Source of the DNA: Bacteroidales bacterium | GTDB taxonomy: Bacteria; Bacteroidota; Bacteroidia; Bacteroidales; P3 | DNA length: 64,000 nucleotides | NCBI GenBank assembly: GCA_017441565.1 | Contig: JAFRXG010000033.1 | Span: 9,728-73,727, forward strand | Reading direction: 5' to 3' | Shown: in pieces, positions 1 to 64,000 of the stretch | Position numbering within the stretch: position 1 is the first letter of the stretch | Layout: every line of letters starts with the position of its first letter | The notes under the pieces: model-generated | Databases searched by the model: none | What the model was told of the DNA's origin: nothing | What the model saw: the letters and a program-made list of their open reading frames with translations, nothing else | Made by a program: the position numbers and the translations under genes

Positions 1-126
1 GATTTAAAAGTTAAAACTTTATCTTTTCACATCCGACGGCGTCCAGCAGACTTCTCTAAGCACGTGTCATTGTGCATGGAAAAAAAATATTTTTCTCCAC
101 GAAAATGCCTTATTTAAAAAAAAGTG

Positions 127-134
127 TATATTTG
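127..134 (+). promoter_or_regulatory. candidate Bacteroidota -7 promoter box (TATATTTG)
   Basis: Matches the TAnnTTTG consensus about 90 nt upstream of the ATG at 223, in an AT-rich leader. No -33 element was verified. Confidence 0.3.
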
Positions 135-222
135 TATCGTCTAAGGGGATGTCGCATACCACATAGTTCTTTGACAACAAGCATATTAGGCATTATATTA
201 ACCCATTAAACAATATCACTTT

Positions 223-1581
223 ATGAAGAAAATACTATTTTTTAGTACACTGTTGGCATTGGGAATGTCCCTGACCCATGCGCAAACAGATGTGTACGCC
301 AACCTTGGAAGTTCCATCACTGACCGAGGGGTTATTCGAGAACAAAACATCTCATATTATGAGGAGTCGGGTCAGGGGTATTTTGTTTATCTGCCCACAC
401 TTTATGGAACCGTATACCGCGTAAAAGCACCAACCTATTGGTCAATAAGGGATTTCCGTGTGCTGGGTAGCACAGCCTATTTCTGTGGCACGAATACGAA
501 TACAAAAACCGCACTATTAGGACATTTCAACATTACAAACCTACAGACAGGTTCAGGTAATATAACTTTCTATTACGACAACAACATTGCATCCAAATTG
601 TCAATACTCAACCGCATTGCCGTCAGTGATTCCAAAGGTCGTGTATCCATCATGTCTATTGGAAGGGAACGTCCAGGAAGCAATCCGGATATGAATGGAG
701 CCGACAGGGTTTTTTATTCGGTAGACTACGCCTTAATGCAGGGCTGTTTATTTAATCCTAACGACAGCGTATTATTCTGGGACGTGGTGGCAACTGACAA
801 CTACTTTGCCACGTCAGGGACAATGGGGCTTGCCACAAAGGATATGGTATTGCGCAGTGTGCCGATAGGGACAGCACTGTCCTCTTTCCATAGTTATTTT
901 TCGAACGGACACATATACACCAACACTAATAAATATGCCAGTGGAATCCGTGCAGCCAGACTAGGGTTGGACACTGTTGCTTTTGCCGCATACATCGATA
1001 GTTCTTACATATCTTGGATGCAGGTCTTTACCATTAATGTTCCAACAGCACTGATGCACTACAACCAATATAGCGGGATGCAATATGGTATTCCATCACA
1101 TCGTCGACTAGCCCCTCGAGACATGGTATACGTACCCGATTCCACAGCACTGATGGTGATTGACACAGAATACAACTTTTCCTTCAACCATGAAAGCATA
1201 TTAAAATTACACCCATACCCAATTACGGCGTATTTCCCAAAATTCTATATTTCCAGAAACATTTATACACCCTTTCATTCGTTAGTACCACTATCAACCG
1301 TAAGTTGCATGGTAGCATCAGGCGACAGCTGGCAGATACTTGACTTAGGTTCACTACCCCCACCCACTGAAATGGACAACTGCATTGTTGCTTTTATTAA
1401 TGACTATTTTATTCGTAGTAACATTTCTGACTCACTATTCATTACAGGATTTAGTAAACCACACAATTTGTCCATGCAATATAAGAAAAACATTGTGGAA
1501 CCTACTAGAATTAACTCACCATGCCAACATAGCGACCCTGTCCCATATCCTTATCCCACTAAAGATATAGAAAAAGAATAA
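223..1581 (+). CDS. secreted protein of unknown function (family 'A')
   Basis: 452-aa ORF with signal peptide MKKILFFSTLLALGMSLTHAQ and no catalytic motif recognised. A by-eye block (IRDFRVLGSTAYFCGTN...GNITFYYD...LSILNRIAVS) resembles 22738..24237. The ORF is AT-richer than the housekeeping genes. Confidence 0.7.
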   Translation: MKKILFFSTLLALGMSLTHAQTDVYANLGSSITDRGVIREQNISYYEESGQGYFVYLPTLYGTVYRVKAPTYWSIRDFRVLGSTAYFCGTNTNTKTALLGHFNITNLQTGSGNITFYYDNNIASKLSILNRIAVSDSKGRVSIMSIGRERPGSNPDMNGADRVFYSVDYALMQGCLFNPNDSVLFWDVVATDNYFATSGTMGLATKDMVLRSVPIGTALSSFHSYFSNGHIYTNTNKYASGIRAARLGLDTVAFAAYIDSSYISWMQVFTINVPTALMHYNQYSGMQYGIPSHRRLAPRDMVYVPDSTALMVIDTEYNFSFNHESILKLHPYPITAYFPKFYISRNIYTPFHSLVPLSTVSCMVASGDSWQILDLGSLPPPTEMDNCIVAFINDYFIRSNISDSLFITGFSKPHNLSMQYKKNIVEPTRINSPCQHSDPVPYPYPTKDIEKE

Positions 1582-1606
1582 CTACTCATTTTAACAATAC
1601 AGCACA

Positions 1607-2677
1607 ATGAAGAACAATAGATTATACTTCACGGTATTAACCTCATTAATGGGATTGCTGCCTACAAATGCCATGACACAACCAGAGATTCATTACCCAA
1701 ATCCGGGATATTGGTATTGGGAATCACCCTGTGATGATCATTTTTGTCTTAGCGGTGAAGAACACGCCTATATTTCACCTAGAGAATATTATCCAAATGA
1801 CGACTCTCCTACTTGTATTGTGAACCCCTTTAATGCCACTGACCAAAATAGGACCATCTATGGTGCAGCCCTTTGTCTATTCCCAGTTGACCACGACTGG
1901 TGGGCAGAACGAATGACACCTGTGGATAGAAGGGTAACATTGGATATCATAGTATACACTTTTACACCAGGAGACTCCGTCGTACATCCGATAATAAGCC
2001 AGACCTTTATTGTGGAACAAGGACAGCCCCACGATTTAGTGATGTCATATCCTGGTGGTGACTTACACCCAATGTACGAGTTCTATTTTGACACACCAAT
2101 TGAGGTGGACGGCCCTATCTACATGGGAGTTCGAACGACAGATACAATTCTTATTGAATACGCAGCTCTATATAACATTGGTCGCCAAGTATTGTGGCAA
2201 AATGACGGTGCATGCTGTCTTTGGGGATATGACGGGTATGTGGATATAAAGAGGCAAGTGCTGCTTTCATACTATACAACGCCGATTTGTCCAGATGAGC
2301 GAGTGGCTGTATTTGATAGGGATTACCTATTTAGGGCGGTAGTGGCCCCTTCAACGGACACTCTACACACATTCCATACTCAGTATATCATGCCTATCAT
2401 TAAGCCTAAGGGATACCTTACGGCTGCACGCTTGAGGGATGCGGGTGATGTGCAGCTGAAGCCCAACCCGGCAAGGACGCGGGTGACGGTGGAGGCCGAC
2501 CAAGCCATCCGATACGTGGAGCTGACGGACATGGCCGGCCGCACAATGATAGTCCAGAAGTATGACGGAGGCACGCGGTCGGCAACGCTGGACATCAACG
2601 CCCTCCCCCATGGCCTCTATATGGTGAAGGTGAGAACCGACAGGGCTGTTGCGACACGAAAACTGCTGGTGGAGTAA
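1607..2677 (+). CDS. T9SS cargo protein of unknown function (family 'B'), type-A C-terminal sorting domain
   Basis: 356 aa with an N-terminal signal sequence. The C-terminus LKPNPARTRVTVEADQAIRYVELTDMAGR...LPHGLYMVKVRT...KLLVE fits the Por/T9SS type-A CTD pattern. Confidence 0.8.
   Translation: MKNNRLYFTVLTSLMGLLPTNAMTQPEIHYPNPGYWYWESPCDDHFCLSGEEHAYISPREYYPNDDSPTCIVNPFNATDQNRTIYGAALCLFPVDHDWWAERMTPVDRRVTLDIIVYTFTPGDSVVHPIISQTFIVEQGQPHDLVMSYPGGDLHPMYEFYFDTPIEVDGPIYMGVRTTDTILIEYAALYNIGRQVLWQNDGACCLWGYDGYVDIKRQVLLSYYTTPICPDERVAVFDRDYLFRAVVAPSTDTLHTFHTQYIMPIIKPKGYLTAARLRDAGDVQLKPNPARTRVTVEADQAIRYVELTDMAGRTMIVQKYDGGTRSATLDINALPHGLYMVKVRTDRAVATRKLLVE
2433..2640 (+). repeat. near-identical 208-bp tract shared with 4068..4275 (CTD-coding 3' ends of the two B paralogs)
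   Basis: Direct comparison by eye finds about five mismatches in 208 nt. The rest of the two genes is far more diverged. Confidence 0.85.
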
Positions 2678-2716
2678 AGCCCCTTTCGCATCAGTGCTTT
2701 TTTTTCCCCTCGAGAC

Positions 2717-3196
2717 ATGGTATATTTACCCGATACCACAGCACTGATGGTGATTGACACAGAATACAACTTTTCTTATAACCATCAAAGTATATTGAGT
2801 TTAAACCCTTATCCTACAGCATCACCATATTATCCCAGATTTTATATTTCTATGCAATGTTCAACTCTTTATCATTCACTAACACCCATAGCATCATACA
2901 GCTGCATGGCTGCAGCTGGGCATAATTGGGTAAAACTTGACTTAACTTCATCGCCCCCACCCACCTACACTAATCGCTGCATTAGTACTTTCATTAATGA
3001 CTTTTTTATTATACGGGACAGTACCATTTCACACTTTAGTGGTGGCATAACACAAACAATCAATATGTCGTTAAAACATGTAGAAAACCCTATAGAGCCC
3101 ATCTCTATTTATCCGAGATGCGTACCTGATAGTTTGCCAACACATTTCTCCTATTCCAACTATCTTAATGTTCAAAATGATATAGAGAAAGAATAA
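2717..3196 (+). pseudogene. 5'-truncated paralog of 223..1581 (C-terminal third only, no signal peptide); intact 159-aa ORF
   Basis: MVYLPDTTALMVIDTEYNFSYNHQSIL... aligns with residues ~300-452 of the 452-aa protein (MVYVPDSTALMVIDTEYNFSFNHESIL... to ...DIEKE). Nucleotide homology starts abruptly at 2706 (cccctcgagacatgg), which matches 1112. Confidence 0.55.
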
Positions 3197-3217
3197 TAAC
3201 CATTAATTAATCCAACA

Positions 3218-4312
3218 ATGAAGAACAAGTTATTATCACCATCAGTATTAGTCCTGCTGATAGGAATGCATACTAGCCAAATGATGGCACAGCCTGAAGT
3301 GTATTATCCGAACCCAGGATATTGGAATTGGGAGATACCTTGTGGTGAAGAGCTTCGATTCGTTTCATCCTTCCAGAACAGTATAGGATTTCCCGAACAA
3401 AATCGTCATGAATATGACCCTACAGGGTCTAACACCTGTTTAGTGAACCCTTTCGATGCCACAGGGCAAATGAAAACAATATATGGCGCAGCACTTTGCC
3501 TGTTCCCATTAGGCCACGACTGGTCATCAGAGCGAATGTCACCAATGGACAGAAATATAACATTGGACATCAACGTTTACAGATTTACGCCTGGAGACTC
3601 CATCGTGCAGAAAATAAAAGGCCAGACCTTCGAAGTGGAACAGGGACAGCGTCACGATTTGGTGATGGTATATAAAGATTACACTCATACGACGGACGTA
3701 GTGAAATACCCGATGTATGAGTTCTATTTTGACACGCCAGTAAATGTAGACGGTCACACCTATATCGGAATTCAATCGTCAGACACATTTTTAGTTGAAT
3801 ATGGAGCCACCTATTTTGGACGTGCTGTATTGGGGCACACTGACGGCTCATGCTGCTTTGCGGGATATTGGGGATTCGTGGAAACAAAGAAACAGATGTT
3901 GATTGCATATGCTCCAGGGGGGCCATGTCTTGGCAATCCACATTTTGTTGGTAACACTATTTCTCCTTTCGGATTGAGTGCACCGCTGACCGACACCACT
4001 CATACTGCTTATGCACAACATATCATGCCTATTATTAAGCCGCGGGGCTACCTTTCCGCTGCGATTCTGAGGGATGCGGGTGATGTGCAGCTGAAGCCCA
4101 ACCCGGCAAGGACGCGGGTGACGGTGGAGGCCGACCAAGCCATCCGATACGTGGAACTGACGGACATGGCCGGCCGCACAATGATAGTCCAGAAGTATGA
4201 CGGAGGCACGCTGTCAGCAACACTGGACATCAACGCCCTCCCCCATGGCCTCTATATGGTGAAGGTGAGGACCGAGAAGGCGGTAACGACGAAAAAACTG
4301 CTAATCGAATAG
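3218..4312 (+). CDS. T9SS cargo protein, paralog of 1607..2677 (family 'B')
   Basis: 364 aa, colinear with the 356-aa protein (QPE[IV][HY]YPNPGYW, TIYGAALCLFP, PMYEFYFDTP) and carrying the same type-A CTD. Confidence 0.8.
   Translation: MKNKLLSPSVLVLLIGMHTSQMMAQPEVYYPNPGYWNWEIPCGEELRFVSSFQNSIGFPEQNRHEYDPTGSNTCLVNPFDATGQMKTIYGAALCLFPLGHDWSSERMSPMDRNITLDINVYRFTPGDSIVQKIKGQTFEVEQGQRHDLVMVYKDYTHTTDVVKYPMYEFYFDTPVNVDGHTYIGIQSSDTFLVEYGATYFGRAVLGHTDGSCCFAGYWGFVETKKQMLIAYAPGGPCLGNPHFVGNTISPFGLSAPLTDTTHTAYAQHIMPIIKPRGYLSAAILRDAGDVQLKPNPARTRVTVEADQAIRYVELTDMAGRTMIVQKYDGGTLSATLDINALPHGLYMVKVRTEKAVTTKKLLIE
4068..4275 (+). repeat. second copy of the near-identical 208-bp CTD-coding tract
   Basis: See 2433..2640. 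The offset is a constant 1635 nt. Confidence 0.85.
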
Positions 4313-4340
4313 AAGTTCCCTAATCCGAAAGTCTGAAAAG

Positions 4341-4381
4341 GACATAGGCAGAAGCCCTGGCCCCTGCCTATGTCTTTTTTG
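4341..4381 (+). terminator. rho-independent terminator after the duplicated module
   Basis: 10-bp perfect stem gacataggca / tgcctatgtc (4341-4350 / 4365-4374) followed by TTTTTT. Confidence 0.65.
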
Positions 4382-4445
4382 TCCCCTTTTGGGACATACA
4401 AGGCTCCCTCGGGATAGTTTTTTCATGCGTCTGAGATTTTATGTG

Positions 4446-4453
4446 TATCTTTG
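4446..4453 (+). promoter_or_regulatory. candidate -7 box TATCTTTG
   Basis: TAnnTTTG match 31 nt upstream of the 4485 start codon. Confidence 0.45.
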
Positions 4454-4484
4454 CACATTGTTCAACCAATAGATAGTCACAGAC

Positions 4485-7400
4485 ATGTCGAAGCATACCA
4501 TACTACTACTGAGCCTGTTGTTTTGTCTGCCGACCATGGCACAGACTCCGTGGCGTACAGTCGATTCACTTGTGAAGGCCAAAGCCTACGCCGACACATA
4601 CACCCTGTTGGAGCAGAACTATACCTATGCTCTGCAAAACGGGCAGTCGTACGACCTGCTGCGAGCCGCCTACAGCATGGCCGTCGTGGGGGACAACCTA
4701 CCGAAAAAGATAAACAGCCTGACCATTCTACAGCGCACGCTGCCCCTCCTCGACCCTGCGGAGAAAGCTTTGTGCCACACCTTGATTGCCAGCATCTATG
4801 CTCAGGAGCTACGCAACCGCAGCGAGGAGTACCGCTACCGATACGATACAGAAGCCCCATGCCACAGCGACCCTGCCGACACTGTGTATAAAAACTGGTG
4901 CCGTGAGCGGCTTGCCGACAGCATTATGAGCCATAGCAGTGCCGCGCTGAGAACAGCGGACACGCTGCTGCTGCAAAGCAAGAGAGTTGCCGACTACCAC
5001 TATCTCACCCTCCACGACACAGTGAACGACTACTCTGCCCTCACGCTGTACGAGGCTGTGCACTATGCCGCCGTTCACAATATCGAAGGCACCAGCCTCC
5101 TTTTTACCGATGCTGGATTCGTCTACAGCGACAGCCTGTACCATGCCCTGTGCAACCCCTTTGCCCTGGCCCGTATGCCTTTGCCCCAGGGGGGTACCAC
5201 GATGTACAAACTCATGATACTGAAAAATACGGCAAGGTTTCTTATTCGCACCTTGCAGTCGCGCGCGGAGGATTACCAGCTTCTTTCTCACGGGCGAGCC
5301 GCCCGTGTCCCTTACCGCACTGGCACCGACACCTCCTCGGTGCAATGGCAGACGCTCTGCCGCGAATTAAACAGATTTGTCGACCACTACACAGGCGGAT
5401 ACCAAAAGGAGGAGTTCAAAATATTACGCCCAAAACCGTTGGCGAGTGTGGGGATAGGCCCTGTAGTAGCCCCCGACAGCGGTTGTTTCTTCACCTACAA
5501 TGGTGATAGCTGTGCCACACTATATATGCGCATACTGCCTGACATCCGCAGCACGGTCGACACGATGAAACAGCAGCAGAGGCTACGCTATGCCTTGTCG
5601 CAGCTCGCACTGCACGATTTCGTCGTGTCTGTACAACCTACTACCGAAGACCAATGGAGGAACACAAAACACTACCACTTTCCACCCCTGCCCGTGGGGG
5701 ACTATTCCATGCTTGTCGCCGAGAAGCCTTTCCCTGTCCGCACCGACATGGCTGACAGCTGTCTGCCAGCTGCCTTTCTTTACTCGTTTTCGTGCCAGTC
5801 GGCTGCCATCGAGCCCATTATCTATTCAGACGGACAAGGCCTCGTGCTCAACACCATAACGGGAGAGCCGCTCGTCGGCATCCCTGTCACTCTTCGAGGA
5901 GAGCTGCAGAGTTGGGTTGGCGAGGAGCATGACAGCATCACCCTCACCGCATACACTGATACGCTGGGGCGTTTCGACTTTGGTCCGCTGATGCCTGAAG
6001 GGAAATACACCCACCCAATCTACAGTATCACCCATCAGGGCCACACCTGCACCAGAAAACAGGAGCAACTGATTGCCAACTATAGAAATCCCCTTATGGA
6101 AGAAGAAGAGGAAGCCGACACGATAGTCTCTTTCTTCCTCAACGCCCCCATCTACCGTCCGTCCGACACCGTCCGGTTCACCGCCATGGTGCAGCAGCGG
6201 TCAAAAAGCACAGGTGCCAATCTACAACCCGTCCCACACTTCTCCTTCTGCGTGAAGATGGCTGACGGCTACGACCGTTCAGACAGCATCACCTCCCTGA
6301 ATCTCACCACCGACGACATGGGCTGGGCCGAGGGCAGCATCATCTTGTCGCAGATGCTTTCCCCTAATAAGAGCTATGACCATCTGTACCTCATAGGGTA
6401 CGACCACGATGCCAGCGATATAGGCTATGCAGTGATTCCTGTCGAGAACTACACGCTTCCCACACTCTCACTGTCGCTGCAAAGCACAAGCGACACCCAC
6501 CGCTACGGGCAACCCGTTTATATCGAAGGCATGCTTACGTCCCGCAGCGGTGCTTCGATTTCGTCTGCCACGGTTTCCTATACTCTGACACAGTCGTTCG
6601 GTCATTCCCCTTGGTCGAACTGCTTGGGCAACGAGCATAGGGGCTGTTGGTTTGTCAACAGCTCGGGAGAGCTGCCCATCCAACCCGATGGGAGCTTCAG
6701 CTTCCACTTTACCCCTATAAAGTATGAATACCTCCCATACCTTGACGGAGAGTTTGCCCAATACCGATTAGAAGTAACTGCCACCGACCCCACTGGCGAG
6801 ACGGTGAAAGAAGACATTTATATTGCCGTGGGTGACCACACAGGTTTTTTCTCCTTATCCCCGTACTCTCCGCCTTCCTATGACATCACTGGTGGCGGGC
6901 TCCCGGAATATATCGACGGACTCGGCGACATCCATGTTCATTGCAGTAGCCTTAACAACAGGCTTCTGGCAGTTGCCGCCCATCTTACCATCGAAACCGA
7001 CGCACCTACCCCCACCCTTGTGTGGCAGGGCGACTTGTCTGTTCCCAACAAATGGGGACCCCTTAGCAACCTGATTCCTAACATTGTGCTGCCCGACGGA
7101 CACCTCCGTTTCATTATGAGCAGCGACAACCCACATATCCACCCAGACACCCTACGAGTCTCACACCTCGGCTTCGATGCCCCGATGCCCCTTGACACCC
7201 TTCCATTCTTTGCCTCGGTCGAGAAAGACAAATACCTTGTCGGCGACACCTTGCGGGTACGTGTGGGCAGCGCAGAGAATATTTCCGCCATGCTTCTCCT
7301 GTCGCAAGGCTCCAGAATCATCCAAATCTATCACCTACGCCTTGACCATGGTTTTACCCGTATTGCCCTGCCCTTAGAGGAAAAATGGTGCGGAGACATT

Positions 7401-9797
7401 GGTATTTCAGTCATTGCCTATCATCATGGAGAACGATTCAAAGGGTCAACCAACATCAATGTCGCCCGCCCGCTCCCGCGACTACAGATGCACTGGATAG
7501 AGCCCGATGGGCTAAACGTGACGCCATTTAAGCCTGATTTCCACATTCAAAGACTCTTTGCCGGAGCACCCGTCCACTGGCGGCTACGCATCACCGACAC
7601 ACTCGGCAAACCAGTGCAAACCACCCTGACACTCACATCCTACGACGACGCCCTCCACTCAATAGAAAACCATTATGGTCAAACCTTTTACTCAAATGTA
7701 GACTACCTCTCTTATCATACCGGCTACTGCTCATTCGGCGACCCCATATACGACCACAACCGCCTATTGCTGAACACCGTTCGATATAACGAACCAAAGC
7801 AGAGACCCTTCTTTGAACTTCGTCCACCCTACAGCTCCCACGACCAGTCCACCCGGGCATATTATATTGACCAACCGAAAATAGATGCCCTCCTGTCGGT
7901 GGGCACATACGGGTACTATGGTGTTCATTGCGCGTCGGCCTCTGTGGGAACATACGAAGACTGGAACATAGATAACCTGCCCCAACCGAAAGGCATACTC
8001 CGCACCGACTTGTCGCCCTACGGCCCGTGGTTCGGCAACCTGCACAGCGACAACGACGGTATCATCGACCTCCGTTTCACTGCCCCGCAACGACTCGCCC
8101 GATGGTTTCTCAGAGGTGTTGCCATGGACAGAGAAGGCTCTTTGGCATATATAGACAACAGCTACCTCACCTACCGCGACGTGATGATTACGCCCAACGT
8201 GCCGCCGTTCCTCTACACGGGCGACAGCACCTCGATGGTCGTCCGAATCGACCGGATGGACGGTGACACCTTGGGCGGCATTGCCGTCCGCCTGTACAGT
8301 GGCACTAAAGCTAAAGGGGAGCGGTACACCGAGGCCTTGCCCGAAGGAGGTTCACTGGTGCAATTCCCCCTTGTGGCACCCCATAAGCTACTCCCGCTGG
8401 CGTCACGACATCGGGACTACTCTTTCACCGTCTCAGATGCCCTGCACGACGAGATTGTTCTCGACGCCCAGTCAGCCACGGTCAACCTGCTGCGCCATCC
8501 CCGACTGAATGGCAACGCATATCCCCTCACCCAGTCGGATTACCGCACCTTGCAGTCGCGCGCGGAGGATTACTTCTATTGGAAAGAGCGTGACAGCTAT
8601 AGCATCTGTCCTATTTTCCACTCACTCTATTGTGCCGCTGTATACCACGACAGCCATGCTGTGGACTCCTTGCTTAAGGTTCTTGACGAGGCACAGCTGC
8701 CCAGCGGCGGTTGGCCTTCATTCAAAGGGAGCACCCGTATTTATGACAAAAGAGATATCCGTGAAAACCTGAAAGACATCATGCGAATACAGAAGGAGTG
8801 TCCGCATGTGCGCATACCCCAGTCATTCAAGATTCGACGTACCCTACAGTTGTACGACAGCCTGATGTATAAGGATTGGAAACGGAGCCCTGGTTCAAGG
8901 AACGACGCATCATCGTGGCTCACAATACACGACCACTTTGCCCAGTATCCTCTCGACTCCATCTACCTGCCCATGCGCGACAGCCTCTACGCTAACATTC
9001 GGTCGAACAATCCTGACCAATGGGACATCCTGCTTCTCAACCGACACGGCGACACTGCCTTGGCACGCAAGATGGCAAGGGCCATCGTGCAGTCGTCGAG
9101 CTATGACTCCAACCACCCCGAACAAGGTCGGCGATGGAATGCTACCGACAATAGTGCCTCGGCACTGTTGAATTACATCGACATTTTTGAGGAGGTATTG
9201 CACGACACCATTCTCGCCGACCAAGTGAGGCAGCGTGTCCGCTACCTTTTGCCAACAACGGTTTGGAATGGCGACAACAGGGCACGACTGACAAGCCGCG
9301 GACTAATCCGAGACCCTCAATGGTATAAAAAACAAGACCCTGGAAATGTCACCCTCACCCGCGAGGTTATACCCCACAAAAACCTCACTACCTCGAATAC
9401 CCCATACGGACAATATACAATACGGCTGACAGTCAATAATGAGCGTCCCCTGTATAACCTGTATATCCGCTCACCCTACGCTGCCTGCTTCTCGTCGCAC
9501 GGAGATGTCAACGTCGTGTATTCTTCATCAGAGAGGACCTACGCCATAAGCACCAAAACGGTCGACTCCCGCCTAGGCTCCATAGCCACACAGTTTGTCG
9601 GCGCACCCGACTGTCTAGACATCTTCATCTACAACCTTCCAGCCGGCATCCACACGCTGGAATACACCGTCACCGCCGACCGCACAGGACGCTTCCACCT
9701 GCCGCCCGCCACCATACAATGCCTTGCCCTTCCCTGGCACGAGGCAAAGAAAGGACTGCTGCAAGCCGCCACACCCGCCGAGACAATATTGCGGTAG
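4485..9797 (+). CDS. alpha-2-macroglobulin-family (MG2-domain) large secreted protein; no thioester motif seen
   Basis: 1770 aa with signal peptide ...LFCLPTMAQ. It has the MG-domain-like signatures PIYRPSDTVRFTAMV and DKYLVGDTLRVRVGS, and a TED-like LDEAQLPSGGWPSF. No CxEQ thioester motif was found anywhere in the translation. Confidence 0.6.
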   Translation: MSKHTILLLSLLFCLPTMAQTPWRTVDSLVKAKAYADTYTLLEQNYTYALQNGQSYDLLRAAYSMAVVGDNLPKKINSLTILQRTLPLLDPAEKALCHTLIASIYAQELRNRSEEYRYRYDTEAPCHSDPADTVYKNWCRERLADSIMSHSSAALRTADTLLLQSKRVADYHYLTLHDTVNDYSALTLYEAVHYAAVHNIEGTSLLFTDAGFVYSDSLYHALCNPFALARMPLPQGGTTMYKLMILKNTARFLIRTLQSRAEDYQLLSHGRAARVPYRTGTDTSSVQWQTLCRELNRFVDHYTGGYQKEEFKILRPKPLASVGIGPVVAPDSGCFFTYNGDSCATLYMRILPDIRSTVDTMKQQQRLRYALSQLALHDFVVSVQPTTEDQWRNTKHYHFPPLPVGDYSMLVAEKPFPVRTDMADSCLPAAFLYSFSCQSAAIEPIIYSDGQGLVLNTITGEPLVGIPVTLRGELQSWVGEEHDSITLTAYTDTLGRFDFGPLMPEGKYTHPIYSITHQGHTCTRKQEQLIANYRNPLMEEEEEADTIVSFFLNAPIYRPSDTVRFTAMVQQRSKSTGANLQPVPHFSFCVKMADGYDRSDSITSLNLTTDDMGWAEGSIILSQMLSPNKSYDHLYLIGYDHDASDIGYAVIPVENYTLPTLSLSLQSTSDTHRYGQPVYIEGMLTSRSGASISSATVSYTLTQSFGHSPWSNCLGNEHRGCWFVNSSGELPIQPDGSFSFHFTPIKYEYLPYLDGEFAQYRLEVTATDPTGETVKEDIYIAVGDHTGFFSLSPYSPPSYDITGGGLPEYIDGLGDIHVHCSSLNNRLLAVAAHLTIETDAPTPTLVWQGDLSVPNKWGPLSNLIPNIVLPDGHLRFIMSSDNPHIHPDTLRVSHLGFDAPMPLDTLPFFASVEKDKYLVGDTLRVRVGSAENISAMLLLSQGSRIIQIYHLRLDHGFTRIALPLEEKWCGDIGISVIAYHHGERFKGSTNINVARPLPRLQMHWIEPDGLNVTPFKPDFHIQRLFAGAPVHWRLRITDTLGKPVQTTLTLTSYDDALHSIENHYGQTFYSNVDYLSYHTGYCSFGDPIYDHNRLLLNTVRYNEPKQRPFFELRPPYSSHDQSTRAYYIDQPKIDALLSVGTYGYYGVHCASASVGTYEDWNIDNLPQPKGILRTDLSPYGPWFGNLHSDNDGIIDLRFTAPQRLARWFLRGVAMDREGSLAYIDNSYLTYRDVMITPNVPPFLYTGDSTSMVVRIDRMDGDTLGGIAVRLYSGTKAKGERYTEALPEGGSLVQFPLVAPHKLLPLASRHRDYSFTVSDALHDEIVLDAQSATVNLLRHPRLNGNAYPLTQSDYRTLQSRAEDYFYWKERDSYSICPIFHSLYCAAVYHDSHAVDSLLKVLDEAQLPSGGWPSFKGSTRIYDKRDIRENLKDIMRIQKECPHVRIPQSFKIRRTLQLYDSLMYKDWKRSPGSRNDASSWLTIHDHFAQYPLDSIYLPMRDSLYANIRSNNPDQWDILLLNRHGDTALARKMARAIVQSSSYDSNHPEQGRRWNATDNSASALLNYIDIFEEVLHDTILADQVRQRVRYLLPTTVWNGDNRARLTSRGLIRDPQWYKKQDPGNVTLTREVIPHKNLTTSNTPYGQYTIRLTVNNERPLYNLYIRSPYAACFSSHGDVNVVYSSSERTYAISTKTVDSRLGSIATQFVGAPDCLDIFIYNLPAGIHTLEYTVTADRTGRFHLPPATIQCLALPWHEAKKGLLQAATPAETILR

Positions 9798-9874
9798 GGG
9801 CATACTCCCGTGTACGCCCATATCCGGGCAGAAGTACGCCCATACCCGGGCAGACACGGGAGTCTGCCCCTACC
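9793..9874. repeat. long imperfect hairpin (20-nt arms, 1 mismatch) enclosing a 21-nt direct repeat; possible terminator or REP-like element
   Basis: The arm ggtaggggcatactcccgtg (9793-9812) pairs with cacgggagtctgcccctacc (9855-9874). The loop contains gtacgcccatatccgggcaga and gtacgcccatacccgggcaga. Confidence 0.55.
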
Positions 9875-10013
9875 GATAAGACTCTATATAACAGCACAAT
9901 CATTCGGCCGACACCATGGGCGGGCCGCCCGTACCTTCAGTTACTGACATACGAGGTGGAAAAAAGGGGGTATTTTTTCACAAATTAGGTGCTGATATGT
10001 CGAAAAAAATTCG

Positions 10014-10021
10014 TATCTTTG
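10014..10021 (+). promoter_or_regulatory. candidate -7 box TATCTTTG upstream of gyrB
   Basis: TAnnTTTG match 36 nt upstream of the ATG at 10057. Confidence 0.45.
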
Positions 10022-10035
10022 CAAATTCTTAATGA

Positions 10036-11994
<1,959 letters not shown>

Positions 11995-12054
11995 CCCCTC
12001 TAGCCTTACTAGCAGAACTAGTATTACTAGTAAGACTAGACAAATAATATCATT

Positions 12055-12804
12055 ATGGACAAAAGAAACCTCTTACTTATCAGCAACAGCACCATGCGTG
12101 GTGAGGCTTACCTCGGCTGGTGCAAGGACGTGATTGCCGACTTCTGCCGTCGGCACAATGTGAAACGCGTGCTTTTCGTGCCATACGCCGGCGTGAGTCT
12201 GGCGGAGGGCGGCCTGACCAAGAGCTATGATGCCTACGAGGCAAAAGTGGCAAAGGTCTATGCCGAGTTTGGCGTAAAGCTGACCAGCGTGCACCACAAA
12301 ACCCTGCCCATCAACGCCGTGTACGACACTGACTGTTTGGCCGTGTGCGGTGGCAACACCTTCCACCTTGTGCGCCAGCTGCAGCGCACAGGCCTCATGC
12401 AGGCTATCCGCCAGCGTGCTTTCGACGGCATGCCTTACATGGGCTGGAGCGCCGGCAGCAACGTGGCAGGCCCCACCCTCTGCACCACCAACGACATGCC
12501 CATTGTCATGCCCGACTCGTTCGACTGCATGGGCCTCGTCCCCTTCCAAATCAACCCCCACTACACCGACTTCTTCGACCCCAAACACGGTGGCGAAACA
12601 CGCGACGACCGCCTAAAGGAGTACATCATGGTCAATCCCAAGGCCACCGTCGCCGCCATCCGCGAAGCCACCGCCCTGCTGCTTGAGAACGGCAACCTCT
12701 CACTGATTGGCAAACCCAACAAGATGAAAGTCTTCAAGACCAACATCGCCAACACCCAAGAACTCCCCCTCGATGCCGACATCAATTTCCTTCTAAAAGC
12801 ATAG
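12055..12804 (+). CDS. pepE: dipeptidase E (peptidase S51)
   Basis: 249 aa with LLLISNSTMRGEAYLGW..., VCGGNTFHL, and GWSAGSNV around the nucleophile Ser. Confidence 0.8.
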   Translation: MDKRNLLLISNSTMRGEAYLGWCKDVIADFCRRHNVKRVLFVPYAGVSLAEGGLTKSYDAYEAKVAKVYAEFGVKLTSVHHKTLPINAVYDTDCLAVCGGNTFHLVRQLQRTGLMQAIRQRAFDGMPYMGWSAGSNVAGPTLCTTNDMPIVMPDSFDCMGLVPFQINPHYTDFFDPKHGGETRDDRLKEYIMVNPKATVAAIREATALLLENGNLSLIGKPNKMKVFKTNIANTQELPLDADINFLLKA

Positions 12805-12808
12805 CACT

Positions 12809-13345
12809 ATGAAATGGTATTTTAAATGCTTAAAGCAGTACGCCGACTTTAGCGGTCGCGCCCGTAGGAAAGAGTACTGGTGGTTCACGCTCGTCAACTT
12901 CATCATTGCCTTTGCCCTGATGATTGGCTTGATGATACCCATAGCCAAGATGGGCTTTAATGCAGCAGCCTCTGGAACTGAAGACATTGACGAGATGGAG
13001 ATGATGCTCACCATCATGAAGAACCCTTTCATGTACATTTACATCATCTACTACCTTGCAATCCTCATCCCCAGCATAGCAGTAACCGTGCGCCGTCTGC
13101 ACGACATTGGCAAATCGGGCTACTGGGCAATCTTCATTTTCGGAAGCGCATTGCTCAGCTATGTGGCCCAGCTGTTCCAAATCACCAGTAGTGTCGCTTT
13201 CATCCTTTTCGGATTAGCCAGTTTTGTCATCATCATTATCAGCCTTGTGTGGATGTTCACCAACTCCGATTACGGTCCCAACCAGTACGGTCCGAACCCC
13301 AAAGGCGAAGGCAACCCGACAGAGGAAGTCACTACCGCAGCATAA
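12809..13345 (+). CDS. DUF805-family inner-membrane protein
   Basis: YADFSGRARRKEYWWF, RRLHDIGKSGYW and several hydrophobic helices. Confidence 0.8.
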   Translation: MKWYFKCLKQYADFSGRARRKEYWWFTLVNFIIAFALMIGLMIPIAKMGFNAAASGTEDIDEMEMMLTIMKNPFMYIYIIYYLAILIPSIAVTVRRLHDIGKSGYWAIFIFGSALLSYVAQLFQITSSVAFILFGLASFVIIIISLVWMFTNSDYGPNQYGPNPKGEGNPTEEVTTAA

Positions 13346-13383
13346 GTCCGCAGCACAGCGTTCTTCTTTAACAAAGAAAGCCT

Positions 13384-14223
13384 ATGACAAAATACATCGG
13401 AGCACATGTAAGCGCGTCGGGCGGTGTGAGCAACGCCATCCTCAATGCCGAAGCTATTGGGGCCAATGCCTTTGCGCTCTTCACCCGCAACCAGCGCAGC
13501 TGGATGAGCAAACCCCTCGGACAGGAAGAAATCAACGGATTCAAACAACTGTTGAAAGAGCGTGGCTTCGAGCCGCAATACGTGCTGCCCCACGACAGCT
13601 ACCTTATCAACCTCGGCTCGCCCGACGAGGAGACACTACAGAAAAGCCGCAACGCCTTCCTCGACGAGATGCAACGTGCCCAACAGCTAGGTCTGACCAT
13701 GCTCAACTTCCACCCCGGCAGCCACTTGAACAAGATAAGCGAAGAGGAATGCCTCGACCAGATAGCCCGCGAAGTAAACGCCGCCCTGGCGCAGACCGAA
13801 GGCGTCACCGCCGTCATCGAGAACACCGCCGGACAGGGCACCAACCTCGGTTGGAAGTTCGAGCATATCGCCCGCATCATCGATGGCATCGACGACAAGA
13901 GCCGCGTAGGCGTCTGTATCGACACCTGCCACACCCTCGCCGCCGGCTACGACCTCAGCAACGAAATGGGCTACCAGTTCTGCTTCGACGACTTCGAAAG
14001 CATCATAGGGCTGAAATACCTTAGAGCCATACACCTCAACGACAGCAAGAAAAGTGCCGGCTCGCATGTCGACCGCCACGAGGCCCTCGGCAACGGCTAC
14101 CTCGGACGCGACTTTTTCACCCGCTTCATGCACGACCCCCGTTTCGACAATATGCCCATCATACTCGAAACTCCCGACCCGGCCATCTGGGCTCAGGAAA
14201 TCAGCTGGCTCAGAAGCCTCTAA
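13384..14223 (+). CDS. nfo: deoxyribonuclease IV (AP endonuclease, Nfo)
   Basis: 279 aa with [38 protein letters not shown] and HLNDSK. Confidence 0.9.
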
Positions 14224-14231
14224 ACAAAGCG

Positions 14232-14277
14232 CGCTGCCCTTTCATTCCAATGCCACAGCTCGGAAGAAAGGGCAGCG
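14232..14277. terminator. bidirectional terminator hairpin between convergent genes
   Basis: 12-bp perfect stem cgctgccctttc / gaaagggcagcg with a ~22-nt loop, lying between nfo (+) and 14318..15166 (-). Confidence 0.5.
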
Positions 14278-14317
14278 TGCGTTATAGTGATGACAATGTT
14301 CCTTACAGACTTATTTG

Positions 14318-15166
14318 CTATCTAATCAAAGTGATAGTGCCTTTCCGTTGGTGGCGGAAGCCATCCCTATCGGTAAAGTAGACAATATACACATACGTGG
14401 CCTGCGGCATCTCGCGGCCTCGGAATGTGCCGTCCCAGCCATGATTGATATCGCTACTTATAAACACTTGCGTACCACCACGGTTGAAGATAGCCATCTT
14501 ATAGTTGCTGACCACGTCACCCGCATGGTTCATCCGCGGACGGAAGATGTTGATTTCCTCATCGTCCGAACCTGGGATAAAGACATTGGGAAACCACAGA
14601 ATAGTATCCTCATTAGGCACTACCACTGCCGACTTGCTGGACGACTTGGCGGGCTGTGGATTCACAGCAGGCTGCTCTACAACAAGCTGGGGTTCGGGTT
14701 CTGATACAACTGGTGCTGGCTCGGCAACCGATTCGCTCTTTGGCAACGTCAGCGGCGCTACAGGTGCCTCCTTTACAACCGCAGGCCGAAGTTCGGCCTT
14801 GGCTTCCTGCTGCGAGGCAACCGCCGGAGCCTGTGAGGATTCCACCACCGGGGAAACGGGTTCTGAGGGCTGTTGCACTATCACAGGCTTTGCAGCCTCA
14901 GCCTTAGCCGGCTCTGGCGTAGCAATTGGTTGAACATTCAGCCGTTCAGTATTCATCTGTGCCACTTGTGGAGCCGTTTGAGCGGCCGGGGCTGACACCT
15001 CCGAAGGCCAATTGACCGTTGCCACTATTGCAGAGGCAACAATGACAGCCCCCGCAGCCGCAGTCAACGCCTGACGGCGGATAGCCTTGCGGCGGATGGT
15101 CTTCTGAATCCGATCCCACACTTCGGGGTCGGGGTTCGCTCTGTAATTCTTCAACTTGTCATTCAT
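14318..15166 (-). CDS. single-pass membrane protein with Pro/Ala-rich linker and T9SS type-B (gliding-motility CHU_C-like) C-terminal domain; putative anti-sigma partner
   Basis: 282 aa with a short N-terminal cytoplasmic segment, a TM helix (ALTAAAGAVIVASAIVATV) and a P/A/E/V-rich linker. The C-terminus FPNVFIPG...IFNRGGTQVF...GWDGTFRGREMPQATYVYIVYF...KGTITLIR fits the type-B CTD. It lies 23 nt downstream of the ECF sigma gene. Confidence 0.65.
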   Translation of the reverse strand: MNDKLKNYRANPDPEVWDRIQKTIRRKAIRRQALTAAAGAVIVASAIVATVNWPSEVSAPAAQTAPQVAQMNTERLNVQPIATPEPAKAEAAKPVIVQQPSEPVSPVVESSQAPAVASQQEAKAELRPAVVKEAPVAPLTLPKSESVAEPAPVVSEPEPQLVVEQPAVNPQPAKSSSKSAVVVPNEDTILWFPNVFIPGSDDEEINIFRPRMNHAGDVVSNYKMAIFNRGGTQVFISSDINHGWDGTFRGREMPQATYVYIVYFTDRDGFRHQRKGTITLIR

Positions 15167-15189
15167 ATTATATCCTCGTTACTTGTTTA

Positions 15190-15750
15190 TCAATCCATAG
15201 AAGAGCTTTCGGGTGTAACGCCCAACCGCCCTCTAATCATCTTCTTAGCCCGATGCACATACGACCGCACCGTGGTCTCTGGCACCTTCATCTTCTCCGA
15301 GATTTCCTTATACTCCATCTCTTCCACCTCCCTCATGTTGAAAGCCAGACGGTAAGGCTCGGGAAGGGTTTGCAGTATCTCCACAATCTTTTCCACTGTC
15401 GTCTCTCGGTCAAAATCCCATTGTTCCAATTCTATAAAATCGTTCTGCTCGTCACGTTCCTCCAAATCGCAATACACCAGCATCTGGTTCTCCAGCGCAT
15501 GGTTGACCGCCACACTGAGCATAATCTTGTAAACCCACTTGACCAACGCCTGCGCATTCCTAAGCTGACCTATTCGCTCAAACACCTTTACAAAACCATC
15601 GTGGAGCAAATCCTGCGCATCCTCGCGCGACCGCGCATAACGCATACACACACCCATCATCACCGGCGACAACTCCTCATAAAGGAGTTTCATGGACTTT
15701 TGGTCCTTACGCTTACAGGCTGCTACGACTTGTTCCGGATCGTTTAACAT
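15190..15750 (-). CDS. ECF-type RNA polymerase sigma-70 family factor
   Basis: 186 aa with region 2 DAQDLLHDGFVKVF and the region 4 HTH EMEYKEISEKMKVPETTVRSYVHRAKK. Confidence 0.85.
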   Translation of the reverse strand: MLNDPEQVVAACKRKDQKSMKLLYEELSPVMMGVCMRYARSREDAQDLLHDGFVKVFERIGQLRNAQALVKWVYKIMLSVAVNHALENQMLVYCDLEERDEQNDFIELEQWDFDRETTVEKIVEILQTLPEPYRLAFNMREVEEMEYKEISEKMKVPETTVRSYVHRAKKMIRGRLGVTPESSSMD

Positions 15751-15782
15751 ATATATAAGACCGAAAAAAGGCCATTTTGTTG

Positions 15783-15790
15783 CAAAAATA
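15783..15790 (-). promoter_or_regulatory. candidate -7 box (TATTTTTG on the minus strand) for the sigma operon
   Basis: The plus strand reads caaaaata, 33 nt upstream of the start at 15750. Confidence 0.4.
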
Positions 15791-16276
15791 CAAGAAAAAA
15801 ATCACTTTTTACATAGTCACCACTCACATTTTTCACCTTCATCACGATAAACTATTATAGTTCAGCAATATCCAGTTTACCACATTTTCGCCCTCGCCTA
15901 TCATAAAAAGGATTAAAACGTCGCACCCCTCCCACCGCGGACTCTGAATATCGCCATTACTCTATTACTGTTACACTTCTTTTTTTGCTACGATTTCGTT
16001 TCATAATAAAAAATGAAACCATATATAGAACGAACCAAAATGGAGGGAAAAGAGGGTAGAAAAGGTGAAACTGGTGTCACTCCGCGACGAAAGTGGAATG
16101 GTCGGAGGAACTATAAAATGAGGAATACGGCATTGGACCGCCCAGCCTTCCGCCAAATGCCGCATTAACGAAATCAGTTCTTTTGAGAGCCTCGTGCGAG
16201 GCATTGCACCATGGTTGGCGGAGCATCCTTCTGCGAGTGATTTGCACATTTTTTTACCCATGTCAAAAAAAAAACG

Positions 16277-16284
16277 TATTTTTG
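16277..16284 (+). promoter_or_regulatory. candidate -7 box TATTTTTG upstream of rnpB
   Basis: TAnnTTTG match about 36 nt before the inferred P1 stem. Confidence 0.4.
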
Positions 16285-16319
16285 CAGTTTGAAAGAAGAA
16301 AACAGTACATTGAAATAAA

Positions 16320-16691
16320 CGGCAACTGACTCTATCGCTGGCAATGCCCTTGCGGGTATTGCGAGAGGAAAGTCCGGGCAACACGAGCCACCATACTTCC
16401 TAACGGGAAGGCGGCAGGAAGGCAAGCGTCCTGCCGACAGCAAGTGCCACAGAAAGACAAACCGCCTACGGGCAAGGGTGCAAGCGCGAGGTAAGAGCTC
16501 ACGACGGGCATCAGCAATGGTGCCCGATGGCAAACCTTATGGGTTGAAAGACCAAATATACCGACAGTTGTAGGGCCGGCTCGCCTGATGTCGGGGGGTA
16601 GGTTGATAGAGGCCGGCGGTGACGCCGGCAGTAGATTAATGATAGAGACTGCCGCATGCGGCAGAACAGAACCCGGCTTATGAGGTTGCCG
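16320..16691 (+). ncRNA. rnpB: RNase P RNA, bacterial type A
   Basis: Universal motifs GAGGAAAGTCCGGGC (16364-) and ACAGAACCCGGCTTA (16666-) are present. P1 pairs cggcaac (16320-) with gttgccg (-16691) and is followed by a T-run. The ORFs drawn across this region are spurious. Confidence 0.9.
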
Positions 16692-16727
16692 TTTTTTTTT
16701 TATGAACATTAAACGAGACACTCCCAA

Positions 16728-17498
16728 ATGAAGAAACTCATCTTAGTATCGCTATTGGTAGCACTTTTGGCATCAGCTTGTTATAACGAGGGGCAGCTCG
16801 TCGTCAACCCTGCCCCGCTGACACAATACATGTTCCAACCCACTGAGTCCAAACTGCGCGATGTGGCCAAGGCCTATGCCGAAGCCATCAACTACAATTT
16901 GGAGAAAGGGACGCTACACCCGGGGCTCTACGCCGATTATGGAGTGGCATTGGCACGGCTGGGCTGCATCGAACAGGCCAACGTGATGTTTAACAACGAG
17001 AAAGTCTTCTTCCCAAACAGCACTGCCTATGTCGACTACCTTATCAGCGTGCTCACCCCCGGGATGAAAGCCGTGAGCCATATAGACACCTCGCGCATCA
17101 ACATCAAGACACTCGACACCATCAAGGTAACCCTCACACCCGAAGAAGAGGCCTTCCAGCGCCAGTTGGACAATGACCCTGAATACCAACGCCTCCTTAA
17201 GCAACAGATGAAGGAGGAGAAAGAGCAGAAGGCCCTAGAGACAAAGAAAGCCAAGGCCGAGATGGCCAAAGCCAAGGAAGCCGAACGCAAGGCCAAGGCA
17301 AAAGCCAAGGAGAAGGCCCAGAAGGAGAAGGCTGCTGCCAAGAAGGAGGCCGAAAAGGCTCGCAAACAGGCAGCCAAAGAAGCCGAGAAGGCCAAGAAAG
17401 AAGCAGCCAAAGCCAAGAAGAAAGAGGCCAAAGCAGCTGCCAAAGCCAAGAAAGAAGCAGAAGACACGAAAAGGAAATCAAAAGAAACCCAAGAATAG
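16728..17498 (+). CDS. DUF4810-like lipoprotein with a ~100-aa Lys/Ala/Glu-rich C-terminal tail
   Basis: Lipobox LLASAC, plus HPGLYADYGVALARLGCIEQANVMFNNEKVFFPNS, which resembles the DUF4810 core. The tail is KAKAEMAKAKEAERKAKAKAKEKAQKEKAAAKKEAEKARK... Confidence 0.6.
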   Translation: MKKLILVSLLVALLASACYNEGQLVVNPAPLTQYMFQPTESKLRDVAKAYAEAINYNLEKGTLHPGLYADYGVALARLGCIEQANVMFNNEKVFFPNSTAYVDYLISVLTPGMKAVSHIDTSRINIKTLDTIKVTLTPEEEAFQRQLDNDPEYQRLLKQQMKEEKEQKALETKKAKAEMAKAKEAERKAKAKAKEKAQKEKAAAKKEAEKARKQAAKEAEKAKKEAAKAKKKEAKAAAKAKKEAEDTKRKSKETQE

Positions 17499-17507
17499 AC
17501 TATCCCT

Positions 17508-18296
17508 ATGAAACATATACGCCTGCTCATACCGTTGATGACGCTTCTAATCCTCTGCTCCTGCAAGAGCGAGAAGCGCATTGCCACCTACGAGGAGCTC
17601 TACAAGGAGCAGCCTTTTGTCATCCTCGCCGCCCCCACGATGGACAAGGCCCAACGCCCGCTTCCGAAGACCACACACGACCGTCTGCTGGCAGACGAGC
17701 TCACGCAGGCTGCTCAATTTGTCCGCCAGTCCATCTCCGAGCCACTAGTGAACCAAGGCTACTACCTTATTTCTCCCCTTGCCACCGATGTCCTCCTCGA
17801 CACCATCGGCAAGGATTACAAGCAATTGGCTCATGACGACCTCACTTTCCTCTCCACCATTTACGGCATCGATGCGGTGCTGCTCATCACCATTCACAAA
17901 TGGCAGGAGCCTGAAGTCAACGAAGTGGTGGTATTCGCCGAGTACACCCTCCGCTCCACTAAGACCGGCTTAGAGCTGATGCATAGCTGGGTGAGGGGCA
18001 GCAAGATGCAGCCTGTGGATGCCAAAGGTGCCCCCGTGGAGCTGAGCACCGACATCGAATTCATCAACCGCACCGGCTTCAACAGCCGCCTTGCCCATCG
18101 CTGCATCCTGTTGCAGGCCATGAGCGACTTTGTGCTTCGGAGCCTTCCTACAGGCGCCAGCCGGTGGTATTTCCGCCACGACCAATACATATCTGCCAAC
18201 CCCAGCTTCTACGGCTTCACCATCTTCCCTGACGGCAGCATAGAACGTTCATCAGTTACTGAAGAAGTATTTGGAGATGCGTGTTTCAAAGATTGA
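17508..18296 (+). CDS. DUF799 (GNA1162-like) lipoprotein
   Basis: Lipobox LILCSC, plus ...PLVNQGYYLISPL... and ...YGIDAVLLITIHKW..., typical of DUF799. Pairing with DUF4810 is the usual arrangement. Confidence 0.55.
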   Translation: MKHIRLLIPLMTLLILCSCKSEKRIATYEELYKEQPFVILAAPTMDKAQRPLPKTTHDRLLADELTQAAQFVRQSISEPLVNQGYYLISPLATDVLLDTIGKDYKQLAHDDLTFLSTIYGIDAVLLITIHKWQEPEVNEVVVFAEYTLRSTKTGLELMHSWVRGSKMQPVDAKGAPVELSTDIEFINRTGFNSRLAHRCILLQAMSDFVLRSLPTGASRWYFRHDQYISANPSFYGFTIFPDGSIERSSVTEEVFGDACFKD

Positions 18297-19002
18297 GCTC
18301 TCGCTCACCCCGGCATTATACGACTACCGCGGAATTCGCGAGCATCACACCGTGGTGGCTGTGGACATCCTGCGCGCCACCACGGCCATCTGCGCTGCCT
18401 TCCAAGCGGGGGTGGAGGCGATAGTGCCACTTGATAGTTTAGAAGGGCTTGACCACTACAAGGCCCTTGGCTTTATCAGTGCCGCCGAACGGGGTGGCAG
18501 GAAGGTGAAAGATGCCGAGTGCGGCAACTCCCCCACCGAATACCTCACCATGGACCTCCGTGGCAAAAAGATGGCCTACAGCACCACCAACGGCACCGTG
18601 TGCATACTTCGCGGCAGCGATGCGGAACGCACCCTCGTAGGAGCTTTCGCCAACATCACTGCCCTCACCCACCAGCTGCTGATAGAGCCACAAGATTTGG
18701 TCATCCTCTGTAGTGGCTGGAAGAACGACTTCAGCATCGAAGACACCCTCTTTGCAGGAGCCTTGTGCCAGCGGCTGATAGAGAGCGGGGCTTATGCCTC
18801 AAGCCACGATGCCGTTCACATGGCACTAGACTTCTGGCGGATGTGCGACAACCGGCCATACGAATACTCCATGCTCCACGCGAGCCATGTGCAGCGCCTT
18901 ATCGGATTCGGCGCACAAAAGGACATCGAATTCGCATTCCAACACGACACCTGTCCCTTAGTACCCATTCTTAGGGAAGGGATATTGAGCATAACGAAAT
19001 GA
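18271..19002 (+). CDS. 2-phosphosulfolactate phosphatase family protein (ComB-like)
   Basis: VVAVDILRATTAICAAF..GVEAIVP and CGNSP motifs. The true start may be the ATG at 18277, since the ORF overlaps the previous gene. Confidence 0.7.
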   Translation: MEMRVSKIELSLTPALYDYRGIREHHTVVAVDILRATTAICAAFQAGVEAIVPLDSLEGLDHYKALGFISAAERGGRKVKDAECGNSPTEYLTMDLRGKKMAYSTTNGTVCILRGSDAERTLVGAFANITALTHQLLIEPQDLVILCSGWKNDFSIEDTLFAGALCQRLIESGAYASSHDAVHMALDFWRMCDNRPYEYSMLHASHVQRLIGFGAQKDIEFAFQHDTCPLVPILREGILSITK

Positions 19003-19661
19003 AAAAGGCTTCAGTTTATATAGCAATCCTCCTGCTGACGGTTTCATGCCCCATGGCCAATGCACAGCGTAGTGACACACTCCGCTGCCATTCCACCCAT
19101 GCTTTCACATGGCAGCAATCAATAGCCCCTGCAGCGTTGATAGGTACAGGCACCGCCATATCTTTCACGCCGCTGCACACCCACTTCGACGACAACATCA
19201 ACAATTGGTTGCAACACGACGGCCACCCGCGCTTCGAAGTAGAGAACTACCTACAGTACACCACGCTTGCCTCAGTGTTCATTCTCAAGGCCTGCAACAT
19301 AGAAAGCCGACACAGTTGGCGCGACCTCGTATGCCTCGAAGCGGGGGCTTCCATCTTTGCCTTCTCCATTAATACCGGCCTCAAACATGCCCTCCACGTC
19401 GAACGGCCTTACGACGGAGTGTACAACAGCTTCCCCTCAGGGCATACCGTCACCGCCTTCCTCGGTGCCGAAATCCTACGGCGCGAATACGGCGAGGAAT
19501 ACCCCGCCATAGCCGTTGCGGGCTACACTGTAGCCACAGGCATCGGAGTAATGCGCATGTATAACAACCGCCATTGGGCCAGCGATGTTCTAGCCGGAGC
19601 GGGAATCGGCATCCTCAGTGCCAGCCTTATGTACTGGCTGGCACCCTACCTGACATTCTAG
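18999..19661 (+). CDS. PAP2-family phosphatase (membrane)
   Basis: The acid-phosphatase motifs KHALHVERP, PSGHT and NRHWASDV are present, and the start overlaps the upstream gene in ATGA. Confidence 0.85.
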   Translation: MKKASVYIAILLLTVSCPMANAQRSDTLRCHSTHAFTWQQSIAPAALIGTGTAISFTPLHTHFDDNINNWLQHDGHPRFEVENYLQYTTLASVFILKACNIESRHSWRDLVCLEAGASIFAFSINTGLKHALHVERPYDGVYNSFPSGHTVTAFLGAEILRREYGEEYPAIAVAGYTVATGIGVMRMYNNRHWASDVLAGAGIGILSASLMYWLAPYLTF

Positions 19662-19716
19662 AAACAACCTGTAGAACTAGCATTACTAATAGTGCCAGCA
19701 TAAGACACTCTCCGCC

Positions 19717-20424
19717 ATGCAGCCCATCGCACACATCGAGACCTGCTTCCCCTCCAAATTCGGCATCCCGCGTCAGGCGGGCATCGTCGACACACCGGGA
19801 CGCATCATCTTCGATCCGCCCTACCGCGTGCGCGAAGCCGTACGGGGGCTTGAAGGTTTCGACTACATCTGGATTATCTGGCAGTTCAGCCAAGCAGTAC
19901 GCGACGACTGGTCGCCCACCGTGCGGCCACCCCGCTTGGGCGGCAACGAGAGGATGGGCGTCTTCGCCACCCGCAGCCCCTTCCGGCCTAACCCCATAGG
20001 ACTTTCATCGGTTCGTTTGGTGAAGGTGGAGATGAATGAACAGCTAGGGCCTGTGCTGCACGTCAGCGGTGCCGACCTCATGGACGGCACCCCCATCTAC
20101 GACATCAAGCCCTACCTGCCCTACGCCGACAGCCACCCCGATGCCCGCAGCGGCTTCGCCACACAGCCTTCAGACCTACTGCTTGACGTGCTCTGCCCTT
20201 CTGACCTGCTTGAACGTCTGCCCGCCGACCTTCGGCAGCCCCTGCTTGATGTGCTAGCCCACGACCCCCGTCCGCAATACCAGCACGACCCCGACCGCGT
20301 CTACGGCATGACCTTCAGCGGCTATGACATCCATTTCCGAGCCGACGACACTCAGATAACAGTAGTGGACATCACTTCTGAATGTGTAAACGAGGGAACG
20401 CGTTATTCCCAAGTCGGTCATTAG
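19717..20424 (+). CDS. trmO: tRNA (t6A37-N6)-methyltransferase TrmO/TsaA family
   Basis: IAHIETCFPSKFGIPRQ, FATRSPFRPNPIGLS and DGTPIYDIKPY. Confidence 0.8.
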   Translation: MQPIAHIETCFPSKFGIPRQAGIVDTPGRIIFDPPYRVREAVRGLEGFDYIWIIWQFSQAVRDDWSPTVRPPRLGGNERMGVFATRSPFRPNPIGLSSVRLVKVEMNEQLGPVLHVSGADLMDGTPIYDIKPYLPYADSHPDARSGFATQPSDLLLDVLCPSDLLERLPADLRQPLLDVLAHDPRPQYQHDPDRVYGMTFSGYDIHFRADDTQITVVDITSECVNEGTRYSQVGH

Positions 20425-20427
20425 GGT

Positions 20428-22584
20428 TTACTCCACTATCAGTTTCTGGGTGGAACTTCCCTCCGCTGTGGTGAGGGTAATAAAATAGACCCCCTTTGGA
20501 TAGTCTGTCAGCATGATGGTGTGGCTGATGGTCTGCGGAAGCAGCTTCTTGCGCATCACCTCACGACCCGAGGCATCTGCCATCGTGAGCACCCCGCCGG
20601 GGAACGGAACTCCCTCCAACACGCAGCGCACACTGCCCGATGCGGGATTGGGCAACAGAATGAAAGCACTGCCGAGGCTATCCGCTGTTGCAATTCCCTC
20701 CCGGGTTACAAACAGGGCGGTGAACGATGTGTCCTGCGTCACCTCCACATATCGCGGATTCATCGTTGCCCCGTCGTTCCACTGTAGAAAACCATAGGGT
20801 TCCACAGCATAGGCGGTCAGTGTTGCCAATGCACCCTCTTCATACACTCCCCCGCCTGCCACATATCCGCGTTCTTCATAGTTTGCTTCCGCCGTCACGG
20901 TGTATTTAATATCTAGGGGGATATACACCCTCACGCCACGTGACCAGTCGCTGTAGTACTCCGTACTGTCGTGCATGCATATTGCCCGCACGTATGCCAC
21001 ATACCACTGTCCTTTCTCCAAACTATCAATCACCGTTGCGGTGCCACATAATCTTGTATTGCACTGGTAGGCAGGTGTCCCGTCCAAGCCCCATGCAACC
21101 TCCCAGCCCACATGCAGGACGTCCACTCCCGACGCCCACGTGAGCCTCACGCGACCGTCGTCGTCGACCGTTGCCTCCAGACCGTTCACTTCCCTGCATG
21201 TGGGTGGTGGCGTATCCTGCGAGAAGATGGCTGTGAACTGCGTGTCCTGCGTCACCGCCACGAAACGCGGGTTCACCGCTATGCCGTCGTTCCAATACCA
21301 AAAGTAGTACCCGTCTCTTGCATGGGCACGCATCTGGGCAGGATCCCCTTTGCAATAAGTGCTGTCGCTTCCACGTCTATAGTAATTGTTTAGTATGCCT
21401 AATTCGTATGGATCCCTATAGAGATCCTCCTGTGTAAAATGGTAATCGTCCCATGGTGGCCGTTTTTCCAGCAACTCCGCGTAACCCATGCTGTCGTCAT
21501 TGCTGCCCACTTCAACGTTGTATACAGATACTGTATCGAAATAGGCGGTGAACGTGGTGTCCTGCGTCACGAACACGGTGCGTGGGTTGTCGGTCACCCC
21601 GTCGTTCCAATGGCTGAACTGATAACAACTCTTGGCCAAGGCGCGAATGGTCGTGTAGGAAGAGTCGGGATAGAATGCCCTAGGTGTGCCGAAGCCTCGC
21701 GCACTGTCTGCCGACGCCACCTCTACAAGCCACTGCTGTTCGTCAAGGATGTATCCAAAGGGACCAAATTCGGTATATTCACCACCTCCTGGACAATAAA
21801 ACCATGGGCCGTCGGGGTTTTCGCTGTATATATGATGGCTCCATCGAGTATTAATCACATCACAACTGTAGAAGAATCTATATAAGGATGGCATGTGGTC
21901 AAAATGATAACTAGATATATTTGTACCGGGAATAAGTCCATTGCCATACGAGGTGCTGTTGGACGATCCGCCAATCCATAATTCACCGGACAAGGTGAGA
22001 GCCGTGTCCAACAACGCTTCATACACCTGACAGTACTTTCTATAACACAACCCTTCGGCATCCTGTCTTATGCACATCATTTTGGGCTGTGCCGTGTCCC
22101 AACGCACCGTCGCCACACGTCTCACAAAGTTCGAATTTGGCTTTTCGTAGGATGGAATTTCCACATTCGTGTCTCGCACATAAAGGTATAGGTATTCCGG
22201 CAGTCGATTCGTGTCTACAATATAAACATCACCGTAATACCAGTCTTCGCCTCGTCTATTGTGCTCCAGCATCGCCCACAGGCCCTTGATACGGATAGGC
22301 CGGGAAACCTCATTCCGCTGTATATATATACAATTATCACAACAACCATTTATCTCGTTGTACGCACCTGACCCCCACATGTTACTACCTGATCTTATCC
22401 AAAGATTCCAAGGAGGCTGCAGATAGTATTCGGTAGTGTCAAGCCACCTGCTGTAGTAGTAGTTGCTCTGCCGTCCGCAGGACAGCGTATCCCGCGAAGG
22501 TGTCGGCCATGTTGTATATGACTGTGCACACAACTCCGCCGTCAGCAGGACTGCCATTGCTATAAGTGAAACAATCTTTTTCAT
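20428..22584 (-). CDS. T9SS cargo protein: B-like N-terminal domain, three W-x-DG...NPR-x-V-x-VTQDT-x-FTA-x-F repeats, type-A CTD
   Basis: 718 aa with a signal peptide. The repeats are FSHWNDGVTDNPRTVFVTQDTTFTAYF, FWYWNDGIAVNPRFVAVTQDTQFTAIF and FLQWNDGATMNPRYVEVTQDTSFTALF (divergent InlB-B-like). The CTD is LLPNPASGSV...PKGVYFITL...QKLIVE. Confidence 0.8.
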   Translation of the reverse strand: MKKIVSLIAMAVLLTAELCAQSYTTWPTPSRDTLSCGRQSNYYYSRWLDTTEYYLQPPWNLWIRSGSNMWGSGAYNEINGCCDNCIYIQRNEVSRPIRIKGLWAMLEHNRRGEDWYYGDVYIVDTNRLPEYLYLYVRDTNVEIPSYEKPNSNFVRRVATVRWDTAQPKMMCIRQDAEGLCYRKYCQVYEALLDTALTLSGELWIGGSSNSTSYGNGLIPGTNISSYHFDHMPSLYRFFYSCDVINTRWSHHIYSENPDGPWFYCPGGGEYTEFGPFGYILDEQQWLVEVASADSARGFGTPRAFYPDSSYTTIRALAKSCYQFSHWNDGVTDNPRTVFVTQDTTFTAYFDTVSVYNVEVGSNDDSMGYAELLEKRPPWDDYHFTQEDLYRDPYELGILNNYYRRGSDSTYCKGDPAQMRAHARDGYYFWYWNDGIAVNPRFVAVTQDTQFTAIFSQDTPPPTCREVNGLEATVDDDGRVRLTWASGVDVLHVGWEVAWGLDGTPAYQCNTRLCGTATVIDSLEKGQWYVAYVRAICMHDSTEYYSDWSRGVRVYIPLDIKYTVTAEANYEERGYVAGGGVYEEGALATLTAYAVEPYGFLQWNDGATMNPRYVEVTQDTSFTALFVTREGIATADSLGSAFILLPNPASGSVRCVLEGVPFPGGVLTMADASGREVMRKKLLPQTISHTIMLTDYPKGVYFITLTTAEGSSTQKLIVE

Positions 22585-22737
22585 AATATCAATGTTTTTT
22601 TATTGTTAGTTTCTTCTGGGCCGTCGTTTTCTCGCCTCAGCATACAAGCAAGCTTGTCTGCGTTGACTTCGTCTACGTTGCCTGGCTTCGGGGAACCAAA
22701 CAAGTTTGTTTCCCGCTCAACTTTGGCAACTCCCGGC

Positions 22738-24237
22738 TTATCGAAAACGTTCATTACAATTATTACAAATAATATCTAGGTCGATGTCTATTGTGTTTGT
22801 TTCTGACTGTTCCCATTTAAAAATAACCTTTTTACCGTATTTCCAAGTGATTTCTAGAGGGTTGGCATGACGTCCGGGAATGACCTCATATTGGTTGTTT
22901 GTCACATCGAAACATGACGGCAAAGACAATTGATTGATATTTTGGTCAAACAGGTGGAACCCAAAGGAATTGTCATGTCCTGATATATCTATGTGTGCAC
23001 CAAATATTTTTTGCGTTAGCGAGTTATACGTGTATGAGCCATTTGTCAGCCAGGTAACAATGTGAGACGACCCACTTTGCACAGGTATGGTTATTAGGCC
23101 ATTTGTGTGTGTGTTGTCTGTCGACAATACAAATAGTTTGTTGGTATTATACAGATTCCCAATTTCTTTTATTACTGCATGTAGACCTGCCTGATAGAAG
23201 AGGCTGTTGCTGTATTGCTGTGCGTTGTGAAACAGGAATAGACGGATTCCTCCCATGCTCCCGTCCCACTTTTCCACTCCAAAAGCAACACCGACCATAT
23301 TATACGAGTCATTGATGTGGAACAGTCTCATCGGAGCATTGTTGTAATGAAAGAAGTAGTTTTCGTTCGATAACATGTTATATCTAAACATGTTATGGCT
23401 TGAAATTGGATTGTAGGTGTGGTTGCAGCCGTCAAGGTCAAACCTATCCAACAAGAATATCTGGTGATTAATGTCGTAATCGTAGGATTCTGGCAAGTTG
23501 TCGTTACCGCAGGTGTATTGGGCCAACAGCGTTATGCTGTCCTTAAATGTCATGATGTCCGAGAAGACAATCTCGGGTCTTCCGGATATGGTGTCAATCC
23601 TTTTTATCCATGTCGACCCGGTGTCTTCTAGTTCTAAAATACAGGCAACTTTTTTAGTTTTTTCAGTTCCGATTGCACTGATCAATACTGGTGTTTCATC
23701 GGTTTTACTGATTGCAAGCCGTGTTAATTGTGTCGTTTCTGAAAAGGTCTGATAATACACAGAACCATATCCATACAGCATGTCATTTATTATAAAACGT
23801 CCCACAAAACCCATGGTTATATGCTCTCCGTTTAGGTTTAGCTTAGGGGTAACAACCTTGCCACAGAAATAACAAGTCCCATCGAACAGCCTCATGTCTG
23901 AAATAGAAATTGTAGAACACAAACAACCCGGACAACAATCAACGAATACTGCAGAAAAAGCAGCCACAGGAGTCATATTATTTCCCCTTACAACAAATAT
24001 ATGGCGACCTAACCCACTTATTGTTTTCTCATGGATATAGGTTACATGGTTTTGATTGTTGCTCCTTACTATGCTTTCCCATTCAGTAAGGTTGTTGTAC
24101 TTGGTCCACTCACTCTGACAAGGGGATTGATACTCCCTAACTAAGCTGTCGTTCTGCCCTTGGACGATTGTTGAGACTGCCGTCAGCAATAATAATGCGA
24201 CACCCCGGACACTCTTTTTAAACGATAATATCATCAT
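22738..24237 (-). CDS. secreted protein of unknown function, distant paralog of family 'A' (223..1581)
   Basis: 499 aa with an N-terminal signal or anchor. The block ISDMRLFDGTCYFCGKV...GSVYYQTF...LTRLAISK parallels the A protein. The coding sequence is markedly AT-rich. Confidence 0.6.
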   Translation of the reverse strand: MMILSFKKSVRGVALLLLTAVSTIVQGQNDSLVREYQSPCQSEWTKYNNLTEWESIVRSNNQNHVTYIHEKTISGLGRHIFVVRGNNMTPVAAFSAVFVDCCPGCLCSTISISDMRLFDGTCYFCGKVVTPKLNLNGEHITMGFVGRFIINDMLYGYGSVYYQTFSETTQLTRLAISKTDETPVLISAIGTEKTKKVACILELEDTGSTWIKRIDTISGRPEIVFSDIMTFKDSITLLAQYTCGNDNLPESYDYDINHQIFLLDRFDLDGCNHTYNPISSHNMFRYNMLSNENYFFHYNNAPMRLFHINDSYNMVGVAFGVEKWDGSMGGIRLFLFHNAQQYSNSLFYQAGLHAVIKEIGNLYNTNKLFVLSTDNTHTNGLITIPVQSGSSHIVTWLTNGSYTYNSLTQKIFGAHIDISGHDNSFGFHLFDQNINQLSLPSCFDVTNNQYEVIPGRHANPLEITWKYGKKVIFKWEQSETNTIDIDLDIICNNCNERFR

Positions 24238-24301
24238 AACATTATGATTTAGTATGTATTATAACAAAAGTCGGAATGATATCCTGACTGATTTTACCAT
24301 A

Positions 24302-24309
24302 CAAATATA
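24302..24309 (-). promoter_or_regulatory. candidate -7 box (TATATTTG on the minus strand)
   Basis: The plus strand reads caaatata, about 65 nt upstream of the start at 24237. Confidence 0.35.
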
Positions 24310-24425
24310 AAAAAACTTTTTGAATTAAACACAAATGTATGACGAAAAGTTGTTTTTTTACGGTTATGCATGGACGATTGTCTTCTATTTTATGGTTCTT
24401 CCAACAAATGCGTAGATGAGGTGAA

Positions 24426-24526
24426 GGAATAGTCCAGTGGACTATTCCGATAGCGTTAACGGAGAAACAACCCTCGCGGTTGTAGGCTGCCTCAAAGCAG
24501 CCTTCCGCCGATTCGAACACGGCGGA
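24426..24526. other. four consecutive stem-loops (candidate structured RNA or operator array)
   Basis: 24426-24448 is a perfect 10-bp stem ggaatagtcc/ggactattcc with a 3-nt loop. 24467-24483 is acaacc/ggttgt, 24484-24503 is aggctgc/gcagcct, and 24504-24526 is tccgccg/cggcgga. Confidence 0.45.
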
Positions 24527-24735
24527 AAGCGAGCGTCCAAGAATTTACTCTTGAGACCGAGCCAAAGCCGTGTCTGCCTAAGCAAACACGGCGGAGGGCG
24601 AGCGTCCGAGAATTTACTCTTGAGACCGAGCCAAAGCCGCGTCTGCCTAAGCAAACACGGCGGAGGGCGAGCGTCCGAGAATTTACTCTTGAGACCGAGC
24701 CAAAGCCGCGTCAGCGTCAGCTAACACGGCGGAAA
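24516..24735. repeat. 69-bp tandem repeat, about 3.2 copies
   Basis: Units start at 24516, 24585 and 24654, with a partial unit at 24723. The unit is aacacggcggagggcgagcgtccgagaatttactcttgagaccgagccaaagccgcgtctgcctaagca, and copies differ at only a few positions. Confidence 0.9.
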
Positions 24736-24915
24736 TTTTCCCAAAACATTGAAAAACGACAAACGACAAACGACATTTTTCGTATCGGCGGGCCTTTGCT
24801 TTTTGGCAAAAGGCAACCGCGTTTTATTCACCGCTTCGCTATCGGACTCCCCACTGGGGACTCCTTCTCTTTTCCGCTTCGCTATCGGGAAAGCCCACAG
24901 GACTTCCCCTTCACC

Positions 24916-25947
24916 TTACGGGTTCAACTGCGCCCTGCGGGCCCAGTGCTCGTTGAAGTCTTCGAGGTTGCGCTTCAACAGGGTGGGGATGTCGAGATGA
25001 TAGGGACAGCGTTCCTTGCAGAGACCACATTCCACGCAGTCGTTCACCTTCTGCATCTTCTCGTTGAACTCGTCGGTGAGGTAGACGCTGTAGGGTGCAC
25101 GACGCAGGAAGAGGTACATGCGGTTGCAGCTCTCAATCTCGATGCCCACAGTGCAAGGCTGGCAGTAGCCGCATCCGCGGCAGAAGTCGCCGCACAGCTC
25201 CTTGCGGTCTTGCTCGATGCGGGCTCGCATCTCGTCGTCAAGCACCGGCGGATTCTCTTGGAAGGAGATAAACTCGTCCAGCTCGCTTTCGCGCTGTATG
25301 CCCCAGATGGGTTCCACGTAGGGGAACTGTGCCAGATAGGCGTAGGCGGTGGCGGCGTGATTGATAAGACCTCCCGCCAGACCCTTCATGGCAATGAATC
25401 CCATACCGTGGTCGCGGCAGCTCGCAGCCAAGGCATGTTCCGCCTCGTTAGCCAAGTAAGAGAAGGGGAACTGCAATGTCTCATACAACCCGCTCTCCAC
25501 AGCCTCGCGCGCCACCGCCATACGGTGGTTCGTCAGTCCGATGTGGCGTATCTTGCCCTGCTGCTTGGCTTCAAGCATTGCCTCGTAGAGGCCCGTGCCA
25601 TCGCCCGGTTTGGGGCAGAACGGGAGGTTGTGGAACTGGTATAGGTCCACATAGTCGGTCTTCATCAGCCGCAGACTGGTCTCCAGCTGATTCCAGAAGT
25701 CCTCCACCTTGGTGGCACCCGTCTTGGTGCTGATAATCACCTTGTCACGGCGGTCGCCGAAAGCTGCACCAATCTTCTCCTCGCTGTCGGTATAAAAGCG
25801 GGCGGTATCAAAATAATACATGCCGTAGTCCAATGCTTTGTGCAGCAGACGGACTGTCTCGGCCAGGCTGATACGCTGTATGGGCAGTGCTCCGAAACCA
25901 TTCTTTGGCACCACGAGCCCCGTACGGCCTAATGTTACTGTTTGCAT
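24916..25947 (-). CDS. aldo/keto reductase with C-terminal 4Fe-4S ferredoxin-type domain
   Basis: 343 aa with LGRTGLVVPKNGFGALPIQR, YFDTARFY and the Cys clusters CRGCGYCQPC and CVECGLCKERCP. Confidence 0.85.
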   Translation of the reverse strand: MQTVTLGRTGLVVPKNGFGALPIQRISLAETVRLLHKALDYGMYYFDTARFYTDSEEKIGAAFGDRRDKVIISTKTGATKVEDFWNQLETSLRLMKTDYVDLYQFHNLPFCPKPGDGTGLYEAMLEAKQQGKIRHIGLTNHRMAVAREAVESGLYETLQFPFSYLANEAEHALAASCRDHGMGFIAMKGLAGGLINHAATAYAYLAQFPYVEPIWGIQRESELDEFISFQENPPVLDDEMRARIEQDRKELCGDFCRGCGYCQPCTVGIEIESCNRMYLFLRRAPYSVYLTDEFNEKMQKVNDCVECGLCKERCPYHLDIPTLLKRNLEDFNEHWARRAQLNP

Positions 25948-26043
25948 AGTATAAGGATTAAGAACTATAAATTAAGAGCTAAGAACTAATCAGCCGACAG
26001 GGTTCTGTCACACTTCTTAGCCCTTAGCTCTTACTTCTTATCG
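25948..26043. repeat. intergenic inverted repeat (intercistronic hairpin)
   Basis: taagagctaagaa pairs with ttcttagcccttagctctta. It lies between the MFS stop and the AKR start and is built from short ttcttag/ctcttac words. Confidence 0.5.
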
Positions 26044-27663
26044 CTATTTAATGTTCGGTTCTTCGAGACCGTAGCCTTTCTTCTTGTCGACGGCTCTGAG
26101 GTATATCGAAATCAGCAATGCTGCAATACCGAGGGCTGCCAGCATCACAAGTGCCATGGTGTAGTCGAGCTCATGGGCAGCGGTACCAGCCTCGTTGGTC
26201 TTGTTGAGCACAATACCGATGAGGGCGGGGAAGAGACCCAGGCCGATATTCTGAATCCAGAAGATGGCGGCATAAGCCGAACCGATAATTTTTTCGTCAA
26301 CCAGCTTAGGCACAGAGGGCCAAAGGGCGGCGGGCACGAGTGAGAAACTTGCACCCAGCACAAGGATGGTGACGTAAGCCACTACCGTGCCACCCACTGC
26401 ATTGCCTTTGAAGGCAGGCAGGATAAAGGCAAAGGTGAGGTGGCAAATCACAAGGAGGATGGAGCCGAGCATCAGCATCGAAGCGGCCTTGCCCTTGTGA
26501 TCCACGTAGTTGCCAAGGATAGGCGTGATGGCCACAGCCAGCAGCGGGAACACAGCAAAGATAGTCTCGGCAGTGCCGCGCATATAACCCATGTAGCAAT
26601 ATACCACCAGTGCCACCACGGCCAGAGCCATCAGACCGAATTTCAGTCCTTTCTTCTTAGAGAAATTGCTTGCAAAAGCACATACGGCCACGACCAGCAT
26701 GATAATGTACTGCACAATAGTCACCGACTCACCCGCCCAATAGGTGCCAGGGGCGGCGGGGTTGAGCGTCAAGTTGCACTGCAACATGTTGACGGCATAT
26801 TTCTGGAAGGGGAAGATGGCACTATAATAAAGTACGCAGAGCAGGGCCACCAGCCAGAAACCGAGGCTGGAGAAAATCTTGCCCAGGTCGCTGATTTTGA
26901 ATGGGTCGTCCTTCTCCTCGGCTTCGCCGGTCTGGCTGTCGAGTTTCTTGTCCATGAAGAAATAGGTGATAAACATGATGAGGGCGATGCAGAGCAGCAC
27001 CACGCCGAATTTCACGGAGTTGTCGACATGGATTTCGCCGCCCAACTTGGCAAAGTAGGGCGAGAAAATCATGCAGGTGGCAACGCCCAAGCGGGCCAAA
27101 GCCATCTCAGAGCCCATTGCCAAAGCCGTCTCACGTCCTTTAAACCATTTCACAATACCACGGCTCACCGTGATACCGGCCATTTCGCAGCCGCAGCCGA
27201 ACAGCATAAAGCCGCAGGCCGCCAACTTGGCCGAAGCGGGCATCCCAGCCGCGAAGGGCAGAATGGCTCCGATAACCGGCAACTCGCCATTCCAGTTTAA
27301 GTGATTGGTGAACCAAGCCTCCGTAGCGGTGCCAATAAACGCATCGCTGACAGCATAATACTTAATTATGCCGCCAACCAGCATCACCGCACCGGAGAGT
27401 ACGGCAGTGAATCTCACCCCCATCTTGTCAAGGATGATACCCGCAAAGATGAGGAAGAACACATAGACATTAAGGAACACCTCGGCACCCTGCATACGCC
27501 CGAAGGCGGCGCTGTCCCAGCCCCGTTCGGTCTGCATAAAGTCCTTAATTGGGGACAGAATGTCCATAAAAATGTAACTGCAAAACATGGCCAACGCCAG
27601 CAGCAACAGCGCAATCCAACGCATGGCAGCACTGTCGCGGAGAGTTTTAACTGTTTCTGTCAT
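26044..27663 (-). CDS. MFS transporter
   Basis: 539 aa with about 12-14 hydrophobic helices and a central hydrophilic loop (DSQTGEAEEKDDPFK). Confidence 0.8.
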   Translation of the reverse strand: MTETVKTLRDSAAMRWIALLLLALAMFCSYIFMDILSPIKDFMQTERGWDSAAFGRMQGAEVFLNVYVFFLIFAGIILDKMGVRFTAVLSGAVMLVGGIIKYYAVSDAFIGTATEAWFTNHLNWNGELPVIGAILPFAAGMPASAKLAACGFMLFGCGCEMAGITVSRGIVKWFKGRETALAMGSEMALARLGVATCMIFSPYFAKLGGEIHVDNSVKFGVVLLCIALIMFITYFFMDKKLDSQTGEAEEKDDPFKISDLGKIFSSLGFWLVALLCVLYYSAIFPFQKYAVNMLQCNLTLNPAAPGTYWAGESVTIVQYIIMLVVAVCAFASNFSKKKGLKFGLMALAVVALVVYCYMGYMRGTAETIFAVFPLLAVAITPILGNYVDHKGKAASMLMLGSILLVICHLTFAFILPAFKGNAVGGTVVAYVTILVLGASFSLVPAALWPSVPKLVDEKIIGSAYAAIFWIQNIGLGLFPALIGIVLNKTNEAGTAAHELDYTMALVMLAALGIAALLISIYLRAVDKKKGYGLEEPNIK

Positions 27664-27707
27664 AGTATTACCATTTTTAATTTACGATTTTTTTTCAAAT
27701 GAGGATG

Positions 27708-27715
27708 CAAAGATA
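27708..27715 (-). promoter_or_regulatory. candidate -7 box (TATCTTTG on the minus strand) for the MFS/AKR operon
   Basis: The plus strand reads caaagata, 45 nt upstream of 27663. It is divergent from the box at 27729. Confidence 0.5.
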
Positions 27716-27728
27716 CGAATATTTTTTG

Positions 27729-27736
27729 TATTTTTG
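27729..27736 (+). promoter_or_regulatory. candidate -7 box TATTTTTG
   Basis: 32 nt upstream of the ATG at 27768. Confidence 0.5.
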
Positions 27737-27767
27737 CAAATTCAAATGCACAATTCTTAATTTTTAA

Positions 27768-28460
27768 ATGAATATCCACCCCGACACCCTCCCATTCTTC
27801 GACGACTTGTTGGTGAACAACAATCGTGACTGGTTCAACGACAACAAGTCGCGTTGGACGGCCATTCGTGACCAGTTTGTCGAGTTCACCCAAGCACTTA
27901 TCGACGTTATGACGCCTCTCGACCCCGCCTTGGGCAACCTACAGGCCAAACAATGCGTCTACCGCATTTACCGCGACCTCCGCTTCACCACCGACAAACG
28001 CCCATACAAGACCCACATCGCCTGCTTCCTCCCTGTCGGCGGCGACCGCACGCAGTGTGTGCCAGGCTACTATTTGCAATTAGGGCAGGGCGACTATGGC
28101 CTAGAGGGCGGCTGTTCTCTCGGCGGCGGCATCTTTATGCCTTCACCCGCACAGCTTGCCGCCATACGGCAAGAAATCTTCTACTGTCCCGACGAGTTCA
28201 AGGCCATCCTCGCACAGAAAGACTATCACCGATACTATGGCGACAGCTTCTTCACCAGCCGCAAACTCAGCCGCCCGCCCAAAGGCTACCCCTCCGACTG
28301 GCCCGATATCGACCTGCTCAAATACCGCGACTACTGTAGCATGCACACCATGCAGAAGAATCTCATTGGCTCTGACCAGTTCTTCGACCACGTCGTCAAG
28401 GCATGGCGTGCCACCGTTCCTCTCAACCGCTTCATCGAACGTGCCCTCAACCTTATCTAA
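27768..28460 (+). CDS. DUF2461 (TIGR02453) family protein
   Basis: FFDDLLVNNNRDWFNDNKSRW and IYRDLRFTTDKRPYKTH. Confidence 0.8.
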   Translation: MNIHPDTLPFFDDLLVNNNRDWFNDNKSRWTAIRDQFVEFTQALIDVMTPLDPALGNLQAKQCVYRIYRDLRFTTDKRPYKTHIACFLPVGGDRTQCVPGYYLQLGQGDYGLEGGCSLGGGIFMPSPAQLAAIRQEIFYCPDEFKAILAQKDYHRYYGDSFFTSRKLSRPPKGYPSDWPDIDLLKYRDYCSMHTMQKNLIGSDQFFDHVVKAWRATVPLNRFIERALNLI

Positions 28461-28473
28461 CTCCATCTAACAA

Positions 28474-29262
28474 ATGCAAGCACTTGTCACAGGAGCCACT
28501 TCGGGCATGGGTCTAGAATACTGCCGCCAGCTCGCCCAACGCGGACATCACCTCGTCATGGTCTCCAACCAACAGGAGCTGCTCGACACTCTTCCAGCTC
28601 AACTCTCTCAGCAATATCACGTCAACGCCATTGGCCACTACCAAGACCTCGCCACCCCCGATGCCGCACAACTGCTTTACGATTGGTGCGGCAAACAGCA
28701 TCTACAAGTTGACATTCTCATCAACAACGCCGGCATGTTCTTCTTTCACGAACTCACCCCCGACTACACCAGCCGTTCCGAAGCCATGCTTGCCCTCCAC
28801 GTGTTCACCCCCACTCGTCTCTGTCTTCTTTTTGGTCAAGACATGAAGCTCCGCCGTCAGGGATACATCATCAACGTCTCCAGCTTGGCTGCTCAGCTGC
28901 CCACCCCCGGCATCACCCTTTATGCTGCCACCAAGGCTTATCTCAAGAGTTTCTCCAAGTCGCTATACTTCGAGATGCGCCCCTACGATGTGGGGGTCAC
29001 CACCGTTCTGCCCGCCGCCATAGCCACCCCCCTCTACAACCTTAATCCACGAAAACTTTCCCTGTTCTCCAAAATCGGACTCATCCGCTCCCCCCAATGG
29101 CTCGTAAGATGCGCTCTTAAAGGCATGTTCCGAAAACGGCGAACCGTCAAACCCGGTCTGATGAACTATCTGGCACCCCTCCTTCTCAAGCTCCTCCCAA
29201 ACCACTTGGAGACACGCATCTGGACAAAGTTCTCAACCCGCCAACCTCTCCGCCATTCATGA
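28474..29262 (+). CDS. SDR-family oxidoreductase
   Basis: TGATSGMG, NNAG and YAATKAY (YxxxK). Confidence 0.85.
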   Translation: MQALVTGATSGMGLEYCRQLAQRGHHLVMVSNQQELLDTLPAQLSQQYHVNAIGHYQDLATPDAAQLLYDWCGKQHLQVDILINNAGMFFFHELTPDYTSRSEAMLALHVFTPTRLCLLFGQDMKLRRQGYIINVSSLAAQLPTPGITLYAATKAYLKSFSKSLYFEMRPYDVGVTTVLPAAIATPLYNLNPRKLSLFSKIGLIRSPQWLVRCALKGMFRKRRTVKPGLMNYLAPLLLKLLPNHLETRIWTKFSTRQPLRHS

Positions 29263-30059
29263 ACATCATCGTGACAGGAGCCACCGGTTCCATAGGGAAT
29301 GCCGCCGTGCAGATGCTCCGTAAAGAAGGTCACACCGTCATCGGCACCTCGCGCCGAGCCGAACACGATGGTTTCCGCCCTCTCGACATCAGCTCACCTG
29401 CCTCTATAGAAGCCTTTGTACGCTCACTTGCCTCCGACAATATCCGCATCGACGGTCTCCTCAACAACGCAGGCACCATGCAGCGCCATTATCGCACCAC
29501 CCCGGAGGGTCACGAACTGGTCACCGCCACCAACTACCTTGGCACATACCTCCTCACCCGCAGCCTACTGCCACTCATGAATCCTGGTGCCCATATCGTC
29601 TTCACCATATCCCTCTCCTGCCACATCGCACATCTTGACGACCATTTCCTCACTCCCGACCCCGTCCATTACAGCCAGCTACTCACCTATGCCAACAGCA
29701 AAATGGCAGTGATGCTCTTTGCCGAAGAACTTCACCGCCGCATGGGACAATCTTTCGTAATCCACCTCACCGACCCTGGCATCGTGAACAGCCGCATGAT
29801 ACACCTCGACCGCTGGTTCGACCCCCTCACCGACCTTATATTCCGCCCTTTCACCCTTACCCCCCAACAAGGTGCGGTGCCAGCCGTCAACGCACTGCTG
29901 CACACATCTCCTGCCGTCCCCCAAACAGACACCTTGCAACAGCCTGCACCACTGCTGCTCTTCCATAGCCACGGGCACAGCCTCCTCCCTCACCATTGGC
30001 AAAACCCACAGCAGGCTCAATGGTTATGGGAAGAAACAGAAAAACTTCTTTTCAAGTAA
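29259..30059 (+). CDS. SDR-family oxidoreductase
   Basis: VTGATGSIG, NNAGTM and YANSKMA, with an ATGA overlap with the preceding SDR. Confidence 0.8.
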   Translation: MNIIVTGATGSIGNAAVQMLRKEGHTVIGTSRRAEHDGFRPLDISSPASIEAFVRSLASDNIRIDGLLNNAGTMQRHYRTTPEGHELVTATNYLGTYLLTRSLLPLMNPGAHIVFTISLSCHIAHLDDHFLTPDPVHYSQLLTYANSKMAVMLFAEELHRRMGQSFVIHLTDPGIVNSRMIHLDRWFDPLTDLIFRPFTLTPQQGAVPAVNALLHTSPAVPQTDTLQQPAPLLLFHSHGHSLLPHHWQNPQQAQWLWEETEKLLFK

Positions 30060-30079
30060 ACATAGTGACGACACCCGCC

Positions 30080-31198
30080 CTACTGCGCAGCTCTTTCAAC
30101 CGGGTTGGCATAGAGGGTGAGAAACTGCTGACGCAGTGTTTCCATACCGATGCCGTCAACCGCAGGCATTTGCGACATATGGTCGATGAAAGCCTCTTTT
30201 TGAAGAGACGTATAGTGGCCCGCATAACGCATGCCCCCATGCAGCAGGTCATACGCCACATAGTTGGTGGGCATCAAGTGGTAGCCATCACTGATGCGGC
30301 TGGTGAGCAACTGGGCCAGCTGCTCTGCCAATGCGCTGCCTCCATCGGGCAGGGAACGTAGATCGTCGGCATCGATAGGTTTGTTAAACGAAATGTATAC
30401 CTGCCCCTTGGGCGAACGGATGCCGGTGAGGATGCTCACCAGGTCCTCGCCCATTTGCTTGGTGTAGCTGCCCTGCTGACGCGTCAGGCAGACCTCGCGC
30501 ACCTTAAGGAAATCGCAGGGTTCCCACTCGTAGGATATTGTAACGGGCACGATACGCAGCGAGCTGTAGGTCTCGGCTGTAGGTCTTGAATCGTAGAGGC
30601 CTAGCATCTTGACCAACGCCACCTCGGTCTGGTCGTTGCCGTCCTTAGTACGACCGTTGCGTTGGGCTATCCACACCGACTCATGCCTATCAGCCAGCAC
30701 ATGCCTCATATACAGCGACACATGGCGGAGGTTGGTGTAGAACTCTTTGGGGCTGCCTCCCCGCTCCACCTTGAACATACGGTTACACCTGCCAATGTCC
30801 GTCACCACAGGATGGCTCATCAGGTTAGCCCCAAAGGTAATCTGAATCGGAGGGAAGCTGTGAAGATACATCACATATACCAACAGATTGGCATCCAACA
30901 CTATGTCGCGGTGGTTCGACACAAAGAGATAGTTCTGTCCAGGGGCAAGTTGCTCCACCCCTGAATAAGTGAACTGGGTTATCGTTGTGTCTATGACATG
31001 TTTGATAAGGTCATACATGATAGTGCTCTGCAGCTGTTCGATGGTCTTGATAGCCACGAAGTTTCCCTTCACCTGTTCCAATGGGGTTGAGGGGTAGAGA
31101 TAGGCTGCCACACTCTCAAACTCGGGGCTGCGGGCGATGCGTTGGAGTGCCTCACGCATCTCGCTGTCGTCATAGGGCCTTATATCGTCGAAATTCAT
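30080..31198 (-). CDS. PlsC/LPLAT-superfamily acyltransferase
   Basis: 372 aa with FVSNHRDIVLDANL (H..D block) and AQRNGRTKDG (motif-III-like). It is the last minus-strand gene after the ligase. Confidence 0.55.
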   Translation of the reverse strand: MNFDDIRPYDDSEMREALQRIARSPEFESVAAYLYPSTPLEQVKGNFVAIKTIEQLQSTIMYDLIKHVIDTTITQFTYSGVEQLAPGQNYLFVSNHRDIVLDANLLVYVMYLHSFPPIQITFGANLMSHPVVTDIGRCNRMFKVERGGSPKEFYTNLRHVSLYMRHVLADRHESVWIAQRNGRTKDGNDQTEVALVKMLGLYDSRPTAETYSSLRIVPVTISYEWEPCDFLKVREVCLTRQQGSYTKQMGEDLVSILTGIRSPKGQVYISFNKPIDADDLRSLPDGGSALAEQLAQLLTSRISDGYHLMPTNYVAYDLLHGGMRYAGHYTSLQKEAFIDHMSQMPAVDGIGMETLRQQFLTLYANPVERAAQ

Positions 31199-31287
31199 GC
31201 TTTAAATGTACTGTTTACAAGTAGGGGACCATGTTTGAAAAAAGCGTTAGTCGATTTACGCATTATTGCACATACACTTTCAGACTC

Positions 31288-32583
31288 CTAAGAGCGCAGG
31301 TCGATAAACTTGACCGGTTTGCGGCTCTTGGGAGGGAATACTATCTGCCTGATTTGTTCCGATGGGAGCACCTCAATCTCTGGAGCCACCCTGATGCGTG
31401 AGCGGAAACTATCCTTGAGAGTCTTCACCACATCAAAATCAGGGGTGTGTTCCAGTGCTATCTTCACCACCACGTCGTCGGTTCCTGCATCGTTGGTCCT
31501 CACCTCCACAACATAGTTCTCCACATAGTCGGTATTGTCCAACACATCGTTAATGGCTGGCGGATAGAGTGTGGTGCCCTTCAACTTAATCATATTGTTC
31601 TTACGGCCCAGCAGCGGTGTGAGGCGGTAGGAGTTGCGACCGCAGGGGCATTGCTCCACCCGCTTGGCAGCAATGTCACCCGTGCGGAATCTCAGCAGCG
31701 GCATACCCTCAACCCCCAACGTGGTCACCACCACTTCGCCCGACTCCCCGTCGGCCACCGGCAGGTCGTCGTCGCCTATTATCTCCACTATAATTAACTC
31801 CGGGTGTACATGGCCGCCCATGCCGTAGGGGCATTCCGAGAACGTAGCCCCCATCTCGGTCGACGAATAGGTGGCAAACAGCTGCACGTCCCATTTCTCT
31901 TTGATGCGGCGACCTAGGAGGTTGAGACTGAAATCCTGCTCGCGCAGCCCTTCTCCGATGCCTATGATGCGGCGTATGCTGCTGTTGCGATAATCTATCT
32001 GGTGCGCTTCGGCATACTGGACCAGTTTCAATATAAACGAAGGCACACACATAATCGTGTCGGGCTGAAGACGGCGTATCGTGTCCCACTGCAATTCGGG
32101 GATGCCGTTACCCACACGTATCACCGATGCCCCCAACTCGCGCAGACCGAGGAAGTACGCAAGCCCCGCCATAAAACGTTTGTCGAGCGTCGTCATCAGT
32201 TGCACGATGTCGCCAGGTCTCACACCGGCACAGGCAAAAGACTTCTTTTCATTATACGCCAGCCGCTGGAGATCTTTCTCCGTGCAGCCGAAGGTCACTG
32301 GGTCGCCCAGCGTGCCCGACGTGGTAATGTAGTCGATGATGCGCTCACGCGGGCAGCAGCGGAAGTCGTCGTTAAACAGCTGTAGGTCCTTCTTCTCAGT
32401 GAATGGGATGCGCGTAAGGTCTTCGAGGTACTTGATTTTATGTATATCAATTCCATAGCTGGAAAACATGCGCCGATAGTAAGGCGAATGAGCCTCCAAG
32501 TAGGCCAACGCATCGGCCAGCTTCGCCTCCTGAAAGCGTTTGATTTGTTCGGGGGACTGGTATTCTATGTCTGAATTCATCAT
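31288..32583 (-). CDS. phenylacetate-CoA ligase / F390-synthetase family adenylating enzyme
   Basis: 431 aa with TSGTLGDP (the AMP-binding P-loop analogue), YSSTEMG and FRTGD. Confidence 0.8.
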   Translation of the reverse strand: MMNSDIEYQSPEQIKRFQEAKLADALAYLEAHSPYYRRMFSSYGIDIHKIKYLEDLTRIPFTEKKDLQLFNDDFRCCPRERIIDYITTSGTLGDPVTFGCTEKDLQRLAYNEKKSFACAGVRPGDIVQLMTTLDKRFMAGLAYFLGLRELGASVIRVGNGIPELQWDTIRRLQPDTIMCVPSFILKLVQYAEAHQIDYRNSSIRRIIGIGEGLREQDFSLNLLGRRIKEKWDVQLFATYSSTEMGATFSECPYGMGGHVHPELIIVEIIGDDDLPVADGESGEVVVTTLGVEGMPLLRFRTGDIAAKRVEQCPCGRNSYRLTPLLGRKNNMIKLKGTTLYPPAINDVLDNTDYVENYVVEVRTNDAGTDDVVVKIALEHTPDFDVVKTLKDSFRSRIRVAPEIEVLPSEQIRQIVFPPKSRKPVKFIDLRS

Positions 32584-32586
32584 AAT

Positions 32587-32760
32587 TTGATTGTTTGATT
32601 GTTTGATTGCTTGAATAATTGGTTAGAGGTTAGAGGGGGCGGCAGCAAATTCTCAATTCTCAATTCATAAGGCGGCAGCAAATTCTCAATTCTCAATTCA
32701 TAAGGGGCGGCAGCACTCAAGCATTAACACAATCAAGCAATCAAGCAATATCTTTTATTT
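32587..32760. repeat. composite intergenic repeat, copy A (contains a 33-bp tandem duplication and TIR-like arms)
   Basis: Colinear with 35363..35515, sharing gattgcttgaataattggttag...ggcggcagcaaattctcaattctcaatt...cagcactcaagcatta.cacaatcaagcaatca..caatatcttttattt. The internal 33-nt unit ggcggcagcaaattctcaattctcaattcataa occurs at 32638 and 32671. Confidence 0.85.
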
Positions 32761-32821
32761 TTAGTAGTTAGTAACGCATAAACACATTCTTTATTATAGA
32801 CTCAAAAAAATAAATAGGGGG

Positions 32822-33667
32822 TTACCATAACTGACCCAGCCATCGAAGGAACTCGTATTTCCACCCCCGCGATTCGGGGGTGCCGTACACGTCGCTCACT
32901 CCAAAACCATGACGGCCGTGCCTATACTGCAGAAAACGGTGGCTGATGCCCTTGGCAGCCAGTGTGTCGGCCAGCATCTGGGCGTTGTGATAATCCACTA
33001 TGGGATCGTCGACACAGTTCACCAAAAATATCGGCGGGACATCCTGCGGCACCTGACGTTCTATTGAGAGCTGTTCGCGCAAATCCTTGTCATACTGGCC
33101 CCATTCACCCATCAGCCCCCTGCGCGAACGCTTGTGGACATACTCTCCCGTCATAGTCACCACCGGATATATTGCGGCCACGAAAGCCGGTCTCTGCCCC
33201 GTGGTGGTCACAGCCTGGCCTAGCACCAGATGTCCGCCAGCCGAAAAACCCATCATTCCTATACGGGCGGTGTCTATGCCATACTCTGCCGCATGGTCTG
33301 CCACCCAGCGCAACGCCTTCTGACCATCGTCATACATATCGGGGTGGCGCACTCCCCTGCACACGAGGCGGTAATGGGTGTACCACGCCCACCATCCCGG
33401 CACTCGGTACTTGAGCACAAAGGCCGATACCCCATGACTTTGAAGCCACTGGGCCACCTCTATGCCCTCGCCCATATAGTCAAGCCAGAAGTAGCTGCCC
33501 CCCGGACACACCACTACTGCTGTCCGCGACCCCTCGGTCACGTACGGTGTGATGGTCACCTTGCTGGCTGCCCCCTCAGCCTCCGGCCATAGGGGGAACG
33601 CCTGTTGTCCTTGAAGCGGCTGACCAACCAGCCAGACCAAAAGCACACAAAGCAGACTCCGCCTCAT
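32822..33667 (-). CDS. secreted alpha/beta-hydrolase (esterase/lipase fold)
   Basis: 281 aa with signal peptide MRRSLLCVLLVWLVGQPLQGQ, the nucleophile elbow GFSAGGH, and a late D and H (DDPIV, HGFG). Confidence 0.8.
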   Translation of the reverse strand: MRRSLLCVLLVWLVGQPLQGQQAFPLWPEAEGAASKVTITPYVTEGSRTAVVVCPGGSYFWLDYMGEGIEVAQWLQSHGVSAFVLKYRVPGWWAWYTHYRLVCRGVRHPDMYDDGQKALRWVADHAAEYGIDTARIGMMGFSAGGHLVLGQAVTTTGQRPAFVAAIYPVVTMTGEYVHKRSRRGLMGEWGQYDKDLREQLSIERQVPQDVPPIFLVNCVDDPIVDYHNAQMLADTLAAKGISHRFLQYRHGRHGFGVSDVYGTPESRGWKYEFLRWLGQLW

Positions 33668-34029
33668 TGTCCACCAAGTATTTTCGCCACCTCGTCGCGT
33701 TCCAGACGGCGGTAGGCGGGCGGGTGTCCCTCATCGAAAGTCACCTCGAAATACTCCTCGTCGTAGAACGACAATTTGGAATTGGTGTCGGGATTACACT
33801 CCCAATAAACAATCTGGTTCACGTCCAGATGTTTCTGTTCGCAAATCTGCTCTGCCAACGAGCGCCCAGCATAGGTAACCGAGGTACCTGGGTTGTCCTG
33901 ATACAGCTCTGTCACTATGACATAGGTCCTGCCGTCAGCCTCCCTAATCTTCAGTCCGCAGGTCGAGGGCATGTCCCACTGTCCGCGGAAAGGGAATATC
34001 TCGTCGTAGTAAGTCTCTGATACTTTCAT
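33664..34029 (-). CDS. hypothetical 121-aa protein, translationally coupled on both sides
   Basis: ATGA overlaps at both ends (34026-34029 and 33664-33667). No motif was recognised. Confidence 0.6.
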   Translation of the reverse strand: MKVSETYYDEIFPFRGQWDMPSTCGLKIREADGRTYVIVTELYQDNPGTSVTYAGRSLAEQICEQKHLDVNQIVYWECNPDTNSKLSFYDEEYFEVTFDEGHPPAYRRLERDEVAKILGGQ

Positions 34030-35315
34030 TTCTTGGCAATATTACGTACATCATCCTTTCCAAACGACTTGTTGGCCAGTGCGCGATTGCGTGGGCGGTA
34101 GGTGCCGTCTTCCATCTCGCGGGCCACCACGTTGTAAAAAAGCTTGAACATCTTCTGCTCCTGGCTCTCGGTCGCATAGAAGCTCCTCCACGCATAGTCA
34201 TACAAATCCTGCAACCGTTCGGGCGACATATGCTGGGGCTGGAACACCACCTGACCAGCATTGTAGTGGTCCCAGTCGAAATCGAAAATGCGTCCCTGCC
34301 GCAGCAGGTCGTCATAGGCCTTTGTATGAGGGAACGGGGTGAGCACGGTGAACTCCGCCAAGTCCAGGTCTATCTCGCCCAAGAAGTCGATGAGCCGCTT
34401 GCAGTCATCCTCCGTCTGGTTGTCCAATCCCAGCAGGATGGTGCCTTCCACCCCGATGCCGTAGTCGTGATAGCGTTTCACACGTTCTTTGATATAGTCC
34501 GACGTGTCGTACACAGCCTGGTAGACATACCATGCTCCTGCCTTAGAGGCAAGGTCCAGCACCACAGGGTCGTCCTCTATCGTGTGGCTAATCCATTTTT
34601 TCTTCAGGGGGGCAATAGCTTTGAACAGTTCCATCTCCCACTCCTTATTCTGGGCGAGCGAGTTGTCGACGATAAAGAGGCGGTTGTTGTCGATGGCTGC
34701 CATATCCTCCACCACCTTGTCGATGGGGCGTGGGCGGAACTTGCGACCGCCGAGATAGGAGACGGCACACGGGTAGCAGCTGAAACGGCAGCCGCGCGAA
34801 GCATGGAAGAGGTCTACCATCTGAACGCCCTTGTGGTTATAGAGGTGGCGTTTGTAGAGATCGCGTCTGCAGGGCCCCACGGTTTCGATGGGCGGCATCT
34901 GACCCATGTAGTTATACACTTTCTTGAGGTGTCCGCATCGCCAGTCTTCGAAAACCTGTTCCTGTCGCCCCTCCGACTCCCCGAGGAACACCGAATCCAC
35001 ATGTTGCACCATCTCTTCAGCATGGAGCATGGTGGAGATGCCGCCGGCCATTACCTGCTTGCCTCTGCGATGGTATTCGTCGGCTATGGCCCAACCGCGC
35101 TTCACCTGCGTGCTCAGCATCATCGAGAGTGCCACCACGTCGCAGTCGTCGTCAAAGTCTATCTCCTCCACATTTTCATCCACAAATGAGACCTCCACAT
35201 AGTCTGGCAGCGTGGCAGCAAACGCCACCGGCCCATGAGGGGGCAGGTTGAAGGTGGTCTGCCCACGCAACTTCTGCCATCGGGGGTAAATGAGTTTTAA
35301 TTTTATTCTGTCCAT
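34026..35315 (-). CDS. B12-binding-domain radical SAM protein (class B)
   Basis: 429 aa with an N-terminal Rossmann-like B12 domain (DVVALSMMLST..., MAGGI) and the CxxxCxxC cluster CRFSCYPC. Confidence 0.85.
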   Translation of the reverse strand: MDRIKLKLIYPRWQKLRGQTTFNLPPHGPVAFAATLPDYVEVSFVDENVEEIDFDDDCDVVALSMMLSTQVKRGWAIADEYHRRGKQVMAGGISTMLHAEEMVQHVDSVFLGESEGRQEQVFEDWRCGHLKKVYNYMGQMPPIETVGPCRRDLYKRHLYNHKGVQMVDLFHASRGCRFSCYPCAVSYLGGRKFRPRPIDKVVEDMAAIDNNRLFIVDNSLAQNKEWEMELFKAIAPLKKKWISHTIEDDPVVLDLASKAGAWYVYQAVYDTSDYIKERVKRYHDYGIGVEGTILLGLDNQTEDDCKRLIDFLGEIDLDLAEFTVLTPFPHTKAYDDLLRQGRIFDFDWDHYNAGQVVFQPQHMSPERLQDLYDYAWRSFYATESQEQKMFKLFYNVVAREMEDGTYRPRNRALANKSFGKDDVRNIAKK

Positions 35316-35362
35316 ATTCTTGAATGTTTGAATGCTTGATTGTTTGATTGTTTGAGTAACTA

Positions 35363-35515
35363 TTGATTGCTTGATTGTTTGATTGCTTGAATAATTGGTT
35401 AGGGGTTAGAGGTTAAAGGGGGCGGCAGCAAATTCTCAATTCTCAATTCTCAATTCATAAGGCGTCAGCACTCAAGCATTAGCACAATCAAGCAATCAAA
35501 CAATATCTTTTATTT
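35363..35515. repeat. composite intergenic repeat, copy B
   Basis: See copy A. It has 3 rather than 2 copies of ctcaatt and no 33-bp duplication. Its last 17 nt are the final codons (...IKDIV) of 35496..38522. Confidence 0.85.
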
Positions 35516-38500
35516 CCCTTCGCAACGTGCTGTCGCCTAGCAGGGCTTCGGCGGTGGCTATGGCGGTGACGGCCACACCGCACATGCCGTGCAGGTTCAC
35601 GTCCTGCCCTGTGAGGAAGAGGTTGCGCACTTTGGTACGCACTGCGAGCTGCGTCTGCATCATGTTGTTGCAGTCTTTATGGAGACCATACATGCCGCAG
35701 TGCCGGTTGCCCAGATAGTCGCGGATGGTCAGCGGCGATGAGGCCTCTACCCCTTCGACATGGCTGCGCAGGCCTGGCATCAGCACTTCCAGCAGCATCA
35801 GCACCCGGTCGACACACGCCTGCTTCCACTTCAGATAGGCTTCGCCCCTGTGTCCTATGGTGGTCGCTTCCCACTGGGCCACCCATTCGTATGTCATCGG
35901 GCATATCACGGTCATTGACTGTGCAAACGCTGGCTCCTGCTGCGAGGCCTGCATCAGGACCATGGCGCAGCGGGGCCATACATCCTCAGATGCCGCAGCA
36001 CAGTCCCACACCGCCCTATTGTCAGCGGCATAGTACAGCGGGCTGGGCCGGTGGGGCTGCGAGGAGGGTTTGAAACGCACGTATAGCTTAAAGGCCGAAT
36101 AGCTGTCGGGAGCTTCCTCCAACCGCTGACGATATGAGCGTGGGAAGGCATTCGGTGGCGACAGGGCAAGGAGGGTGTGAATTGGCAGGTCGCTCACATA
36201 GTTATCGGCCCGGTAGGTCCTTCCGGCCGACGTAAGCACATGGCCGATACGGTGGTCCTCCACCGTGAAACCCGTCACTGCCTCGTTCACCCGTATGGTG
36301 CCGCCACCGTCGCATATCATACGTGCCAGCACCTCTGCCATCTGGCTGCTCCTCTCGGCGAACTGCGCAGTCCCCTCAATATGCAATATGTTGACCAACG
36401 CATGGACATAAGCGGGCGTTTCGTCCCACACGCCCCCATATAGGGGAGCCAGATAGGATAACGCCGCCCGCAGGTCGGCATCGGATATGTAATGTTCGAT
36501 GAATCTGCCCACCGGCCACAAAAATTCCTCACTGTGGCTCAGTGGCGTATGCTCCTCGTCGCGCAAATAGAAGAGGTCTTCCTCCTGTGACAGCCTGTAT
36601 AGTGCGTCCACATAACGGCGTATGCCGTCGGCCTCATGCGGGAAGAGGTGGCTGAAATAGTCTACAAAGGCCTCACGGCCACGTGGTATGCAATAATGAA
36701 CGCCCGTAGGCGACACCACCACCTCGTCTACGCTGCCCTCGCCCGACAGGCGGAGGTCCAGCTGTCCCATGACACCCAGATAGGAACATATCCGTTCCAT
36801 CAGTCCGCCCTTCTGAAAGCCACCAAACACGTGCATTCCCGTTGCGAAACTGATGCCGCCACGCGTAAACGAACAGAGCCCGCCGCCCACTGCGTGGTGG
36901 CGTTCCAGCAGGGTCACGCGCTGCCCCTTCTTCGTCAGCAGGGCACCAACCAGCAGTCCGCCCAGTCCTCCGCCCATCACCAAAGTGGTGGGCCCGGTAG
37001 GCTGCTCATGCCTACCCACTGCCACCATCTGCCGTGTCACCGCCTCATCGCCCAAGATATGGCTACACACCTTCAGCACCCCCACCAGCACTCCCAACAT
37101 ACCGTGGGCATTGATATTCTGTCCCACCAGCAGCACATTGGGTATCTTGGTGCGGTAGTCCACCCGGCCAGCCAACCCTTTCCTCACGTCCCTTTCCAGT
37201 CCGTACATCGACCCATCGGGGGTCAGCGTATAATCACGATAGGTGAGCGGGGTGGCGGTATAATAGCTTGCTATATGACTGCCGATGCCGGGGAAGTCCT
37301 TTTCCAACGCAGCCAGCAGCCTCATCGCCTTGCGCTGTTTGAAATCCTCATAGCTGCTGCCGCGCCTGCCTGTAAGCGTGTCGTGCCACTGGGCCAGTTC
37401 GCTAGCGGACATATATGCGAGCACCACACCGCTGTCGGCCCACTGGGGATGGGGCTGATGGCAATGGTGCATATACAGATAGCCCCTCGGCCAGTCCTCT
37501 TCGGTGTACGATGCCATCTCCCACGGCGACGCACAGGCAAAGCCGTAATAGTTATGGTTCATATACGGCATGCTCTGAGGCTTGAACTTGACAAACAGCG
37601 AGAAGGCCGACGTGGTGTTTGTCATCGTGCCGATGCGCGAATGGTACACAGGGCGCAGCTCATGTTCCTCAAACCAGTCCTTCAGCTGGCTGGGATGCAC
37701 GTCGCTCACCACCACATCAGCGGGCAGCATAGTGCCGTTTTCCAGCACCACACCTTGCGCGCGTCCCCCCGAGCAGCGGACCTTCACCACACGGCTGTTC
37801 GTACGCACCGTACCCCCAGCACCGCACAGCACTTCCACCAGTGCGTCCGCTATCGTCTCGCTGCCTCCCACAATCCTGAATGCGCTGTTGTTGTAAAAAT
37901 TGGCTATGAAGGCGCAGGTGGAGAAGGGTGTCACCCCGCGCCGCGCGGCATACAACGATATGTTGCCCATCAGCACCTCTCGCAGCAGCGGGTCGCCGAT
38001 GACGGATTCCAGCACTTCGTCCACAGGTGTAGAAAACAGGCGGTACGACGGGAAATCGCCTGCCTTTGTCCGCACCTCGTCGTGGCCGTCGGGCAGACGG
38101 TAGTAGGGCGACGACTGCGCCACGCTGTCCGCCAGCTGCCAGAAGAGCCACAGCCCCTCGCGCTCATGGGGGAAACGCTCCGCCAGTGCCTCCACCATCG
38201 GCTCGTGCCCGTTGGCAAAGGCAAAACGCTCGCCTTGGAGGCCCACCACGTCATATCCCTTGGTGTCCAACCGGTCGAAGGTCAGCCGTCCTCCGATTCC
38301 AAAATAGTTGAGGTAATGCCTCAACACCTGTCCTTCGTCGAGGCTGCCCACAAAATGCATGCCCGTCTCGAACCGTGACCCCTCGCGGCTGAAGCACTGC
38401 AGACATCCACCCACACGGTGCGACTGCTCCACCACCGTCACCTCATAGCCCTCGCGGGCCAGCACGGCGGCGGTGGCCAAGCCGCCCAGTCCGCTGCCTA

Positions 38501-38522
38501 TCACCACACACCGGCTCTTCAT
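35496..38522 (-). CDS. tandem fusion of two phytoene-desaturase-family (CrtI/CrtD-like) FAD-dependent oxidoreductase modules
   Basis: Two dinucleotide-binding motifs, VVIGSGLGGLATA...VEQ...GG near the N-terminus and LVMGGGLGGLLVG...LER...GG near residue 525. Each is followed by about 480 aa of colinear sequence. The start is placed at the ATG at 38522 (MKSRC), which forms an ATGA overlap with the upstream stop. Confidence 0.75.
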   Translation of the reverse strand: MKSRCVVIGSGLGGLATAAVLAREGYEVTVVEQSHRVGGCLQCFSREGSRFETGMHFVGSLDEGQVLRHYLNYFGIGGRLTFDRLDTKGYDVVGLQGERFAFANGHEPMVEALAERFPHEREGLWLFWQLADSVAQSSPYYRLPDGHDEVRTKAGDFPSYRLFSTPVDEVLESVIGDPLLREVLMGNISLYAARRGVTPFSTCAFIANFYNNSAFRIVGGSETIADALVEVLCGAGGTVRTNSRVVKVRCSGGRAQGVVLENGTMLPADVVVSDVHPSQLKDWFEEHELRPVYHSRIGTMTNTTSAFSLFVKFKPQSMPYMNHNYYGFACASPWEMASYTEEDWPRGYLYMHHCHQPHPQWADSGVVLAYMSASELAQWHDTLTGRRGSSYEDFKQRKAMRLLAALEKDFPGIGSHIASYYTATPLTYRDYTLTPDGSMYGLERDVRKGLAGRVDYRTKIPNVLLVGQNINAHGMLGVLVGVLKVCSHILGDEAVTRQMVAVGRHEQPTGPTTLVMGGGLGGLLVGALLTKKGQRVTLLERHHAVGGGLCSFTRGGISFATGMHVFGGFQKGGLMERICSYLGVMGQLDLRLSGEGSVDEVVVSPTGVHYCIPRGREAFVDYFSHLFPHEADGIRRYVDALYRLSQEEDLFYLRDEEHTPLSHSEEFLWPVGRFIEHYISDADLRAALSYLAPLYGGVWDETPAYVHALVNILHIEGTAQFAERSSQMAEVLARMICDGGGTIRVNEAVTGFTVEDHRIGHVLTSAGRTYRADNYVSDLPIHTLLALSPPNAFPRSYRQRLEEAPDSYSAFKLYVRFKPSSQPHRPSPLYYAADNRAVWDCAAASEDVWPRCAMVLMQASQQEPAFAQSMTVICPMTYEWVAQWEATTIGHRGEAYLKWKQACVDRVLMLLEVLMPGLRSHVEGVEASSPLTIRDYLGNRHCGMYGLHKDCNNMMQTQLAVRTKVRNLFLTGQDVNLHGMCGVAVTAIATAEALLGDSTLRREIKDIV

Positions 38523-41500
38523 ACCGCCCCTCCTTCCTCGTCGGCAGCCGACGGACAATAAAAGTGCAAATTATCTGGCAGCAGGGCGCAATGAGAGGCC
38601 ACCCTGTAGTCATCTTCCGAATCAATGCGGCACCTATACTCCCTGTCAGGATGTGCCAAGGCGGCCAGCAGTGCCAGCTCGCCCTGCTGCGAATAGGCTG
38701 GCAGCCGCAGTTCCCGCCATTCCTTACCTTCAAGGACCGTCAAATCCTCCGTCATGGGTGCGGCACCCTCGCTCTGCCACCGGCGCAATGTCCTGCGGCA
38801 GCGCGCCGACACCTCACGCCCCTTATACAAATATTGATAGCGCACCATTGGCAGCCAATAGGCCTCGTCCTCCAGCTCTCTGCGCAGTGCGGCATAACGG
38901 TCGGTGAAATAGTGCCGCATCTGCCTCGTAAGCTGCTGCAGGTCGGCGTCGGCAAAGCTCTCATAACTGATACGCTGCTCCACATATATGGTCGTGGACC
39001 CCTCGCTGAGCAGCCAGTCTTTCTTGGGCATCACATGCTGCACCCCGTGTACCAGCACAGGCAGCACATCCAGCTGCAGCTGCTGCGCCAAGTAGAACGC
39101 CCCCTTATGGAAACGTCCCACCGTGCCGTCGGTCGAGCGGGTGCCTTCCGGAAACACCAGCACCGAGTAGCCCTCGCCCACCAACTCGCGCAGGCGGGGC
39201 AGCAGTGCCTCATAGCCCTCGGTCACAGGCAGGTAGTCGGCATAGCGTATCACCACACCGTAGATGGGGTTGCGCCACACCCAGTCGTTGGTCAGCACCA
39301 CCAGTTTGGGAGTCAGCATCAGGGTGCACAGCAGGTCGAGGTGCGACTGGTGGTTGGCCACCACCACCGCCGGCCGGTCAAACGTCTCATGACAGGGATT
39401 CACAACCTTGTGGCGAACCCCCGGCAGGAGCCTGAGACCCTGACGGCAACACCAACAAATCAGCTTATGGAAGCGCAGCCGCCAGCGACGGCTCTTCCCT
39501 CCTACCAGTCGGAATAGCAGGGTCAGCGGCGTGGCTACCAACATGGCCACCACCACCAGCACCACCACTGCCCATAATGTGTTCAACAGCCGTTTCAGCG
39601 TCACCGGCACCCGGCGGAGCTCGCCGCCAGCGCGCGTCATCCACCCCATCAGCACCGGGGGCAGCAGACACGCCATCACTATCACCACCGCCATACCCAT
39701 CACCGCCACCACCGCCAGCGACTTCAACGCCGGATGCTGGGCGAAGAGCAGCACCCCCATACCGGCAAACATCAGCAACGCCGACACCACCACGCTATGG
39801 CGGTAGCTGCGCAGCCGCTGACGGCCGTAGGCATACTCATACATAAGCCCCTCGGTGATAAAGATGCTGTAATCGTCGCCCTGTCCGAAGATGAACGTCG
39901 CCAAGATGATATTCACGATGTTGAAGCTCACTCCTGCCAAATCCATCAGCCCCAAAATCCACAGCCAGCCCACTGCCAATGGCAGGAACGACACCAGTGC
40001 CAGCTCCAGCTGGCCCAGCGACAGCCAGAGGAACACAAACACCACCAGCCCGCAAACAAACAGAATATAGTTGAAGTCACCGTTCAATGCGGCAACCAGA
40101 TGCGACCCCACATCGTGCAAGTCGAAGGCAAACAGACCCGCATCGCCCTCCCAACGCTCCCGAAGCGTCTGCTTCACCTGCTCCGCCTCCGCCACAGGCA
40201 CATGCAGCATGTTCACCACCCTCACGCTGGTGTCGTCGGTCAAGAGATAGTTCTCCGCCAGGCCGCAGAGGCAGGTCATAGCCTCAGGCGGCATCACCTG
40301 GTAGGTGTTTGTCAGCTCGGCTACGAAAGGCTCGAAAGCCCCTGGCGCGAATCCCTGACGTGCTGCCGCCCGCTGCACCTCGGCCTCCAAACCGCCATGC
40401 CGTCGGCGGAACAAGTCCCAACGTTCCAACGCCTCCTGCTGACGGTGGGTGGAGGGAAGCAGCAGCGAGGCGCCCCTCGACTCCTCCATCACCCCTTCAC
40501 CGCCGTGCCGCTCGCAAGCCTGCAAGGCCTCGTCCAAGGTGGGGGCCTCCGACACCCAATAGACCACGTCGGTCGAATCGCCATTGGCAAGCGGACGGCT
40601 AAGCAGGGCCAGGTCGTCACGCTGCTGGGCTGTCATATAGTTGATGTTGTGCAAGTCGTCGTCGAACCGGGTATTACCGCTTCGCAGCCCCAAAAACAGC
40701 GTCAGCACCGCCACCACGACCAGCAGCACCTTTTTGAACGACGGTTGCAAAGAAACCAACAGAGGATGTTGTGTAAACCTATTATTGTGCGAATCGGACA
40801 CCCCCGACAAGGCGCGTCTGAGCCTGAACCCATTCGCAACCCTCCCATCCTTCGCCTTCCCGGTCGAAGCGATAAGGGGCAGGATGGTGAGTACGACAAG
40901 GATGGTGCCCACCAGCATCAGCGCACCGAACAGCCCCAGGTCGCGCATGGCCTCCGCCTTTACAAACAGCAGGCAGGCAAAGGCACTCACCGTGGTGATG
41001 TTGCCCGTAAGCAGTGGCTCGACCATCTCCTTAAGCGTAAGCCGTCGGTCGGGGTGGGAGCGCAGATGCTCCAGATAGTGCAGCGGATAGTTCACCGCTA
41101 TACCTAACAAGACCGACCCGATGCCAATAACTATAATAGAAATTGATGGGCGCAGCAGCGACACCACCCCTAAGGCAAAAAGCCAGCCCGCCGCCACGGC
41201 AAAGGCCAGATACAATATGTTGCGTCGGTCACCCATGGCCCATGCCAATATGACCACAATCAGCACCAACGCCACCAGGCCGCCCAAAAGGCTGTCCTTC
41301 TTGATACGCTCGGCATTGGCAGCCGCAATCAGCGGAGCCCCCACCGCGGACACCCTCACCCCCTGCACCTGCTTCATCACGCTGTCGGCCACCTGACTCA
41401 GCCGTGCGGACAGACGGCTGCCCGCACGCGTGTCGCTCGACGCGTAAGGCGACAGCATAAAGGCGTATGCCCTTCCCTCGCGGTCGAAGAGGTAGCCGTC

Positions 41501-42109
41501 GCGAACCTCGTAAAAGTCGGCTGGCGACAACGACTGGAGCCTTTGCAGCACTGGCGAGAAGAGGTTCAGCGGATCGGCCCGCACCGCCTCCGTAGCCAAT
41601 GCCGTCATGGGGAACGAGAGCATCCTGCGCACATGGGTCATACAAGTGTCGACATAGCCCGGCTGTGCCAGCAGAGAGTCGATACGCTCATAGTCCGCCT
41701 CGGTAAGGAACAACGCCACATGATGGCGCATAAAGTCCATCGCCTCCATCAGCTGCCCTTCGTCGGCAGTCCCTTGCCACCGACCCAGTTCCTCACCACC
41801 CAACTCTTCCCAACCGAAGCCGAAAGCATCCACCGCCTCGGCCAGCAGGGAGTCGGACACCTCACGGTCCAGCCCCTCCTCGGGACGGAAGATGATGGTG
41901 ATGCGGCCCGCGTCGCCCATCTGCTCGTAGACCGACGCATAGCGCGCGTCCGCCCCGCTGCGCGGGAGGAAGTCGGCCACATCCTCGCCGAAATGCAGCC
42001 TGAGCCCTAACAGCACACAGCCCACCAGCACCAAGGCAGTCAGCCATAAGGCCATCCGCCTATGCTTCATCAGGAAGTCGTGCAATCGTAATATAAACCT
42101 CGTTACCAT
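38519..42109 (-). CDS. fusion protein: MMPL/RND-like predicted exporter + LPLAT acyltransferase + ~120-aa C-terminal extension
   Basis: 1196 aa. The first ~850 aa have two clusters of TM helices with large loops, as in an APE-type predicted exporter. An acyltransferase domain follows with VVVANHQSHLDLL (HX4D) and VFPEGTRS. Confidence 0.75.
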   Translation of the reverse strand: MVTRFILRLHDFLMKHRRMALWLTALVLVGCVLLGLRLHFGEDVADFLPRSGADARYASVYEQMGDAGRITIIFRPEEGLDREVSDSLLAEAVDAFGFGWEELGGEELGRWQGTADEGQLMEAMDFMRHHVALFLTEADYERIDSLLAQPGYVDTCMTHVRRMLSFPMTALATEAVRADPLNLFSPVLQRLQSLSPADFYEVRDGYLFDREGRAYAFMLSPYASSDTRAGSRLSARLSQVADSVMKQVQGVRVSAVGAPLIAAANAERIKKDSLLGGLVALVLIVVILAWAMGDRRNILYLAFAVAAGWLFALGVVSLLRPSISIIVIGIGSVLLGIAVNYPLHYLEHLRSHPDRRLTLKEMVEPLLTGNITTVSAFACLLFVKAEAMRDLGLFGALMLVGTILVVLTILPLIASTGKAKDGRVANGFRLRRALSGVSDSHNNRFTQHPLLVSLQPSFKKVLLVVVAVLTLFLGLRSGNTRFDDDLHNINYMTAQQRDDLALLSRPLANGDSTDVVYWVSEAPTLDEALQACERHGGEGVMEESRGASLLLPSTHRQQEALERWDLFRRRHGGLEAEVQRAAARQGFAPGAFEPFVAELTNTYQVMPPEAMTCLCGLAENYLLTDDTSVRVVNMLHVPVAEAEQVKQTLRERWEGDAGLFAFDLHDVGSHLVAALNGDFNYILFVCGLVVFVFLWLSLGQLELALVSFLPLAVGWLWILGLMDLAGVSFNIVNIILATFIFGQGDDYSIFITEGLMYEYAYGRQRLRSYRHSVVVSALLMFAGMGVLLFAQHPALKSLAVVAVMGMAVVIVMACLLPPVLMGWMTRAGGELRRVPVTLKRLLNTLWAVVVLVVVAMLVATPLTLLFRLVGGKSRRWRLRFHKLICWCCRQGLRLLPGVRHKVVNPCHETFDRPAVVVANHQSHLDLLCTLMLTPKLVVLTNDWVWRNPIYGVVIRYADYLPVTEGYEALLPRLRELVGEGYSVLVFPEGTRSTDGTVGRFHKGAFYLAQQLQLDVLPVLVHGVQHVMPKKDWLLSEGSTTIYVEQRISYESFADADLQQLTRQMRHYFTDRYAALRRELEDEAYWLPMVRYQYLYKGREVSARCRRTLRRWQSEGAAPMTEDLTVLEGKEWRELRLPAYSQQGELALLAALAHPDREYRCRIDSEDDYRVASHCALLPDNLHFYCPSAADEEGGAV

Positions 42110-42148
42110 CGAATTGAGCGTTATGAATGGGCAGCTTCGCCTGCTTTA

Positions 42149-42904
42149 CTATATTTCATTTCTACTTTCTTTTATCTCTCTTTTCCTTAGCAGAGAGGAA
42201 GGCCAGACTAAGCACAATGCTACCACACTCAAAAAGGTGTTCAACAGGGTAATGCGGAGGAAGTCTGCCCATGGGCGGAAATGGGACACCCGCTCTTCCT
42301 TGGGGGGATAGTAGACCCGCACCGGCACTGCTTGCAGCTTCACACCCCGCCAGGCGGACCACACCAGGAGTTCCAGCTCCGACTCGTAACGGCGGGTGAG
42401 GTAGCGGAGCGGCGGCAGACTGCCCAACGGGTATGCACGGAAACCCGACTGGGTGTCGGGAAGGCTGATGCCGGTCTGCACTCGGAACCAGAAGTTGGAG
42501 AATCGGTTGGCCCAGCGGTTGGCTTGTGGCATACCGTCGGCATCGAAGGCCCGCGCGCCCACCACCAGCAGTGGCTCTTGGCTTGCCTCTAAGGGTGCCA
42601 GCAATAGCGGCACGTCCTCAGGGAAATGCTGGCCGTCGGCATCCAGTGTCACCGCATAGTCGTACCCCATGTCACGAGCTTGCCCCAGGCCGCGGCGCAA
42701 CGCGTATCCTTTGCCTCGGTTGCGCGGATAGTCTATCACCACTACCCCTCGCTGGGCATAGGGCTTTAGGAGGCGGGCGGTGTCGTCGGTGCTTCCGTCG
42801 TTGACCACCATCACATGACTGGTCACCGCCAAGCAACGGTCTAACACCTGTGCCAGCGTCCCCTGGTTGTTGTATGTGGGTATGACGATGCAGTAGTTTA
42901 TCAT
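42149..42904 (-). CDS. family-2 glycosyltransferase with C-terminal TM segment
   Basis: IVIPTYNN, VVNDGSTDDT, LDADGQH and a C-terminal hydrophobic helix. Confidence 0.85.
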   Translation of the reverse strand: MINYCIVIPTYNNQGTLAQVLDRCLAVTSHVMVVNDGSTDDTARLLKPYAQRGVVVIDYPRNRGKGYALRRGLGQARDMGYDYAVTLDADGQHFPEDVPLLLAPLEASQEPLLVVGARAFDADGMPQANRWANRFSNFWFRVQTGISLPDTQSGFRAYPLGSLPPLRYLTRRYESELELLVWSAWRGVKLQAVPVRVYYPPKEERVSHFRPWADFLRITLLNTFLSVVALCLVWPSSLLRKREIKESRNEI

Positions 42905-43296
42905 GGCTCGCTCCTTTCTGCTGAGGGTGCATGAGGACGGTCCATGGCTAGGGAGAATTTGGCATAGACATGCTCCGAGCCGGACACGACGGCCTGTGCG
43001 GTGAGTTCTTCAGGGTCGAAACGGACTTCGCATTCCACCGCATGGCCCTCACCGGGTATCAGGGGAGCCAGGTATTTGGCATTGTTCACAACAAGCAGCT
43101 GCAATTGTTCGTCAAAGGCACGCTGGAGCAACTCCACCACTACCTGCAGGAGGCACACACCGGGGGTGACCGGCTGGCCGGGGAAATGGGCCTGATAGAT
43201 GGGATGGTCCTCGACGGGGAGCAGGCTGGCCTTGAGGGTATGGCCGCCTACGGTCTCCAACGACTTGACTAGAAACAGATGGTCCAACAGTTGCAT
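42901..43296 (-). CDS. FabZ/FabA-like hotdog dehydratase
   Basis: HFPGQPVTPGVCLLQ, with an ATGA overlap with the GT2. Confidence 0.75.
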   Translation of the reverse strand: MQLLDHLFLVKSLETVGGHTLKASLLPVEDHPIYQAHFPGQPVTPGVCLLQVVVELLQRAFDEQLQLLVVNNAKYLAPLIPGEGHAVECEVRFDPEELTAQAVVSGSEHVYAKFSLAMDRPHAPSAERSEP

Positions 43297-43302
43297 AACA
43301 GT

Positions 43303-43917
43303 CTACTTATTACTTTTTTTGACGGATAACGTTTCGAACTGCAAGGTGGTGACGGTGCCTTCGCCTTCGGATAGTTCCACCCGCTCGACCAAGAGGCTCT
43401 GTTTGTTGAAGGTGAAAGTGATGGAGGCAAACATACGGCGCATGTCTTTCCGCTTGGGTTTCATCACCGCACGATAGCTGTCGGACAATTCATAGAGCGA
43501 GATGTCGAACAGGTGCTCGTCGAAGAGGCGTTGGCCGTTGAGACTGCTCATCACCATGCCGGTCATGCGTTTCACGCCCGACTTCCATGCAGCCGAGGGG
43601 GTTTTCTTGCCTTGTGAGGTCATGCTCACCGAGTCGCCCTCCACCACCAGCACATAGTCGTAGGGGGTGGTATACTCCCAACGGAGCGACGAAGGACGTG
43701 TGTAGGACATGCGTCCTTGCGCCACGGCGGCCTGAGCCAACAGGGGGCTTTGCTTGGTCTGTGTGAAACGGCACTGCATGGATTGTATGGCGGTAGTGGC
43801 TTGGGTGATACGACCCATGACGGCGGTGCGCCGCTCGGCGGACAGCAGCTGTCCCTCCTGTGCTTGGATTCCCAAACACAGCAGTAGGTATCCGACAATT
43901 GTGAACAAGGGTTTCAT
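43303..43917 (-). CDS. LolA-like outer-membrane lipoprotein-carrier family protein
   Basis: Signal peptide, plus FTQTKQSPLL...GRMSYTRPSSLRWEYTTPYDYVLVVEGD. Confidence 0.7.
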   Translation of the reverse strand: MKPLFTIVGYLLLCLGIQAQEGQLLSAERRTAVMGRITQATTAIQSMQCRFTQTKQSPLLAQAAVAQGRMSYTRPSSLRWEYTTPYDYVLVVEGDSVSMTSQGKKTPSAAWKSGVKRMTGMVMSSLNGQRLFDEHLFDISLYELSDSYRAVMKPKRKDMRRMFASITFTFNKQSLLVERVELSEGEGTVTTLQFETLSVKKSNK

Positions 43918-43935
43918 ATTAGTTCAGAGTTTAGA

Positions 43936-43993
43936 GGGTAGTGGTTAGAGGGCTCCGGGTGCGGCAGTCTCTCTCAACGCTAACCACTGACCC
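43936..43993. other. intercistronic stem-loop
   Basis: gggtagtggttag pairs with ctaaccactgaccc (13 bp plus 1 bulge). It shares the ggttagagg word with repeat copies A and B. Confidence 0.45.
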
Positions 43994-44003
43994 TTATTTT
44001 ACT

Positions 44004-44357
44004 TTATTTCATCACCAGCATACACCCGCCCACGATGAGCAAGGCCCCGACCCATCGGACCAACGGCACCTGTTCGCCGAAGACGACGATGGCCGCCACC
44101 ATTCCAAAAAGGTAGGCCAAAGCCGTAAGGGGGTAGGCCTGGCTGAAGGGGAAATGGCGAAGGATGTAAAGCCAAAGGACTGTGGCAACGCCAAAGCTGA
44201 CTCCGCATGCCAGCAGCCACCAGTCGGTGAGCAACTGGCGGAAATAGTCCCACGTCCAACTGAAAGGAGGCAGCTTGCCCATGCCCAACTTCAGCAGCAC
44301 TTGTCCGCCTGAGAGGAACAGGGTCTGCACCGCTACTAGTATCAACAGTCTTGCCAT
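44004..44357 (-). CDS. single-EamA-domain (half-size DMT, ArnE/ArnF-like) membrane protein
   Basis: 117 aa with 4 predicted helices and LLIVGGCMLVMK at the C-terminus. Confidence 0.65.
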   Translation of the reverse strand: MARLLILVAVQTLFLSGGQVLLKLGMGKLPPFSWTWDYFRQLLTDWWLLACGVSFGVATVLWLYILRHFPFSQAYPLTALAYLFGMVAAIVVFGEQVPLVRWVGALLIVGGCMLVMK

Positions 44358-44375
44358 ATTCTACTTTTTGTTTGA

Positions 44376-46643
44376 TTATCTTATTGCGTCTATTCTTGAC
44401 AGAAGGGTAAGGGTGTGGCATCCCCCATCGGAGGTGTTATACAGGAGGATGGCATGCGGGTCGGACAGCGGCCCGGCGGGAGGGTTGGAGACAAAGAGGA
44501 CTGGGGGTATGCTCTTGTGGCTCATGCAACAGACAGCAGCATAGAGTCCCAAGGCCGAAGAGGTGTAGCCGTCGCCGAAGAGGTGTTTATACCAAAGGGC
44601 GGGGCGGCTGCCAAAGAGGCTGTGGTAATAGCGGAGCGAGCGGCTGTCGTGGTCGGGGTTGCCGTTGAGGTCGGTCATCACCCCTGCCACCTGGTCGAGG
44701 GTTATGCCGGCATGGAGGAGCAGCGACTGCAGCTGGTGTTGCAAACTGTCGGCATCAGGTTTGTAGGATAGCGCCACCCCGTGGAACCTGCACAAGGGCT
44801 GGTTGCCCAACCCCTGTTGGTCGGACAGGACGAACGACGCGGCTGATTCGCCAGCAGCCTGTCCCGGTTGGCCCAGAAAGCCTATCTTGGCCAACAGGCT
44901 GAAATAGGAAGGTGTCAGCTCGTCATGAGCACCAACCAATACGCGGTGGGCATTGCCCGACTGCAGCTGAAGCCAGCCGTCGTACAAGGCATTATCGAAC
45001 GAGGTCTCCTTGTGGGCATGAGTGGTGTTGTAGCCATGACAGCCCATGCGGATGGCCACCAAGGAGCCTATGGTGTTGTGGGTGGACTGCATGAAGTGGG
45101 TGGGTTTGAGCAGCTGCTCGCCGTCGCGGCTGAGGGGTCCCAGAAAGAGTTCGGTGCTTTCGACACATCCCAGACCCGTGCCTGTGACTACCGCATCTAC
45201 GCTGTCTACCCCTGCGGCCTGCACTGCCGTCAGCGAGGTGGCGAGGGCGCGTTTGAGTATCTTCCCCATCCTGCGTGCCTCAACAGGTGAGACAAAGGGG
45301 CGGAAGTCGGGGTCCTGACTGTGGTTGAGGGGTGCTGACAACGGCTGGGGATGGGTCATCCATTGGTCGTCTAAAGCTCCTTGTGCCGATATTTGAGAGG
45401 CTGAGAGTATGTATGTAGTGGTGATGGGGATGGTGGGCAATGCCCTTTCTTCGGTGGGGGCGGAGATGACGACTGAGGTGTCGTTGCCTCCAAATCCGAA
45501 GGAGTTGCACAGCACATGCTTCAAGGATTGGTTGACCATCAGTTGGGTCACAGGCGCGACACATGCCTCATCGGGTTGTTGGTAATGGAGGTTGGGCGGT
45601 ATGAACCCGTGCTGCATCGCCAGCATACATATCGCCAATTCGATGGTGCCTGATGCGCTGGTGGTATGCCCGGTGAAGGGCTTGGTGGAGGAGATGCGGG
45701 GGAGCGCATCACCCCACACACGTCGCACGGCAGCACTCTCGCTGGCATCGTTGTTGGGGGTGCCGGTGCCATGCGCATTGACATAGTCGATTTGGGAAGG
45801 CTGTAGCTGTGCCATCCTTAGGGCGGCAAGCATAGCCCTATAGGCTCCTTCACCATCGGGTGAGGAGGCTGTCTGATGGTAAGCGTCGCAGGCGTTGCCG
45901 TAACCTGAAAGGATGGCAAGTGGACGAACACCACGACGCAGGGCATGGGAACGGGTTTCTAGCACCAGGTAGGCCGCCCCTTCTCCCAGGTTGAGCCCCG
46001 CACGCTGCGCATCGAAGGGCCGACAGAGCTGTCGGTCGAGTATCATCAACGAGTTGAAGCCGTTGAGGTGGAACTTGGTGAGGCATTCGCTGCCTCCCAC
46101 GACCACACACGACACATCGCCATGCCGTAAGGCTTCCGCCCCTACCACCACGGCATTGGCCGCGGACGAGCAGGCAGTGGAGAGGGTGGTGACAAAGGCG
46201 GGGGTGCCGAAGGGTGAGACTATCATCTCGGTGCAGGCCCCGCAGTCGTGGGTGGCTATATACTGGTTGTAGTCGTCGTTGGAGAGGAAGTCGAGGTAGT
46301 GCTGCTCGCTTTGGTCCATGCCGCCGACGGTGGTGGCGGAGACGAAGCCCGCCTGCCTGAGGTCGTCGGCACTGAGGGCTGCGTCGCGTAGGGCTTCGCC
46401 CAACGCCATCATGCCCATGAGAGCAGTACGGGTGGTGGGGGTGCGCGGGTCTATGCCCACACGCCGCACCATCTCTTGATTGCTCAACGCCACTTCGCCT
46501 ACCGGGAATTCGTGGTGGGTGGTGGCAAGATGGCGCAGAGGACCGACACCCGTGCGTGATGCCAACAGCGACTCGAGGGTGGCTTCCACCCCCACGCCGA
46601 TGGCGGAGACGATGCCGACACCTGTTATCCAGATAGGTTCCAT
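44376..46643 (-). CDS. beta-ketoacyl synthase fused to a Cys-less KS-like (chain-length-factor-like) domain
   Basis: The N-terminal half carries TLSTACSSAANA (active Cys), NAHGTGTPNND and GHTTSASG. The C-terminal half (from ~aa 415) is thiolase-like, but YNTTHAHKETSF replaces the Cys motif. Confidence 0.8.
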   Translation of the reverse strand: MEPIWITGVGIVSAIGVGVEATLESLLASRTGVGPLRHLATTHHEFPVGEVALSNQEMVRRVGIDPRTPTTRTALMGMMALGEALRDAALSADDLRQAGFVSATTVGGMDQSEQHYLDFLSNDDYNQYIATHDCGACTEMIVSPFGTPAFVTTLSTACSSAANAVVVGAEALRHGDVSCVVVGGSECLTKFHLNGFNSLMILDRQLCRPFDAQRAGLNLGEGAAYLVLETRSHALRRGVRPLAILSGYGNACDAYHQTASSPDGEGAYRAMLAALRMAQLQPSQIDYVNAHGTGTPNNDASESAAVRRVWGDALPRISSTKPFTGHTTSASGTIELAICMLAMQHGFIPPNLHYQQPDEACVAPVTQLMVNQSLKHVLCNSFGFGGNDTSVVISAPTEERALPTIPITTTYILSASQISAQGALDDQWMTHPQPLSAPLNHSQDPDFRPFVSPVEARRMGKILKRALATSLTAVQAAGVDSVDAVVTGTGLGCVESTELFLGPLSRDGEQLLKPTHFMQSTHNTIGSLVAIRMGCHGYNTTHAHKETSFDNALYDGWLQLQSGNAHRVLVGAHDELTPSYFSLLAKIGFLGQPGQAAGESAASFVLSDQQGLGNQPLCRFHGVALSYKPDADSLQHQLQSLLLHAGITLDQVAGVMTDLNGNPDHDSRSLRYYHSLFGSRPALWYKHLFGDGYTSSALGLYAAVCCMSHKSIPPVLFVSNPPAGPLSDPHAILLYNTSDGGCHTLTLLSRIDAIR

Positions 46644-46644
46644 G

Positions 46645-46902
46645 CTATCGGGTGCGGTGTTTGGCTATGTAGTCAGCCATGACGGAGACCGATTGGAAGA
46701 TTTCTTTGCCTTGGTTGGGATCTTGCAGACGGATGCCATAGTTCTTCTCCATGAGGACTATGAGTTCGAGGGCATCAATAGAGTCGAGCCCCAGCCCTTC
46801 GTCGAAAAGAGGTGCGTCGGCGTCGATGTCGTCGGGCGTAATCTCTACCAGGTTCAGGGCTTGGATGATTTCTTGTTTGAGCTGTTGAATGAGTTCTTCC
46901 AT
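46645..46902 (-). CDS. acyl carrier protein
   Basis: 85 aa with the phosphopantetheine site LGLDSIDALE. Confidence 0.85.
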   Translation of the reverse strand: MEELIQQLKQEIIQALNLVEITPDDIDADAPLFDEGLGLDSIDALELIVLMEKNYGIRLQDPNQGKEIFQSVSVMADYIAKHRTR

Positions 46903-46958
46903 ATTATTGATGTATTAATGTGTAAATGCTTGAATCTTTTGACTGAGGATTTAACGTA

Positions 46959-47528
46959 TTAAAAATCTCCCATTTGAACAATGGAGAGAGAGGCACTGTA
47001 GGTGTCGGGCGAGGGGCGGTCGACCCAGCCCACGAGAGCCGACTGGGTGCCGTGGTCGAGGAATAGGGCACGGATGTGGGGCTGCATAAGTGCAGGGTTT
47101 GGCTCGGGAAGGAGGATATAGTCGGTTTCGCCATAATAGCGGTTGCGGATGGCAATTTCTCCGGTGACGATATTGGGAAGGGTGTATACGAATACCGACG
47201 GGCTGGGGTAATAGGCTTGTGGGTCGCGGATGGTGTCTTGGTGTTGGGTGTCGGCGACGAGCGACCCCGCGCGCCCGAAGAGCAGCACGGCACGGTCGGC
47301 GGTGCCGAAGCAGGCACGGTGGGCAGGGTCGCCCGGCGTTTCGGCCTGCAGCAGCAGTTCGGAGGCAACAAACCCCAACTGGCAGAGGGCGTCCATCTTA
47401 TGGTATTTGGGGTAGTCGGCGATATGGGTGCGATAGAGGTGGTTGAGGAGCGCGGCCCCACTTTCGGGACAGTGGAGGGGCTGGTCATTGAGGTGCAGCG
47501 AGTGGTCGGTAAGTCGGACGGTATACAT
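46959..47528 (-). CDS. small KS-N-terminal-like accessory protein (no catalytic Cys seen)
   Basis: 189 aa, with KMDALCQLGFVASELLL resembling the start of a thiolase-fold domain. The alternative-frame ORF 46904..47488 was rejected. Confidence 0.45.
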   Translation of the reverse strand: MYTVRLTDHSLHLNDQPLHCPESGAALLNHLYRTHIADYPKYHKMDALCQLGFVASELLLQAETPGDPAHRACFGTADRAVLLFGRAGSLVADTQHQDTIRDPQAYYPSPSVFVYTLPNIVTGEIAIRNRYYGETDYILLPEPNPALMQPHIRALFLDHGTQSALVGWVDRPSPDTYSASLSIVQMGDF

Positions 47529-47558
47529 GAGGGTTGAGGTGTTAGTGTTTATTACCTT

Positions 47559-48680
47559 TTACTTTCTGAAGAGGAGTGCCGCATTGCAGCCTCCAAAACC
47601 GGAGAGGAGTTTGACGAAGGAGGTGAGCGAGGTGGGCTGCGGGGTGGTGGTCACCTGTATGGGGTGCGACACACCCAGAGCCTGGAATCCGCGGGTGGGG
47701 AGGATGGTATGATGGTCGAGGGCACACATGGAAAGCAGAGTCTCCAATACCCCTGCGGCACCCATAGTGTGGCCATAGTAGCCTTTGAGACTGTTGACAG
47801 GTGTTTCGGAGAGTCCCGCACGGGTGATGGCGATGGATTCCATCTCGTCGTTATAGAGGGTGGCGGTGCCGTGGGCGTTGACGAAGGCAAGCTGCGCCGG
47901 GTCGGAGTCCTGCAGGACTGCCCGCAGGGCTTGGTAGGAGCCTTCGCCCGTACGCGAGGGTCCCGAGATGTGGTTGGCGTCGTTGCGGACTGCCCCACGC
48001 ACCAGCTGCCAGCCGTCGGCCTTGCCGGAAGAAACCCGCTGGAGTATAATAGTAGCGGCGGCTTCACCCAGGTTGAGACCTGTGCGCCCTTGGTCGTAGG
48101 GACGGCAGGGTGCGGGCGAAAGGGCTTTGAACGACTGGAATCCTGAGACGATGAAGGGCGACTGGATGTCGACCCCAATGACCACAGCATAGTCGCAATA
48201 GTGCTGCTGCAACAGCCGCATGGCCACTATCTGTGCGGTGAGTCCGGAGGTACAGGCATTGGACACCACCACTGGGGGCATGGGGTTGTGGAAATGGTCG
48301 GCTATGACTTGTGCGGCTACAGGCAGCAGCACCCTGTCGGCCTCATAGGAGGAGGGCTGCTCGCCAAGAAGGTGCACGTTGCCCTTGGTAGTGGAGATGA
48401 CGAACTGCACACGAGGGGAGGATGGGTCGAGCCCGCAGCCATCGAGTGCCAAAGAGGCAGAGCAGATGGCCAGCTCTTCAAAGAGGGTGTGACCGTCATG
48501 GGTCGGGTACTGCTGACGGGGGATAAGCGAGAGGACACAAGGTTCTGGCAAACCCCAGAGGCCTTCGTACAGACGAAGTGCCGACCGGCCGGAGAGGATA
48601 GCTTGATAGTTCTCGGCGGTGGTGGAGCCCAAGGGGGAGATGATGTTGTCAGCTATTTTGATAACCACTTCTGCTTCCAT
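47559..48680 (-). CDS. beta-ketoacyl-ACP synthase (KAS I/II type)
   Basis: VVSNACTSGL, NAHGTATLYND and GHTMGAAG. Confidence 0.85.
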   Translation of the reverse strand: MEAEVVIKIADNIISPLGSTTAENYQAILSGRSALRLYEGLWGLPEPCVLSLIPRQQYPTHDGHTLFEELAICSASLALDGCGLDPSSPRVQFVISTTKGNVHLLGEQPSSYEADRVLLPVAAQVIADHFHNPMPPVVVSNACTSGLTAQIVAMRLLQQHYCDYAVVIGVDIQSPFIVSGFQSFKALSPAPCRPYDQGRTGLNLGEAAATIILQRVSSGKADGWQLVRGAVRNDANHISGPSRTGEGSYQALRAVLQDSDPAQLAFVNAHGTATLYNDEMESIAITRAGLSETPVNSLKGYYGHTMGAAGVLETLLSMCALDHHTILPTRGFQALGVSHPIQVTTTPQPTSLTSFVKLLSGFGGCNAALLFRK

Positions 48681-49063
48681 TGTTCGTAAAAGGGGGGATT
48701 GGACCAGACTAGCTGGTAGTTGGTGTCGAGAAAGACCTGCACGGTGCGGCCGGTGGCCAGCACTTGGTTGTCGTCGGTATTGAAGATGGTGTAATTAAAG
48801 ATGATTTTGGCTGCGTCGGTAGGCTGGTAGGCGATGGTGATAGCGGGCGTCATGCCATAGATGATGGGGCGACGGTAGTGTATCTCAACGTCGACCAAAG
48901 GTGCATAGTAGCCGGCATCGCGGATGGTGAGGTAGTCGAGCCCATAAGCACGGCCAAAGCCTTCGCGTGCGTCTTCGAAATAGAGCAGGTGATTGCCATG
49001 CCATACCAGATGCATGGAGTCGACTTCGCTAAAACGTACGGTAAGGGGCTGTGTATGGGTCAT
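48653..49063 (-). CDS. 4HBT/YbgC-type acyl thioesterase (hotdog)
   Basis: VRFSEVDSMHLVWHGNHLLYFEDAR. Confidence 0.8.
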   Translation of the reverse strand: MTHTQPLTVRFSEVDSMHLVWHGNHLLYFEDAREGFGRAYGLDYLTIRDAGYYAPLVDVEIHYRRPIIYGMTPAITIAYQPTDAAKIIFNYTIFNTDDNQVLATGRTVQVFLDTNYQLVWSNPPFYEQWKQKWLSK

Positions 49064-49100
49064 GTGGTAGGGCTTGATTAATTAACACTTAATATCTGTT

Positions 49101-49517
49101 TTAAACGATGGCTATTTTCATCTGGGCTGAGGCCACGAGGGTGTCGTCCACATGCACTTCGGCATCTACGAGGGTCATTTGGAACACTTCTTGCAGCAGG
49201 GTGATGCGGGTGGTAAGGGTGGATCCGACAGGTGGGAGGTGGAGGAAGCGCATGTTGCGGATGGCCCCGATGACTCCCAGCCGGACTGCCTCGCCCGCCA
49301 GATAATTGATATACCCCATCCTGGCGGCACAGGTTTGTGCTATGTTTTCGGCGATGCCCGGCGGGGTGAGGCACCCCTGCTCAACGAAGAGGCCTTCGGA
49401 GGATACGGTGAAGCTGGTGACGGTGTGAACCGGGTCGTAATGCAGCAGACGGTCAACCATCACAAAGGGTGGCCGCTGGGGGATTAGTGTGAGGATGTCT
49501 ATGTCGGTCGGCTGCAT
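49101..49517 (-). CDS. FabZ-like/ApeI-like hotdog dehydratase
   Basis: LIPQRPPFVMVDRLL. Confidence 0.75.
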   Translation of the reverse strand: MQPTDIDILTLIPQRPPFVMVDRLLHYDPVHTVTSFTVSSEGLFVEQGCLTPPGIAENIAQTCAARMGYINYLAGEAVRLGVIGAIRNMRFLHLPPVGSTLTTRITLLQEVFQMTLVDAEVHVDDTLVASAQMKIAIV

Positions 49518-49520
49518 GGG

Positions 49521-50381
49521 TCAGTGTGTGTCGGTTGTCCAGAAGTCAAAGAAGTTGAACCATTGGGTAGGGTATTGCCGAACCACCTGCTCGAGCTGTT
49601 CCGCATACTGGGCGGGACTGTCAACAGGTCGCACGATGATGTGGTAGTGGCGAAGCCGGGTCTTGACGGCGAAGATGGCCAGGAGGGGTACCGACTTGGC
49701 CCGCGCCAAGGCATAAGCCCCGACGGGGAAGGGTGCGGGGGCACCTAGGAAGGGGCAGAGGGTCGTTTTGCGCGAGCCGAAGAGACGGTCGGCCGGGAGG
49801 CTGACGATTTCGTGGCGGTCGAGGGCGGCATTGAGGGCAAAGATGTGGCTCATGTCGGGCGAGACCTGGATGGTGCTGATGTTGTGGCCGCTGAGGACGC
49901 GGTTGCGCTGTTCCGACACAGTGGATGTCTCACCGCCAAAGACCAGCGCGTTGAACGGTTTGTCGTGGGAGGTGAGGGTGTAGCCTGCCACCTCGTAGCA
50001 CCCCACATGGGAGCTGAGGATGACGAAGCCGCTCTCGGCATGGGCAAGGCGGTCGAAATGGTCCATGCCGTCGACGTCGACGCTGAACTGCTTGCCGGCA
50101 AAGACGGCGAAGCGGTCGAGGACAACTTGTCCGAAGCGGAAGTGGTTGCAATAGGTGAGGATGAAGGAGCGGACGAGGGAATGCCCCAGCCGTTGGTGGA
50201 AGAGCTGGTAGATGGCGCGGTAGCCTTCGCGGTTGAAGAGCATGTAGAAGGGTACCACCCATGCCATGACGGCATAGAGGACCCACAGGGGCAAGACCCT
50301 GTAGAGGCTGATGAGGGACCGCTGCATCCATGGGGTTCCGTCGGTGCGACCCGACCACTGGGTATGTGTCAGATAGGGCAA
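49521..50381 (-). CDS. LpxL/HtrB-like lysophospholipid/lipid-A-type acyltransferase
   Basis: 286 aa with an N-terminal membrane anchor, and a size and position typical of the APE-cluster LPLAT. Confidence 0.65.
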   Translation of the reverse strand: MPYLTHTQWSGRTDGTPWMQRSLISLYRVLPLWVLYAVMAWVVPFYMLFNREGYRAIYQLFHQRLGHSLVRSFILTYCNHFRFGQVVLDRFAVFAGKQFSVDVDGMDHFDRLAHAESGFVILSSHVGCYEVAGYTLTSHDKPFNALVFGGETSTVSEQRNRVLSGHNISTIQVSPDMSHIFALNAALDRHEIVSLPADRLFGSRKTTLCPFLGAPAPFPVGAYALARAKSVPLLAIFAVKTRLRHYHIIVRPVDSPAQYAEQLEQVVRQYPTQWFNFFDFWTTDTH

Positions 50382-50392
50382 GGAGGACTGCG

Positions 50393-50638
50393 TTATTTGG
50401 TGGTTTTTGACTCGATATAGTCGCAGAATTGGCTGAAGAGCTTCACGTTGGTGAGTTCCTCGGGCTTGATTTTAAAGCCGAACTTGCGCTCGACGATGAC
50501 TACGATGTCGACGAAGTCGAGACTGTCAATACCGATGTCTTCTTTGAGGCGGGCTTCGGGGGTGATTTTTTGAGGGTCTATTTCTAAATCTTCTACTAGG
50601 AAGTCGATAATCTGTTGTTCTAGTTCTTGACGGGTCAT
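50393..50638 (-). CDS. acyl carrier protein
   Basis: Start taken at MTRQELEQQ (ATG at 50636-50638), with IGIDSLDFVD. The longer ORF to 50737 runs through the repeat element. Confidence 0.85.
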   Translation of the reverse strand: MTRQELEQQIIDFLVEDLEIDPQKITPEARLKEDIGIDSLDFVDIVVIVERKFGFKIKPEELTNVKLFSQFCDYIESKTTK

Positions 50639-50758
50639 ATTGATTGTGTTAATGCTTGAATGCTTGAATATGTTAATGCTTGAATGTGTTAATGCTTGAG
50701 TGGCTGGCGCGGTCATATTACTCAGACAATCAAGCAATCAGACAACCAGGCATTTTTC
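50639..50758. repeat. intergenic repeat related to copies A and B (partly inverted), with 3x tgttaatgcttga
   Basis: 50686-50702 gtgttaatgcttgagtg is the exact reverse complement of 32714-32730. 50726-50740 acaatcaagcaatca is an exact direct match to 32729-32743. Confidence 0.65.
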
Positions 50759-51859
50759 TTACTTCTTACTTCTTACCTCCATGATGCAGTGGCCGTGGCC
50801 GAGGTTGTCGACGATGCGTTCTACTCTGAGGCCGGCGGCAGCGATGAGGCGTTCCATGTCGGGGGTGTTGTACATGCGGCTGTTGCCGTTGGCGATGGCG
50901 GTGAAGTAGAGGCTTGTCATGGTGAGGCACAGGGAGGCGACGGGGAACCGCTGGCGGTCCCAAAGGGTCTCCATGATGAGCAGCCGGCTGTGGCTGTCCA
51001 TGACGGCGGCGGCACGAGAGAGGATGCTCACTATCTGCTCTTCGCCGAAACAGTCGAGAAACTGGCTCATCCAGATGACATCAAAGTGGCAGTGGGTGGG
51101 AAAGGGCGAAGCGGGGTCGAGAAGGTTCATGGGATGCCCCTGGATGCGGTCGGCACCGGGATGGCCGGAGACGTTCTGCCGCATGAGCTGCAACTGCTGG
51201 GGGAGGTCGATGATGGTGACCTGCACCTGCGGGTCGTGCGCCACGCACTGCAGGGCCCATCGGCCAGTGTTGCCGCCTACGTCGAGGAGAGTGGCGACGG
51301 GCTCTCGGAAGACCACCTCCAAGGCCTGGGGGAAGGAGTGGTCGGAATAGAAGTGGTCGAAGCCGAACCAGCTGCGCTGCACCTGCGGCGGGAGGCTGGA
51401 GAGGGCCTCGTAGACCGTGGGCCAGGGACCGAAATGCTCAAGCCCGACGGGACGGCCTTCGTCAAGTGACTCTTCCAAACGAAACCAGCCTTCGTAGTTG
51501 ACGTCGTGGTTGAAGTCCATATTGACTTTGACCAGAGGGTCGGCGAGCAGCATCCAGCCGGTCTTGGCGAGCAGGTAGTGCTGCTGGTCGGCGGCCAGGA
51601 TGACGGTGCCGATGGTGAGGGAGGCTTCGAGCAACACCTGTATGGCGTAGCGGCTCTTGCCGGTACGCTCGACGAGCTGCTCGAGGGTGAGGCCTCCGTC
51701 GCTGTCGCGCAGCATGTCCAGAATGCCCCATTTGACCATGATGCGCGAGGCCTGGAAGATGACCGGGCCGAAGGCTATCCACTCAGCCATCTGCTGAGCT
51801 TCACGGGCGGAGAGGGGGTCGTTTAAATATGCCTTTTCTAATGCTGGTGAGAGGTTCAT
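50759..51859 (-). CDS. class I SAM-dependent O-methyltransferase (COMT-like with N-terminal winged-helix dimerisation domain)
   Basis: LLDVGGNTGRWA (motif I) and VIWMSQFLDCF. Confidence 0.8.
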   Translation of the reverse strand: MNLSPALEKAYLNDPLSAREAQQMAEWIAFGPVIFQASRIMVKWGILDMLRDSDGGLTLEQLVERTGKSRYAIQVLLEASLTIGTVILAADQQHYLLAKTGWMLLADPLVKVNMDFNHDVNYEGWFRLEESLDEGRPVGLEHFGPWPTVYEALSSLPPQVQRSWFGFDHFYSDHSFPQALEVVFREPVATLLDVGGNTGRWALQCVAHDPQVQVTIIDLPQQLQLMRQNVSGHPGADRIQGHPMNLLDPASPFPTHCHFDVIWMSQFLDCFGEEQIVSILSRAAAVMDSHSRLLIMETLWDRQRFPVASLCLTMTSLYFTAIANGNSRMYNTPDMERLIAAAGLRVERIVDNLGHGHCIMEVRSKK

Positions 51860-51885
51860 ATATGAATGCTGATTGTGTTGTTGCG

Positions 51886-53109
51886 TTATCTACGTATCAC
51901 CAGTGCGCTGTTGGTGCCGCCGAAGCCGAAGGAGTTGGAGAGGATGGTGCGGAGGGGCATTTCCACAGTGCGAGGGGTGATGTTGAGCTTGGCGCTTTGT
52001 TCGTCGGGATTCTCGAAGTTGATGTTGGGGGCGACGAAGTCGTTCTGCATCATCAGGAGGCAGTAGACTATCTCGCTGGCCCCTGCCATCCAGCACTCGT
52101 GCCCGGTCATGGACTTGGTGGAGCTGATGAGCGCGCGCCGGCCGTGGAAGAGGTGTGCGAGGGCGATGGCCTCGTTCTTGTCGCCTTGGGGGGTGGAGGT
52201 GGCATGGGCGTTGACATAGTCGATGTCGTCGGGTGTGACGCCGGCATCGCACATGGCACGCTCCATGGCTATGACGGAGCCGGTGTCGCTGGCTTGCGAG
52301 ATGCCGCCGCCGTTGGAGGAGAAGCCGTAGCCGGCGACCTCGCCCAGTATGTGGGCACCGCGGGCTTTGGCATGTTCATATTCTTCCAGCACCAATGCGG
52401 CAGCACCGCCCGAAGGCACCAGGCCGTCGCGGTCGCGGTCGAAGGGGCGCGAGGCACGCGTGGGGTCGTCCATCCGCTTGGAGAAAGCCGAGAGGGCATC
52501 GAACGAGGCCATGCTGTAGTAGTTGGTCTCCTGCGCTCCGCCGCAAAGCACCATGTCCTGCAGCCCCTGCTGGATGAACATATAGCCCAGTCCGATGGAA
52601 TGGGAGCCGCTGGCACAGGCGGCGCTCACGGTGAAGTTGATGCCACGGAGGTGGAATATGGTGCTGAGGTTCATGTTGACCGTGGAGTTCATCGACTGGA
52701 ATATCCAGCCCGACCCCAGGAGCATGGAGTCTTTCTTCTCAGCCATGAGGTTGGCCGACTCGACCACCGCCTTAGCGGAGGAGTCGTTGCCGAAAAGCAC
52801 GCCCACCTCGTTGTCGAGCAGGTATTGCTCGTCGACTCCCGCCTGAGCGAAAGCCTCACGGCTGGCCATGAAGGCGTATTCGGCCTCTTCGGACATGCCG
52901 ACACGGAGCCGACGGTCGAGCACACCCTTCAACACGGGGTGCGGCACAATGCCTGTGAGCGACGACTGATAGCCGTAGCCGATGCGCTCGGGCTCGACAC
53001 CGATGCCCGAACGTCCTTGATATAACGACTGCCGCACCTCGTCGCACGAGGTGCCGAGGCACGACCATATTCCTATTCCGGTGATGACGACCCTACGCTT
53101 CATACCCAT
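51886..53109 (-). CDS. beta-ketoacyl-ACP synthase (FabB/FabF-like)
   Basis: VVITGIGI, VSAACASGSHS, NAHATSTPQGD and GHECWMAGA. Confidence 0.85.
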   Translation of the reverse strand: MGMKRRVVITGIGIWSCLGTSCDEVRQSLYQGRSGIGVEPERIGYGYQSSLTGIVPHPVLKGVLDRRLRVGMSEEAEYAFMASREAFAQAGVDEQYLLDNEVGVLFGNDSSAKAVVESANLMAEKKDSMLLGSGWIFQSMNSTVNMNLSTIFHLRGINFTVSAACASGSHSIGLGYMFIQQGLQDMVLCGGAQETNYYSMASFDALSAFSKRMDDPTRASRPFDRDRDGLVPSGGAAALVLEEYEHAKARGAHILGEVAGYGFSSNGGGISQASDTGSVIAMERAMCDAGVTPDDIDYVNAHATSTPQGDKNEAIALAHLFHGRRALISSTKSMTGHECWMAGASEIVYCLLMMQNDFVAPNINFENPDEQSAKLNITPRTVEMPLRTILSNSFGFGGTNSALVIRR

Positions 53110-53121
53110 GATGATTTAGTG

Positions 53122-53664
53122 TTACCACTCAATGCCCACGCGCAGGCCGATGCCCGAAGGATTGAACACCTTGGTGTTGTAAACAACTGAGCCCACCATG
53201 TCGTCCCAGTAGCTGTCCTGATATTTCATCCCTTCATAGAAGGTGCCGGTGAGCATGATGTTCACGGCGAAGTCGCGCTTGGAGCCGAAACGGACACCCA
53301 CAGCCAAATCGGCATAGGTGCCGGGGTCGTCGGAGAGGTAGGAACCCAGACGCACCTGGATGGTGGGGGTGACGGTCTTGGAATAGCCGAAGTTGTATTT
53401 CACCGCCGTGTAGACGGGCACTGCAAAGAAGTTGTCGCCACCCTCGATGCCAAAGCCGATACCGACGAAGGTGTGACCGCTGAAATAGAAGCCATGGGTG
53501 GTGGAGACACCGATGGTGGTGTTGGCATCGTCGGCCAGACGGTAGATGGAGCCTTGCTCCAGAAATCCTTGATAGCCCGTGGGGACTTTGACGGTTGTTT
53601 CCTCTTGTGCAATCATAGCAAACGACATCAGGAGCGCTGCTACGAGAAAGAATGTCTTTTTCAT
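53122..53664 (-). CDS. small outer-membrane beta-barrel protein
   Basis: Signal peptide, alternating-hydrophobic strands and a C-terminal ...GLRVGIEW. Confidence 0.6.
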   Translation of the reverse strand: MKKTFFLVAALLMSFAMIAQEETTVKVPTGYQGFLEQGSIYRLADDANTTIGVSTTHGFYFSGHTFVGIGFGIEGGDNFFAVPVYTAVKYNFGYSKTVTPTIQVRLGSYLSDDPGTYADLAVGVRFGSKRDFAVNIMLTGTFYEGMKYQDSYWDDMVGSVVYNTKVFNPSGIGLRVGIEW

Positions 53665-53721
53665 GATATTTGAACGATTTAGATGTTAATAATCAAAGGT
53701 TAGAAGTTAATGCTTTGCAAT

Positions 53722-54444
53722 TTAGTAAAGCCCACCGTTGACGGAGATGACCTGTCCGGTGATGTACGATGCTTCGGGGGAGACGAGGAAGGCGACGGCG
53801 GCAGCCACCTCGTCGGGGCTGCCGAAACGGCCCATGGGCACCATCTTCTTAAGCTCATCCTCGGGCAGCTGGCTCGTCATGTCGGTGGCTATGAATCCGG
53901 GGGCCACCGCGTTGACGGTCACCTTGCGGGGGGCCACCTCCTGTGCCAGTGCCTTGGTGGCACCTATGAGGGCGGCCTTGGCTGCCGAATAGTTGGCCTG
54001 GCCGGGAAGCCCTTTCAGTCCCGAAAGGGAAGAGATGTTGACGATGCGGCCCTGGCGGTGGGTGAGCATGTCCTTGACCAGTCGGCGGGTGATGTAGAAG
54101 AAACTGTTGAGGTTGGTGTCGAGCACATGGCTCCACTGCTCGTCCTGCATGAACACCAACAGGTTGTCCATGCGGATGCCGGCATTGTTGACCAACACGG
54201 CGATATAGTCGTCGGGGTGTTTCTCATGCCAGCTGTCCAAAGCAGACTCCACCGCGGCCTTGTCGCCCACGTCGAAGGGCAGCAGCTCCCCCACCCCGCC
54301 GTTGGCGGCGATGTCGGCAAGGGTCTGCTGGGCGGCCTGATGGTTGGACTGGTAGTTGATTATCACATGATAGCCCTCTTTGGCGAGCCGCAGCGCGATG
54401 CTGCGGCCAATGCCTCTGGAGCCTCCTGTTACCAATGCGTACAT
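53722..54444 (-). CDS. 3-oxoacyl-ACP reductase (FabG-like ketoreductase)
   Basis: [14 protein letters not shown] and YSAAKAA. Confidence 0.9.
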
Positions 54445-54482
54445 GTCTATTACTTACGTATTTAAAATGAATACACTACTAC

Positions 54483-56009
54483 TTAGTTCTTACCACCCCT
54501 GAGCATCGTTTCGACAAGGGCGATGCGGTCGTAGAAGGGGGCGTCCTCCACAAAGAGTGGCACCAGGGCGCGCACGCTGTCGTACTGGCGACGGGTGGCA
54601 GGGCTCAGCCTGTCGGCTATCTTGAGGCAGTCGGTGGCCTGCGCCAGGGCGATATACTGCACCGCCATCACCTGGAAGCAATTGTCCACCACCTGTTTGC
54701 ACAAGAGGGCGCTGTTGGTGCCCATGCTGACGATGTCCTGGTTGTCGTTGTTGTTGGGTATGCTGTGCACATAGTTGGGCATGGCCAGTGTCTGACACTC
54801 GGCGGTGGTGGAGGTGGCGGTGAACTGACAGGCCTGCATGCCGTAGTTCAACCCCAGCACGCCCATATTCAGGAATGGGGGCAGGATGCCGTTGATGCGG
54901 TCGTGGAAGAGGTAGTTGAGCTGACGCTCCGAGGTCATGGCCAGACGCACCAACGCAATCTTCACCTTGTCTTCTTCGAGTGAGATATAGTCGCCGTGGA
55001 AGTTGCCACCGTGGTAGACATTGCGCGTGACGGGGTCGACGATAGGATTGTCGCAGGCCGAGTTGAGCTCTTCCTCCAACACCCGGCGGGTATTCTGGAG
55101 CGTTTCGTAGATGGGACCGAGTATCTGGGGGGTGCAGCGCAGGGAGTAGTAGGCCTGCACCTTGTGTTTGAACACCTTCTCGTCGTTGTGGCGGCTGTCG
55201 TAGAGGGCATGCTCGCGCTTGAGGAGGCACTGGCTGCCCATTGCGATGTCGCGCATGCGCTGAGCCATCACCTGCTGTCCTTCATGGCGACGGCACTCGT
55301 TCAGCGGCTCGGACATCCAATCGTCATACGACGAGGCTATCTCGTTCATCCACACTGCCGCCAGCGTGGCCCAGTCGAGCAGCCGCTCGGCATAGTGCTG
55401 GTTGACGACGGCAATGCCGGTCATCACCGACGTGCCGTTGGTGATGGAGAGGCCTTCGCGGATGTAGACCTTCAGGGGCTTCAAGCCGCACTCCTTCATC
55501 ACCTCGGCGGTGGGACGCCACTGGCCCTGGTAGTGCACCTTGCCCTCACCGATGAGGGTCAGGGCGATATGCGCCAGCTGCACCAAATCGCCGCTGGCAC
55601 CCACGCTGCCATGTTGGGGTATAAAGGGGTAGATGCCACGGTTGATAAACTCGACGAGCAGATTCACCACATCCACATGGATGCCCGAACGGCATTGCAG
55701 CACCGTGCCCACACGCGCCAGCATGGCGGCCTTCACATATATGTCCTCCAAGGGAGCTCCGGCCCCGGTGGCATGGCTACGGATGATGTTATACTGGAGC
55801 GCGACTAAATCCTCGTCCTCCACCTTCCACTGCGCCATAGGGCCAAATCCAGTATTGATGCCGTAAATCACCTTGTCGGCCGAGAATTCTTCCAAAAAAT
55901 GATAACACCGCTCCACCTCCGCCAACACCTGCTGTGGAACTGAAAACGGCTGATTATCAAACAATATTCTATCTAATGTGTCAACTGTCAATGTATACAT
56001 ACTCGGCAA
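54483..56009 (-). CDS. aromatic amino acid ammonia-lyase (HAL/TAL/PAL family, MIO prosthetic group)
   Basis: 508 aa with GINTGFG and GSVGASGDLVQLAH (the Ala-Ser-Gly MIO triad). It is the first gene of the minus-strand locus. Confidence 0.85.
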   Translation of the reverse strand: MPSMYTLTVDTLDRILFDNQPFSVPQQVLAEVERCYHFLEEFSADKVIYGINTGFGPMAQWKVEDEDLVALQYNIIRSHATGAGAPLEDIYVKAAMLARVGTVLQCRSGIHVDVVNLLVEFINRGIYPFIPQHGSVGASGDLVQLAHIALTLIGEGKVHYQGQWRPTAEVMKECGLKPLKVYIREGLSITNGTSVMTGIAVVNQHYAERLLDWATLAAVWMNEIASSYDDWMSEPLNECRRHEGQQVMAQRMRDIAMGSQCLLKREHALYDSRHNDEKVFKHKVQAYYSLRCTPQILGPIYETLQNTRRVLEEELNSACDNPIVDPVTRNVYHGGNFHGDYISLEEDKVKIALVRLAMTSERQLNYLFHDRINGILPPFLNMGVLGLNYGMQACQFTATSTTAECQTLAMPNYVHSIPNNNDNQDIVSMGTNSALLCKQVVDNCFQVMAVQYIALAQATDCLKIADRLSPATRRQYDSVRALVPLFVEDAPFYDRIALVETMLRGGKN

Positions 56010-56020
56010 AATATATTTTG

Positions 56021-56028
56021 CAAAGATA
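56021..56028 (-). promoter_or_regulatory. candidate -7 box (TATCTTTG on the minus strand) at the head of the pigment locus
   Basis: The plus strand reads caaagata, 12 nt upstream of the start at 56009, which implies a very short leader. Confidence 0.4.
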
Positions 56029-56103
56029 CATATTTTTTTCTATATAATAAAAAAAAGTGCCGCCAATGGCGACACTCTTCATACATACAAATAACTACTA
56101 TTC

Positions 56104-56565
56104 TTAGTTGAGTTTGTAACGGATGCCCAGAGCACCGCCCCAGCCGAAACCACGGTAGCCGCAGTTATCGGGGAGCAGGAACTCGAACTGAGGACGCACG
56201 TCGGCGGTCAGCTGGAAGGGGAAGTTGTGGAAGTTGAACTCGATACCGAACTGTCCGACAACAGCGAGACCCAGACCGTGGTTGCCGCAGTAGCCAACAT
56301 TGACACCGGGGCCGGCATACCAGCCAAACCAATCGTCAACGAAGTTGCCTTTCCACTGATAGATACCGCAGAGGTTGAAATAGTTGTCGGTCGAGCGGCT
56401 GACACCCAAATCAAGTTCCAGACGGTTCGAGCCTAAGCCCTTCTGGAAGGAGACCTCGGCACCAAGGGCGGTACCACCACCAAAACGGAGACCAATAGCA
56501 TCCTGTGCATTAGCTGCAAAACCAAGGGCAAAAACTGCCACTAAAACTACGAAAACTTTCTTCAT
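56104..56565 (-). CDS. small outer-membrane beta-barrel protein
   Basis: 153 aa with signal peptide ...GFAANAQ, Gly/aromatic-rich strands and a terminal ...GIRYKLN. Confidence 0.6.
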   Translation of the reverse strand: MKKVFVVLVAVFALGFAANAQDAIGLRFGGGTALGAEVSFQKGLGSNRLELDLGVSRSTDNYFNLCGIYQWKGNFVDDWFGWYAGPGVNVGYCGNHGLGLAVVGQFGIEFNFHNFPFQLTADVRPQFEFLLPDNCGYRGFGWGGALGIRYKLN

Positions 56566-56629
56566 AATGTTGTAATTTTTAAGTTATTATTAAGGATTAC
56601 CAATTTGCATTAACAAGCCGTTTGAAATG

Positions 56630-56637
56630 CAAAGATA
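56630..56637 (-). promoter_or_regulatory. candidate -7 box (TATCTTTG on the minus strand)
   Basis: The plus strand reads caaagata, about 65 nt upstream of 56565. Confidence 0.4.
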
Positions 56638-56845
56638 CTACTTTTTTTTAAATCCGTAACAAAAAACGTGTGTTAAAAACAAATCCACAGCGAACCACCG
56701 ACAACAGCAGAACGGACAGACAAGGACACCTTGAGACGGAAGACGAAGCACCTTCGCCCCAACTAAGATCCTTCTAGGATTATTCTAAGTTACATTTAGG
56801 ATTCCGCATCCTAGAACGAACCCATAACGGCCTGACAACAAACTG

Positions 56846-56865
56846 AAAAAGGGCGTTGCCGCCCC
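56846..56865 (-). terminator. rho-independent terminator (minus strand)
   Basis: The minus strand reads ggggcggcaacgccc followed by ttttt, downstream of the gene ending at 56950. Confidence 0.5.
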
Positions 56866-56949
56866 TTGAAAAGAGTAAAGGCAGTTGGGGCGCTGCCCCA
56901 AAGTCGGCACCACTTGAGTCTAAGACATCAAGAATGCCGAACGCCCTTG

Positions 56950-57510
56950 TCAGAAACGCAATGTAAGTCCCACACCTGGGGCAATTTGTCCGTGATTGTT
57001 CATCAAAGTAGGCGACATCGACAGAGACAATTCTGTTCCCTTGTTATGCGTTGCATTATATCCTTCGGCTATGCGGGAAATCCTGCCCGCTGCAACCCCT
57101 TTTATAGTATACCCCGTCGGCAAAAGTACACAACTGACACCAGTTATGGCATACCCCAACAATTGCGCCAAATAAGACGTCAAATATTTATCGGGGCTGT
57201 CGTAATAATAATAGCTGTGTATATGCCCTATTAAGAATAAAAAACCTCCGACAGGTAGCCCAACCCATCCAATTGTGGTCAAGGTTTTGCCTTTGGTGTA
57301 AAGCTTGTGATTGTGGCTGTACAAATCAAAATCTCTTTCACCGAGGATTGCTTGCAAGGTTGCATCGTCATATCCGCTCATTGGCCTTACATCTGAAACA
57401 ATTTTACCGCCACGGCGGTATAAGGTTTGAGGGTCGGTGATTTCTTGGGCATTCAGGGTTTGGAACAACATGGCGCAGCATAGTGCCGCAAAGAATAGTA
57501 CACGCTTCAT
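56950..57510 (-). CDS. hypothetical membrane protein with signal peptide
   Basis: Start placed at MKRVLFFAALCCAMLFQTLNAQ (ATG at 57508-57510). The 100-codon upstream extension of the ORF has no protein-like character. Confidence 0.55.
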   Translation of the reverse strand: MKRVLFFAALCCAMLFQTLNAQEITDPQTLYRRGGKIVSDVRPMSGYDDATLQAILGERDFDLYSHNHKLYTKGKTLTTIGWVGLPVGGFLFLIGHIHSYYYYDSPDKYLTSYLAQLLGYAITGVSCVLLPTGYTIKGVAAGRISRIAEGYNATHNKGTELSLSMSPTLMNNHGQIAPGVGLTLRF

Positions 57511-57852
57511 AATGTGTTGTTTATTTGACATTTTCCTGATGCGGTGCCGACATCGGGTGATGCAAAAGAAGCGTGGCACCGTATGCCGCTTCTTCTGGAA
57601 GAGGTCGTGAGAATTACCTTGAACTGAGAAGGTGCAAACAGTCCACGCATAACACGTGAACCGTGACACTTGTCCTTGCAGTTCTTGAAATTTCTCACGT
57701 TTCTTCCAGCTTGGACGAGCATAACGCTTCGCGATTTCCTTTTGAAATCGGATGCAAAAATACACATTTTTTTTGACATAGCATGAAAAGAAATAAAGAG
57801 GACCCTGCACAATAAAATAATAGGAGATGCGTTATAGGTAGAAATAACTACA

Positions 57853-59442
57853 ATGATGGACACAGCAGCAAGACGATACCCTGTTGGGATACAAACCTTT
57901 TCCGAGATACGCAAAGGGAACTACCTATACATTGACAAGACAGACCTTGTGTGGGAGATGGTTCAGACCAAATTCGTCTTTCTCAGCCGCCCGCGCCGTT
58001 TCGGCAAGAGCCTGCTGTCCTCAACTCTGCACTCTTATTTCGACGGGAAGAAGGAACTCTTCGAAGGGCTGAAGATAATGGGGCTGGAAAAGGACTGGGA
58101 GCAGCATCCCGTGATACACATCGACCTGAGCGATGCCAAGAACATGCCGACGACGGAAACATTAAGTGCGACTCTCAAACTCTTGCTGGAGCCTTATGCA
58201 AACTTGTACGGACTGTCTGATACAGAGGTATTTCCTGGGCAGATACTCCGCGGTCTTATCCGCCGTGCCTACGAGAAGACTGGAAAGCAGGTGGTGGTCA
58301 TCATCGACGAGTACGACGCGCCGCTGTTGGACGTGCTGCATGAGGAGGAGCGGCTTCCCGAATTCCGCCGCGTGATGCAGGAATTCTACCAACCGCTCAA
58401 GTCCAGCGAACCCATGATACGGTTTTGTTTCATCACCGGCATCACTAAGTTCAGCCAGCTCAGCATCTTCTCCACCATCAACAACCTCACCAACATCTCC
58501 ATGGATTCCAAGTATGCCGCGCTCTGCGGCATCACCGAGCAGGAGTTCGTCACCGACATGGCTCCCGACATTGCCATGCTGGCCGAGGAATACGAGTGTA
58601 CGCCTGAGGAGATGCATGCCCGGCTGAAGCTACAGTACGACGGCTACCGTTTCGCCGGAAAAGGCCCTGAGGTATACAACCCCTTCAGCCTGTTGAAGTG
58701 CTTCAACCAACGCAATATCGCCAATTACTGGTTTGAAAGCGGCACCCCGTCACACCTTATCCGGCAGATGCAGCACTTCCGCACTGACATCACGAGTCTT
58801 GACGACATGACGGAGCCTGCGTCCTCATTCGACCGCCCCACCGAGGCCCTCGACACCGCCCTGCCACTGCTCTACCAGAGCGGATACATCACCATCAAAG
58901 ACTACGACCGCAACGCCGACCTCTACCGCCTGGGAATCCCCAACAAGGAGGTGCATGTCGGCCTAACCGAAGGTCTGCTGCCCTTATACACAGGTCTGCG
59001 TGCCGGCGACATCCAGAAGGGTTTCGCGGTGAAGCTGTGGCTGGCCCTGCAGAGAGACGACATCGACCTGGCCATGGCCGAGATGAAGGCCTTTTTGGCC
59101 GGCATACCCTATGTGGAGGGGTTCCAAAAGAAGCTCGCCGACGTGAAGAACTACGAAGGCTTCTACGAGTACACTTTCTACCTCATCTTCAGCATGCTCA
59201 ACGTCTATGTCCGCACACAGGTCAAGTGTGCAAAGGGCGCGACCGACGTGGTGGTACAGATGCCCAACACCACCTATGTTCTCGAGCTAAAGACCAACGG
59301 CACCGCACAGGATGCCCTTGAGCAGATTGAACGCAAAGGATATGCCACCCCCTTCCACACCGAAGGACGCAAGGTGGTAAAGGTCGGCATTCAGTTCGAC
59401 CGCGACACCATGACGGTCGGCGAGTATGTAGTGGGAGAGTAG
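57853..59442 (+). CDS. AAA-ATPase-like domain + PD-(D/E)XK nuclease-like domain protein (DUF1703-type)
   Basis: YPVGIQTFSEIRKGNYLYIDKT, RPRRFGKSL (Walker A-like), VVIIDEYD (Walker B) and a C-terminal ...DVVVQMPNTTYVLELK. Confidence 0.75.
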   Translation: MMDTAARRYPVGIQTFSEIRKGNYLYIDKTDLVWEMVQTKFVFLSRPRRFGKSLLSSTLHSYFDGKKELFEGLKIMGLEKDWEQHPVIHIDLSDAKNMPTTETLSATLKLLLEPYANLYGLSDTEVFPGQILRGLIRRAYEKTGKQVVVIIDEYDAPLLDVLHEEERLPEFRRVMQEFYQPLKSSEPMIRFCFITGITKFSQLSIFSTINNLTNISMDSKYAALCGITEQEFVTDMAPDIAMLAEEYECTPEEMHARLKLQYDGYRFAGKGPEVYNPFSLLKCFNQRNIANYWFESGTPSHLIRQMQHFRTDITSLDDMTEPASSFDRPTEALDTALPLLYQSGYITIKDYDRNADLYRLGIPNKEVHVGLTEGLLPLYTGLRAGDIQKGFAVKLWLALQRDDIDLAMAEMKAFLAGIPYVEGFQKKLADVKNYEGFYEYTFYLIFSMLNVYVRTQVKCAKGATDVVVQMPNTTYVLELKTNGTAQDALEQIERKGYATPFHTEGRKVVKVGIQFDRDTMTVGEYVVGE

Positions 59443-59476
59443 ACGTTAGTAATTGCATTTTCAAATACATTGATTT

Positions 59477-61033
59477 ATGAATATCCATATAGTTCAGCAC
59501 GACATCGTTTCCAACAATCCCGAGGAGAACATGCAGTGGATCCTCGAAGCCTTAGACCAACCCGAAAGCCGTGAGTCGCTGCTCACTGTCTTTCCCGCAT
59601 GCACCCTTTGCGGCTACCCACAGTTCGGCTCGGTGGCCTACACCGACATACAGAAGCGGGCACAGGCCTGCCTGCAGGAGCTGATTCAGAAGTCGGAGCA
59701 CCGCGCCTTCCTCATCGGCATGCCGCTCCAGATTCAGGACAAGGGGCTCTGCAACGCCATCGTCTTTGTGCAGAACTGCGCCATCCGCGGCATCATCACC
59801 AAGAAATACCTGGCCCCCGACGAGCAGAAGTATTTCGTCCGCGGCGAAGGGGTGCAGCTCATCCAGTATCAAGAGCAGCAGATAGCCATCGGCTTCTACG
59901 AGGACCTCAAGGAGCTTTCGAAGACGCATATCGACCAGCCCGACATGGTGATTTGCTGCGGCTGCAATGTGTTCGACTACAACAAGCCCTACCGCATCCG
60001 TTACCGCATGCACAAGATAGTGGAGAACCTCAACGCCTCGCTGGTGTTCGTCAACCGCATCGGCGGCGAAGGCAGTTTCCTCTTTGCCGGAGGCAGCATG
60101 GCACTGAACGCCGCAGGGACGGTGCTCTGTCAGTTCCCCTATTTTGAGGCACATGCCCAGAGTGTCGACCTTCAGCTGATGGACGAGTGTGCCGATGAGA
60201 AACCCGAAGCCGTCGAACTGGTGTACAAGGCCTTGGTGATGGGGCTGCGCGACTATTTCCATAAGAACCACATACAGCGTGCCGTACTCGGCCTTTCGGG
60301 CGGTATGGACAGTGCGCTGGTGTGCACCCTGGCTGCCGACGCCATAGGACCCGAGAACGTCCACGGCATCCTCATGCCCTCGCAATACAGCACCGACCAC
60401 AGCGTGAAGGACGCGGTGGATTTGGCCAACAACTTGGGGGTGAGCTACGACATTGTGCCCATCAATCCGATGTTCGACACCTTGCGCGAAAGTATGAAGC
60501 CCGTCTTCGGCGACCGCCCCGAGGATGTGACCGAGGAGAATATGCAGGCCCGCATCCGCGGCACCATCGTGATGAGCTATGCCAACAAGTTCGGTGCCAT
60601 GGCGCTGAACACCACCAACAAGTCGGAAGCCGCCATGGGCTACGGCACCCTCTACGGCGACAGCTGCGGCGGCCTGAGCGTCATCGGCGACCTCTACAAG
60701 ACCGAGGTGTACGAGCTGGGCGAATACATCAACCGCAACGGCATCCGCATCCCCGTGAACACCATACAAAAAGCCCCGTCGGCGGAGCTGCGCCCTGGCC
60801 AGAAGGACACCGACTCGCTGCCCGACTACAGCGTGCTGGACGTCATCCTCAACCTGCACATCGAAGAGCAGATGTGCCAAGAGGAGATAGTGGAAGAGGG
60901 CTACGACGCCGAGCTGGTGGCCATGGTGCTACGCAAGGTCCGCATCAACGAATGGAAGCGGCTGCAGTTTGCCCCGGTGCTGAAAGTGTCGCCTATGAGC
61001 TTCGAATTGGACCGCCGAGTGCCTATCAGCTGA
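59477..61033 (+). CDS. nadE: NAD+ synthase with N-terminal CN-hydrolase-like domain
   Basis: 518 aa with the PP-loop LGLSGGMDSAL and a C-terminal synthetase domain. See the findings for the N-terminal domain. Confidence 0.8.
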   Translation: MNIHIVQHDIVSNNPEENMQWILEALDQPESRESLLTVFPACTLCGYPQFGSVAYTDIQKRAQACLQELIQKSEHRAFLIGMPLQIQDKGLCNAIVFVQNCAIRGIITKKYLAPDEQKYFVRGEGVQLIQYQEQQIAIGFYEDLKELSKTHIDQPDMVICCGCNVFDYNKPYRIRYRMHKIVENLNASLVFVNRIGGEGSFLFAGGSMALNAAGTVLCQFPYFEAHAQSVDLQLMDECADEKPEAVELVYKALVMGLRDYFHKNHIQRAVLGLSGGMDSALVCTLAADAIGPENVHGILMPSQYSTDHSVKDAVDLANNLGVSYDIVPINPMFDTLRESMKPVFGDRPEDVTEENMQARIRGTIVMSYANKFGAMALNTTNKSEAAMGYGTLYGDSCGGLSVIGDLYKTEVYELGEYINRNGIRIPVNTIQKAPSAELRPGQKDTDSLPDYSVLDVILNLHIEEQMCQEEIVEEGYDAELVAMVLRKVRINEWKRLQFAPVLKVSPMSFELDRRVPIS

Positions 61034-61050
61034 ACTAGGGAGGACTATAA

Positions 61051-61088
61051 TTCTAGGCTATTCTAGGCTATCCTAGGCTATCCTAGGA
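61051..61088. repeat. 10-bp tandem repeat t[t/c]ctaggcta, about 3.7 copies
   Basis: ttctaggcta ttctaggcta tcctaggcta tcctagga, located between the nadE stop and the helicase start. Confidence 0.8.
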
Positions 61089-61111
61089 GGGCCTAGAGAA
61101 AATAAACATTC

Positions 61112-63553
61112 ATGACCAGAAACCCTCAAATAGAGCTGGCAGAGCGGTACGTGTACGAAACAGGCATGTCGCTCTTCCTCACCGGCAAAGCCGGCACGGG
61201 GAAGACCACGTTTCTGCGCCATATTGCCGAGCACTGCCCCAAACGCCTGGTGGTGGTGGCACCAACAGGCGTGGCTGCCGTCAACGCCGGAGGGGTGACG
61301 ATACACAGCTTTTTCCAACTGCCTTTCTGCCCCTACTTGCCCGATATTCCAGAGCTGGTGACAGAATACCAACTGCCCGACGGGCAACGGCAGCTGCGCA
61401 AGTCGAAGATAGATATCATCCGCACGCTGGACCTGCTCATCATCGACGAGATAAGCATGGTGCGCGCCGACCTGCTCGACGCCGTTGACGCCACCCTGCG
61501 CCGCTACCGCCGCAGCAGCCGTCCTTTCGGAGGGGTGCAGCTGCTGATGATTGGCGACGCACAGCAGCTGGCCCCCGTGGTCACCGACGAGGAGAAGCCT
61601 TTCATGGACCGCGTCTACCCTTCCCCCTTTTTCTTCCACAGCAAGGCACTGCAACGGCTGCACTACACAACCATCCAGCTCACCACCATCTACCGCCAGC
61701 AGGACAGCCACTTTGTGCAGCTGCTGAACAACATACGCGACAATCACTTCGACCAGGCAACCCTCGACGCCCTCAACACTCGGGTGGGCACACCGGACAA
61801 GGACGGCCTGTCGGAGCCCATCCTGCTCACCACCCACAACTACCAGGCCGACCGTGTGAACAGGCAACGCCTCGAAGCACTGGAGGGCAAGCCGTTCACC
61901 CTCAACGCCGTGGTCGACGGCAATTTCCCCGACAGCTCGGCACCCACCGACAGGACGCTGGTACTGAAACCGGGCGCACAGGTGATGTTCGTAAAGAACG
62001 ACAGCAGCGGTGCCCACCGCTACTACAACGGCAAGATAGGCACCGTGAGGGGGTTGAACAACGAGTACGATGACGATGGCAGCCCACAACAAGTGGTGAT
62101 AGTGGATGACGAGGAGGGCGGCACCATCTCTGTCACCCCCGAAAGATGGGAGAACATACGCTACGAGATTGACCCCAAGGACAACCAAATCAAGCAGACC
62201 GTCGACGGCACCTTTGTGCAATACCCCCTCAAGACCGCTTGGGCCATCACCATCCACAAGGCACAGGGGCTCACCTTCGACCGTGTGCAGGTGGACGCCG
62301 CACATGCCTTCACCTACGGGCAGGTGTATGTGGCCCTCAGCCGCTGCCGCAGCCTCGAAGGGCTGACCCTGCTTTCCCCCATTTCGGCGAACAACATGTT
62401 TGACAGCCAGGACATCACCCATTTCAACAGCACCCTCACCTCCCCTCAACAGGCTGCCGCCGAACTGGACAGCTGCCGCACACAGTACTATTACGACCAG
62501 CTGTTCGAGTTGTTCGACTTCAGCGGCATACAACATGCCGTGGAGGCACTGGACCGTCTGCTGCAAGAGCACTTGCACAACACCTACCCCCAACAGGCCG
62601 CCATGCTCACCGAGCAGGTATGCCCGCTGGTCGGCAACCTCGCTTCCGTGTCGGAACGTTTCCGCCGACAACTCATAGCCATCAGCCAGATGCCCGAGAG
62701 CGACGGCAAGCCCTTGCTGGCCGAACGGATAGAGAAGGCCACCGCCTACTATCTCGAACAGCTTACAACCCTTGGCGACAAGGTGCTGCCGATACTCAAT
62801 TTGGAGACCGACAACAAAGAGGTGGGTAAACGTCTCGCCGACATCGCCGAGCGGTTCCACACCGCTTTCTTCCTCAAAGAGGCCGTGCTGAAACTGGTGC
62901 ATGATAAGGGCTTCGACATTGCGTCATACCAGAAATGCAAGGTGGACTTTGTCCTCGAAAAGCCCAAGAAGAAAAAGAGTATCAGGGTGGAAGAGACCTA
63001 CTCCGACATCAAGCACCCCAAACTCATCAAGATACTCACCAAATGGCGCACCACCCATGCCAAGGAAGATGGACTGCCCGCCTACGTCATCCTCACCCAG
63101 AAGAGCTTGCTTGCCGTTGCCGACCAGCTGCCCCGCGACCGCAAGGCCCTGCTTAAGATACCCGGCATGGGAGCGGCAAAGACGAACCGCTATGGCGCGG
63201 AAATCATTCAGATGGTGGAAGACTACTGCTACGACATGGAGCACCCCAAGGAGCCTGCCTTCCAACAGGCAGCACGCCTCTTTGCCGAGGGCAAGAGCGT
63301 GGAGGACGTGGCGGGAGAGATGCTCAGAGCAGTTTCCACTGTGGAAGGGTATCTGGCAACAGCTGTGGAAAAAGGGATTCTCGCCCCCGACCTAATCATC
63401 AATGCCCAAGAGCAGAACGAGATACTCAGCTACCTGCAGGAACACCCCGAGACGAATGTGCTCAAACCTGTGTATGAGCATTTCGAAGGACGGTATACCT
63501 ATCTCCAACTGCGGATTGCACGCCTCCTCTCGCGCGATATGGAGGCATCATAG
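61112..63553 (+). CDS. PIF1/RecD-like SF1 helicase with C-terminal HRDC-like and HTH regions
   Basis: Walker A LTGKAGTGKTT, LLIIDEISMV, a late motif ITIHKAQGLTFD, and an HRDC-like PAYVILTQKSLLAVADQLP. Confidence 0.8.
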   Translation: MTRNPQIELAERYVYETGMSLFLTGKAGTGKTTFLRHIAEHCPKRLVVVAPTGVAAVNAGGVTIHSFFQLPFCPYLPDIPELVTEYQLPDGQRQLRKSKIDIIRTLDLLIIDEISMVRADLLDAVDATLRRYRRSSRPFGGVQLLMIGDAQQLAPVVTDEEKPFMDRVYPSPFFFHSKALQRLHYTTIQLTTIYRQQDSHFVQLLNNIRDNHFDQATLDALNTRVGTPDKDGLSEPILLTTHNYQADRVNRQRLEALEGKPFTLNAVVDGNFPDSSAPTDRTLVLKPGAQVMFVKNDSSGAHRYYNGKIGTVRGLNNEYDDDGSPQQVVIVDDEEGGTISVTPERWENIRYEIDPKDNQIKQTVDGTFVQYPLKTAWAITIHKAQGLTFDRVQVDAAHAFTYGQVYVALSRCRSLEGLTLLSPISANNMFDSQDITHFNSTLTSPQQAAAELDSCRTQYYYDQLFELFDFSGIQHAVEALDRLLQEHLHNTYPQQAAMLTEQVCPLVGNLASVSERFRRQLIAISQMPESDGKPLLAERIEKATAYYLEQLTTLGDKVLPILNLETDNKEVGKRLADIAERFHTAFFLKEAVLKLVHDKGFDIASYQKCKVDFVLEKPKKKKSIRVEETYSDIKHPKLIKILTKWRTTHAKEDGLPAYVILTQKSLLAVADQLPRDRKALLKIPGMGAAKTNRYGAEIIQMVEDYCYDMEHPKEPAFQQAARLFAEGKSVEDVAGEMLRAVSTVEGYLATAVEKGILAPDLIINAQEQNEILSYLQEHPETNVLKPVYEHFEGRYTYLQLRIARLLSRDMEAS

Positions 63554-64000
63554 TTCTACGGCTTTCAATTCACGTCTGGCTCGCGAAACGGGCATCAGGC
63601 TGAAATGCCACCATTCGGACTTTAGCGTAAGCAGCCCCTGTTGCCTCATCACCCGGCGCAGCAGATGGCGGTTGTCGTACTCCTCCTTGGTTATTATTCC
63701 CTCAGCCAGTAGGCCGTCTTCCCCGTCGATATGGGACTCGGGGCCGAAATGGTCAAAGTCGGAGCCCATGGGCTGCCAGTTGCCCTGACGGTCGACCAGA
63801 GTCACATCCACCGCAGCTCCGAAGTTGTGCATGCCGGGACCTTTCTTGGGATTTGCCACATAGCGGTTCTTGGGCGTACCTGCCACCACATGAAACATCT
63901 TATATTGTACCGACAGGGGACGGACAGCATCGAGGATGAGCAGGTCGAGGTCGGGCCGTTCCTGATGCAAGGCCTGCTGAGCCGCAGCCACCTTCTGCGC
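63548..64000 (-). CDS. D-alanyl-D-alanine dipeptidase (VanX/DdpX, peptidase M15D), 5' end outside the window
   Basis: MHNFGAAVDVTL (HxxGxAxD) and EWWHF. The frame stays open to the window edge. Confidence 0.75.
   Translation of the reverse strand, partial: AQKVAAAQQALHQERPDLDLLILDAVRPLSVQYKMFHVVAGTPKNRYVANPKKGPGMHNFGAAVDVTLVDRQGNWQPMGSDFDHFGPESHIDGEDGLLAEGIITKEEYDNRHLLRRVMRQQGLLTLKSEWWHFSLMPVSRARRELKAVEL

Follow-up and report, generated by a model that had tools for sequence, protein, structure and literature searches.

A co-directional gene chain from a Bacteroidales genome is predicted, with a probability that we put at roughly 60%, to encode an flx aryl-polyene lipid pathway that is primed with 4-coumarate, loaded onto a glycerolipid or glycoglycerolipid and modified by a radical SAM tailoring step; its architecture is the usual one of gut and rumen Bacteroidales. 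Judged from its sequence, the locus is a real and largely ordinary flexirubin-type aryl-polyene pigment-lipid cluster, whose product is predicted.

Gene content and organization of the locus

In the window (i.e. the whole 64,000-nucleotide stretch of DNA that was analyzed), 25 tightly packed minus-strand ORFs run in a chain from position 56565 to 30080 (Table 1), bearing out the co-directional layout described in an original prediction made from the sequence alone. The genes are spaced by -28 to +238 bp, and 4-bp overlaps occur four times. Five of them (FlxA, FlxB, FlxJ, LolA2 and FlxY) pass NCBI curated flexirubin models and the gene order is collinear with flxA-flxY of Chitinophaga pinensis, in agreement with the proposed aryl-polyene/flexirubin-type type II PKS locus that obtains an aryl starter from an ammonia-lyase. 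The domains earlier assigned to the lyase, KS, ACP, SDR, thioesterase, methyltransferase, acyltransferase, GT2, LolA and MMPL proteins were recovered in HMM searches; that gene list held most of the domains but missed the ORFs of the 117-aa EamA/ArnE-ArnF-like protein and the 121-aa protein. The window's proteins are identical to MBQ9864172-MBQ9864212 of an NCBI ‘Bacteroidales bacterium’ MAG, as expected for the proposed Bacteroidales host. The source organism is an uncultured ruminant-gut Bacteroidales MAG.

Table 1. Genes of the chain, in the order in which they would be read (positions are those of the window)
Product	Position	Strand	Basis
Small secreted protein, putative outer-membrane, 153 aa	56104..56565	-	Signal peptide; first in chain
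FlxA, MIO-dependent tyrosine ammonia-lyase	54483..56000	-	505 aa from ATG; ORF reaches TTG at 56009
FlxB, SDR ketoreductase	53722..54444	-	NCBIfam FlxB_rubin_SDR, 403 bits (cut-off 340)
Small secreted protein, putative outer-membrane, 180 aa, ends ...GIEW	53122..53664	-	ORF and signal peptide
FlxC-type ketosynthase, Cys-His-His	51886..53109	-	Pfam ketoacyl-synt N and C domains
FlxJ-family SAM methyltransferase	50759..51859	-	NCBIfam FlxJ_fam_MTase, 567.3 bits (cut-off 560)
ACP, FlxD position	50393..50638	-	Pfam PP-binding; 81 aa as gene-called on contig L001
FlxE, LpxL-like (ApeD-like) acyltransferase	49521..50381	-	Pfam Lip_A_acyltrans, E 1.9e-11; flxE position
FlxF, hotdog dehydratase (ApeP-like)	49101..49517	-	138 aa; PF22817 precomputed on identical contig
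FlxH, 4HBT-type thioesterase	48653..49063	-	Pfam 4HBT_2, E 4e-14
FlxI-type ketosynthase, Cys-His-His	47559..48680	-	Pfam ketosynthase domains
FlxL-position small protein, 189 aa	46959..47528	-	Position and conservation in 50 related loci
ACP, FlxM position	46645..46902	-	Pfam PP-binding; NCBIfam NF006617, 87 bits (cut-off 70)
Fused FlxN KS (residues 1-400) and FlxO chain-length-factor-like domain (401-755)	44376..46643	-	Pfam
117-aa EamA/SMR-type membrane protein, ArnE/ArnF flippase-subunit-like	44004..44357	-	Pfam EamA, E 4.9e-9
LolA2, periplasmic lipid carrier	43303..43917	-	NCBIfam LolA2_flexi, 149.4 bits (cut-off 125)
FlxS, hotdog dehydratase (ApeI-like)	42901..43296	-	Pfam FabA and PKS_DH_N, both weak
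FlxT, GT2, polyprenyl-phosphate-sugar synthase type	42149..42904	-	Pfam Glycos_transf_2, E 7e-24
FlxU, MMPL/RND exporter with C-terminal PlsC-type acyltransferase (HQSHLD motif)	38519..42109	-	Pfam MMPL and Acyltransferase
Tandem-fused FlxV-type flavoprotein pair (CrtISO/RetSat family)	35496..38522	-	Two Amino_oxidase/NAD_binding_8 units
B12-binding-type radical SAM enzyme, CRFSCYPC cluster motif	34026..35315	-	Weak Pfam B12-binding and Radical_SAM
121-aa partner of radical SAM enzyme	33664..34029	-	Co-occurrence with radical SAM gene
Secreted alpha/beta-hydrolase, BD-FAE/acetyl-esterase type, GFSAG nucleophile motif	32822..33667	-	Pfam BD-FAE, E 1.8e-18
FlxY, 4-coumarate-CoA ligase (PaaK/F390 type)	31288..32583	-	NCBIfam FlxY_rubin
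Extra PlsC-like acyltransferase, 372 aa, last in chain	30080..31198	-	Pfam Acyltransferase, 25.8 bits (cut-off 23)

The closest known clusters are those of C. pinensis DSM 2588 (flxA-flxY, Cpin_1853-1877; MIBiG BGC0000839) and Flavobacterium johnsoniae UW101 (Fjoh_1075-1110). The locus shares with them the starter logic of FlxA plus FlxY, the type II KS/CLF, ACP, KR and DH set, the order from flxA to flxY, FlxJ, the LpxL-like acyltransferase, the thioesterase, LolA2, the GT2, the MMPL-acyltransferase fusion FlxU and a RetSat/CrtISO-type FlxV. It differs from both in that the FlxK halogenase, the FlxP polysaccharide deacetylase, the peptidase-C45-type enzyme FlxW, the FlxX phosphopantetheinyl transferase, FlxG, FlxR and nearby darA/darB genes are missing, and in that FlxN is fused to FlxO and FlxV is duplicated and fused. 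The ArnE/F-like protein takes the position of FlxP and the BD-FAE esterase that of FlxW, while the radical SAM gene with its 121-aa partner and the PlsC-like acyltransferase after FlxY are additional. Conservation as a unit in relatives, the lack of which the original prediction had named as counting against it, is seen in host-associated Bacteroidales: at least 551 related loci occur in GTDB species representatives, and the best 80 of these have a collinear gene order. FlxU has more than 1500 homologues.

Starter supply and polyene assembly

FlxA scores 839.5 bits against NCBIfam FlxA_rubin_TAL (cut-off 700) and 411.6 bits, under the cut-off of 539, against the hutH model; it matches Pfam Lyase_aromatic with an E-value of 1.6e-156, and its ASG triad can be read in HGSVGASGDLV. 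The PaaK/F390-type ligase, earlier counted among the non-canonical additions, is in fact FlxY (700.2 bits against FlxY_rubin, cut-off 520), the C. pinensis orthologue of which is a biochemically characterized 4-coumarate-CoA ligase. Activities have been demonstrated for orthologues of both proteins, and by this orthology FlxA would convert tyrosine to 4-coumarate and FlxY would convert the latter to 4-coumaroyl-CoA.

Alignment of the catalytic positions confirmed three Cys-His-His ketosynthases, namely FlxC, FlxI and FlxN, which forms the N-terminal half of a 755-aa fusion with FlxO (Pfam ketoacyl-synt, Ketoacyl-synt_C and Ketoacyl-synt_2), as well as the Cys-less KS-like domain that had been noticed before, the FlxO half, in which all three catalytic residues are absent. 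This pattern is predicted to represent three active enzymes and one CLF-like domain. The 189-aa protein at the FlxL position, conserved at the same place in the related loci, gave no HMM match in searches up to E<=10; its C. pinensis counterpart is annotated as a ‘condensing enzyme’. Two hotdog dehydratases had been proposed and were found, with weak matches that are FabZ-, FabA- and PKS_DH-like: FlxF, the ApeP-like one, matches FabZ weakly, and at the FlxS position a related locus encodes an ApeI-like protein. FlxJ combines Dimerisation2-like and Methyltransf_2 domains. The ORF of the FlxD-position ACP extends to 50737. From these domains and the aryl-polyene (APE) systems of E. coli and Xenorhabdus, one of the two ACPs would be loaded with the starter, malonyl extension would be carried out by the type II FlxC, FlxI, FlxN-FlxO KS/CLF and FlxL proteins, FlxB would reduce the beta-keto group in each round and FlxF and FlxS would dehydrate it; since enoyl reduction would not occur, a conjugated polyene would result, and FlxJ would methylate its aryl head.

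Anchoring and export

The APEL clusters (apeA-R) of E. coli CFT073 and Xenorhabdus doucetiae resemble the locus in their KS/CLF, two ACPs, KR, ApeI/ApeP-type dehydratases, LpxL-like ApeD, GT and acyltransferase functions (ApeJ), thioesterase, LolA-like carrier and RND/MMPL exporter. In these APE systems the LpxL-like acyltransferase and the GT/AT build a GalNAc-phosphate-glycerol lipid esterified to the polyene, and export proceeds via LolA-like and RND proteins. Counterparts of these anchor and export genes are all present here, and by analogy the APEL clusters provide the best model for the anchor genes. They differ in using 4-hydroxybenzoate, activated by the acyl-ACP synthetase ApeH, in place of tyrosine-derived 4-coumarate supplied by a lyase and CoA ligase, and in having ApeB (compared by name only) where the locus has FlxJ; APEL clusters lack a FlxV-type flavoprotein, radical SAM enzyme and secreted esterase, whereas ApeG (COG4648) and ApeN (DUF3261) were not found at the locus.

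The nearest NCBIfam models of FlxT are AglJ, PpgS and ArnC, all under cut-off, and the 117-aa membrane protein, present in 58 of the 80 related loci, matches ArnF with an E-value of 6e-13, also under cut-off. The hydrolase carries a signal peptide and is similar to PaeX and AxeA1. It had been regarded as non-canonical, and it is indeed absent from the reference clusters; among the 50 related loci that cover this part of the cluster, however, it is standard (47/50), and the PlsC-like acyltransferase gene follows FlxY in 45. From these comparisons of gene content, both are part of the Bacteroidales version of the cluster. The two presumed outer-membrane beta-barrels have signal peptides, but neither the 153-aa protein, whose ORF is also found on the identical metagenome contigs L001 and L002, nor the 180-aa protein matched a Pfam or NCBIfam model even at E<=10. 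The CrtI-like flavoprotein, another supposed addition, lies directly after flxU, as does flxV in C. pinensis and F. johnsoniae, and corresponds, by position and enzyme family only, to a duplicated and fused FlxV. It is similar to CrtD, CrtI and carotenoid isomerase, all under cut-off, and the single FlxV of a related locus is a closer match to its N-terminal half than to its C-terminal half (39% versus 28%).

We infer that the polyene chain is transferred to a membrane anchor and not freed as an acid. Three acyltransferase domains could make this transfer (FlxE, the FlxU C-terminus and the extra PlsC-like enzyme); the polyprenyl-phosphate-type GT2, the ArnE/F-like protein and the secreted esterase would also be engaged in anchoring, and the FlxU MMPL domain, LolA2 and the two small secreted proteins may deliver the product to the outer membrane. 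By analogy with the Xenorhabdus APE lipids we lean, if only slightly, toward a glycerolipid or glycolipid anchor rather than a dialkylresorcinol.

The radical SAM enzyme and its partner

The radical SAM protein contains a CxxxCxxC motif, both of its Pfam domains score below gathering thresholds, and no curated radical SAM family was matched in an NCBIfam/HMM search. The description of its gene as a non-canonical addition holds in that the gene is absent from the reference clusters and undescribed, but together with the partner gene it is shared with 26 of the 50 related loci. Radical SAM and partner genes are found together in 32 of 33 loci, the partner being 118-123 aa long. Median identity across loci is 85% for the enzyme, 71% for the partner and 45% for FlxU; other proteins of the same loci are only about 45% identical. 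Among the 120 best-scoring homologues listed, the enzyme forms a clade at >=81% identity, and the next clusters follow at 65%, 53% and about 35%. Counting the window, we examined six contexts of the radical SAM gene, and every one is an flx/APE locus, clusters of Lentimicrobiaceae and Treponema primitia among them. The T. primitia version of the 121-aa protein is fused to an FlxJ-type methyltransferase and the radical SAM gene sits directly upstream of the fusion. The GC3 of the module matches that of host genes and thus gives no sign of recent import.

A structure model of the enzyme (moderate confidence, pLDDT 69) consists of a Rossmann domain and a radical-SAM barrel that in Foldseek searches resemble AprD4, MgmA, CysS and TsrM (E 8e-13 to 1e-7, at sequence identities of only 12-17%). 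The best match is AprD4, a non-methylating 1,2-diol dehydratase (E 8e-13, TM 0.62). All four share with the enzyme an N-terminal B12-type Rossmann domain, the barrel and CxxxCxxC, and MgmA, CysS and TsrM are class B, cobalamin-dependent methylases; the enzyme differs from them in forming its own clade and in being paired with the small protein. An AlphaFold2 (AF2) model of the partner (pLDDT 81) gave no PDB match with an E-value under 0.01. A tentative proposal, to which we give slightly less than even odds, is that the enzyme performs cobalamin-dependent C-methylation of the carrier-bound aryl-polyene, alongside FlxJ.

Alternative interpretations

An ordinary fatty-acid synthase accompanied by a histidine-utilization lyase would account for an SDR that passes one generic FabG model (302.7 bits, cut-off 273) and for the sizeable HutH score of the lyase (411 bits), but the two proteins pass the equivalog models FlxA and FlxB with higher scores, whereas the HutH score is under cut-off. 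None of the ketosynthases, the FlxC-type enzyme included, reaches the cut-off of FabB or FabF. Both ACPs fail the generic equivalog model of AcpP, TIGR00517, and the single ACP model passed, NF006617, is no more than a subfamily-level ‘phosphopantetheine-binding protein’. Moreover, FabD, FabH, FabI, hutU and hutI are absent from the window, and the KS and lyase genes are bundled with LolA2, the MMPL exporter, the GT2 and FlxY. On these scores the housekeeping fab/hut operon, which the original prediction had named as the finding that would overturn it, was rejected as exceedingly improbable. A true flexirubin, in which the same polyene is esterified to a dialkylresorcinol, deserves more weight but is still unlikely. 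As predicted, DarA and the KAS-III-type DarB were not found by HMM or homology search, nor was FlxW, in the window, in the adjoining 10 kb on its left (about 74 kb in all) or in the 80 related Bacteroidales loci. Genes that the locus lacks may still be encoded elsewhere in the genome: in C. pinensis darAB (Cpin_6850 and Cpin_6851) lies about 5000 genes away from flxA-flxY. This precedent and the five flexirubin-specific HMMs argue for a dialkylresorcinol ester, as do darH/I/J-like genes (a BtrH_N/DUF4872 peptidase and an ABC transporter) beside the flx genes of a Lentimicrobiaceae relative and the ‘resorcinol’ clusters reported among the BGCs of red-complex oral species, with Porphyromonas gingivalis as the named example. 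Against it, FlxW, the proposed polyene-DAR coupling enzyme found in both reference clusters, is replaced by the esterase, with or without the radical SAM module, and the locus has a PlsC-like acyltransferase beyond the reference set.

The radical SAM enzyme might instead modify the sugar or lipid anchor, as a radical dehydratase or through a rearrangement or other redox reaction, with the partner as a substrate adaptor. AprD4, which acts on an aminosugar, is its top PDB match by sequence as well as by structure, its best generic HMM similarities include the non-methylases BchE and HpnJ, and its gene lies among anchor/export genes, between FlxV and the esterase. However, the methylases MgmA, CysS and TsrM are also significant structural matches, the pLDDT of the model is too low to rank such matches, and the T. 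primitia fusion joins the partner to a methyltransferase; we regard an anchor-modifying role as rather improbable. As the weakest step of the pathway proposed here, the enzyme and its partner may constitute a tailoring module that works without oxygen and is restricted to anaerobes.

The product of such loci had been called uncharacterized, and the literature that we found likewise treats these clusters as uncharacterized or understudied, one paper saying so explicitly of the aryl polyenes of the oral microbiome. Within this predicted flx aryl-polyene lipid cluster, the highly conserved radical SAM enzyme with its small partner protein is the sole undescribed feature.

Identity and organization of the flexirubin-type locus

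ORF listing and translation resolve the locus into 25 minus-strand genes that form an unbroken chain from position 56565 down to 30080, with intergenic spacers of -28 to +238 bp and a 4-bp overlap at four junctions, which bears out the original prediction of a co-directional set with short spacers or overlaps. Pfam and NCBIfam scans recovered nearly all of the domains that had been read from the sequence. The ASG triad of the MIO lyase is readable, three ketosynthases retain Cys-His-His, and a fourth ketosynthase-like domain, the C-terminal half of a 755-aa fusion (FlxN/O), has lost all three catalytic residues. These enzymes are accompanied by a FabG-like SDR, two acyl carrier proteins (ACPs), a pair of hotdog proteins, a COMT-fold methyltransferase, a 4HBT thioesterase and a PaaK-type ligase. 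Acyltransferases are represented by an LpxL-like protein, by a PlsC domain fused to an MMPL exporter and by a second PlsC-like protein; the set further includes a GT2 enzyme, a LolA homologue, a B12-type radical SAM protein, a double CrtI-family flavoprotein and a secreted alpha/beta hydrolase. Two proteins described as outer membrane beta-barrels are indeed small and secreted, but the barrel assignment lacks homology support, as neither has a Pfam match even at E<=10. Between 29.5 and 36 kb, promoter and terminator counts did not exceed those obtained from shuffled sequence, and the sigma-70 consensus is inappropriate for Bacteroidota.

Features of the window and of related loci discussed in the text (coordinates refer to the window unless a contig is named)
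Feature	Position	Strand	Remark
Secreted protein(s) with T9SS C-terminal sorting domain	1607-4312
Alpha-2-macroglobulin-like protein	4485-9797		1770 aa
Secreted protein(s) with T9SS C-terminal sorting domain	14318-15166
2-phosphosulfolactate phosphatase (ComB) family protein	18271-19002	+	below equivalog cut-offs
LpxE-like phosphatase	18999-19661		weak match; adjoins ComB-family gene
Secreted protein(s) with T9SS C-terminal sorting domain	20428-22584
Flexirubin-type locus	30080-56565	-	25 genes
121-aa ORF	33664-34029	-	absent from the original prediction
Radical SAM enzyme	34026-35315	-
GC-skew sign change	36000-52000		within the co-directional cluster
EamA/ArnE-ArnF-like membrane protein	44004-44357	-	117 aa; absent from the original prediction
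ORF upstream of cluster	56950-57810	-	286 aa; GTG start; low GC (0.46)
Genes upstream of FlxU, Lentimicrobiaceae metagenome contig (L088)	378-4998
Cluster of Treponema primitia (L087, AEEA01000071.1)	10001-12798
Reduced locus of Segatella bryantii DSM 11371 (L066, NZ_BPTR01000001.1)	2382017-2405247

At the level of sequence, the identity of the locus is settled by the curated flexirubin equivalog models of NCBI. Five of these models score above their cut-offs: FlxA tyrosine ammonia-lyase (NF053541; 839.5 bits, cut-off 700), FlxB reductase (403, cut-off 340), FlxJ methyltransferase (567.3, marginal against a cut-off of 560), LolA2 (149.4, cut-off 125) and FlxY 4-coumarate-CoA ligase (NF053551; 700.2, cut-off 520). 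The genes are also collinear, nearly one for one, with flxA-flxY of Chitinophaga pinensis (Table S4, PMC3992019), following the order A-B-C-J-D-E-F-H-I-L-M-N/O-(SMR)-LolA2-S-T-U-V-...-Y, in which flxJ is displaced and LolA2 corresponds to the gene listed there as flxQ. In C. pinensis, FlxA has been demonstrated to be a tyrosine ammonia-lyase and FlxY a 4-coumarate-CoA ligase that prefers 4-coumarate 121-fold over cinnamate (Schoner et al. 2014, PMC3992019). The assignment to an aryl-polyene/flexirubin-type type II PKS is therefore correct.

Two other readings of this gene set were weighed against that assignment, namely that the ketosynthase, ACP and reductase genes are the housekeeping fatty acid synthesis genes, or that the lyase is a hutH with its hutU and hutI partners. 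The ketosynthases reach only 336-376 bits against FabB/FabF cut-offs of 494-630 and the ACPs 38-58 bits against the AcpP equivalog cut-off of 70, and FabD, FabH and FabI are all missing from the 64-kb window. The lyase scores 411.6 bits with the HutH model (cut-off 539), and a scan of ORFs along the whole window found neither hutU nor hutI. On scores and missing partners alike, both readings fail.

The proposal that the locus carries non-canonical additions holds only in part, as half of the features taken for oddities belong to the canonical set. The ligase is FlxY, and the CrtI-like flavoprotein lies directly after flxU, as does FlxV; the radical SAM enzyme and the secreted esterase, on the other hand, are absent from the reference clusters. 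Compared with those clusters, the locus lacks the FlxK halogenase, the FlxP deacetylase, the peptidase-C45-type enzyme FlxW, the FlxX PPTase, FlxG and FlxR, and it has in addition the radical SAM enzyme with the 121-aa ORF and, following FlxY, a PlsC-like acyltransferase. A secreted BD-FAE esterase occupies the FlxW position and an ArnE/F-like protein the FlxP position. FlxV, duplicated and fused here, occurs in related genomes as a single copy, as two separate copies or as a fusion with FlxU; proteins of the last type, 1600-1676 aa in length, are found in some uncultured Bacteroidales (P0013, P0040, P0041, P0043, P0045 and P0046). These fusions suggest that FlxU and FlxV act together.

Several features of the surrounding DNA were also recorded. 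GC skew changes sign in the middle of the cluster, from about -0.10 to -0.16 (36-42 kb) to +0.12 to +0.22 (44-52 kb), with a cumulative minimum near 42 kb, and dnaA lies ~7 kb left of the window start (L093). The same-strand ORF that immediately precedes the cluster matches nothing in Pfam or NCBIfam and is called as a gene on two identical contigs (L001 and L002). T9SS sorting domains in the neighboring genes fit Bacteroidota, and two of the secreted proteins that carry them are paralogues of 356 and 364 aa.

A conserved locus architecture in Bacteroidales

FlxU has more than 1500 homologues, mainly in uncultured Bacteroidales, and a scan of GTDB species representatives confirmed at least 551 related loci. 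The closest FlxU among these representatives is only 54% identical, so the species of the window is not among them. The best 80 related loci come from rumen, deer and gut Bacteroidales MAGs and include Segatella bryantii DSM 11371, S. albensis DSM 11370 and Prevotellaceae KH2P17. As mapped by tblastn and ORF analysis, related loci share the order FlxC-J-D-E-F-H-I-L-M-N/O-SMR-LolA2-S-T-U-V-(rSAM-121aa)-esterase-FlxY-PlsC (rSAM, radical SAM), and the cluster is thus conserved as a unit. Among 50 loci that span FlxU through FlxY, the secreted esterase is present in 47 and the PlsC-like acyltransferase in 45, which makes both standard components of the Bacteroidales-type locus; FlxV is found in 41 and the radical SAM enzyme in 26, and the radical SAM module (the enzyme with its 121-aa partner) marks a sub-lineage. 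In the cultured rumen species S. bryantii the locus is reduced, and no FlxY, FlxV, FlxI, FlxL, LolA2 or PlsC-like gene occurs within the 23 kb fetched, while S. albensis (L070) has a fuller set in which FlxY is not detectable. Judged by these gene contents, gut and rumen Bacteroidales possess a stable and distinct architecture that keeps the flexirubin starter, lacks the genes for coupling to a dialkylresorcinol (DAR), adds an acyltransferase, and contains the esterase with no deacetylase.

The existence of the cluster is not new, as curated Flx models are held at NCBI and the genes are widely present in public genomes. Published surveys have reported aryl-polyene (APE) and flexirubin-like clusters in oral Prevotella and describe a flexirubin 'gene cluster cloud' that spans five of six Bacteroidetes classes analysed. 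Oral BGC surveys single out such clusters in Prevotella and its relatives again and again, and the product is called uncharacterised or severely understudied there, in line with the original prediction. Our searches of the literature for flexirubins or aryl polyenes in Bacteroidales, and for DAR genes in Prevotella and Porphyromonas, returned nothing specific.

Lipid anchoring and the absence of dialkylresorcinol genes

The locus contains the APE core set, as defined in the legend of Fig. 1 of bioRxiv 10.1101/2020.12.19.423268, with a ketosynthase and CLF, two ACPs, a ketoreductase, two hotdog dehydratases of the ApeI/ApeP type and an RND/MMPL transporter. It also contains a lipid-anchoring set, in which FlxE, FlxT together with the C-terminal PlsC domain of FlxU, and LolA2 are set against ApeD, ApeJ and ApeL. 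By analogy, the best template for these anchor genes would be the Xenorhabdus doucetiae system, in which a GalNAc-1-phosphate-glycerol lipid bears the APE acid as an ester at O-6 and, as its sn-2 chain, a second conjugated polyene built on the second ACP; that lipid is assembled by ApeD (LpxL-like) and ApeJ (GT/acyltransferase) and exported by LolA-like and RND proteins. Counterparts of all of these are present here (the two ACPs, FlxE, FlxT plus the FlxU PlsC domain, LolA2 and the MMPL domain), and the window has a third acyltransferase in addition. FlxT resembles the polyprenyl-phosphate sugar synthases ArnC, PpgS and AglJ, an ArnE/F-like protein is encoded nearby, and the secreted esterase resembles carbohydrate acetyl-esterases; these similarities hint that a lipid-linked sugar intermediate may be involved. 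To our knowledge, flexirubin (a DAR ester) and the Xenorhabdus APE lipids are the only full products that have been solved.

The original prediction held that the locus lacks DarA and a KAS-III-type DarB, the enzymes that make DAR. This stands: no such protein was found in the cluster, the rest of the 64-kb window, the 10 kb to its left or 80 related loci, and tblastn with an approximate E. coli FabH query, run with no positive control and taken only as supporting evidence, gave no KAS-III match in the window and 86 loci. ORFs of DarA/DarB size (330-380 aa) in the related loci proved to be unrelated insertions, among them genes for a sigma factor, a DNA methylase, an ATPase and secreted repeat proteins. 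FlxW, the enzyme proposed to join the polyene to DAR (Schoner et al. 2014, PMC3992019), is likewise missing, as no Peptidase_C45 match occurs anywhere in the window, and the interval between FlxV and FlxY is filled by the BD-FAE esterase together with the radical SAM gene and its neighboring 121-aa ORF. In the Lentimicrobiaceae contig, genes for a BtrH_N/DUF4872 peptidase, an LpxL-like acyltransferase and an ABC transporter lie directly upstream of FlxU and resemble darH, darI and darJ of the C. pinensis DAR locus; DarA and DarB may lie further upstream, beyond the fetched DNA. Against a DAR-free product stand these dar-like genes beside flx genes and the position of darAB in C. pinensis at a locus separate from its flx genes (PMC3992019). 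A product without DAR is plausible, with the balance tipping only slightly in its favor.

A radical SAM module in the clusters of anaerobes

The radical SAM enzyme is far more conserved than the locus around it. Each of the 120 best-scoring homologues listed shares 81% identity or more with it, and in a library of 50%-identity representatives the next clusters fall at 65%, 53% and then ~35%. Across Bacteroidales loci the median identity is 85% for the enzyme and 71% for its partner, compared with 45% for FlxU. In all six contexts examined, including the window, the gene lies inside a flexirubin or APE locus, and in five it directly follows FlxV. Lentimicrobiaceae share the window's order FlxU-FlxV-rSAM-119aa-esterase-FlxY. 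The spirochaete T. primitia encodes an enzyme 82% identical to that of the window, whereas its FlxA and FlxE are 35% and 25% identical. Its cluster resembles an APE/flexirubin set with a lyase, ApeP-like, LpxL-like and ApeI-like proteins and two ACPs; apart from the radical SAM enzyme and partner, the proteins of this cluster are only 25-44% identical to those of the window. The window's radical SAM gene shows no sign of recent horizontal import, as its GC3 of 0.72 is within the host range of 0.59-0.83. No such gene occurs in the E. coli, C. pinensis or Flavobacterium johnsoniae reference clusters, and we found no description of the module in connection with aryl polyenes in the literature; it is undescribed and, among the clusters checked, confined to those of anaerobes.

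The reaction catalyzed was approached through sequence, structure and context. The enzyme has a CxxxCxxC motif, with B12-binding and radical SAM Pfam scores both under the gathering thresholds; neither it nor 41 relatives reached a curated NCBIfam cut-off, and its sequence has only marginal matches in the PDB. A moderate AF2 model (pLDDT 69) retrieved the dehydratase AprD4 first, followed by MgmA, MiaB, CysS and TsrM, so that the predicted fold class is clear while methylase and dehydratase are not separable at this pLDDT. The main alternative, a radical dehydration or rearrangement acting on the anchor, would accord with the rank of AprD4. Genomic context points elsewhere: in T. primitia a single 486-aa ORF joins the small partner (68% identical), in frame, to a FlxJ-type methyltransferase, a fusion that links the module to methylation. 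We tentatively favor, at somewhat less than even odds, a cobalamin-dependent C-methylation that acts on the carrier-bound chromophore. The 121-aa partner is well modeled (pLDDT 81) and has no Pfam match, and Foldseek against the PDB returned no structural relative (best E 0.012, TM 0.3).

Implications for Bacteroidales pigment lipids

The predicted locus is real and was correctly classified, and its cluster type is well known; the remaining interest lies in the Bacteroidales architecture, the nature of the anchor, and the radical SAM enzyme with its partner. The most far-reaching reading, to which we assign a probability of roughly 35%, is that the enzyme with its partner sets apart an unrecognised subclass of aryl-polyene lipids specific to anaerobes; in these lipids the chromophore or anchor would undergo oxygen-independent, cobalamin-type tailoring, most likely C-methylation alongside FlxJ. 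The module would be common to Bacteroidales, Lentimicrobiaceae and Spirochaetota at >80% identity, and the Bacteroidales product would be a DAR-free glyco- or glycerolipid carrying the polyene, located in the outer membrane of bacteria that are abundant in the rumen and gut. About half of the Bacteroidales loci, together with loci of unrelated anaerobes, carry this dedicated module. Following up the locus would offer a tangible way towards the structure of the pigment lipid of Bacteroidales and towards a radical SAM reaction that is new.

Follow-up and report, generated by a model that had tools for sequence, protein, structure and literature searches.

Dispersed hairpin repeats at operon junctions bracket a conserved gene trio in a flexirubin-type pigment cluster of a rumen Bacteroidales bacterium

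Background

In Proteobacteria and pneumococci, dispersed palindromic repeats have received much study; in Bacteroidota they have received hardly any. The BOX elements of Streptococcus pneumoniae are modular intergenic repeats of the form boxA-(boxB)n-boxC, with modules of 40-60 nt and a stable predicted structure; they have no transposase of their own, and their copies vary by gain and loss of modules. They are not known to place stop codons in all frames. STRR heptamers of cyanobacteria are plain direct arrays of one heptamer.

REP units are 20-40 bp long and bear an unpaired GTAG or CGTC tag at one end; they are intergenic, lie between unidirectional or convergent genes, downstream of coding regions, and are absent from divergent spacers (Di Nocera et al. 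2013, PMC3733652). In Porphyromonas gingivalis, a member of the Bacteroidales, the BrickBuilt MITE carries promoters and an internal array of a 23-nt unit, and is located at a distance of 49-591 nt from genes (Klein et al. 2015, PMC4596501). Direct repeats of the heptamer TAACTGA, intergenic and in many cases a few nucleotides before start codons, also occur in a few Bacteroidetes and were proposed to act in translational control (MacGregor 2015, PMC4679880).

Results

The 64-kb stretch of DNA analysed here (the window) carries a flexirubin-type aryl-polyene pigment cluster of a rumen Bacteroidales bacterium, with an FlxY ligase and TAL, KS, KR, ACP, LolA, acyltransferase and CrtI-like genes (Pfam matches: Lyase_aromatic, three ketoacyl-synt, adh_short, LolA, Lip_A_acyltrans and Amino_oxidase). 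The following features are referred to below, in operon order.

50759..51859, minus strand: O-methyltransferase, C-terminus ..EVRSKK*
50640..50754, minus strand: third family member, canonical, (TGATTGY)n-TGAGT, loop AATATGACCGCGCCAGCC, then ACTCAAGCATTAACAC...; profile match E 2.5e-25
50393..50638, minus strand: putative ACP-like ORF, 81 aa from ATG, directly 3' of the third hairpin
35496..38522, minus strand: CrtI fusion, two CrtI-like FAD oxidoreductases in one protein, 1008 aa in the gene calls of public assemblies
35363..35515, no strand assigned: copy B, the same composite element as copy A, in the CrtI -> rSAM spacer
35319..35360, no strand assigned: half-arm TTGAATGTTTGAATGCTTGATTGTTTGATTGTTTGAGTAACT beside copy B, profile match E 1.4e-4
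34026..35315, minus strand: B12-binding radical SAM enzyme (rSAM), 429 aa, first gene of the trio, position conserved in all relatives
33664..34029, minus strand: 121-aa protein, second gene of the trio
32822..33667, minus strand: alpha/beta hydrolase (BD-FAE / acetyl-esterase-like), 281 aa, hydrophobic N-terminus
32584..32760, no strand assigned: copy A, composite hairpin element that occupies the spacer between hydrolase and FlxY ligase
32637..32715, no strand assigned: tandem duplication within copy A, 33-nt unit GGGCGGCAGCAAATTCTCAATTCTCAATTCATAA, 2.3 copies, TRF score 142
31288..32583, minus strand: FlxY flexirubin-biosynthesis acyl-CoA ligase, 431 aa (NF053551, 700 bits against a cut-off of 520)
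30080..31198, minus strand: acyltransferase, 372 aa, final gene of the run

The CrtI-fusion ORF as listed starts at TTG and reaches 38558. The ORF at 50393..50638 was taken as acyl carrier protein-like from the DSLD motif read in its translation, not from a family search. For the 121-aa protein, searches of Pfam and NCBIfam gave no family, and its confident AF2 model has no PDB neighbour. The junction between FlxY ligase and acyltransferase is an ordinary one in the window (89 nt).

Copies A and B had been described, from the sequence alone, at 32587-32760 and 35363-35515 as direct, colinear and nearly identical, and formal alignment confirms it: 141 of 146 bases are identical (96.6%), with 35 gap columns, the differences amounting to five substitutions and three indels. 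The alignment score of 236, compared with -39 +/- 11 (maximum 0) in 300 shuffles, sets this similarity far above chance. The two are related by duplication of junction sequence, one of the origins proposed earlier. The 22-nt core GGCGGCAGCAAATTCTCAATTC is found in the window only at 32638, 32671 and 35421 (expected matches 0), and neither copy occurs there again. As claimed, the pair exactly brackets the trio 34026..35315 / 33664..34029 / 32822..33667, whose genes overlap by ATGA at both joins.

Read in operon sense (minus strand), copy A opens with the A-rich tail AAATAAAAGAT, followed by an arm, (TTGCTTGA)n..GCTTGAGT, the core GCTGCCGCC, (GAGAATT)2 with the duplicated 33-nt unit, and (CCTCTAA)2; the closing arm, (CAATCAAA)3, stops 3 nt before the ligase ATG. 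The reported 33-nt tandem duplication in A and the unequal AATTCTC arrays (2.7 versus 3.7 units) were both recovered by TRF, and on these two differences the element is rightly called slippage-prone. The inverted arms, earlier likened to those of MITEs, measure 28-33 nt and are 82-89% complementary; whichever strand is folded, they form a long stem, with z of about -3 to -3.6. The half-arm at 35319..35360, which is without counterpart at copy A, runs up to roughly 3 nt short of the rSAM ATG; in the minimum-energy fold its partner is the far arm. It also holds true that the CrtI fusion takes its last two codons and its TGA stop (...LRREIKDIV*) from the arm of copy B and that the same gene-end string stands in copy A in non-coding context. 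Beyond the arms A and B share 11 nt, which at B are native CrtI coding sequence.

Both copies recur identically in two independent public assemblies, L002 (ERZ28019165) and L021 (ERZ28654026). Short-read public contigs often break within the segment shared by A and B, the behaviour expected of a repeat. That the second copy merely reflects mis-joined, repeat-containing metagenome contigs is hardly conceivable: although many short public contigs do break inside the element, the window, L002 and L021 are three independent assemblies with identical A and B, distinct flanks and copy-specific differences, and A and B are told apart by the substitutions and indels given above.

A and B belong, as composite members, to a family of intergenic palindromic repeats that reaches high copy number in genomes of rumen Bacteroidales and Prevotella. 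The typical member is a hairpin of about 84 nt (median 84) situated directly after stop codons. Each arm is a run of tandem 8-mers, (TTGATTGY)n in one and (CAATCAAR)n in its partner, and the tip is GC-rich (GACYGCGYCAGCC, with GCTGRCGC on the opposite strand). An arm 23-mer gave 39 exact matches in metagenome contigs, in about 30 unrelated contexts, and the family profile matched 65 places in 264 kb, with at most five in one 13-kb locus. Folding of 45 unique hairpins yielded a median MFE of -32.5 kcal/mol and a median z of -5.8. Where genes were called on both sides (31 hairpins), 14 spacers were convergent, 17 tandem and none divergent; the gap to the gene end has a median of 13-15 nt, the stop codon often lying inside the arm, and both hairpin orientations occur between co-directional genes. 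Hairpin ends are fuzzy owing to variation in arm unit number.

In the window the profile matches only 32583-32751, 35319-35505 and 50640-50754. The last of these fills the O-methyltransferase -> ACP spacer and stops 1 nt before the ACP ATG; just upstream of it, the C-terminus EVRSKK* of the O-methyltransferase is encoded by a (GTAAGAA)3 micro-repeat. All three members found in the 64 kb sit in one operon, which random colonisation does not predict.

The composites A and B carry additional micro-repeat modules in their loop, (GGTTAGA)n and GGCGGCAGC-(AATTCTC)n. In the 82 loci analysed, this interior is present at the locus of this species only, and a genome scan for the core gave at most one match per genome; the module (GAGAATT)n-TGCTGCCGCC is present singly in other Bacteroidota genomes. 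The sequence-only reading had allowed that the element might be widespread and its flanking position a coincidence; widespread occurrence holds for the arms and not for the composite as a whole.

How does this family compare with described systems? With REPs and BIMEs it shares high-copy, imperfect intergenic palindromes placed 3' of genes and never between divergent ones, often clustered or nested into larger structures, present within operons and plausible as RNA stem-loops. It differs in its length of about 84 nt, in arms made of variable-number tandem 7-8-mers, in its Bacteroidales host and in lacking the tag: terminal GTAG/CTAC or CGTC is absent from the consensus of 16 members, CGTC appearing only in some loop tips. 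Nor was any RAYT seen in the 64-kb window. Like BOX, the family is modular, composite and intergenic, with a variable number of internal subunits, a stable predicted fold, copies that vary in their modules and no transposase of its own, but sequence and host are unrelated and its modules are micro-repeats of 7-8 nt. BrickBuilt resembles it in Bacteroidales host, intergenic location, small inverted-repeat ends, internal tandem array of varying repeat number and multicopy state, whereas the window elements adjoin stop and start codons, have long, paired arms and contain no detected promoter. TAACTGA and STRR repeats are likewise intergenic tandem 7-mers with stop codons, but they are without a paired inverted arm, while the window family builds palindromes from several 7-8-mers.

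With arms of 28-33 nt, a size of 150-200 nt and no ORF, the composites look like MITEs. The hallmark target-site duplication was not found: in a set of 43 hairpins, the direct repeats that border the stems do not exceed in length those seen when left and right ends are shuffled among hairpins. Within the window, no ORF of at least 150 aa contains a transposase-like domain, and no IS element with TTGATTG-type ends was detected. A search of Rfam 15 returned no match in 32500-35600 at gathering threshold or E <= 1, and near 50778 only a snoRNA match at chance level.

A stable hairpin right after a stop codon also recalls intrinsic (Rho-independent) terminators, from which the stems differ in being far longer than usual. 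In the family, 16 of 46 members have at least five T in the 8 nt downstream, and about one third continue into a T-rich run with a Bacteroidetes-type promoter behind it (L036, L040 and L045, for example). The sense-strand tails in the window are ATTATG (A), GAATATG (B) and TATG (third member), the next start codon following immediately, and a terminator consensus scan found none at the three window spacers.

We examined the gene order of related operons. The order CrtI - B12-rSAM - protein of about 120 aa - hydrolase - FlxY ligase is kept in all eight other operon lineages sampled (L001, L009, L010-13, L066-67, L068-70, L071-73, L074-78 and L079-81). In most of them the junctions overlap or are very short, without any element; in L010, L068, L079 and L081 they overlap or measure 2-34 nt. 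The relatives L010, L068 and L079, which have no hairpins at the trio junctions, are 75-90% diverged and give no precise empty-site alignment. Judged by this gene order, the rSAM, 121-aa and hydrolase genes are an ancestral, fixed part of the operon and not a mobile cassette. The 1484 homologues of the 121-aa protein likewise indicate that the trio belongs regularly to the flexirubin-type clusters of Bacteroidales.

The trio had previously been read as a cassette that recombination at the element had brought into an ancestral junction of CrtI, element and ligase, and that could be excised between the direct copies. There was reason for it, since direct repeats of about 150 nt and 96.6% identity enclose exactly three overlapping genes, AAATAAAAGAT in copy A is identical to native CrtI codons at copy B, and the Logan contigs L006 and L025/L026 show mixed A/B features that could make them recombinants. 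Nevertheless, we regard it as highly improbable. The proposed ancestral junction fails on the trio occupying the same position in those eight lineages, element-free ones with overlapping junctions included, and the search for an empty site found CrtI directly joined to the ligase in no contig. The GC content of the trio resembles that of its neighbours, and the hybrid contigs differ by a single SNP or heptamer unit and end there. The finding that the earlier reading had named as telling against itself, relatives carrying the trio between unrelated flanks, is essentially what the lineages display. In the sister species L074 the trio is bracketed by an unrelated hairpin type, with further copies at the next junction, so bracketing tracks junctions and not the trio. 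It is a by-product of which junctions were colonised. Direct repeats around biosynthetic-cluster genes are thus no mark of a mobile cassette here, which removes a tempting inference, and the three genes should be treated as core members of these clusters.

Comparison of close strains revealed that spacer alleles are replaced as units. Over 21 kb, strain L001 matches the window at 99.6% identity, but at site B 171 nt of copy B are exchanged for a 186-nt type-2 spacer, a replacement of the element and not its absence; SNP density around the replaced spacer is uniform. The L074 hairpins are of this type at both trio-flanking junctions, and its ligase -> acyltransferase junction holds two of them in tandem. 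The type-2 hairpin is likewise dispersed, and each genome uses one hairpin type across neighbouring junctions. The type-2 spacer of L001 is 98.9% identical to that of L074, whereas the flanks of the two species are only 83-97% identical, which hints at selection or at lateral exchange of the spacer only, neither predicted if the repeats are neutral.

Discussion

The most probable account, in our opinion, is that REP/BIME/BOX-like repeats colonised junctions of the operon and were then copied locally between two of them, around an ancestral trio, with punctuation of the RNA as their probable effect. In the lineage of the window, family elements would have filled several junctions that distant relatives keep tightly packed (O-methyltransferase -> ACP, CrtI -> rSAM and hydrolase -> FlxY ligase), and the composite would have been copied as a unit between the last two. 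As the most likely route of copying we infer ectopic gene conversion or template switching, bridging 2.7 kb via the short shared ends. A very recent conversion between A and B is unlikely, since their divergence (3.4% plus indels) is about ten times that between strains; an unsampled third donor copy may also lie behind both.

This divergence would equally be expected had a mobile, MITE-like composite with its transposase elsewhere entered the two junctions separately from a common master copy. Such independent insertions would fit a dispersed family that is dense in some genomes, the difference in element type at the same site between close strains and the single occurrence of the (GAGAATT)n module elsewhere in Bacteroidota. 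We nonetheless hold them unlikely: among the 82 loci the composite interior is confined to this one, with no second core match in any genome scanned, target-site duplications are absent, the 64 kb contain no transposase, and the 11 nt shared past the arms, being CrtI coding sequence at B, point to copying from site to site.

On the polycistronic mRNA the hairpins would probably be REP/BIME-like stem-loops that punctuate the transcript, whether they shield 3' ends, dampen read-through or cover the start region that follows. As the window hairpins have no sense-strand U-tract, full termination is not expected. Equally well, they may be selfish DNA that is close to neutral.

It is possible, and we put it forward tentatively, that the hairpins are selected modules, kept because they set how strongly operon segments are expressed relative to one another. 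Candidate modes of action are RNase-resistant 3' stem-loops, partial attenuation, or sequestration of the CA-rich leader of the following cistron until the stem is opened by a ribosome upstream; the identity of A and B would then reflect functional convergence maintained by conversion. All three window elements stop 1-3 nt before a start codon; the upstream stop codon lies in the arm in copy B and many family members; three 8-mer units put TGA in all three frames, and the complementary leader strand is free of stop and ATG. The near-identity of the L001 and L074 spacers and the use of one hairpin type across neighbouring junctions point the same way, and precedent exists in short direct repeats just before start codons, proposed as S1/Csp sites (PMC4679880). 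On the other hand, the operon of distant relatives runs without spacers, which makes the elements dispensable for the pathway, either orientation is found between co-directional genes, a T-rich tail follows only about one member in three, and both a covariation signal and an Rfam family are absent.

The wider proposal of an undescribed superfamily of modular hairpins in rumen Bacteroidales is doubtful as a whole. Its members would combine stop-bearing 7-8-nt micro-repeats with the GCTGRCGC tip, their junction spacers would be exchanged whole between junctions, strains and possibly species, and they would be selected as punctuation for segmental mRNA stability or for translation coupling over gaps of 150-240 nt. 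If the hairpins do regulate expression, they would offer a way into post-transcriptional control in a phylum whose translation initiation is not led by Shine-Dalgarno sequences.

Whatever their role, the repeats are dense and modular, are swapped from strain to strain, break short-read assemblies and encode stop codons and even C-terminal tails of proteins. They have consequences for the quality of MAGs, in which contigs break and spacers collapse, for the calling of gene starts and 3' ends, and for heterologous expression of such operons.

Genomic setting of the repeat pair

From about 30 to 56 kb of the window, every gene lies on the minus strand and belongs to a flexirubin-type aryl-polyene cluster. 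This cluster encodes a tyrosine/aromatic ammonia-lyase, three ketosynthases, a ketoreductase, an O-methyltransferase, an ACP, LolA, a GT2 glycosyltransferase, an MMPL-acyltransferase fusion and a double CrtI-like fusion; the last is followed by a group of three genes (the trio), then by a ligase, identified as FlxY by NCBIfam (700 bits against a cut-off of 520), and then by an acyltransferase. Outside the cluster the window is ordinary chromosome, with gyrB, T9SS cargo proteins, an ECF sigma factor and a class A bacterial RNase P RNA (16319-16696, 235.8 bits), the sole Rfam family in the window. No transposase was found within the 64 kb. By exact matches of its proteins, the window falls in a rumen 'Bacteroidales bacterium' MAG. 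The features considered here are as follows.

Features of the window around the trio and at the third hairpin spacer
32587-32760, copy A of the composite hairpin element, spacer between hydrolase and ligase
32822..33667, minus strand, alpha/beta hydrolase of the trio
33664..34029, minus strand, 121-aa protein of the trio
34026..35315, minus strand, B12-rSAM of the trio
35319-35360, additional half-arm beside copy B
35363-35515, copy B of the composite hairpin element, spacer between CrtI and rSAM
50640-50754, full canonical hairpin found by the family profile, O-methyltransferase/ACP spacer

The fusion state of operon genes varies among lineages. In the window the two CrtI-like genes form a single fusion (35496-38522, 1008 aa); contigs L010 and L068 have them separate (498 + 512 aa). 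The window also has a fusion of MMPL with acyltransferase (38519-42109, 1196 aa), and in L010 MMPL is placed at the far end of the operon.

Copies A and B are genuine direct repeats

The sequence-only reading had noticed that the trio, whose ORFs are joined by ATGA overlaps, is bracketed by two colinear direct copies of one repeat. This observation is confirmed. Repeat search and global alignment agree on the pair, with 141 of 146 aligned bases identical (96.6%), 35 gap columns and three indels, and the alignment score of 236 compares with -39 +/- 11 for shuffles. Copy A contains a 22-nt core twice and copy B contains it once; these are its sole occurrences in the window, where none is expected. 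The finer details also proved right: TRF confirms a 33-nt tandem duplication inside A and a difference between the copies in the number of AATTCTC units (2.7 versus 3.7), and the final codons and stop of the CrtI fusion (...REIKDIV*) lie in copy B. Each copy carries inverted arms of 28-33 nt, which form a long stem whichever strand is folded (z about -3 to -3.6). Since two independent public assemblies (L002 and L021) carry both copies unchanged, the pair is not an assembly artefact.

A scan for sigma-70 and terminator consensus scored the spacers no better than shuffles, inspection by eye found no convincing Bacteroidetes TAnnTTTG promoter within A or B, and neither gathering nor permissive thresholds gave an Rfam match.

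The trio is ancestral to the operon

It had been proposed from the repeats that the trio is a cassette, inserted by recombination at an ancestral junction where the CrtI fusion was followed by a single element and the ligase. We fetched eight other operon lineages in which the ~120-aa protein is 75-97% identical to that of the window, or the DNA 83-99.6% identical. All eight share the order CrtI - rSAM - ~120 aa - hydrolase - ligase - acyltransferase, within contig reach. No contig joining CrtI to the ligase, the empty or deletion form, was found, even by exact-protein look-ups of the window's ligase, rSAM, hydrolase and CrtI. With the gene order conserved and no CrtI-ligase contig found, the insertion model fails on its own terms. 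The three genes are ancestral; it is the spacers that are new.

In L010-13 and L068-70, CrtI and rSAM overlap and the hydrolase/ligase gap measures 2 nt; L079-81 have gaps of 66 and 27-34 nt, and in L066 and L071 longer gaps consist of plain AT-rich sequence.

The rSAM, the 121-aa protein and the hydrolase are core genes of the cluster, not accessory cargo. Matches of the rSAM to B12-rSAM families (HpnJ, HpnR, BchE) are weak and sub-threshold, and the hydrolase shows a likeness to acetyl-esterases under the cut-offs of those families. The 121-aa protein, with 1484 homologues, defines a large unannotated family. Its structure prediction, recommended by the sequence-only reading, gave a confident AF2 model of an alpha/beta domain (pLDDT 84, pTM 0.80) and no PDB neighbour (best E 0.03, TM <= 0.34). 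W18, Cys24, Cys63 and Cys78 are invariant. We found no paper pairing flexirubin with radical SAM.

A dispersed family of modular hairpins

Behind the repeat pair stands a REP/BOX-like family of modular hairpins, which colonises operon junctions and is swapped among them. Searching metagenome contigs for exact matches to 23 nt of the arm gave 39 stretches from about 30 unrelated contexts, and the flexirubin locus is not among them. A typical member of this dispersed family (type 1) reads (TTGATTGY)3-5-TTGAGT, a loop that is short or TTTGACYGCGYCAGCC, then ACTCAAGCATTAACACAATCAAGCATTCAAGCAAT. A family profile built from 16 members detects 65 distinct places across the 264 kb fetched, with a maximum of five per 13 kb; in the window it marks three spacers only, those of A, B and 50640-50754. 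The 45 unique hairpins have a median length of 84 nt, a median MFE of -32.5 kcal/mol and a median z of -5.8. A covariation check on the hairpin, in which the 3' arm was held constant by the search pattern, gave no signal. Neither hairpin type is present in viral contigs.

A and B are canonical arms with the loop enlarged by the modules (GGTTAGA)2-3 and GGCGGCAGC-(AATTCTC)n-ATAA. Among 82 loci, this composite interior is confined to the locus of this species. Its core was found singly in three other Prevotella/Bacteroidales MAGs and one Lewinellaceae MAG; a genome scan with a 20-mer of the core, among whose matches the source species' own locus is absent, gave at most one match per genome, three of them apparently by chance, in coding DNA. 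Many members sit within an outer palindrome (GAAARTT)n...(AAYTTTC)n, modular assembly being therefore the rule.

Genes were called on both sides of 31 unique hairpins: they are convergent in 14 cases, co-directional in 17 (in either orientation) and divergent in none. If divergent spacers are given a prior of 25%, a count of zero has a probability of about 1e-4. The median distance from stem to gene end is 13-15 nt, the gene end often falling within the stem, and that from stem to gene start is 42-55 nt. This placement is the distribution given for REPs (PMC3733652). The repeat family is dispersed, structured and associated with 3' ends. About a third of members carry a T-rich tail and resemble terminators followed by a Bacteroidetes promoter (e.g. 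L036, L040 and L045, unrelated hairpin loci). None of the three window copies has a T-run in the sense direction, and each ends 1-3 nt ahead of the next ATG.

Three units of TTGATTGY contain TGA in every frame; no stop and no ATG occurs in the complementary CAATCAAR strand. The modules TTGATTGY, GAGAATT, CCTCTAA, GTAAGAA and GTGTTAAC/GTGTGAAT are all 7- or 8-mers with TGA or TAA (e.g. 32587-32610), so that three tandem units block all three frames; this property was computed for TTGATTGY alone and judged by inspection for the remaining modules.

Pneumococcal BOX elements are modular, and the hairpin family resembles them in this respect. It would work in the manner of REP/BIME sequences, but departs from REPs in their defining size and tag, GTAG/CGTC being absent. 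Target-site duplications at the hairpins do not exceed control, which sets the family apart from MITEs; the MITE-like duplication proposed earlier is upheld in part. Internal tandem repeats are shared with the BrickBuilt MITE of P. gingivalis, and the TAACTGA repeats (MacGregor 2015) offer a parallel to the stop-bearing 7-8-mers that precede start codons. We found no description of this hairpin repeat family in the searchable literature.

Whole-unit replacement of spacers

Over 21 kb, contig L001 matches the window at 99.6% identity, and its copy A is the same. At site B, 171 nt are replaced by a 186-nt spacer with a different (type 2) hairpin, whose arms GTGTTAAC/GTGTGAAT surround GTCGCTGACGC, and the CrtI tail is altered accordingly to ...RRGIKEVREPKVANSSE*. 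Type 2 is present at unrelated loci too. A sister species (L074-78, about 87-90% nucleotide identity) has type-2 hairpins on either side of the trio and two more between ligase and acyltransferase, all in the same orientation, and L008 agrees with its A-site spacer within contig reach. Direct repeats thus bracket the trio in two species, but the repeats are different; bracketing belongs to the junctions, not to the genes. The two type-2 hairpins at the ligase to acyltransferase junction of L074 stand in tandem (6318-6511, 194 nt), where the window has an ordinary spacer of 89 nt; as called, the L074 ligase (438 aa) is longer by 7 codons.

The type-2 spacers of L001 (7064-7249) and L074 (2108-2288) are 98.9% identical, compared with 83-97% for flanking coding DNA, and L001 flanks are window-like right up to the spacer edge. 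This identity may reflect either selection on the spacer or lateral exchange of the spacer only. An imported recombination tract around the B allele of L001 was considered and rejected: SNPs between window and L001 are evenly spread (about 2 per 500 nt), and the flanks are not L074-like. Yet another hairpin occupies the CrtI to rSAM spacer of L009 (1355-1470), with GGTTAGGG/CCCTAACC-type heptamer arms around GCGGCAGCC; its CrtI tail (..KGLGISG*) is written by the local repeat, and its ~120-aa protein is 84% identical to that of the window. Operon junctions have been colonised in a lineage-specific manner, and spacers replaced as units.

Direction and proposed mechanism of copying

A and B differ (3.4% plus indels) about ten times more than the strains do, and copying therefore probably preceded the split of window and L001, or drew on an unsampled donor. 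The evidence on its direction is divided. Copying from B to A is favoured by the 11-mer AAATAAAAGAT adjoining the arm, which belongs to the native CrtI coding sequence at B and is non-coding at A, and by the CrtI tails of L009, L001, L074 and L079, according to which RR[EG]IK[DE] is ancestral. The reverse direction is favoured by the short A spacer of L079, essentially the (GAGAATT) module and native there, and by the type-2 B allele that L001 has in common with the sister species L074.

Junction-to-junction copying probably went through short shared ends (AATAAAAGA and, on the opposite side, CAATCAAACAATCAAG), either as gene conversion or as template switching. In RNA, the hairpin would form a stable intercistronic stem-loop. 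This could shield 3' ends, attenuate read-through, or keep the next leader covered until a ribosome upstream opens the stem.

Three Logan contigs (L006:1-50, L025:1982-2128, L026:1969-2115) show an A site with B-type features, either CTAACCCCTAACC or three GAGAATT units, and stop there. These could be slippage or SNP variants, products of gene conversion, or A/B recombinants.

Other micro-repeats in the window

A 69-nt tandem repeat (24516-24733, 3.2 copies, 94% match) lies inside a 680-nt non-coding gap. It has no Rfam match, and its copy number varies between strains, L002 being one unit short of the window. Four further hairpin spacers have unrelated arms of short tandem repeats: TAAGAAC/CTAAG (25959-26040), ACTAGT-based (11999-12040), CTAGGCTATC x3.5 (61053-61096) and a GC-rich 22-mer x2 (9792-9875). 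Judged from these sequences, palindromes built of micro-repeats appear to be a general trait of the source genome.

Intergenic micro-repeats also supply the C-terminal residues and the stops of unrelated proteins. (GTAAGAA)n at 50756-50776 codes for the C-terminus of the O-methyltransferase (..EVRSKK*), and EVR(S/E)K-like CrtI tails occur in L079 (2341-2385) and in L001 (7050-7100) and L074.
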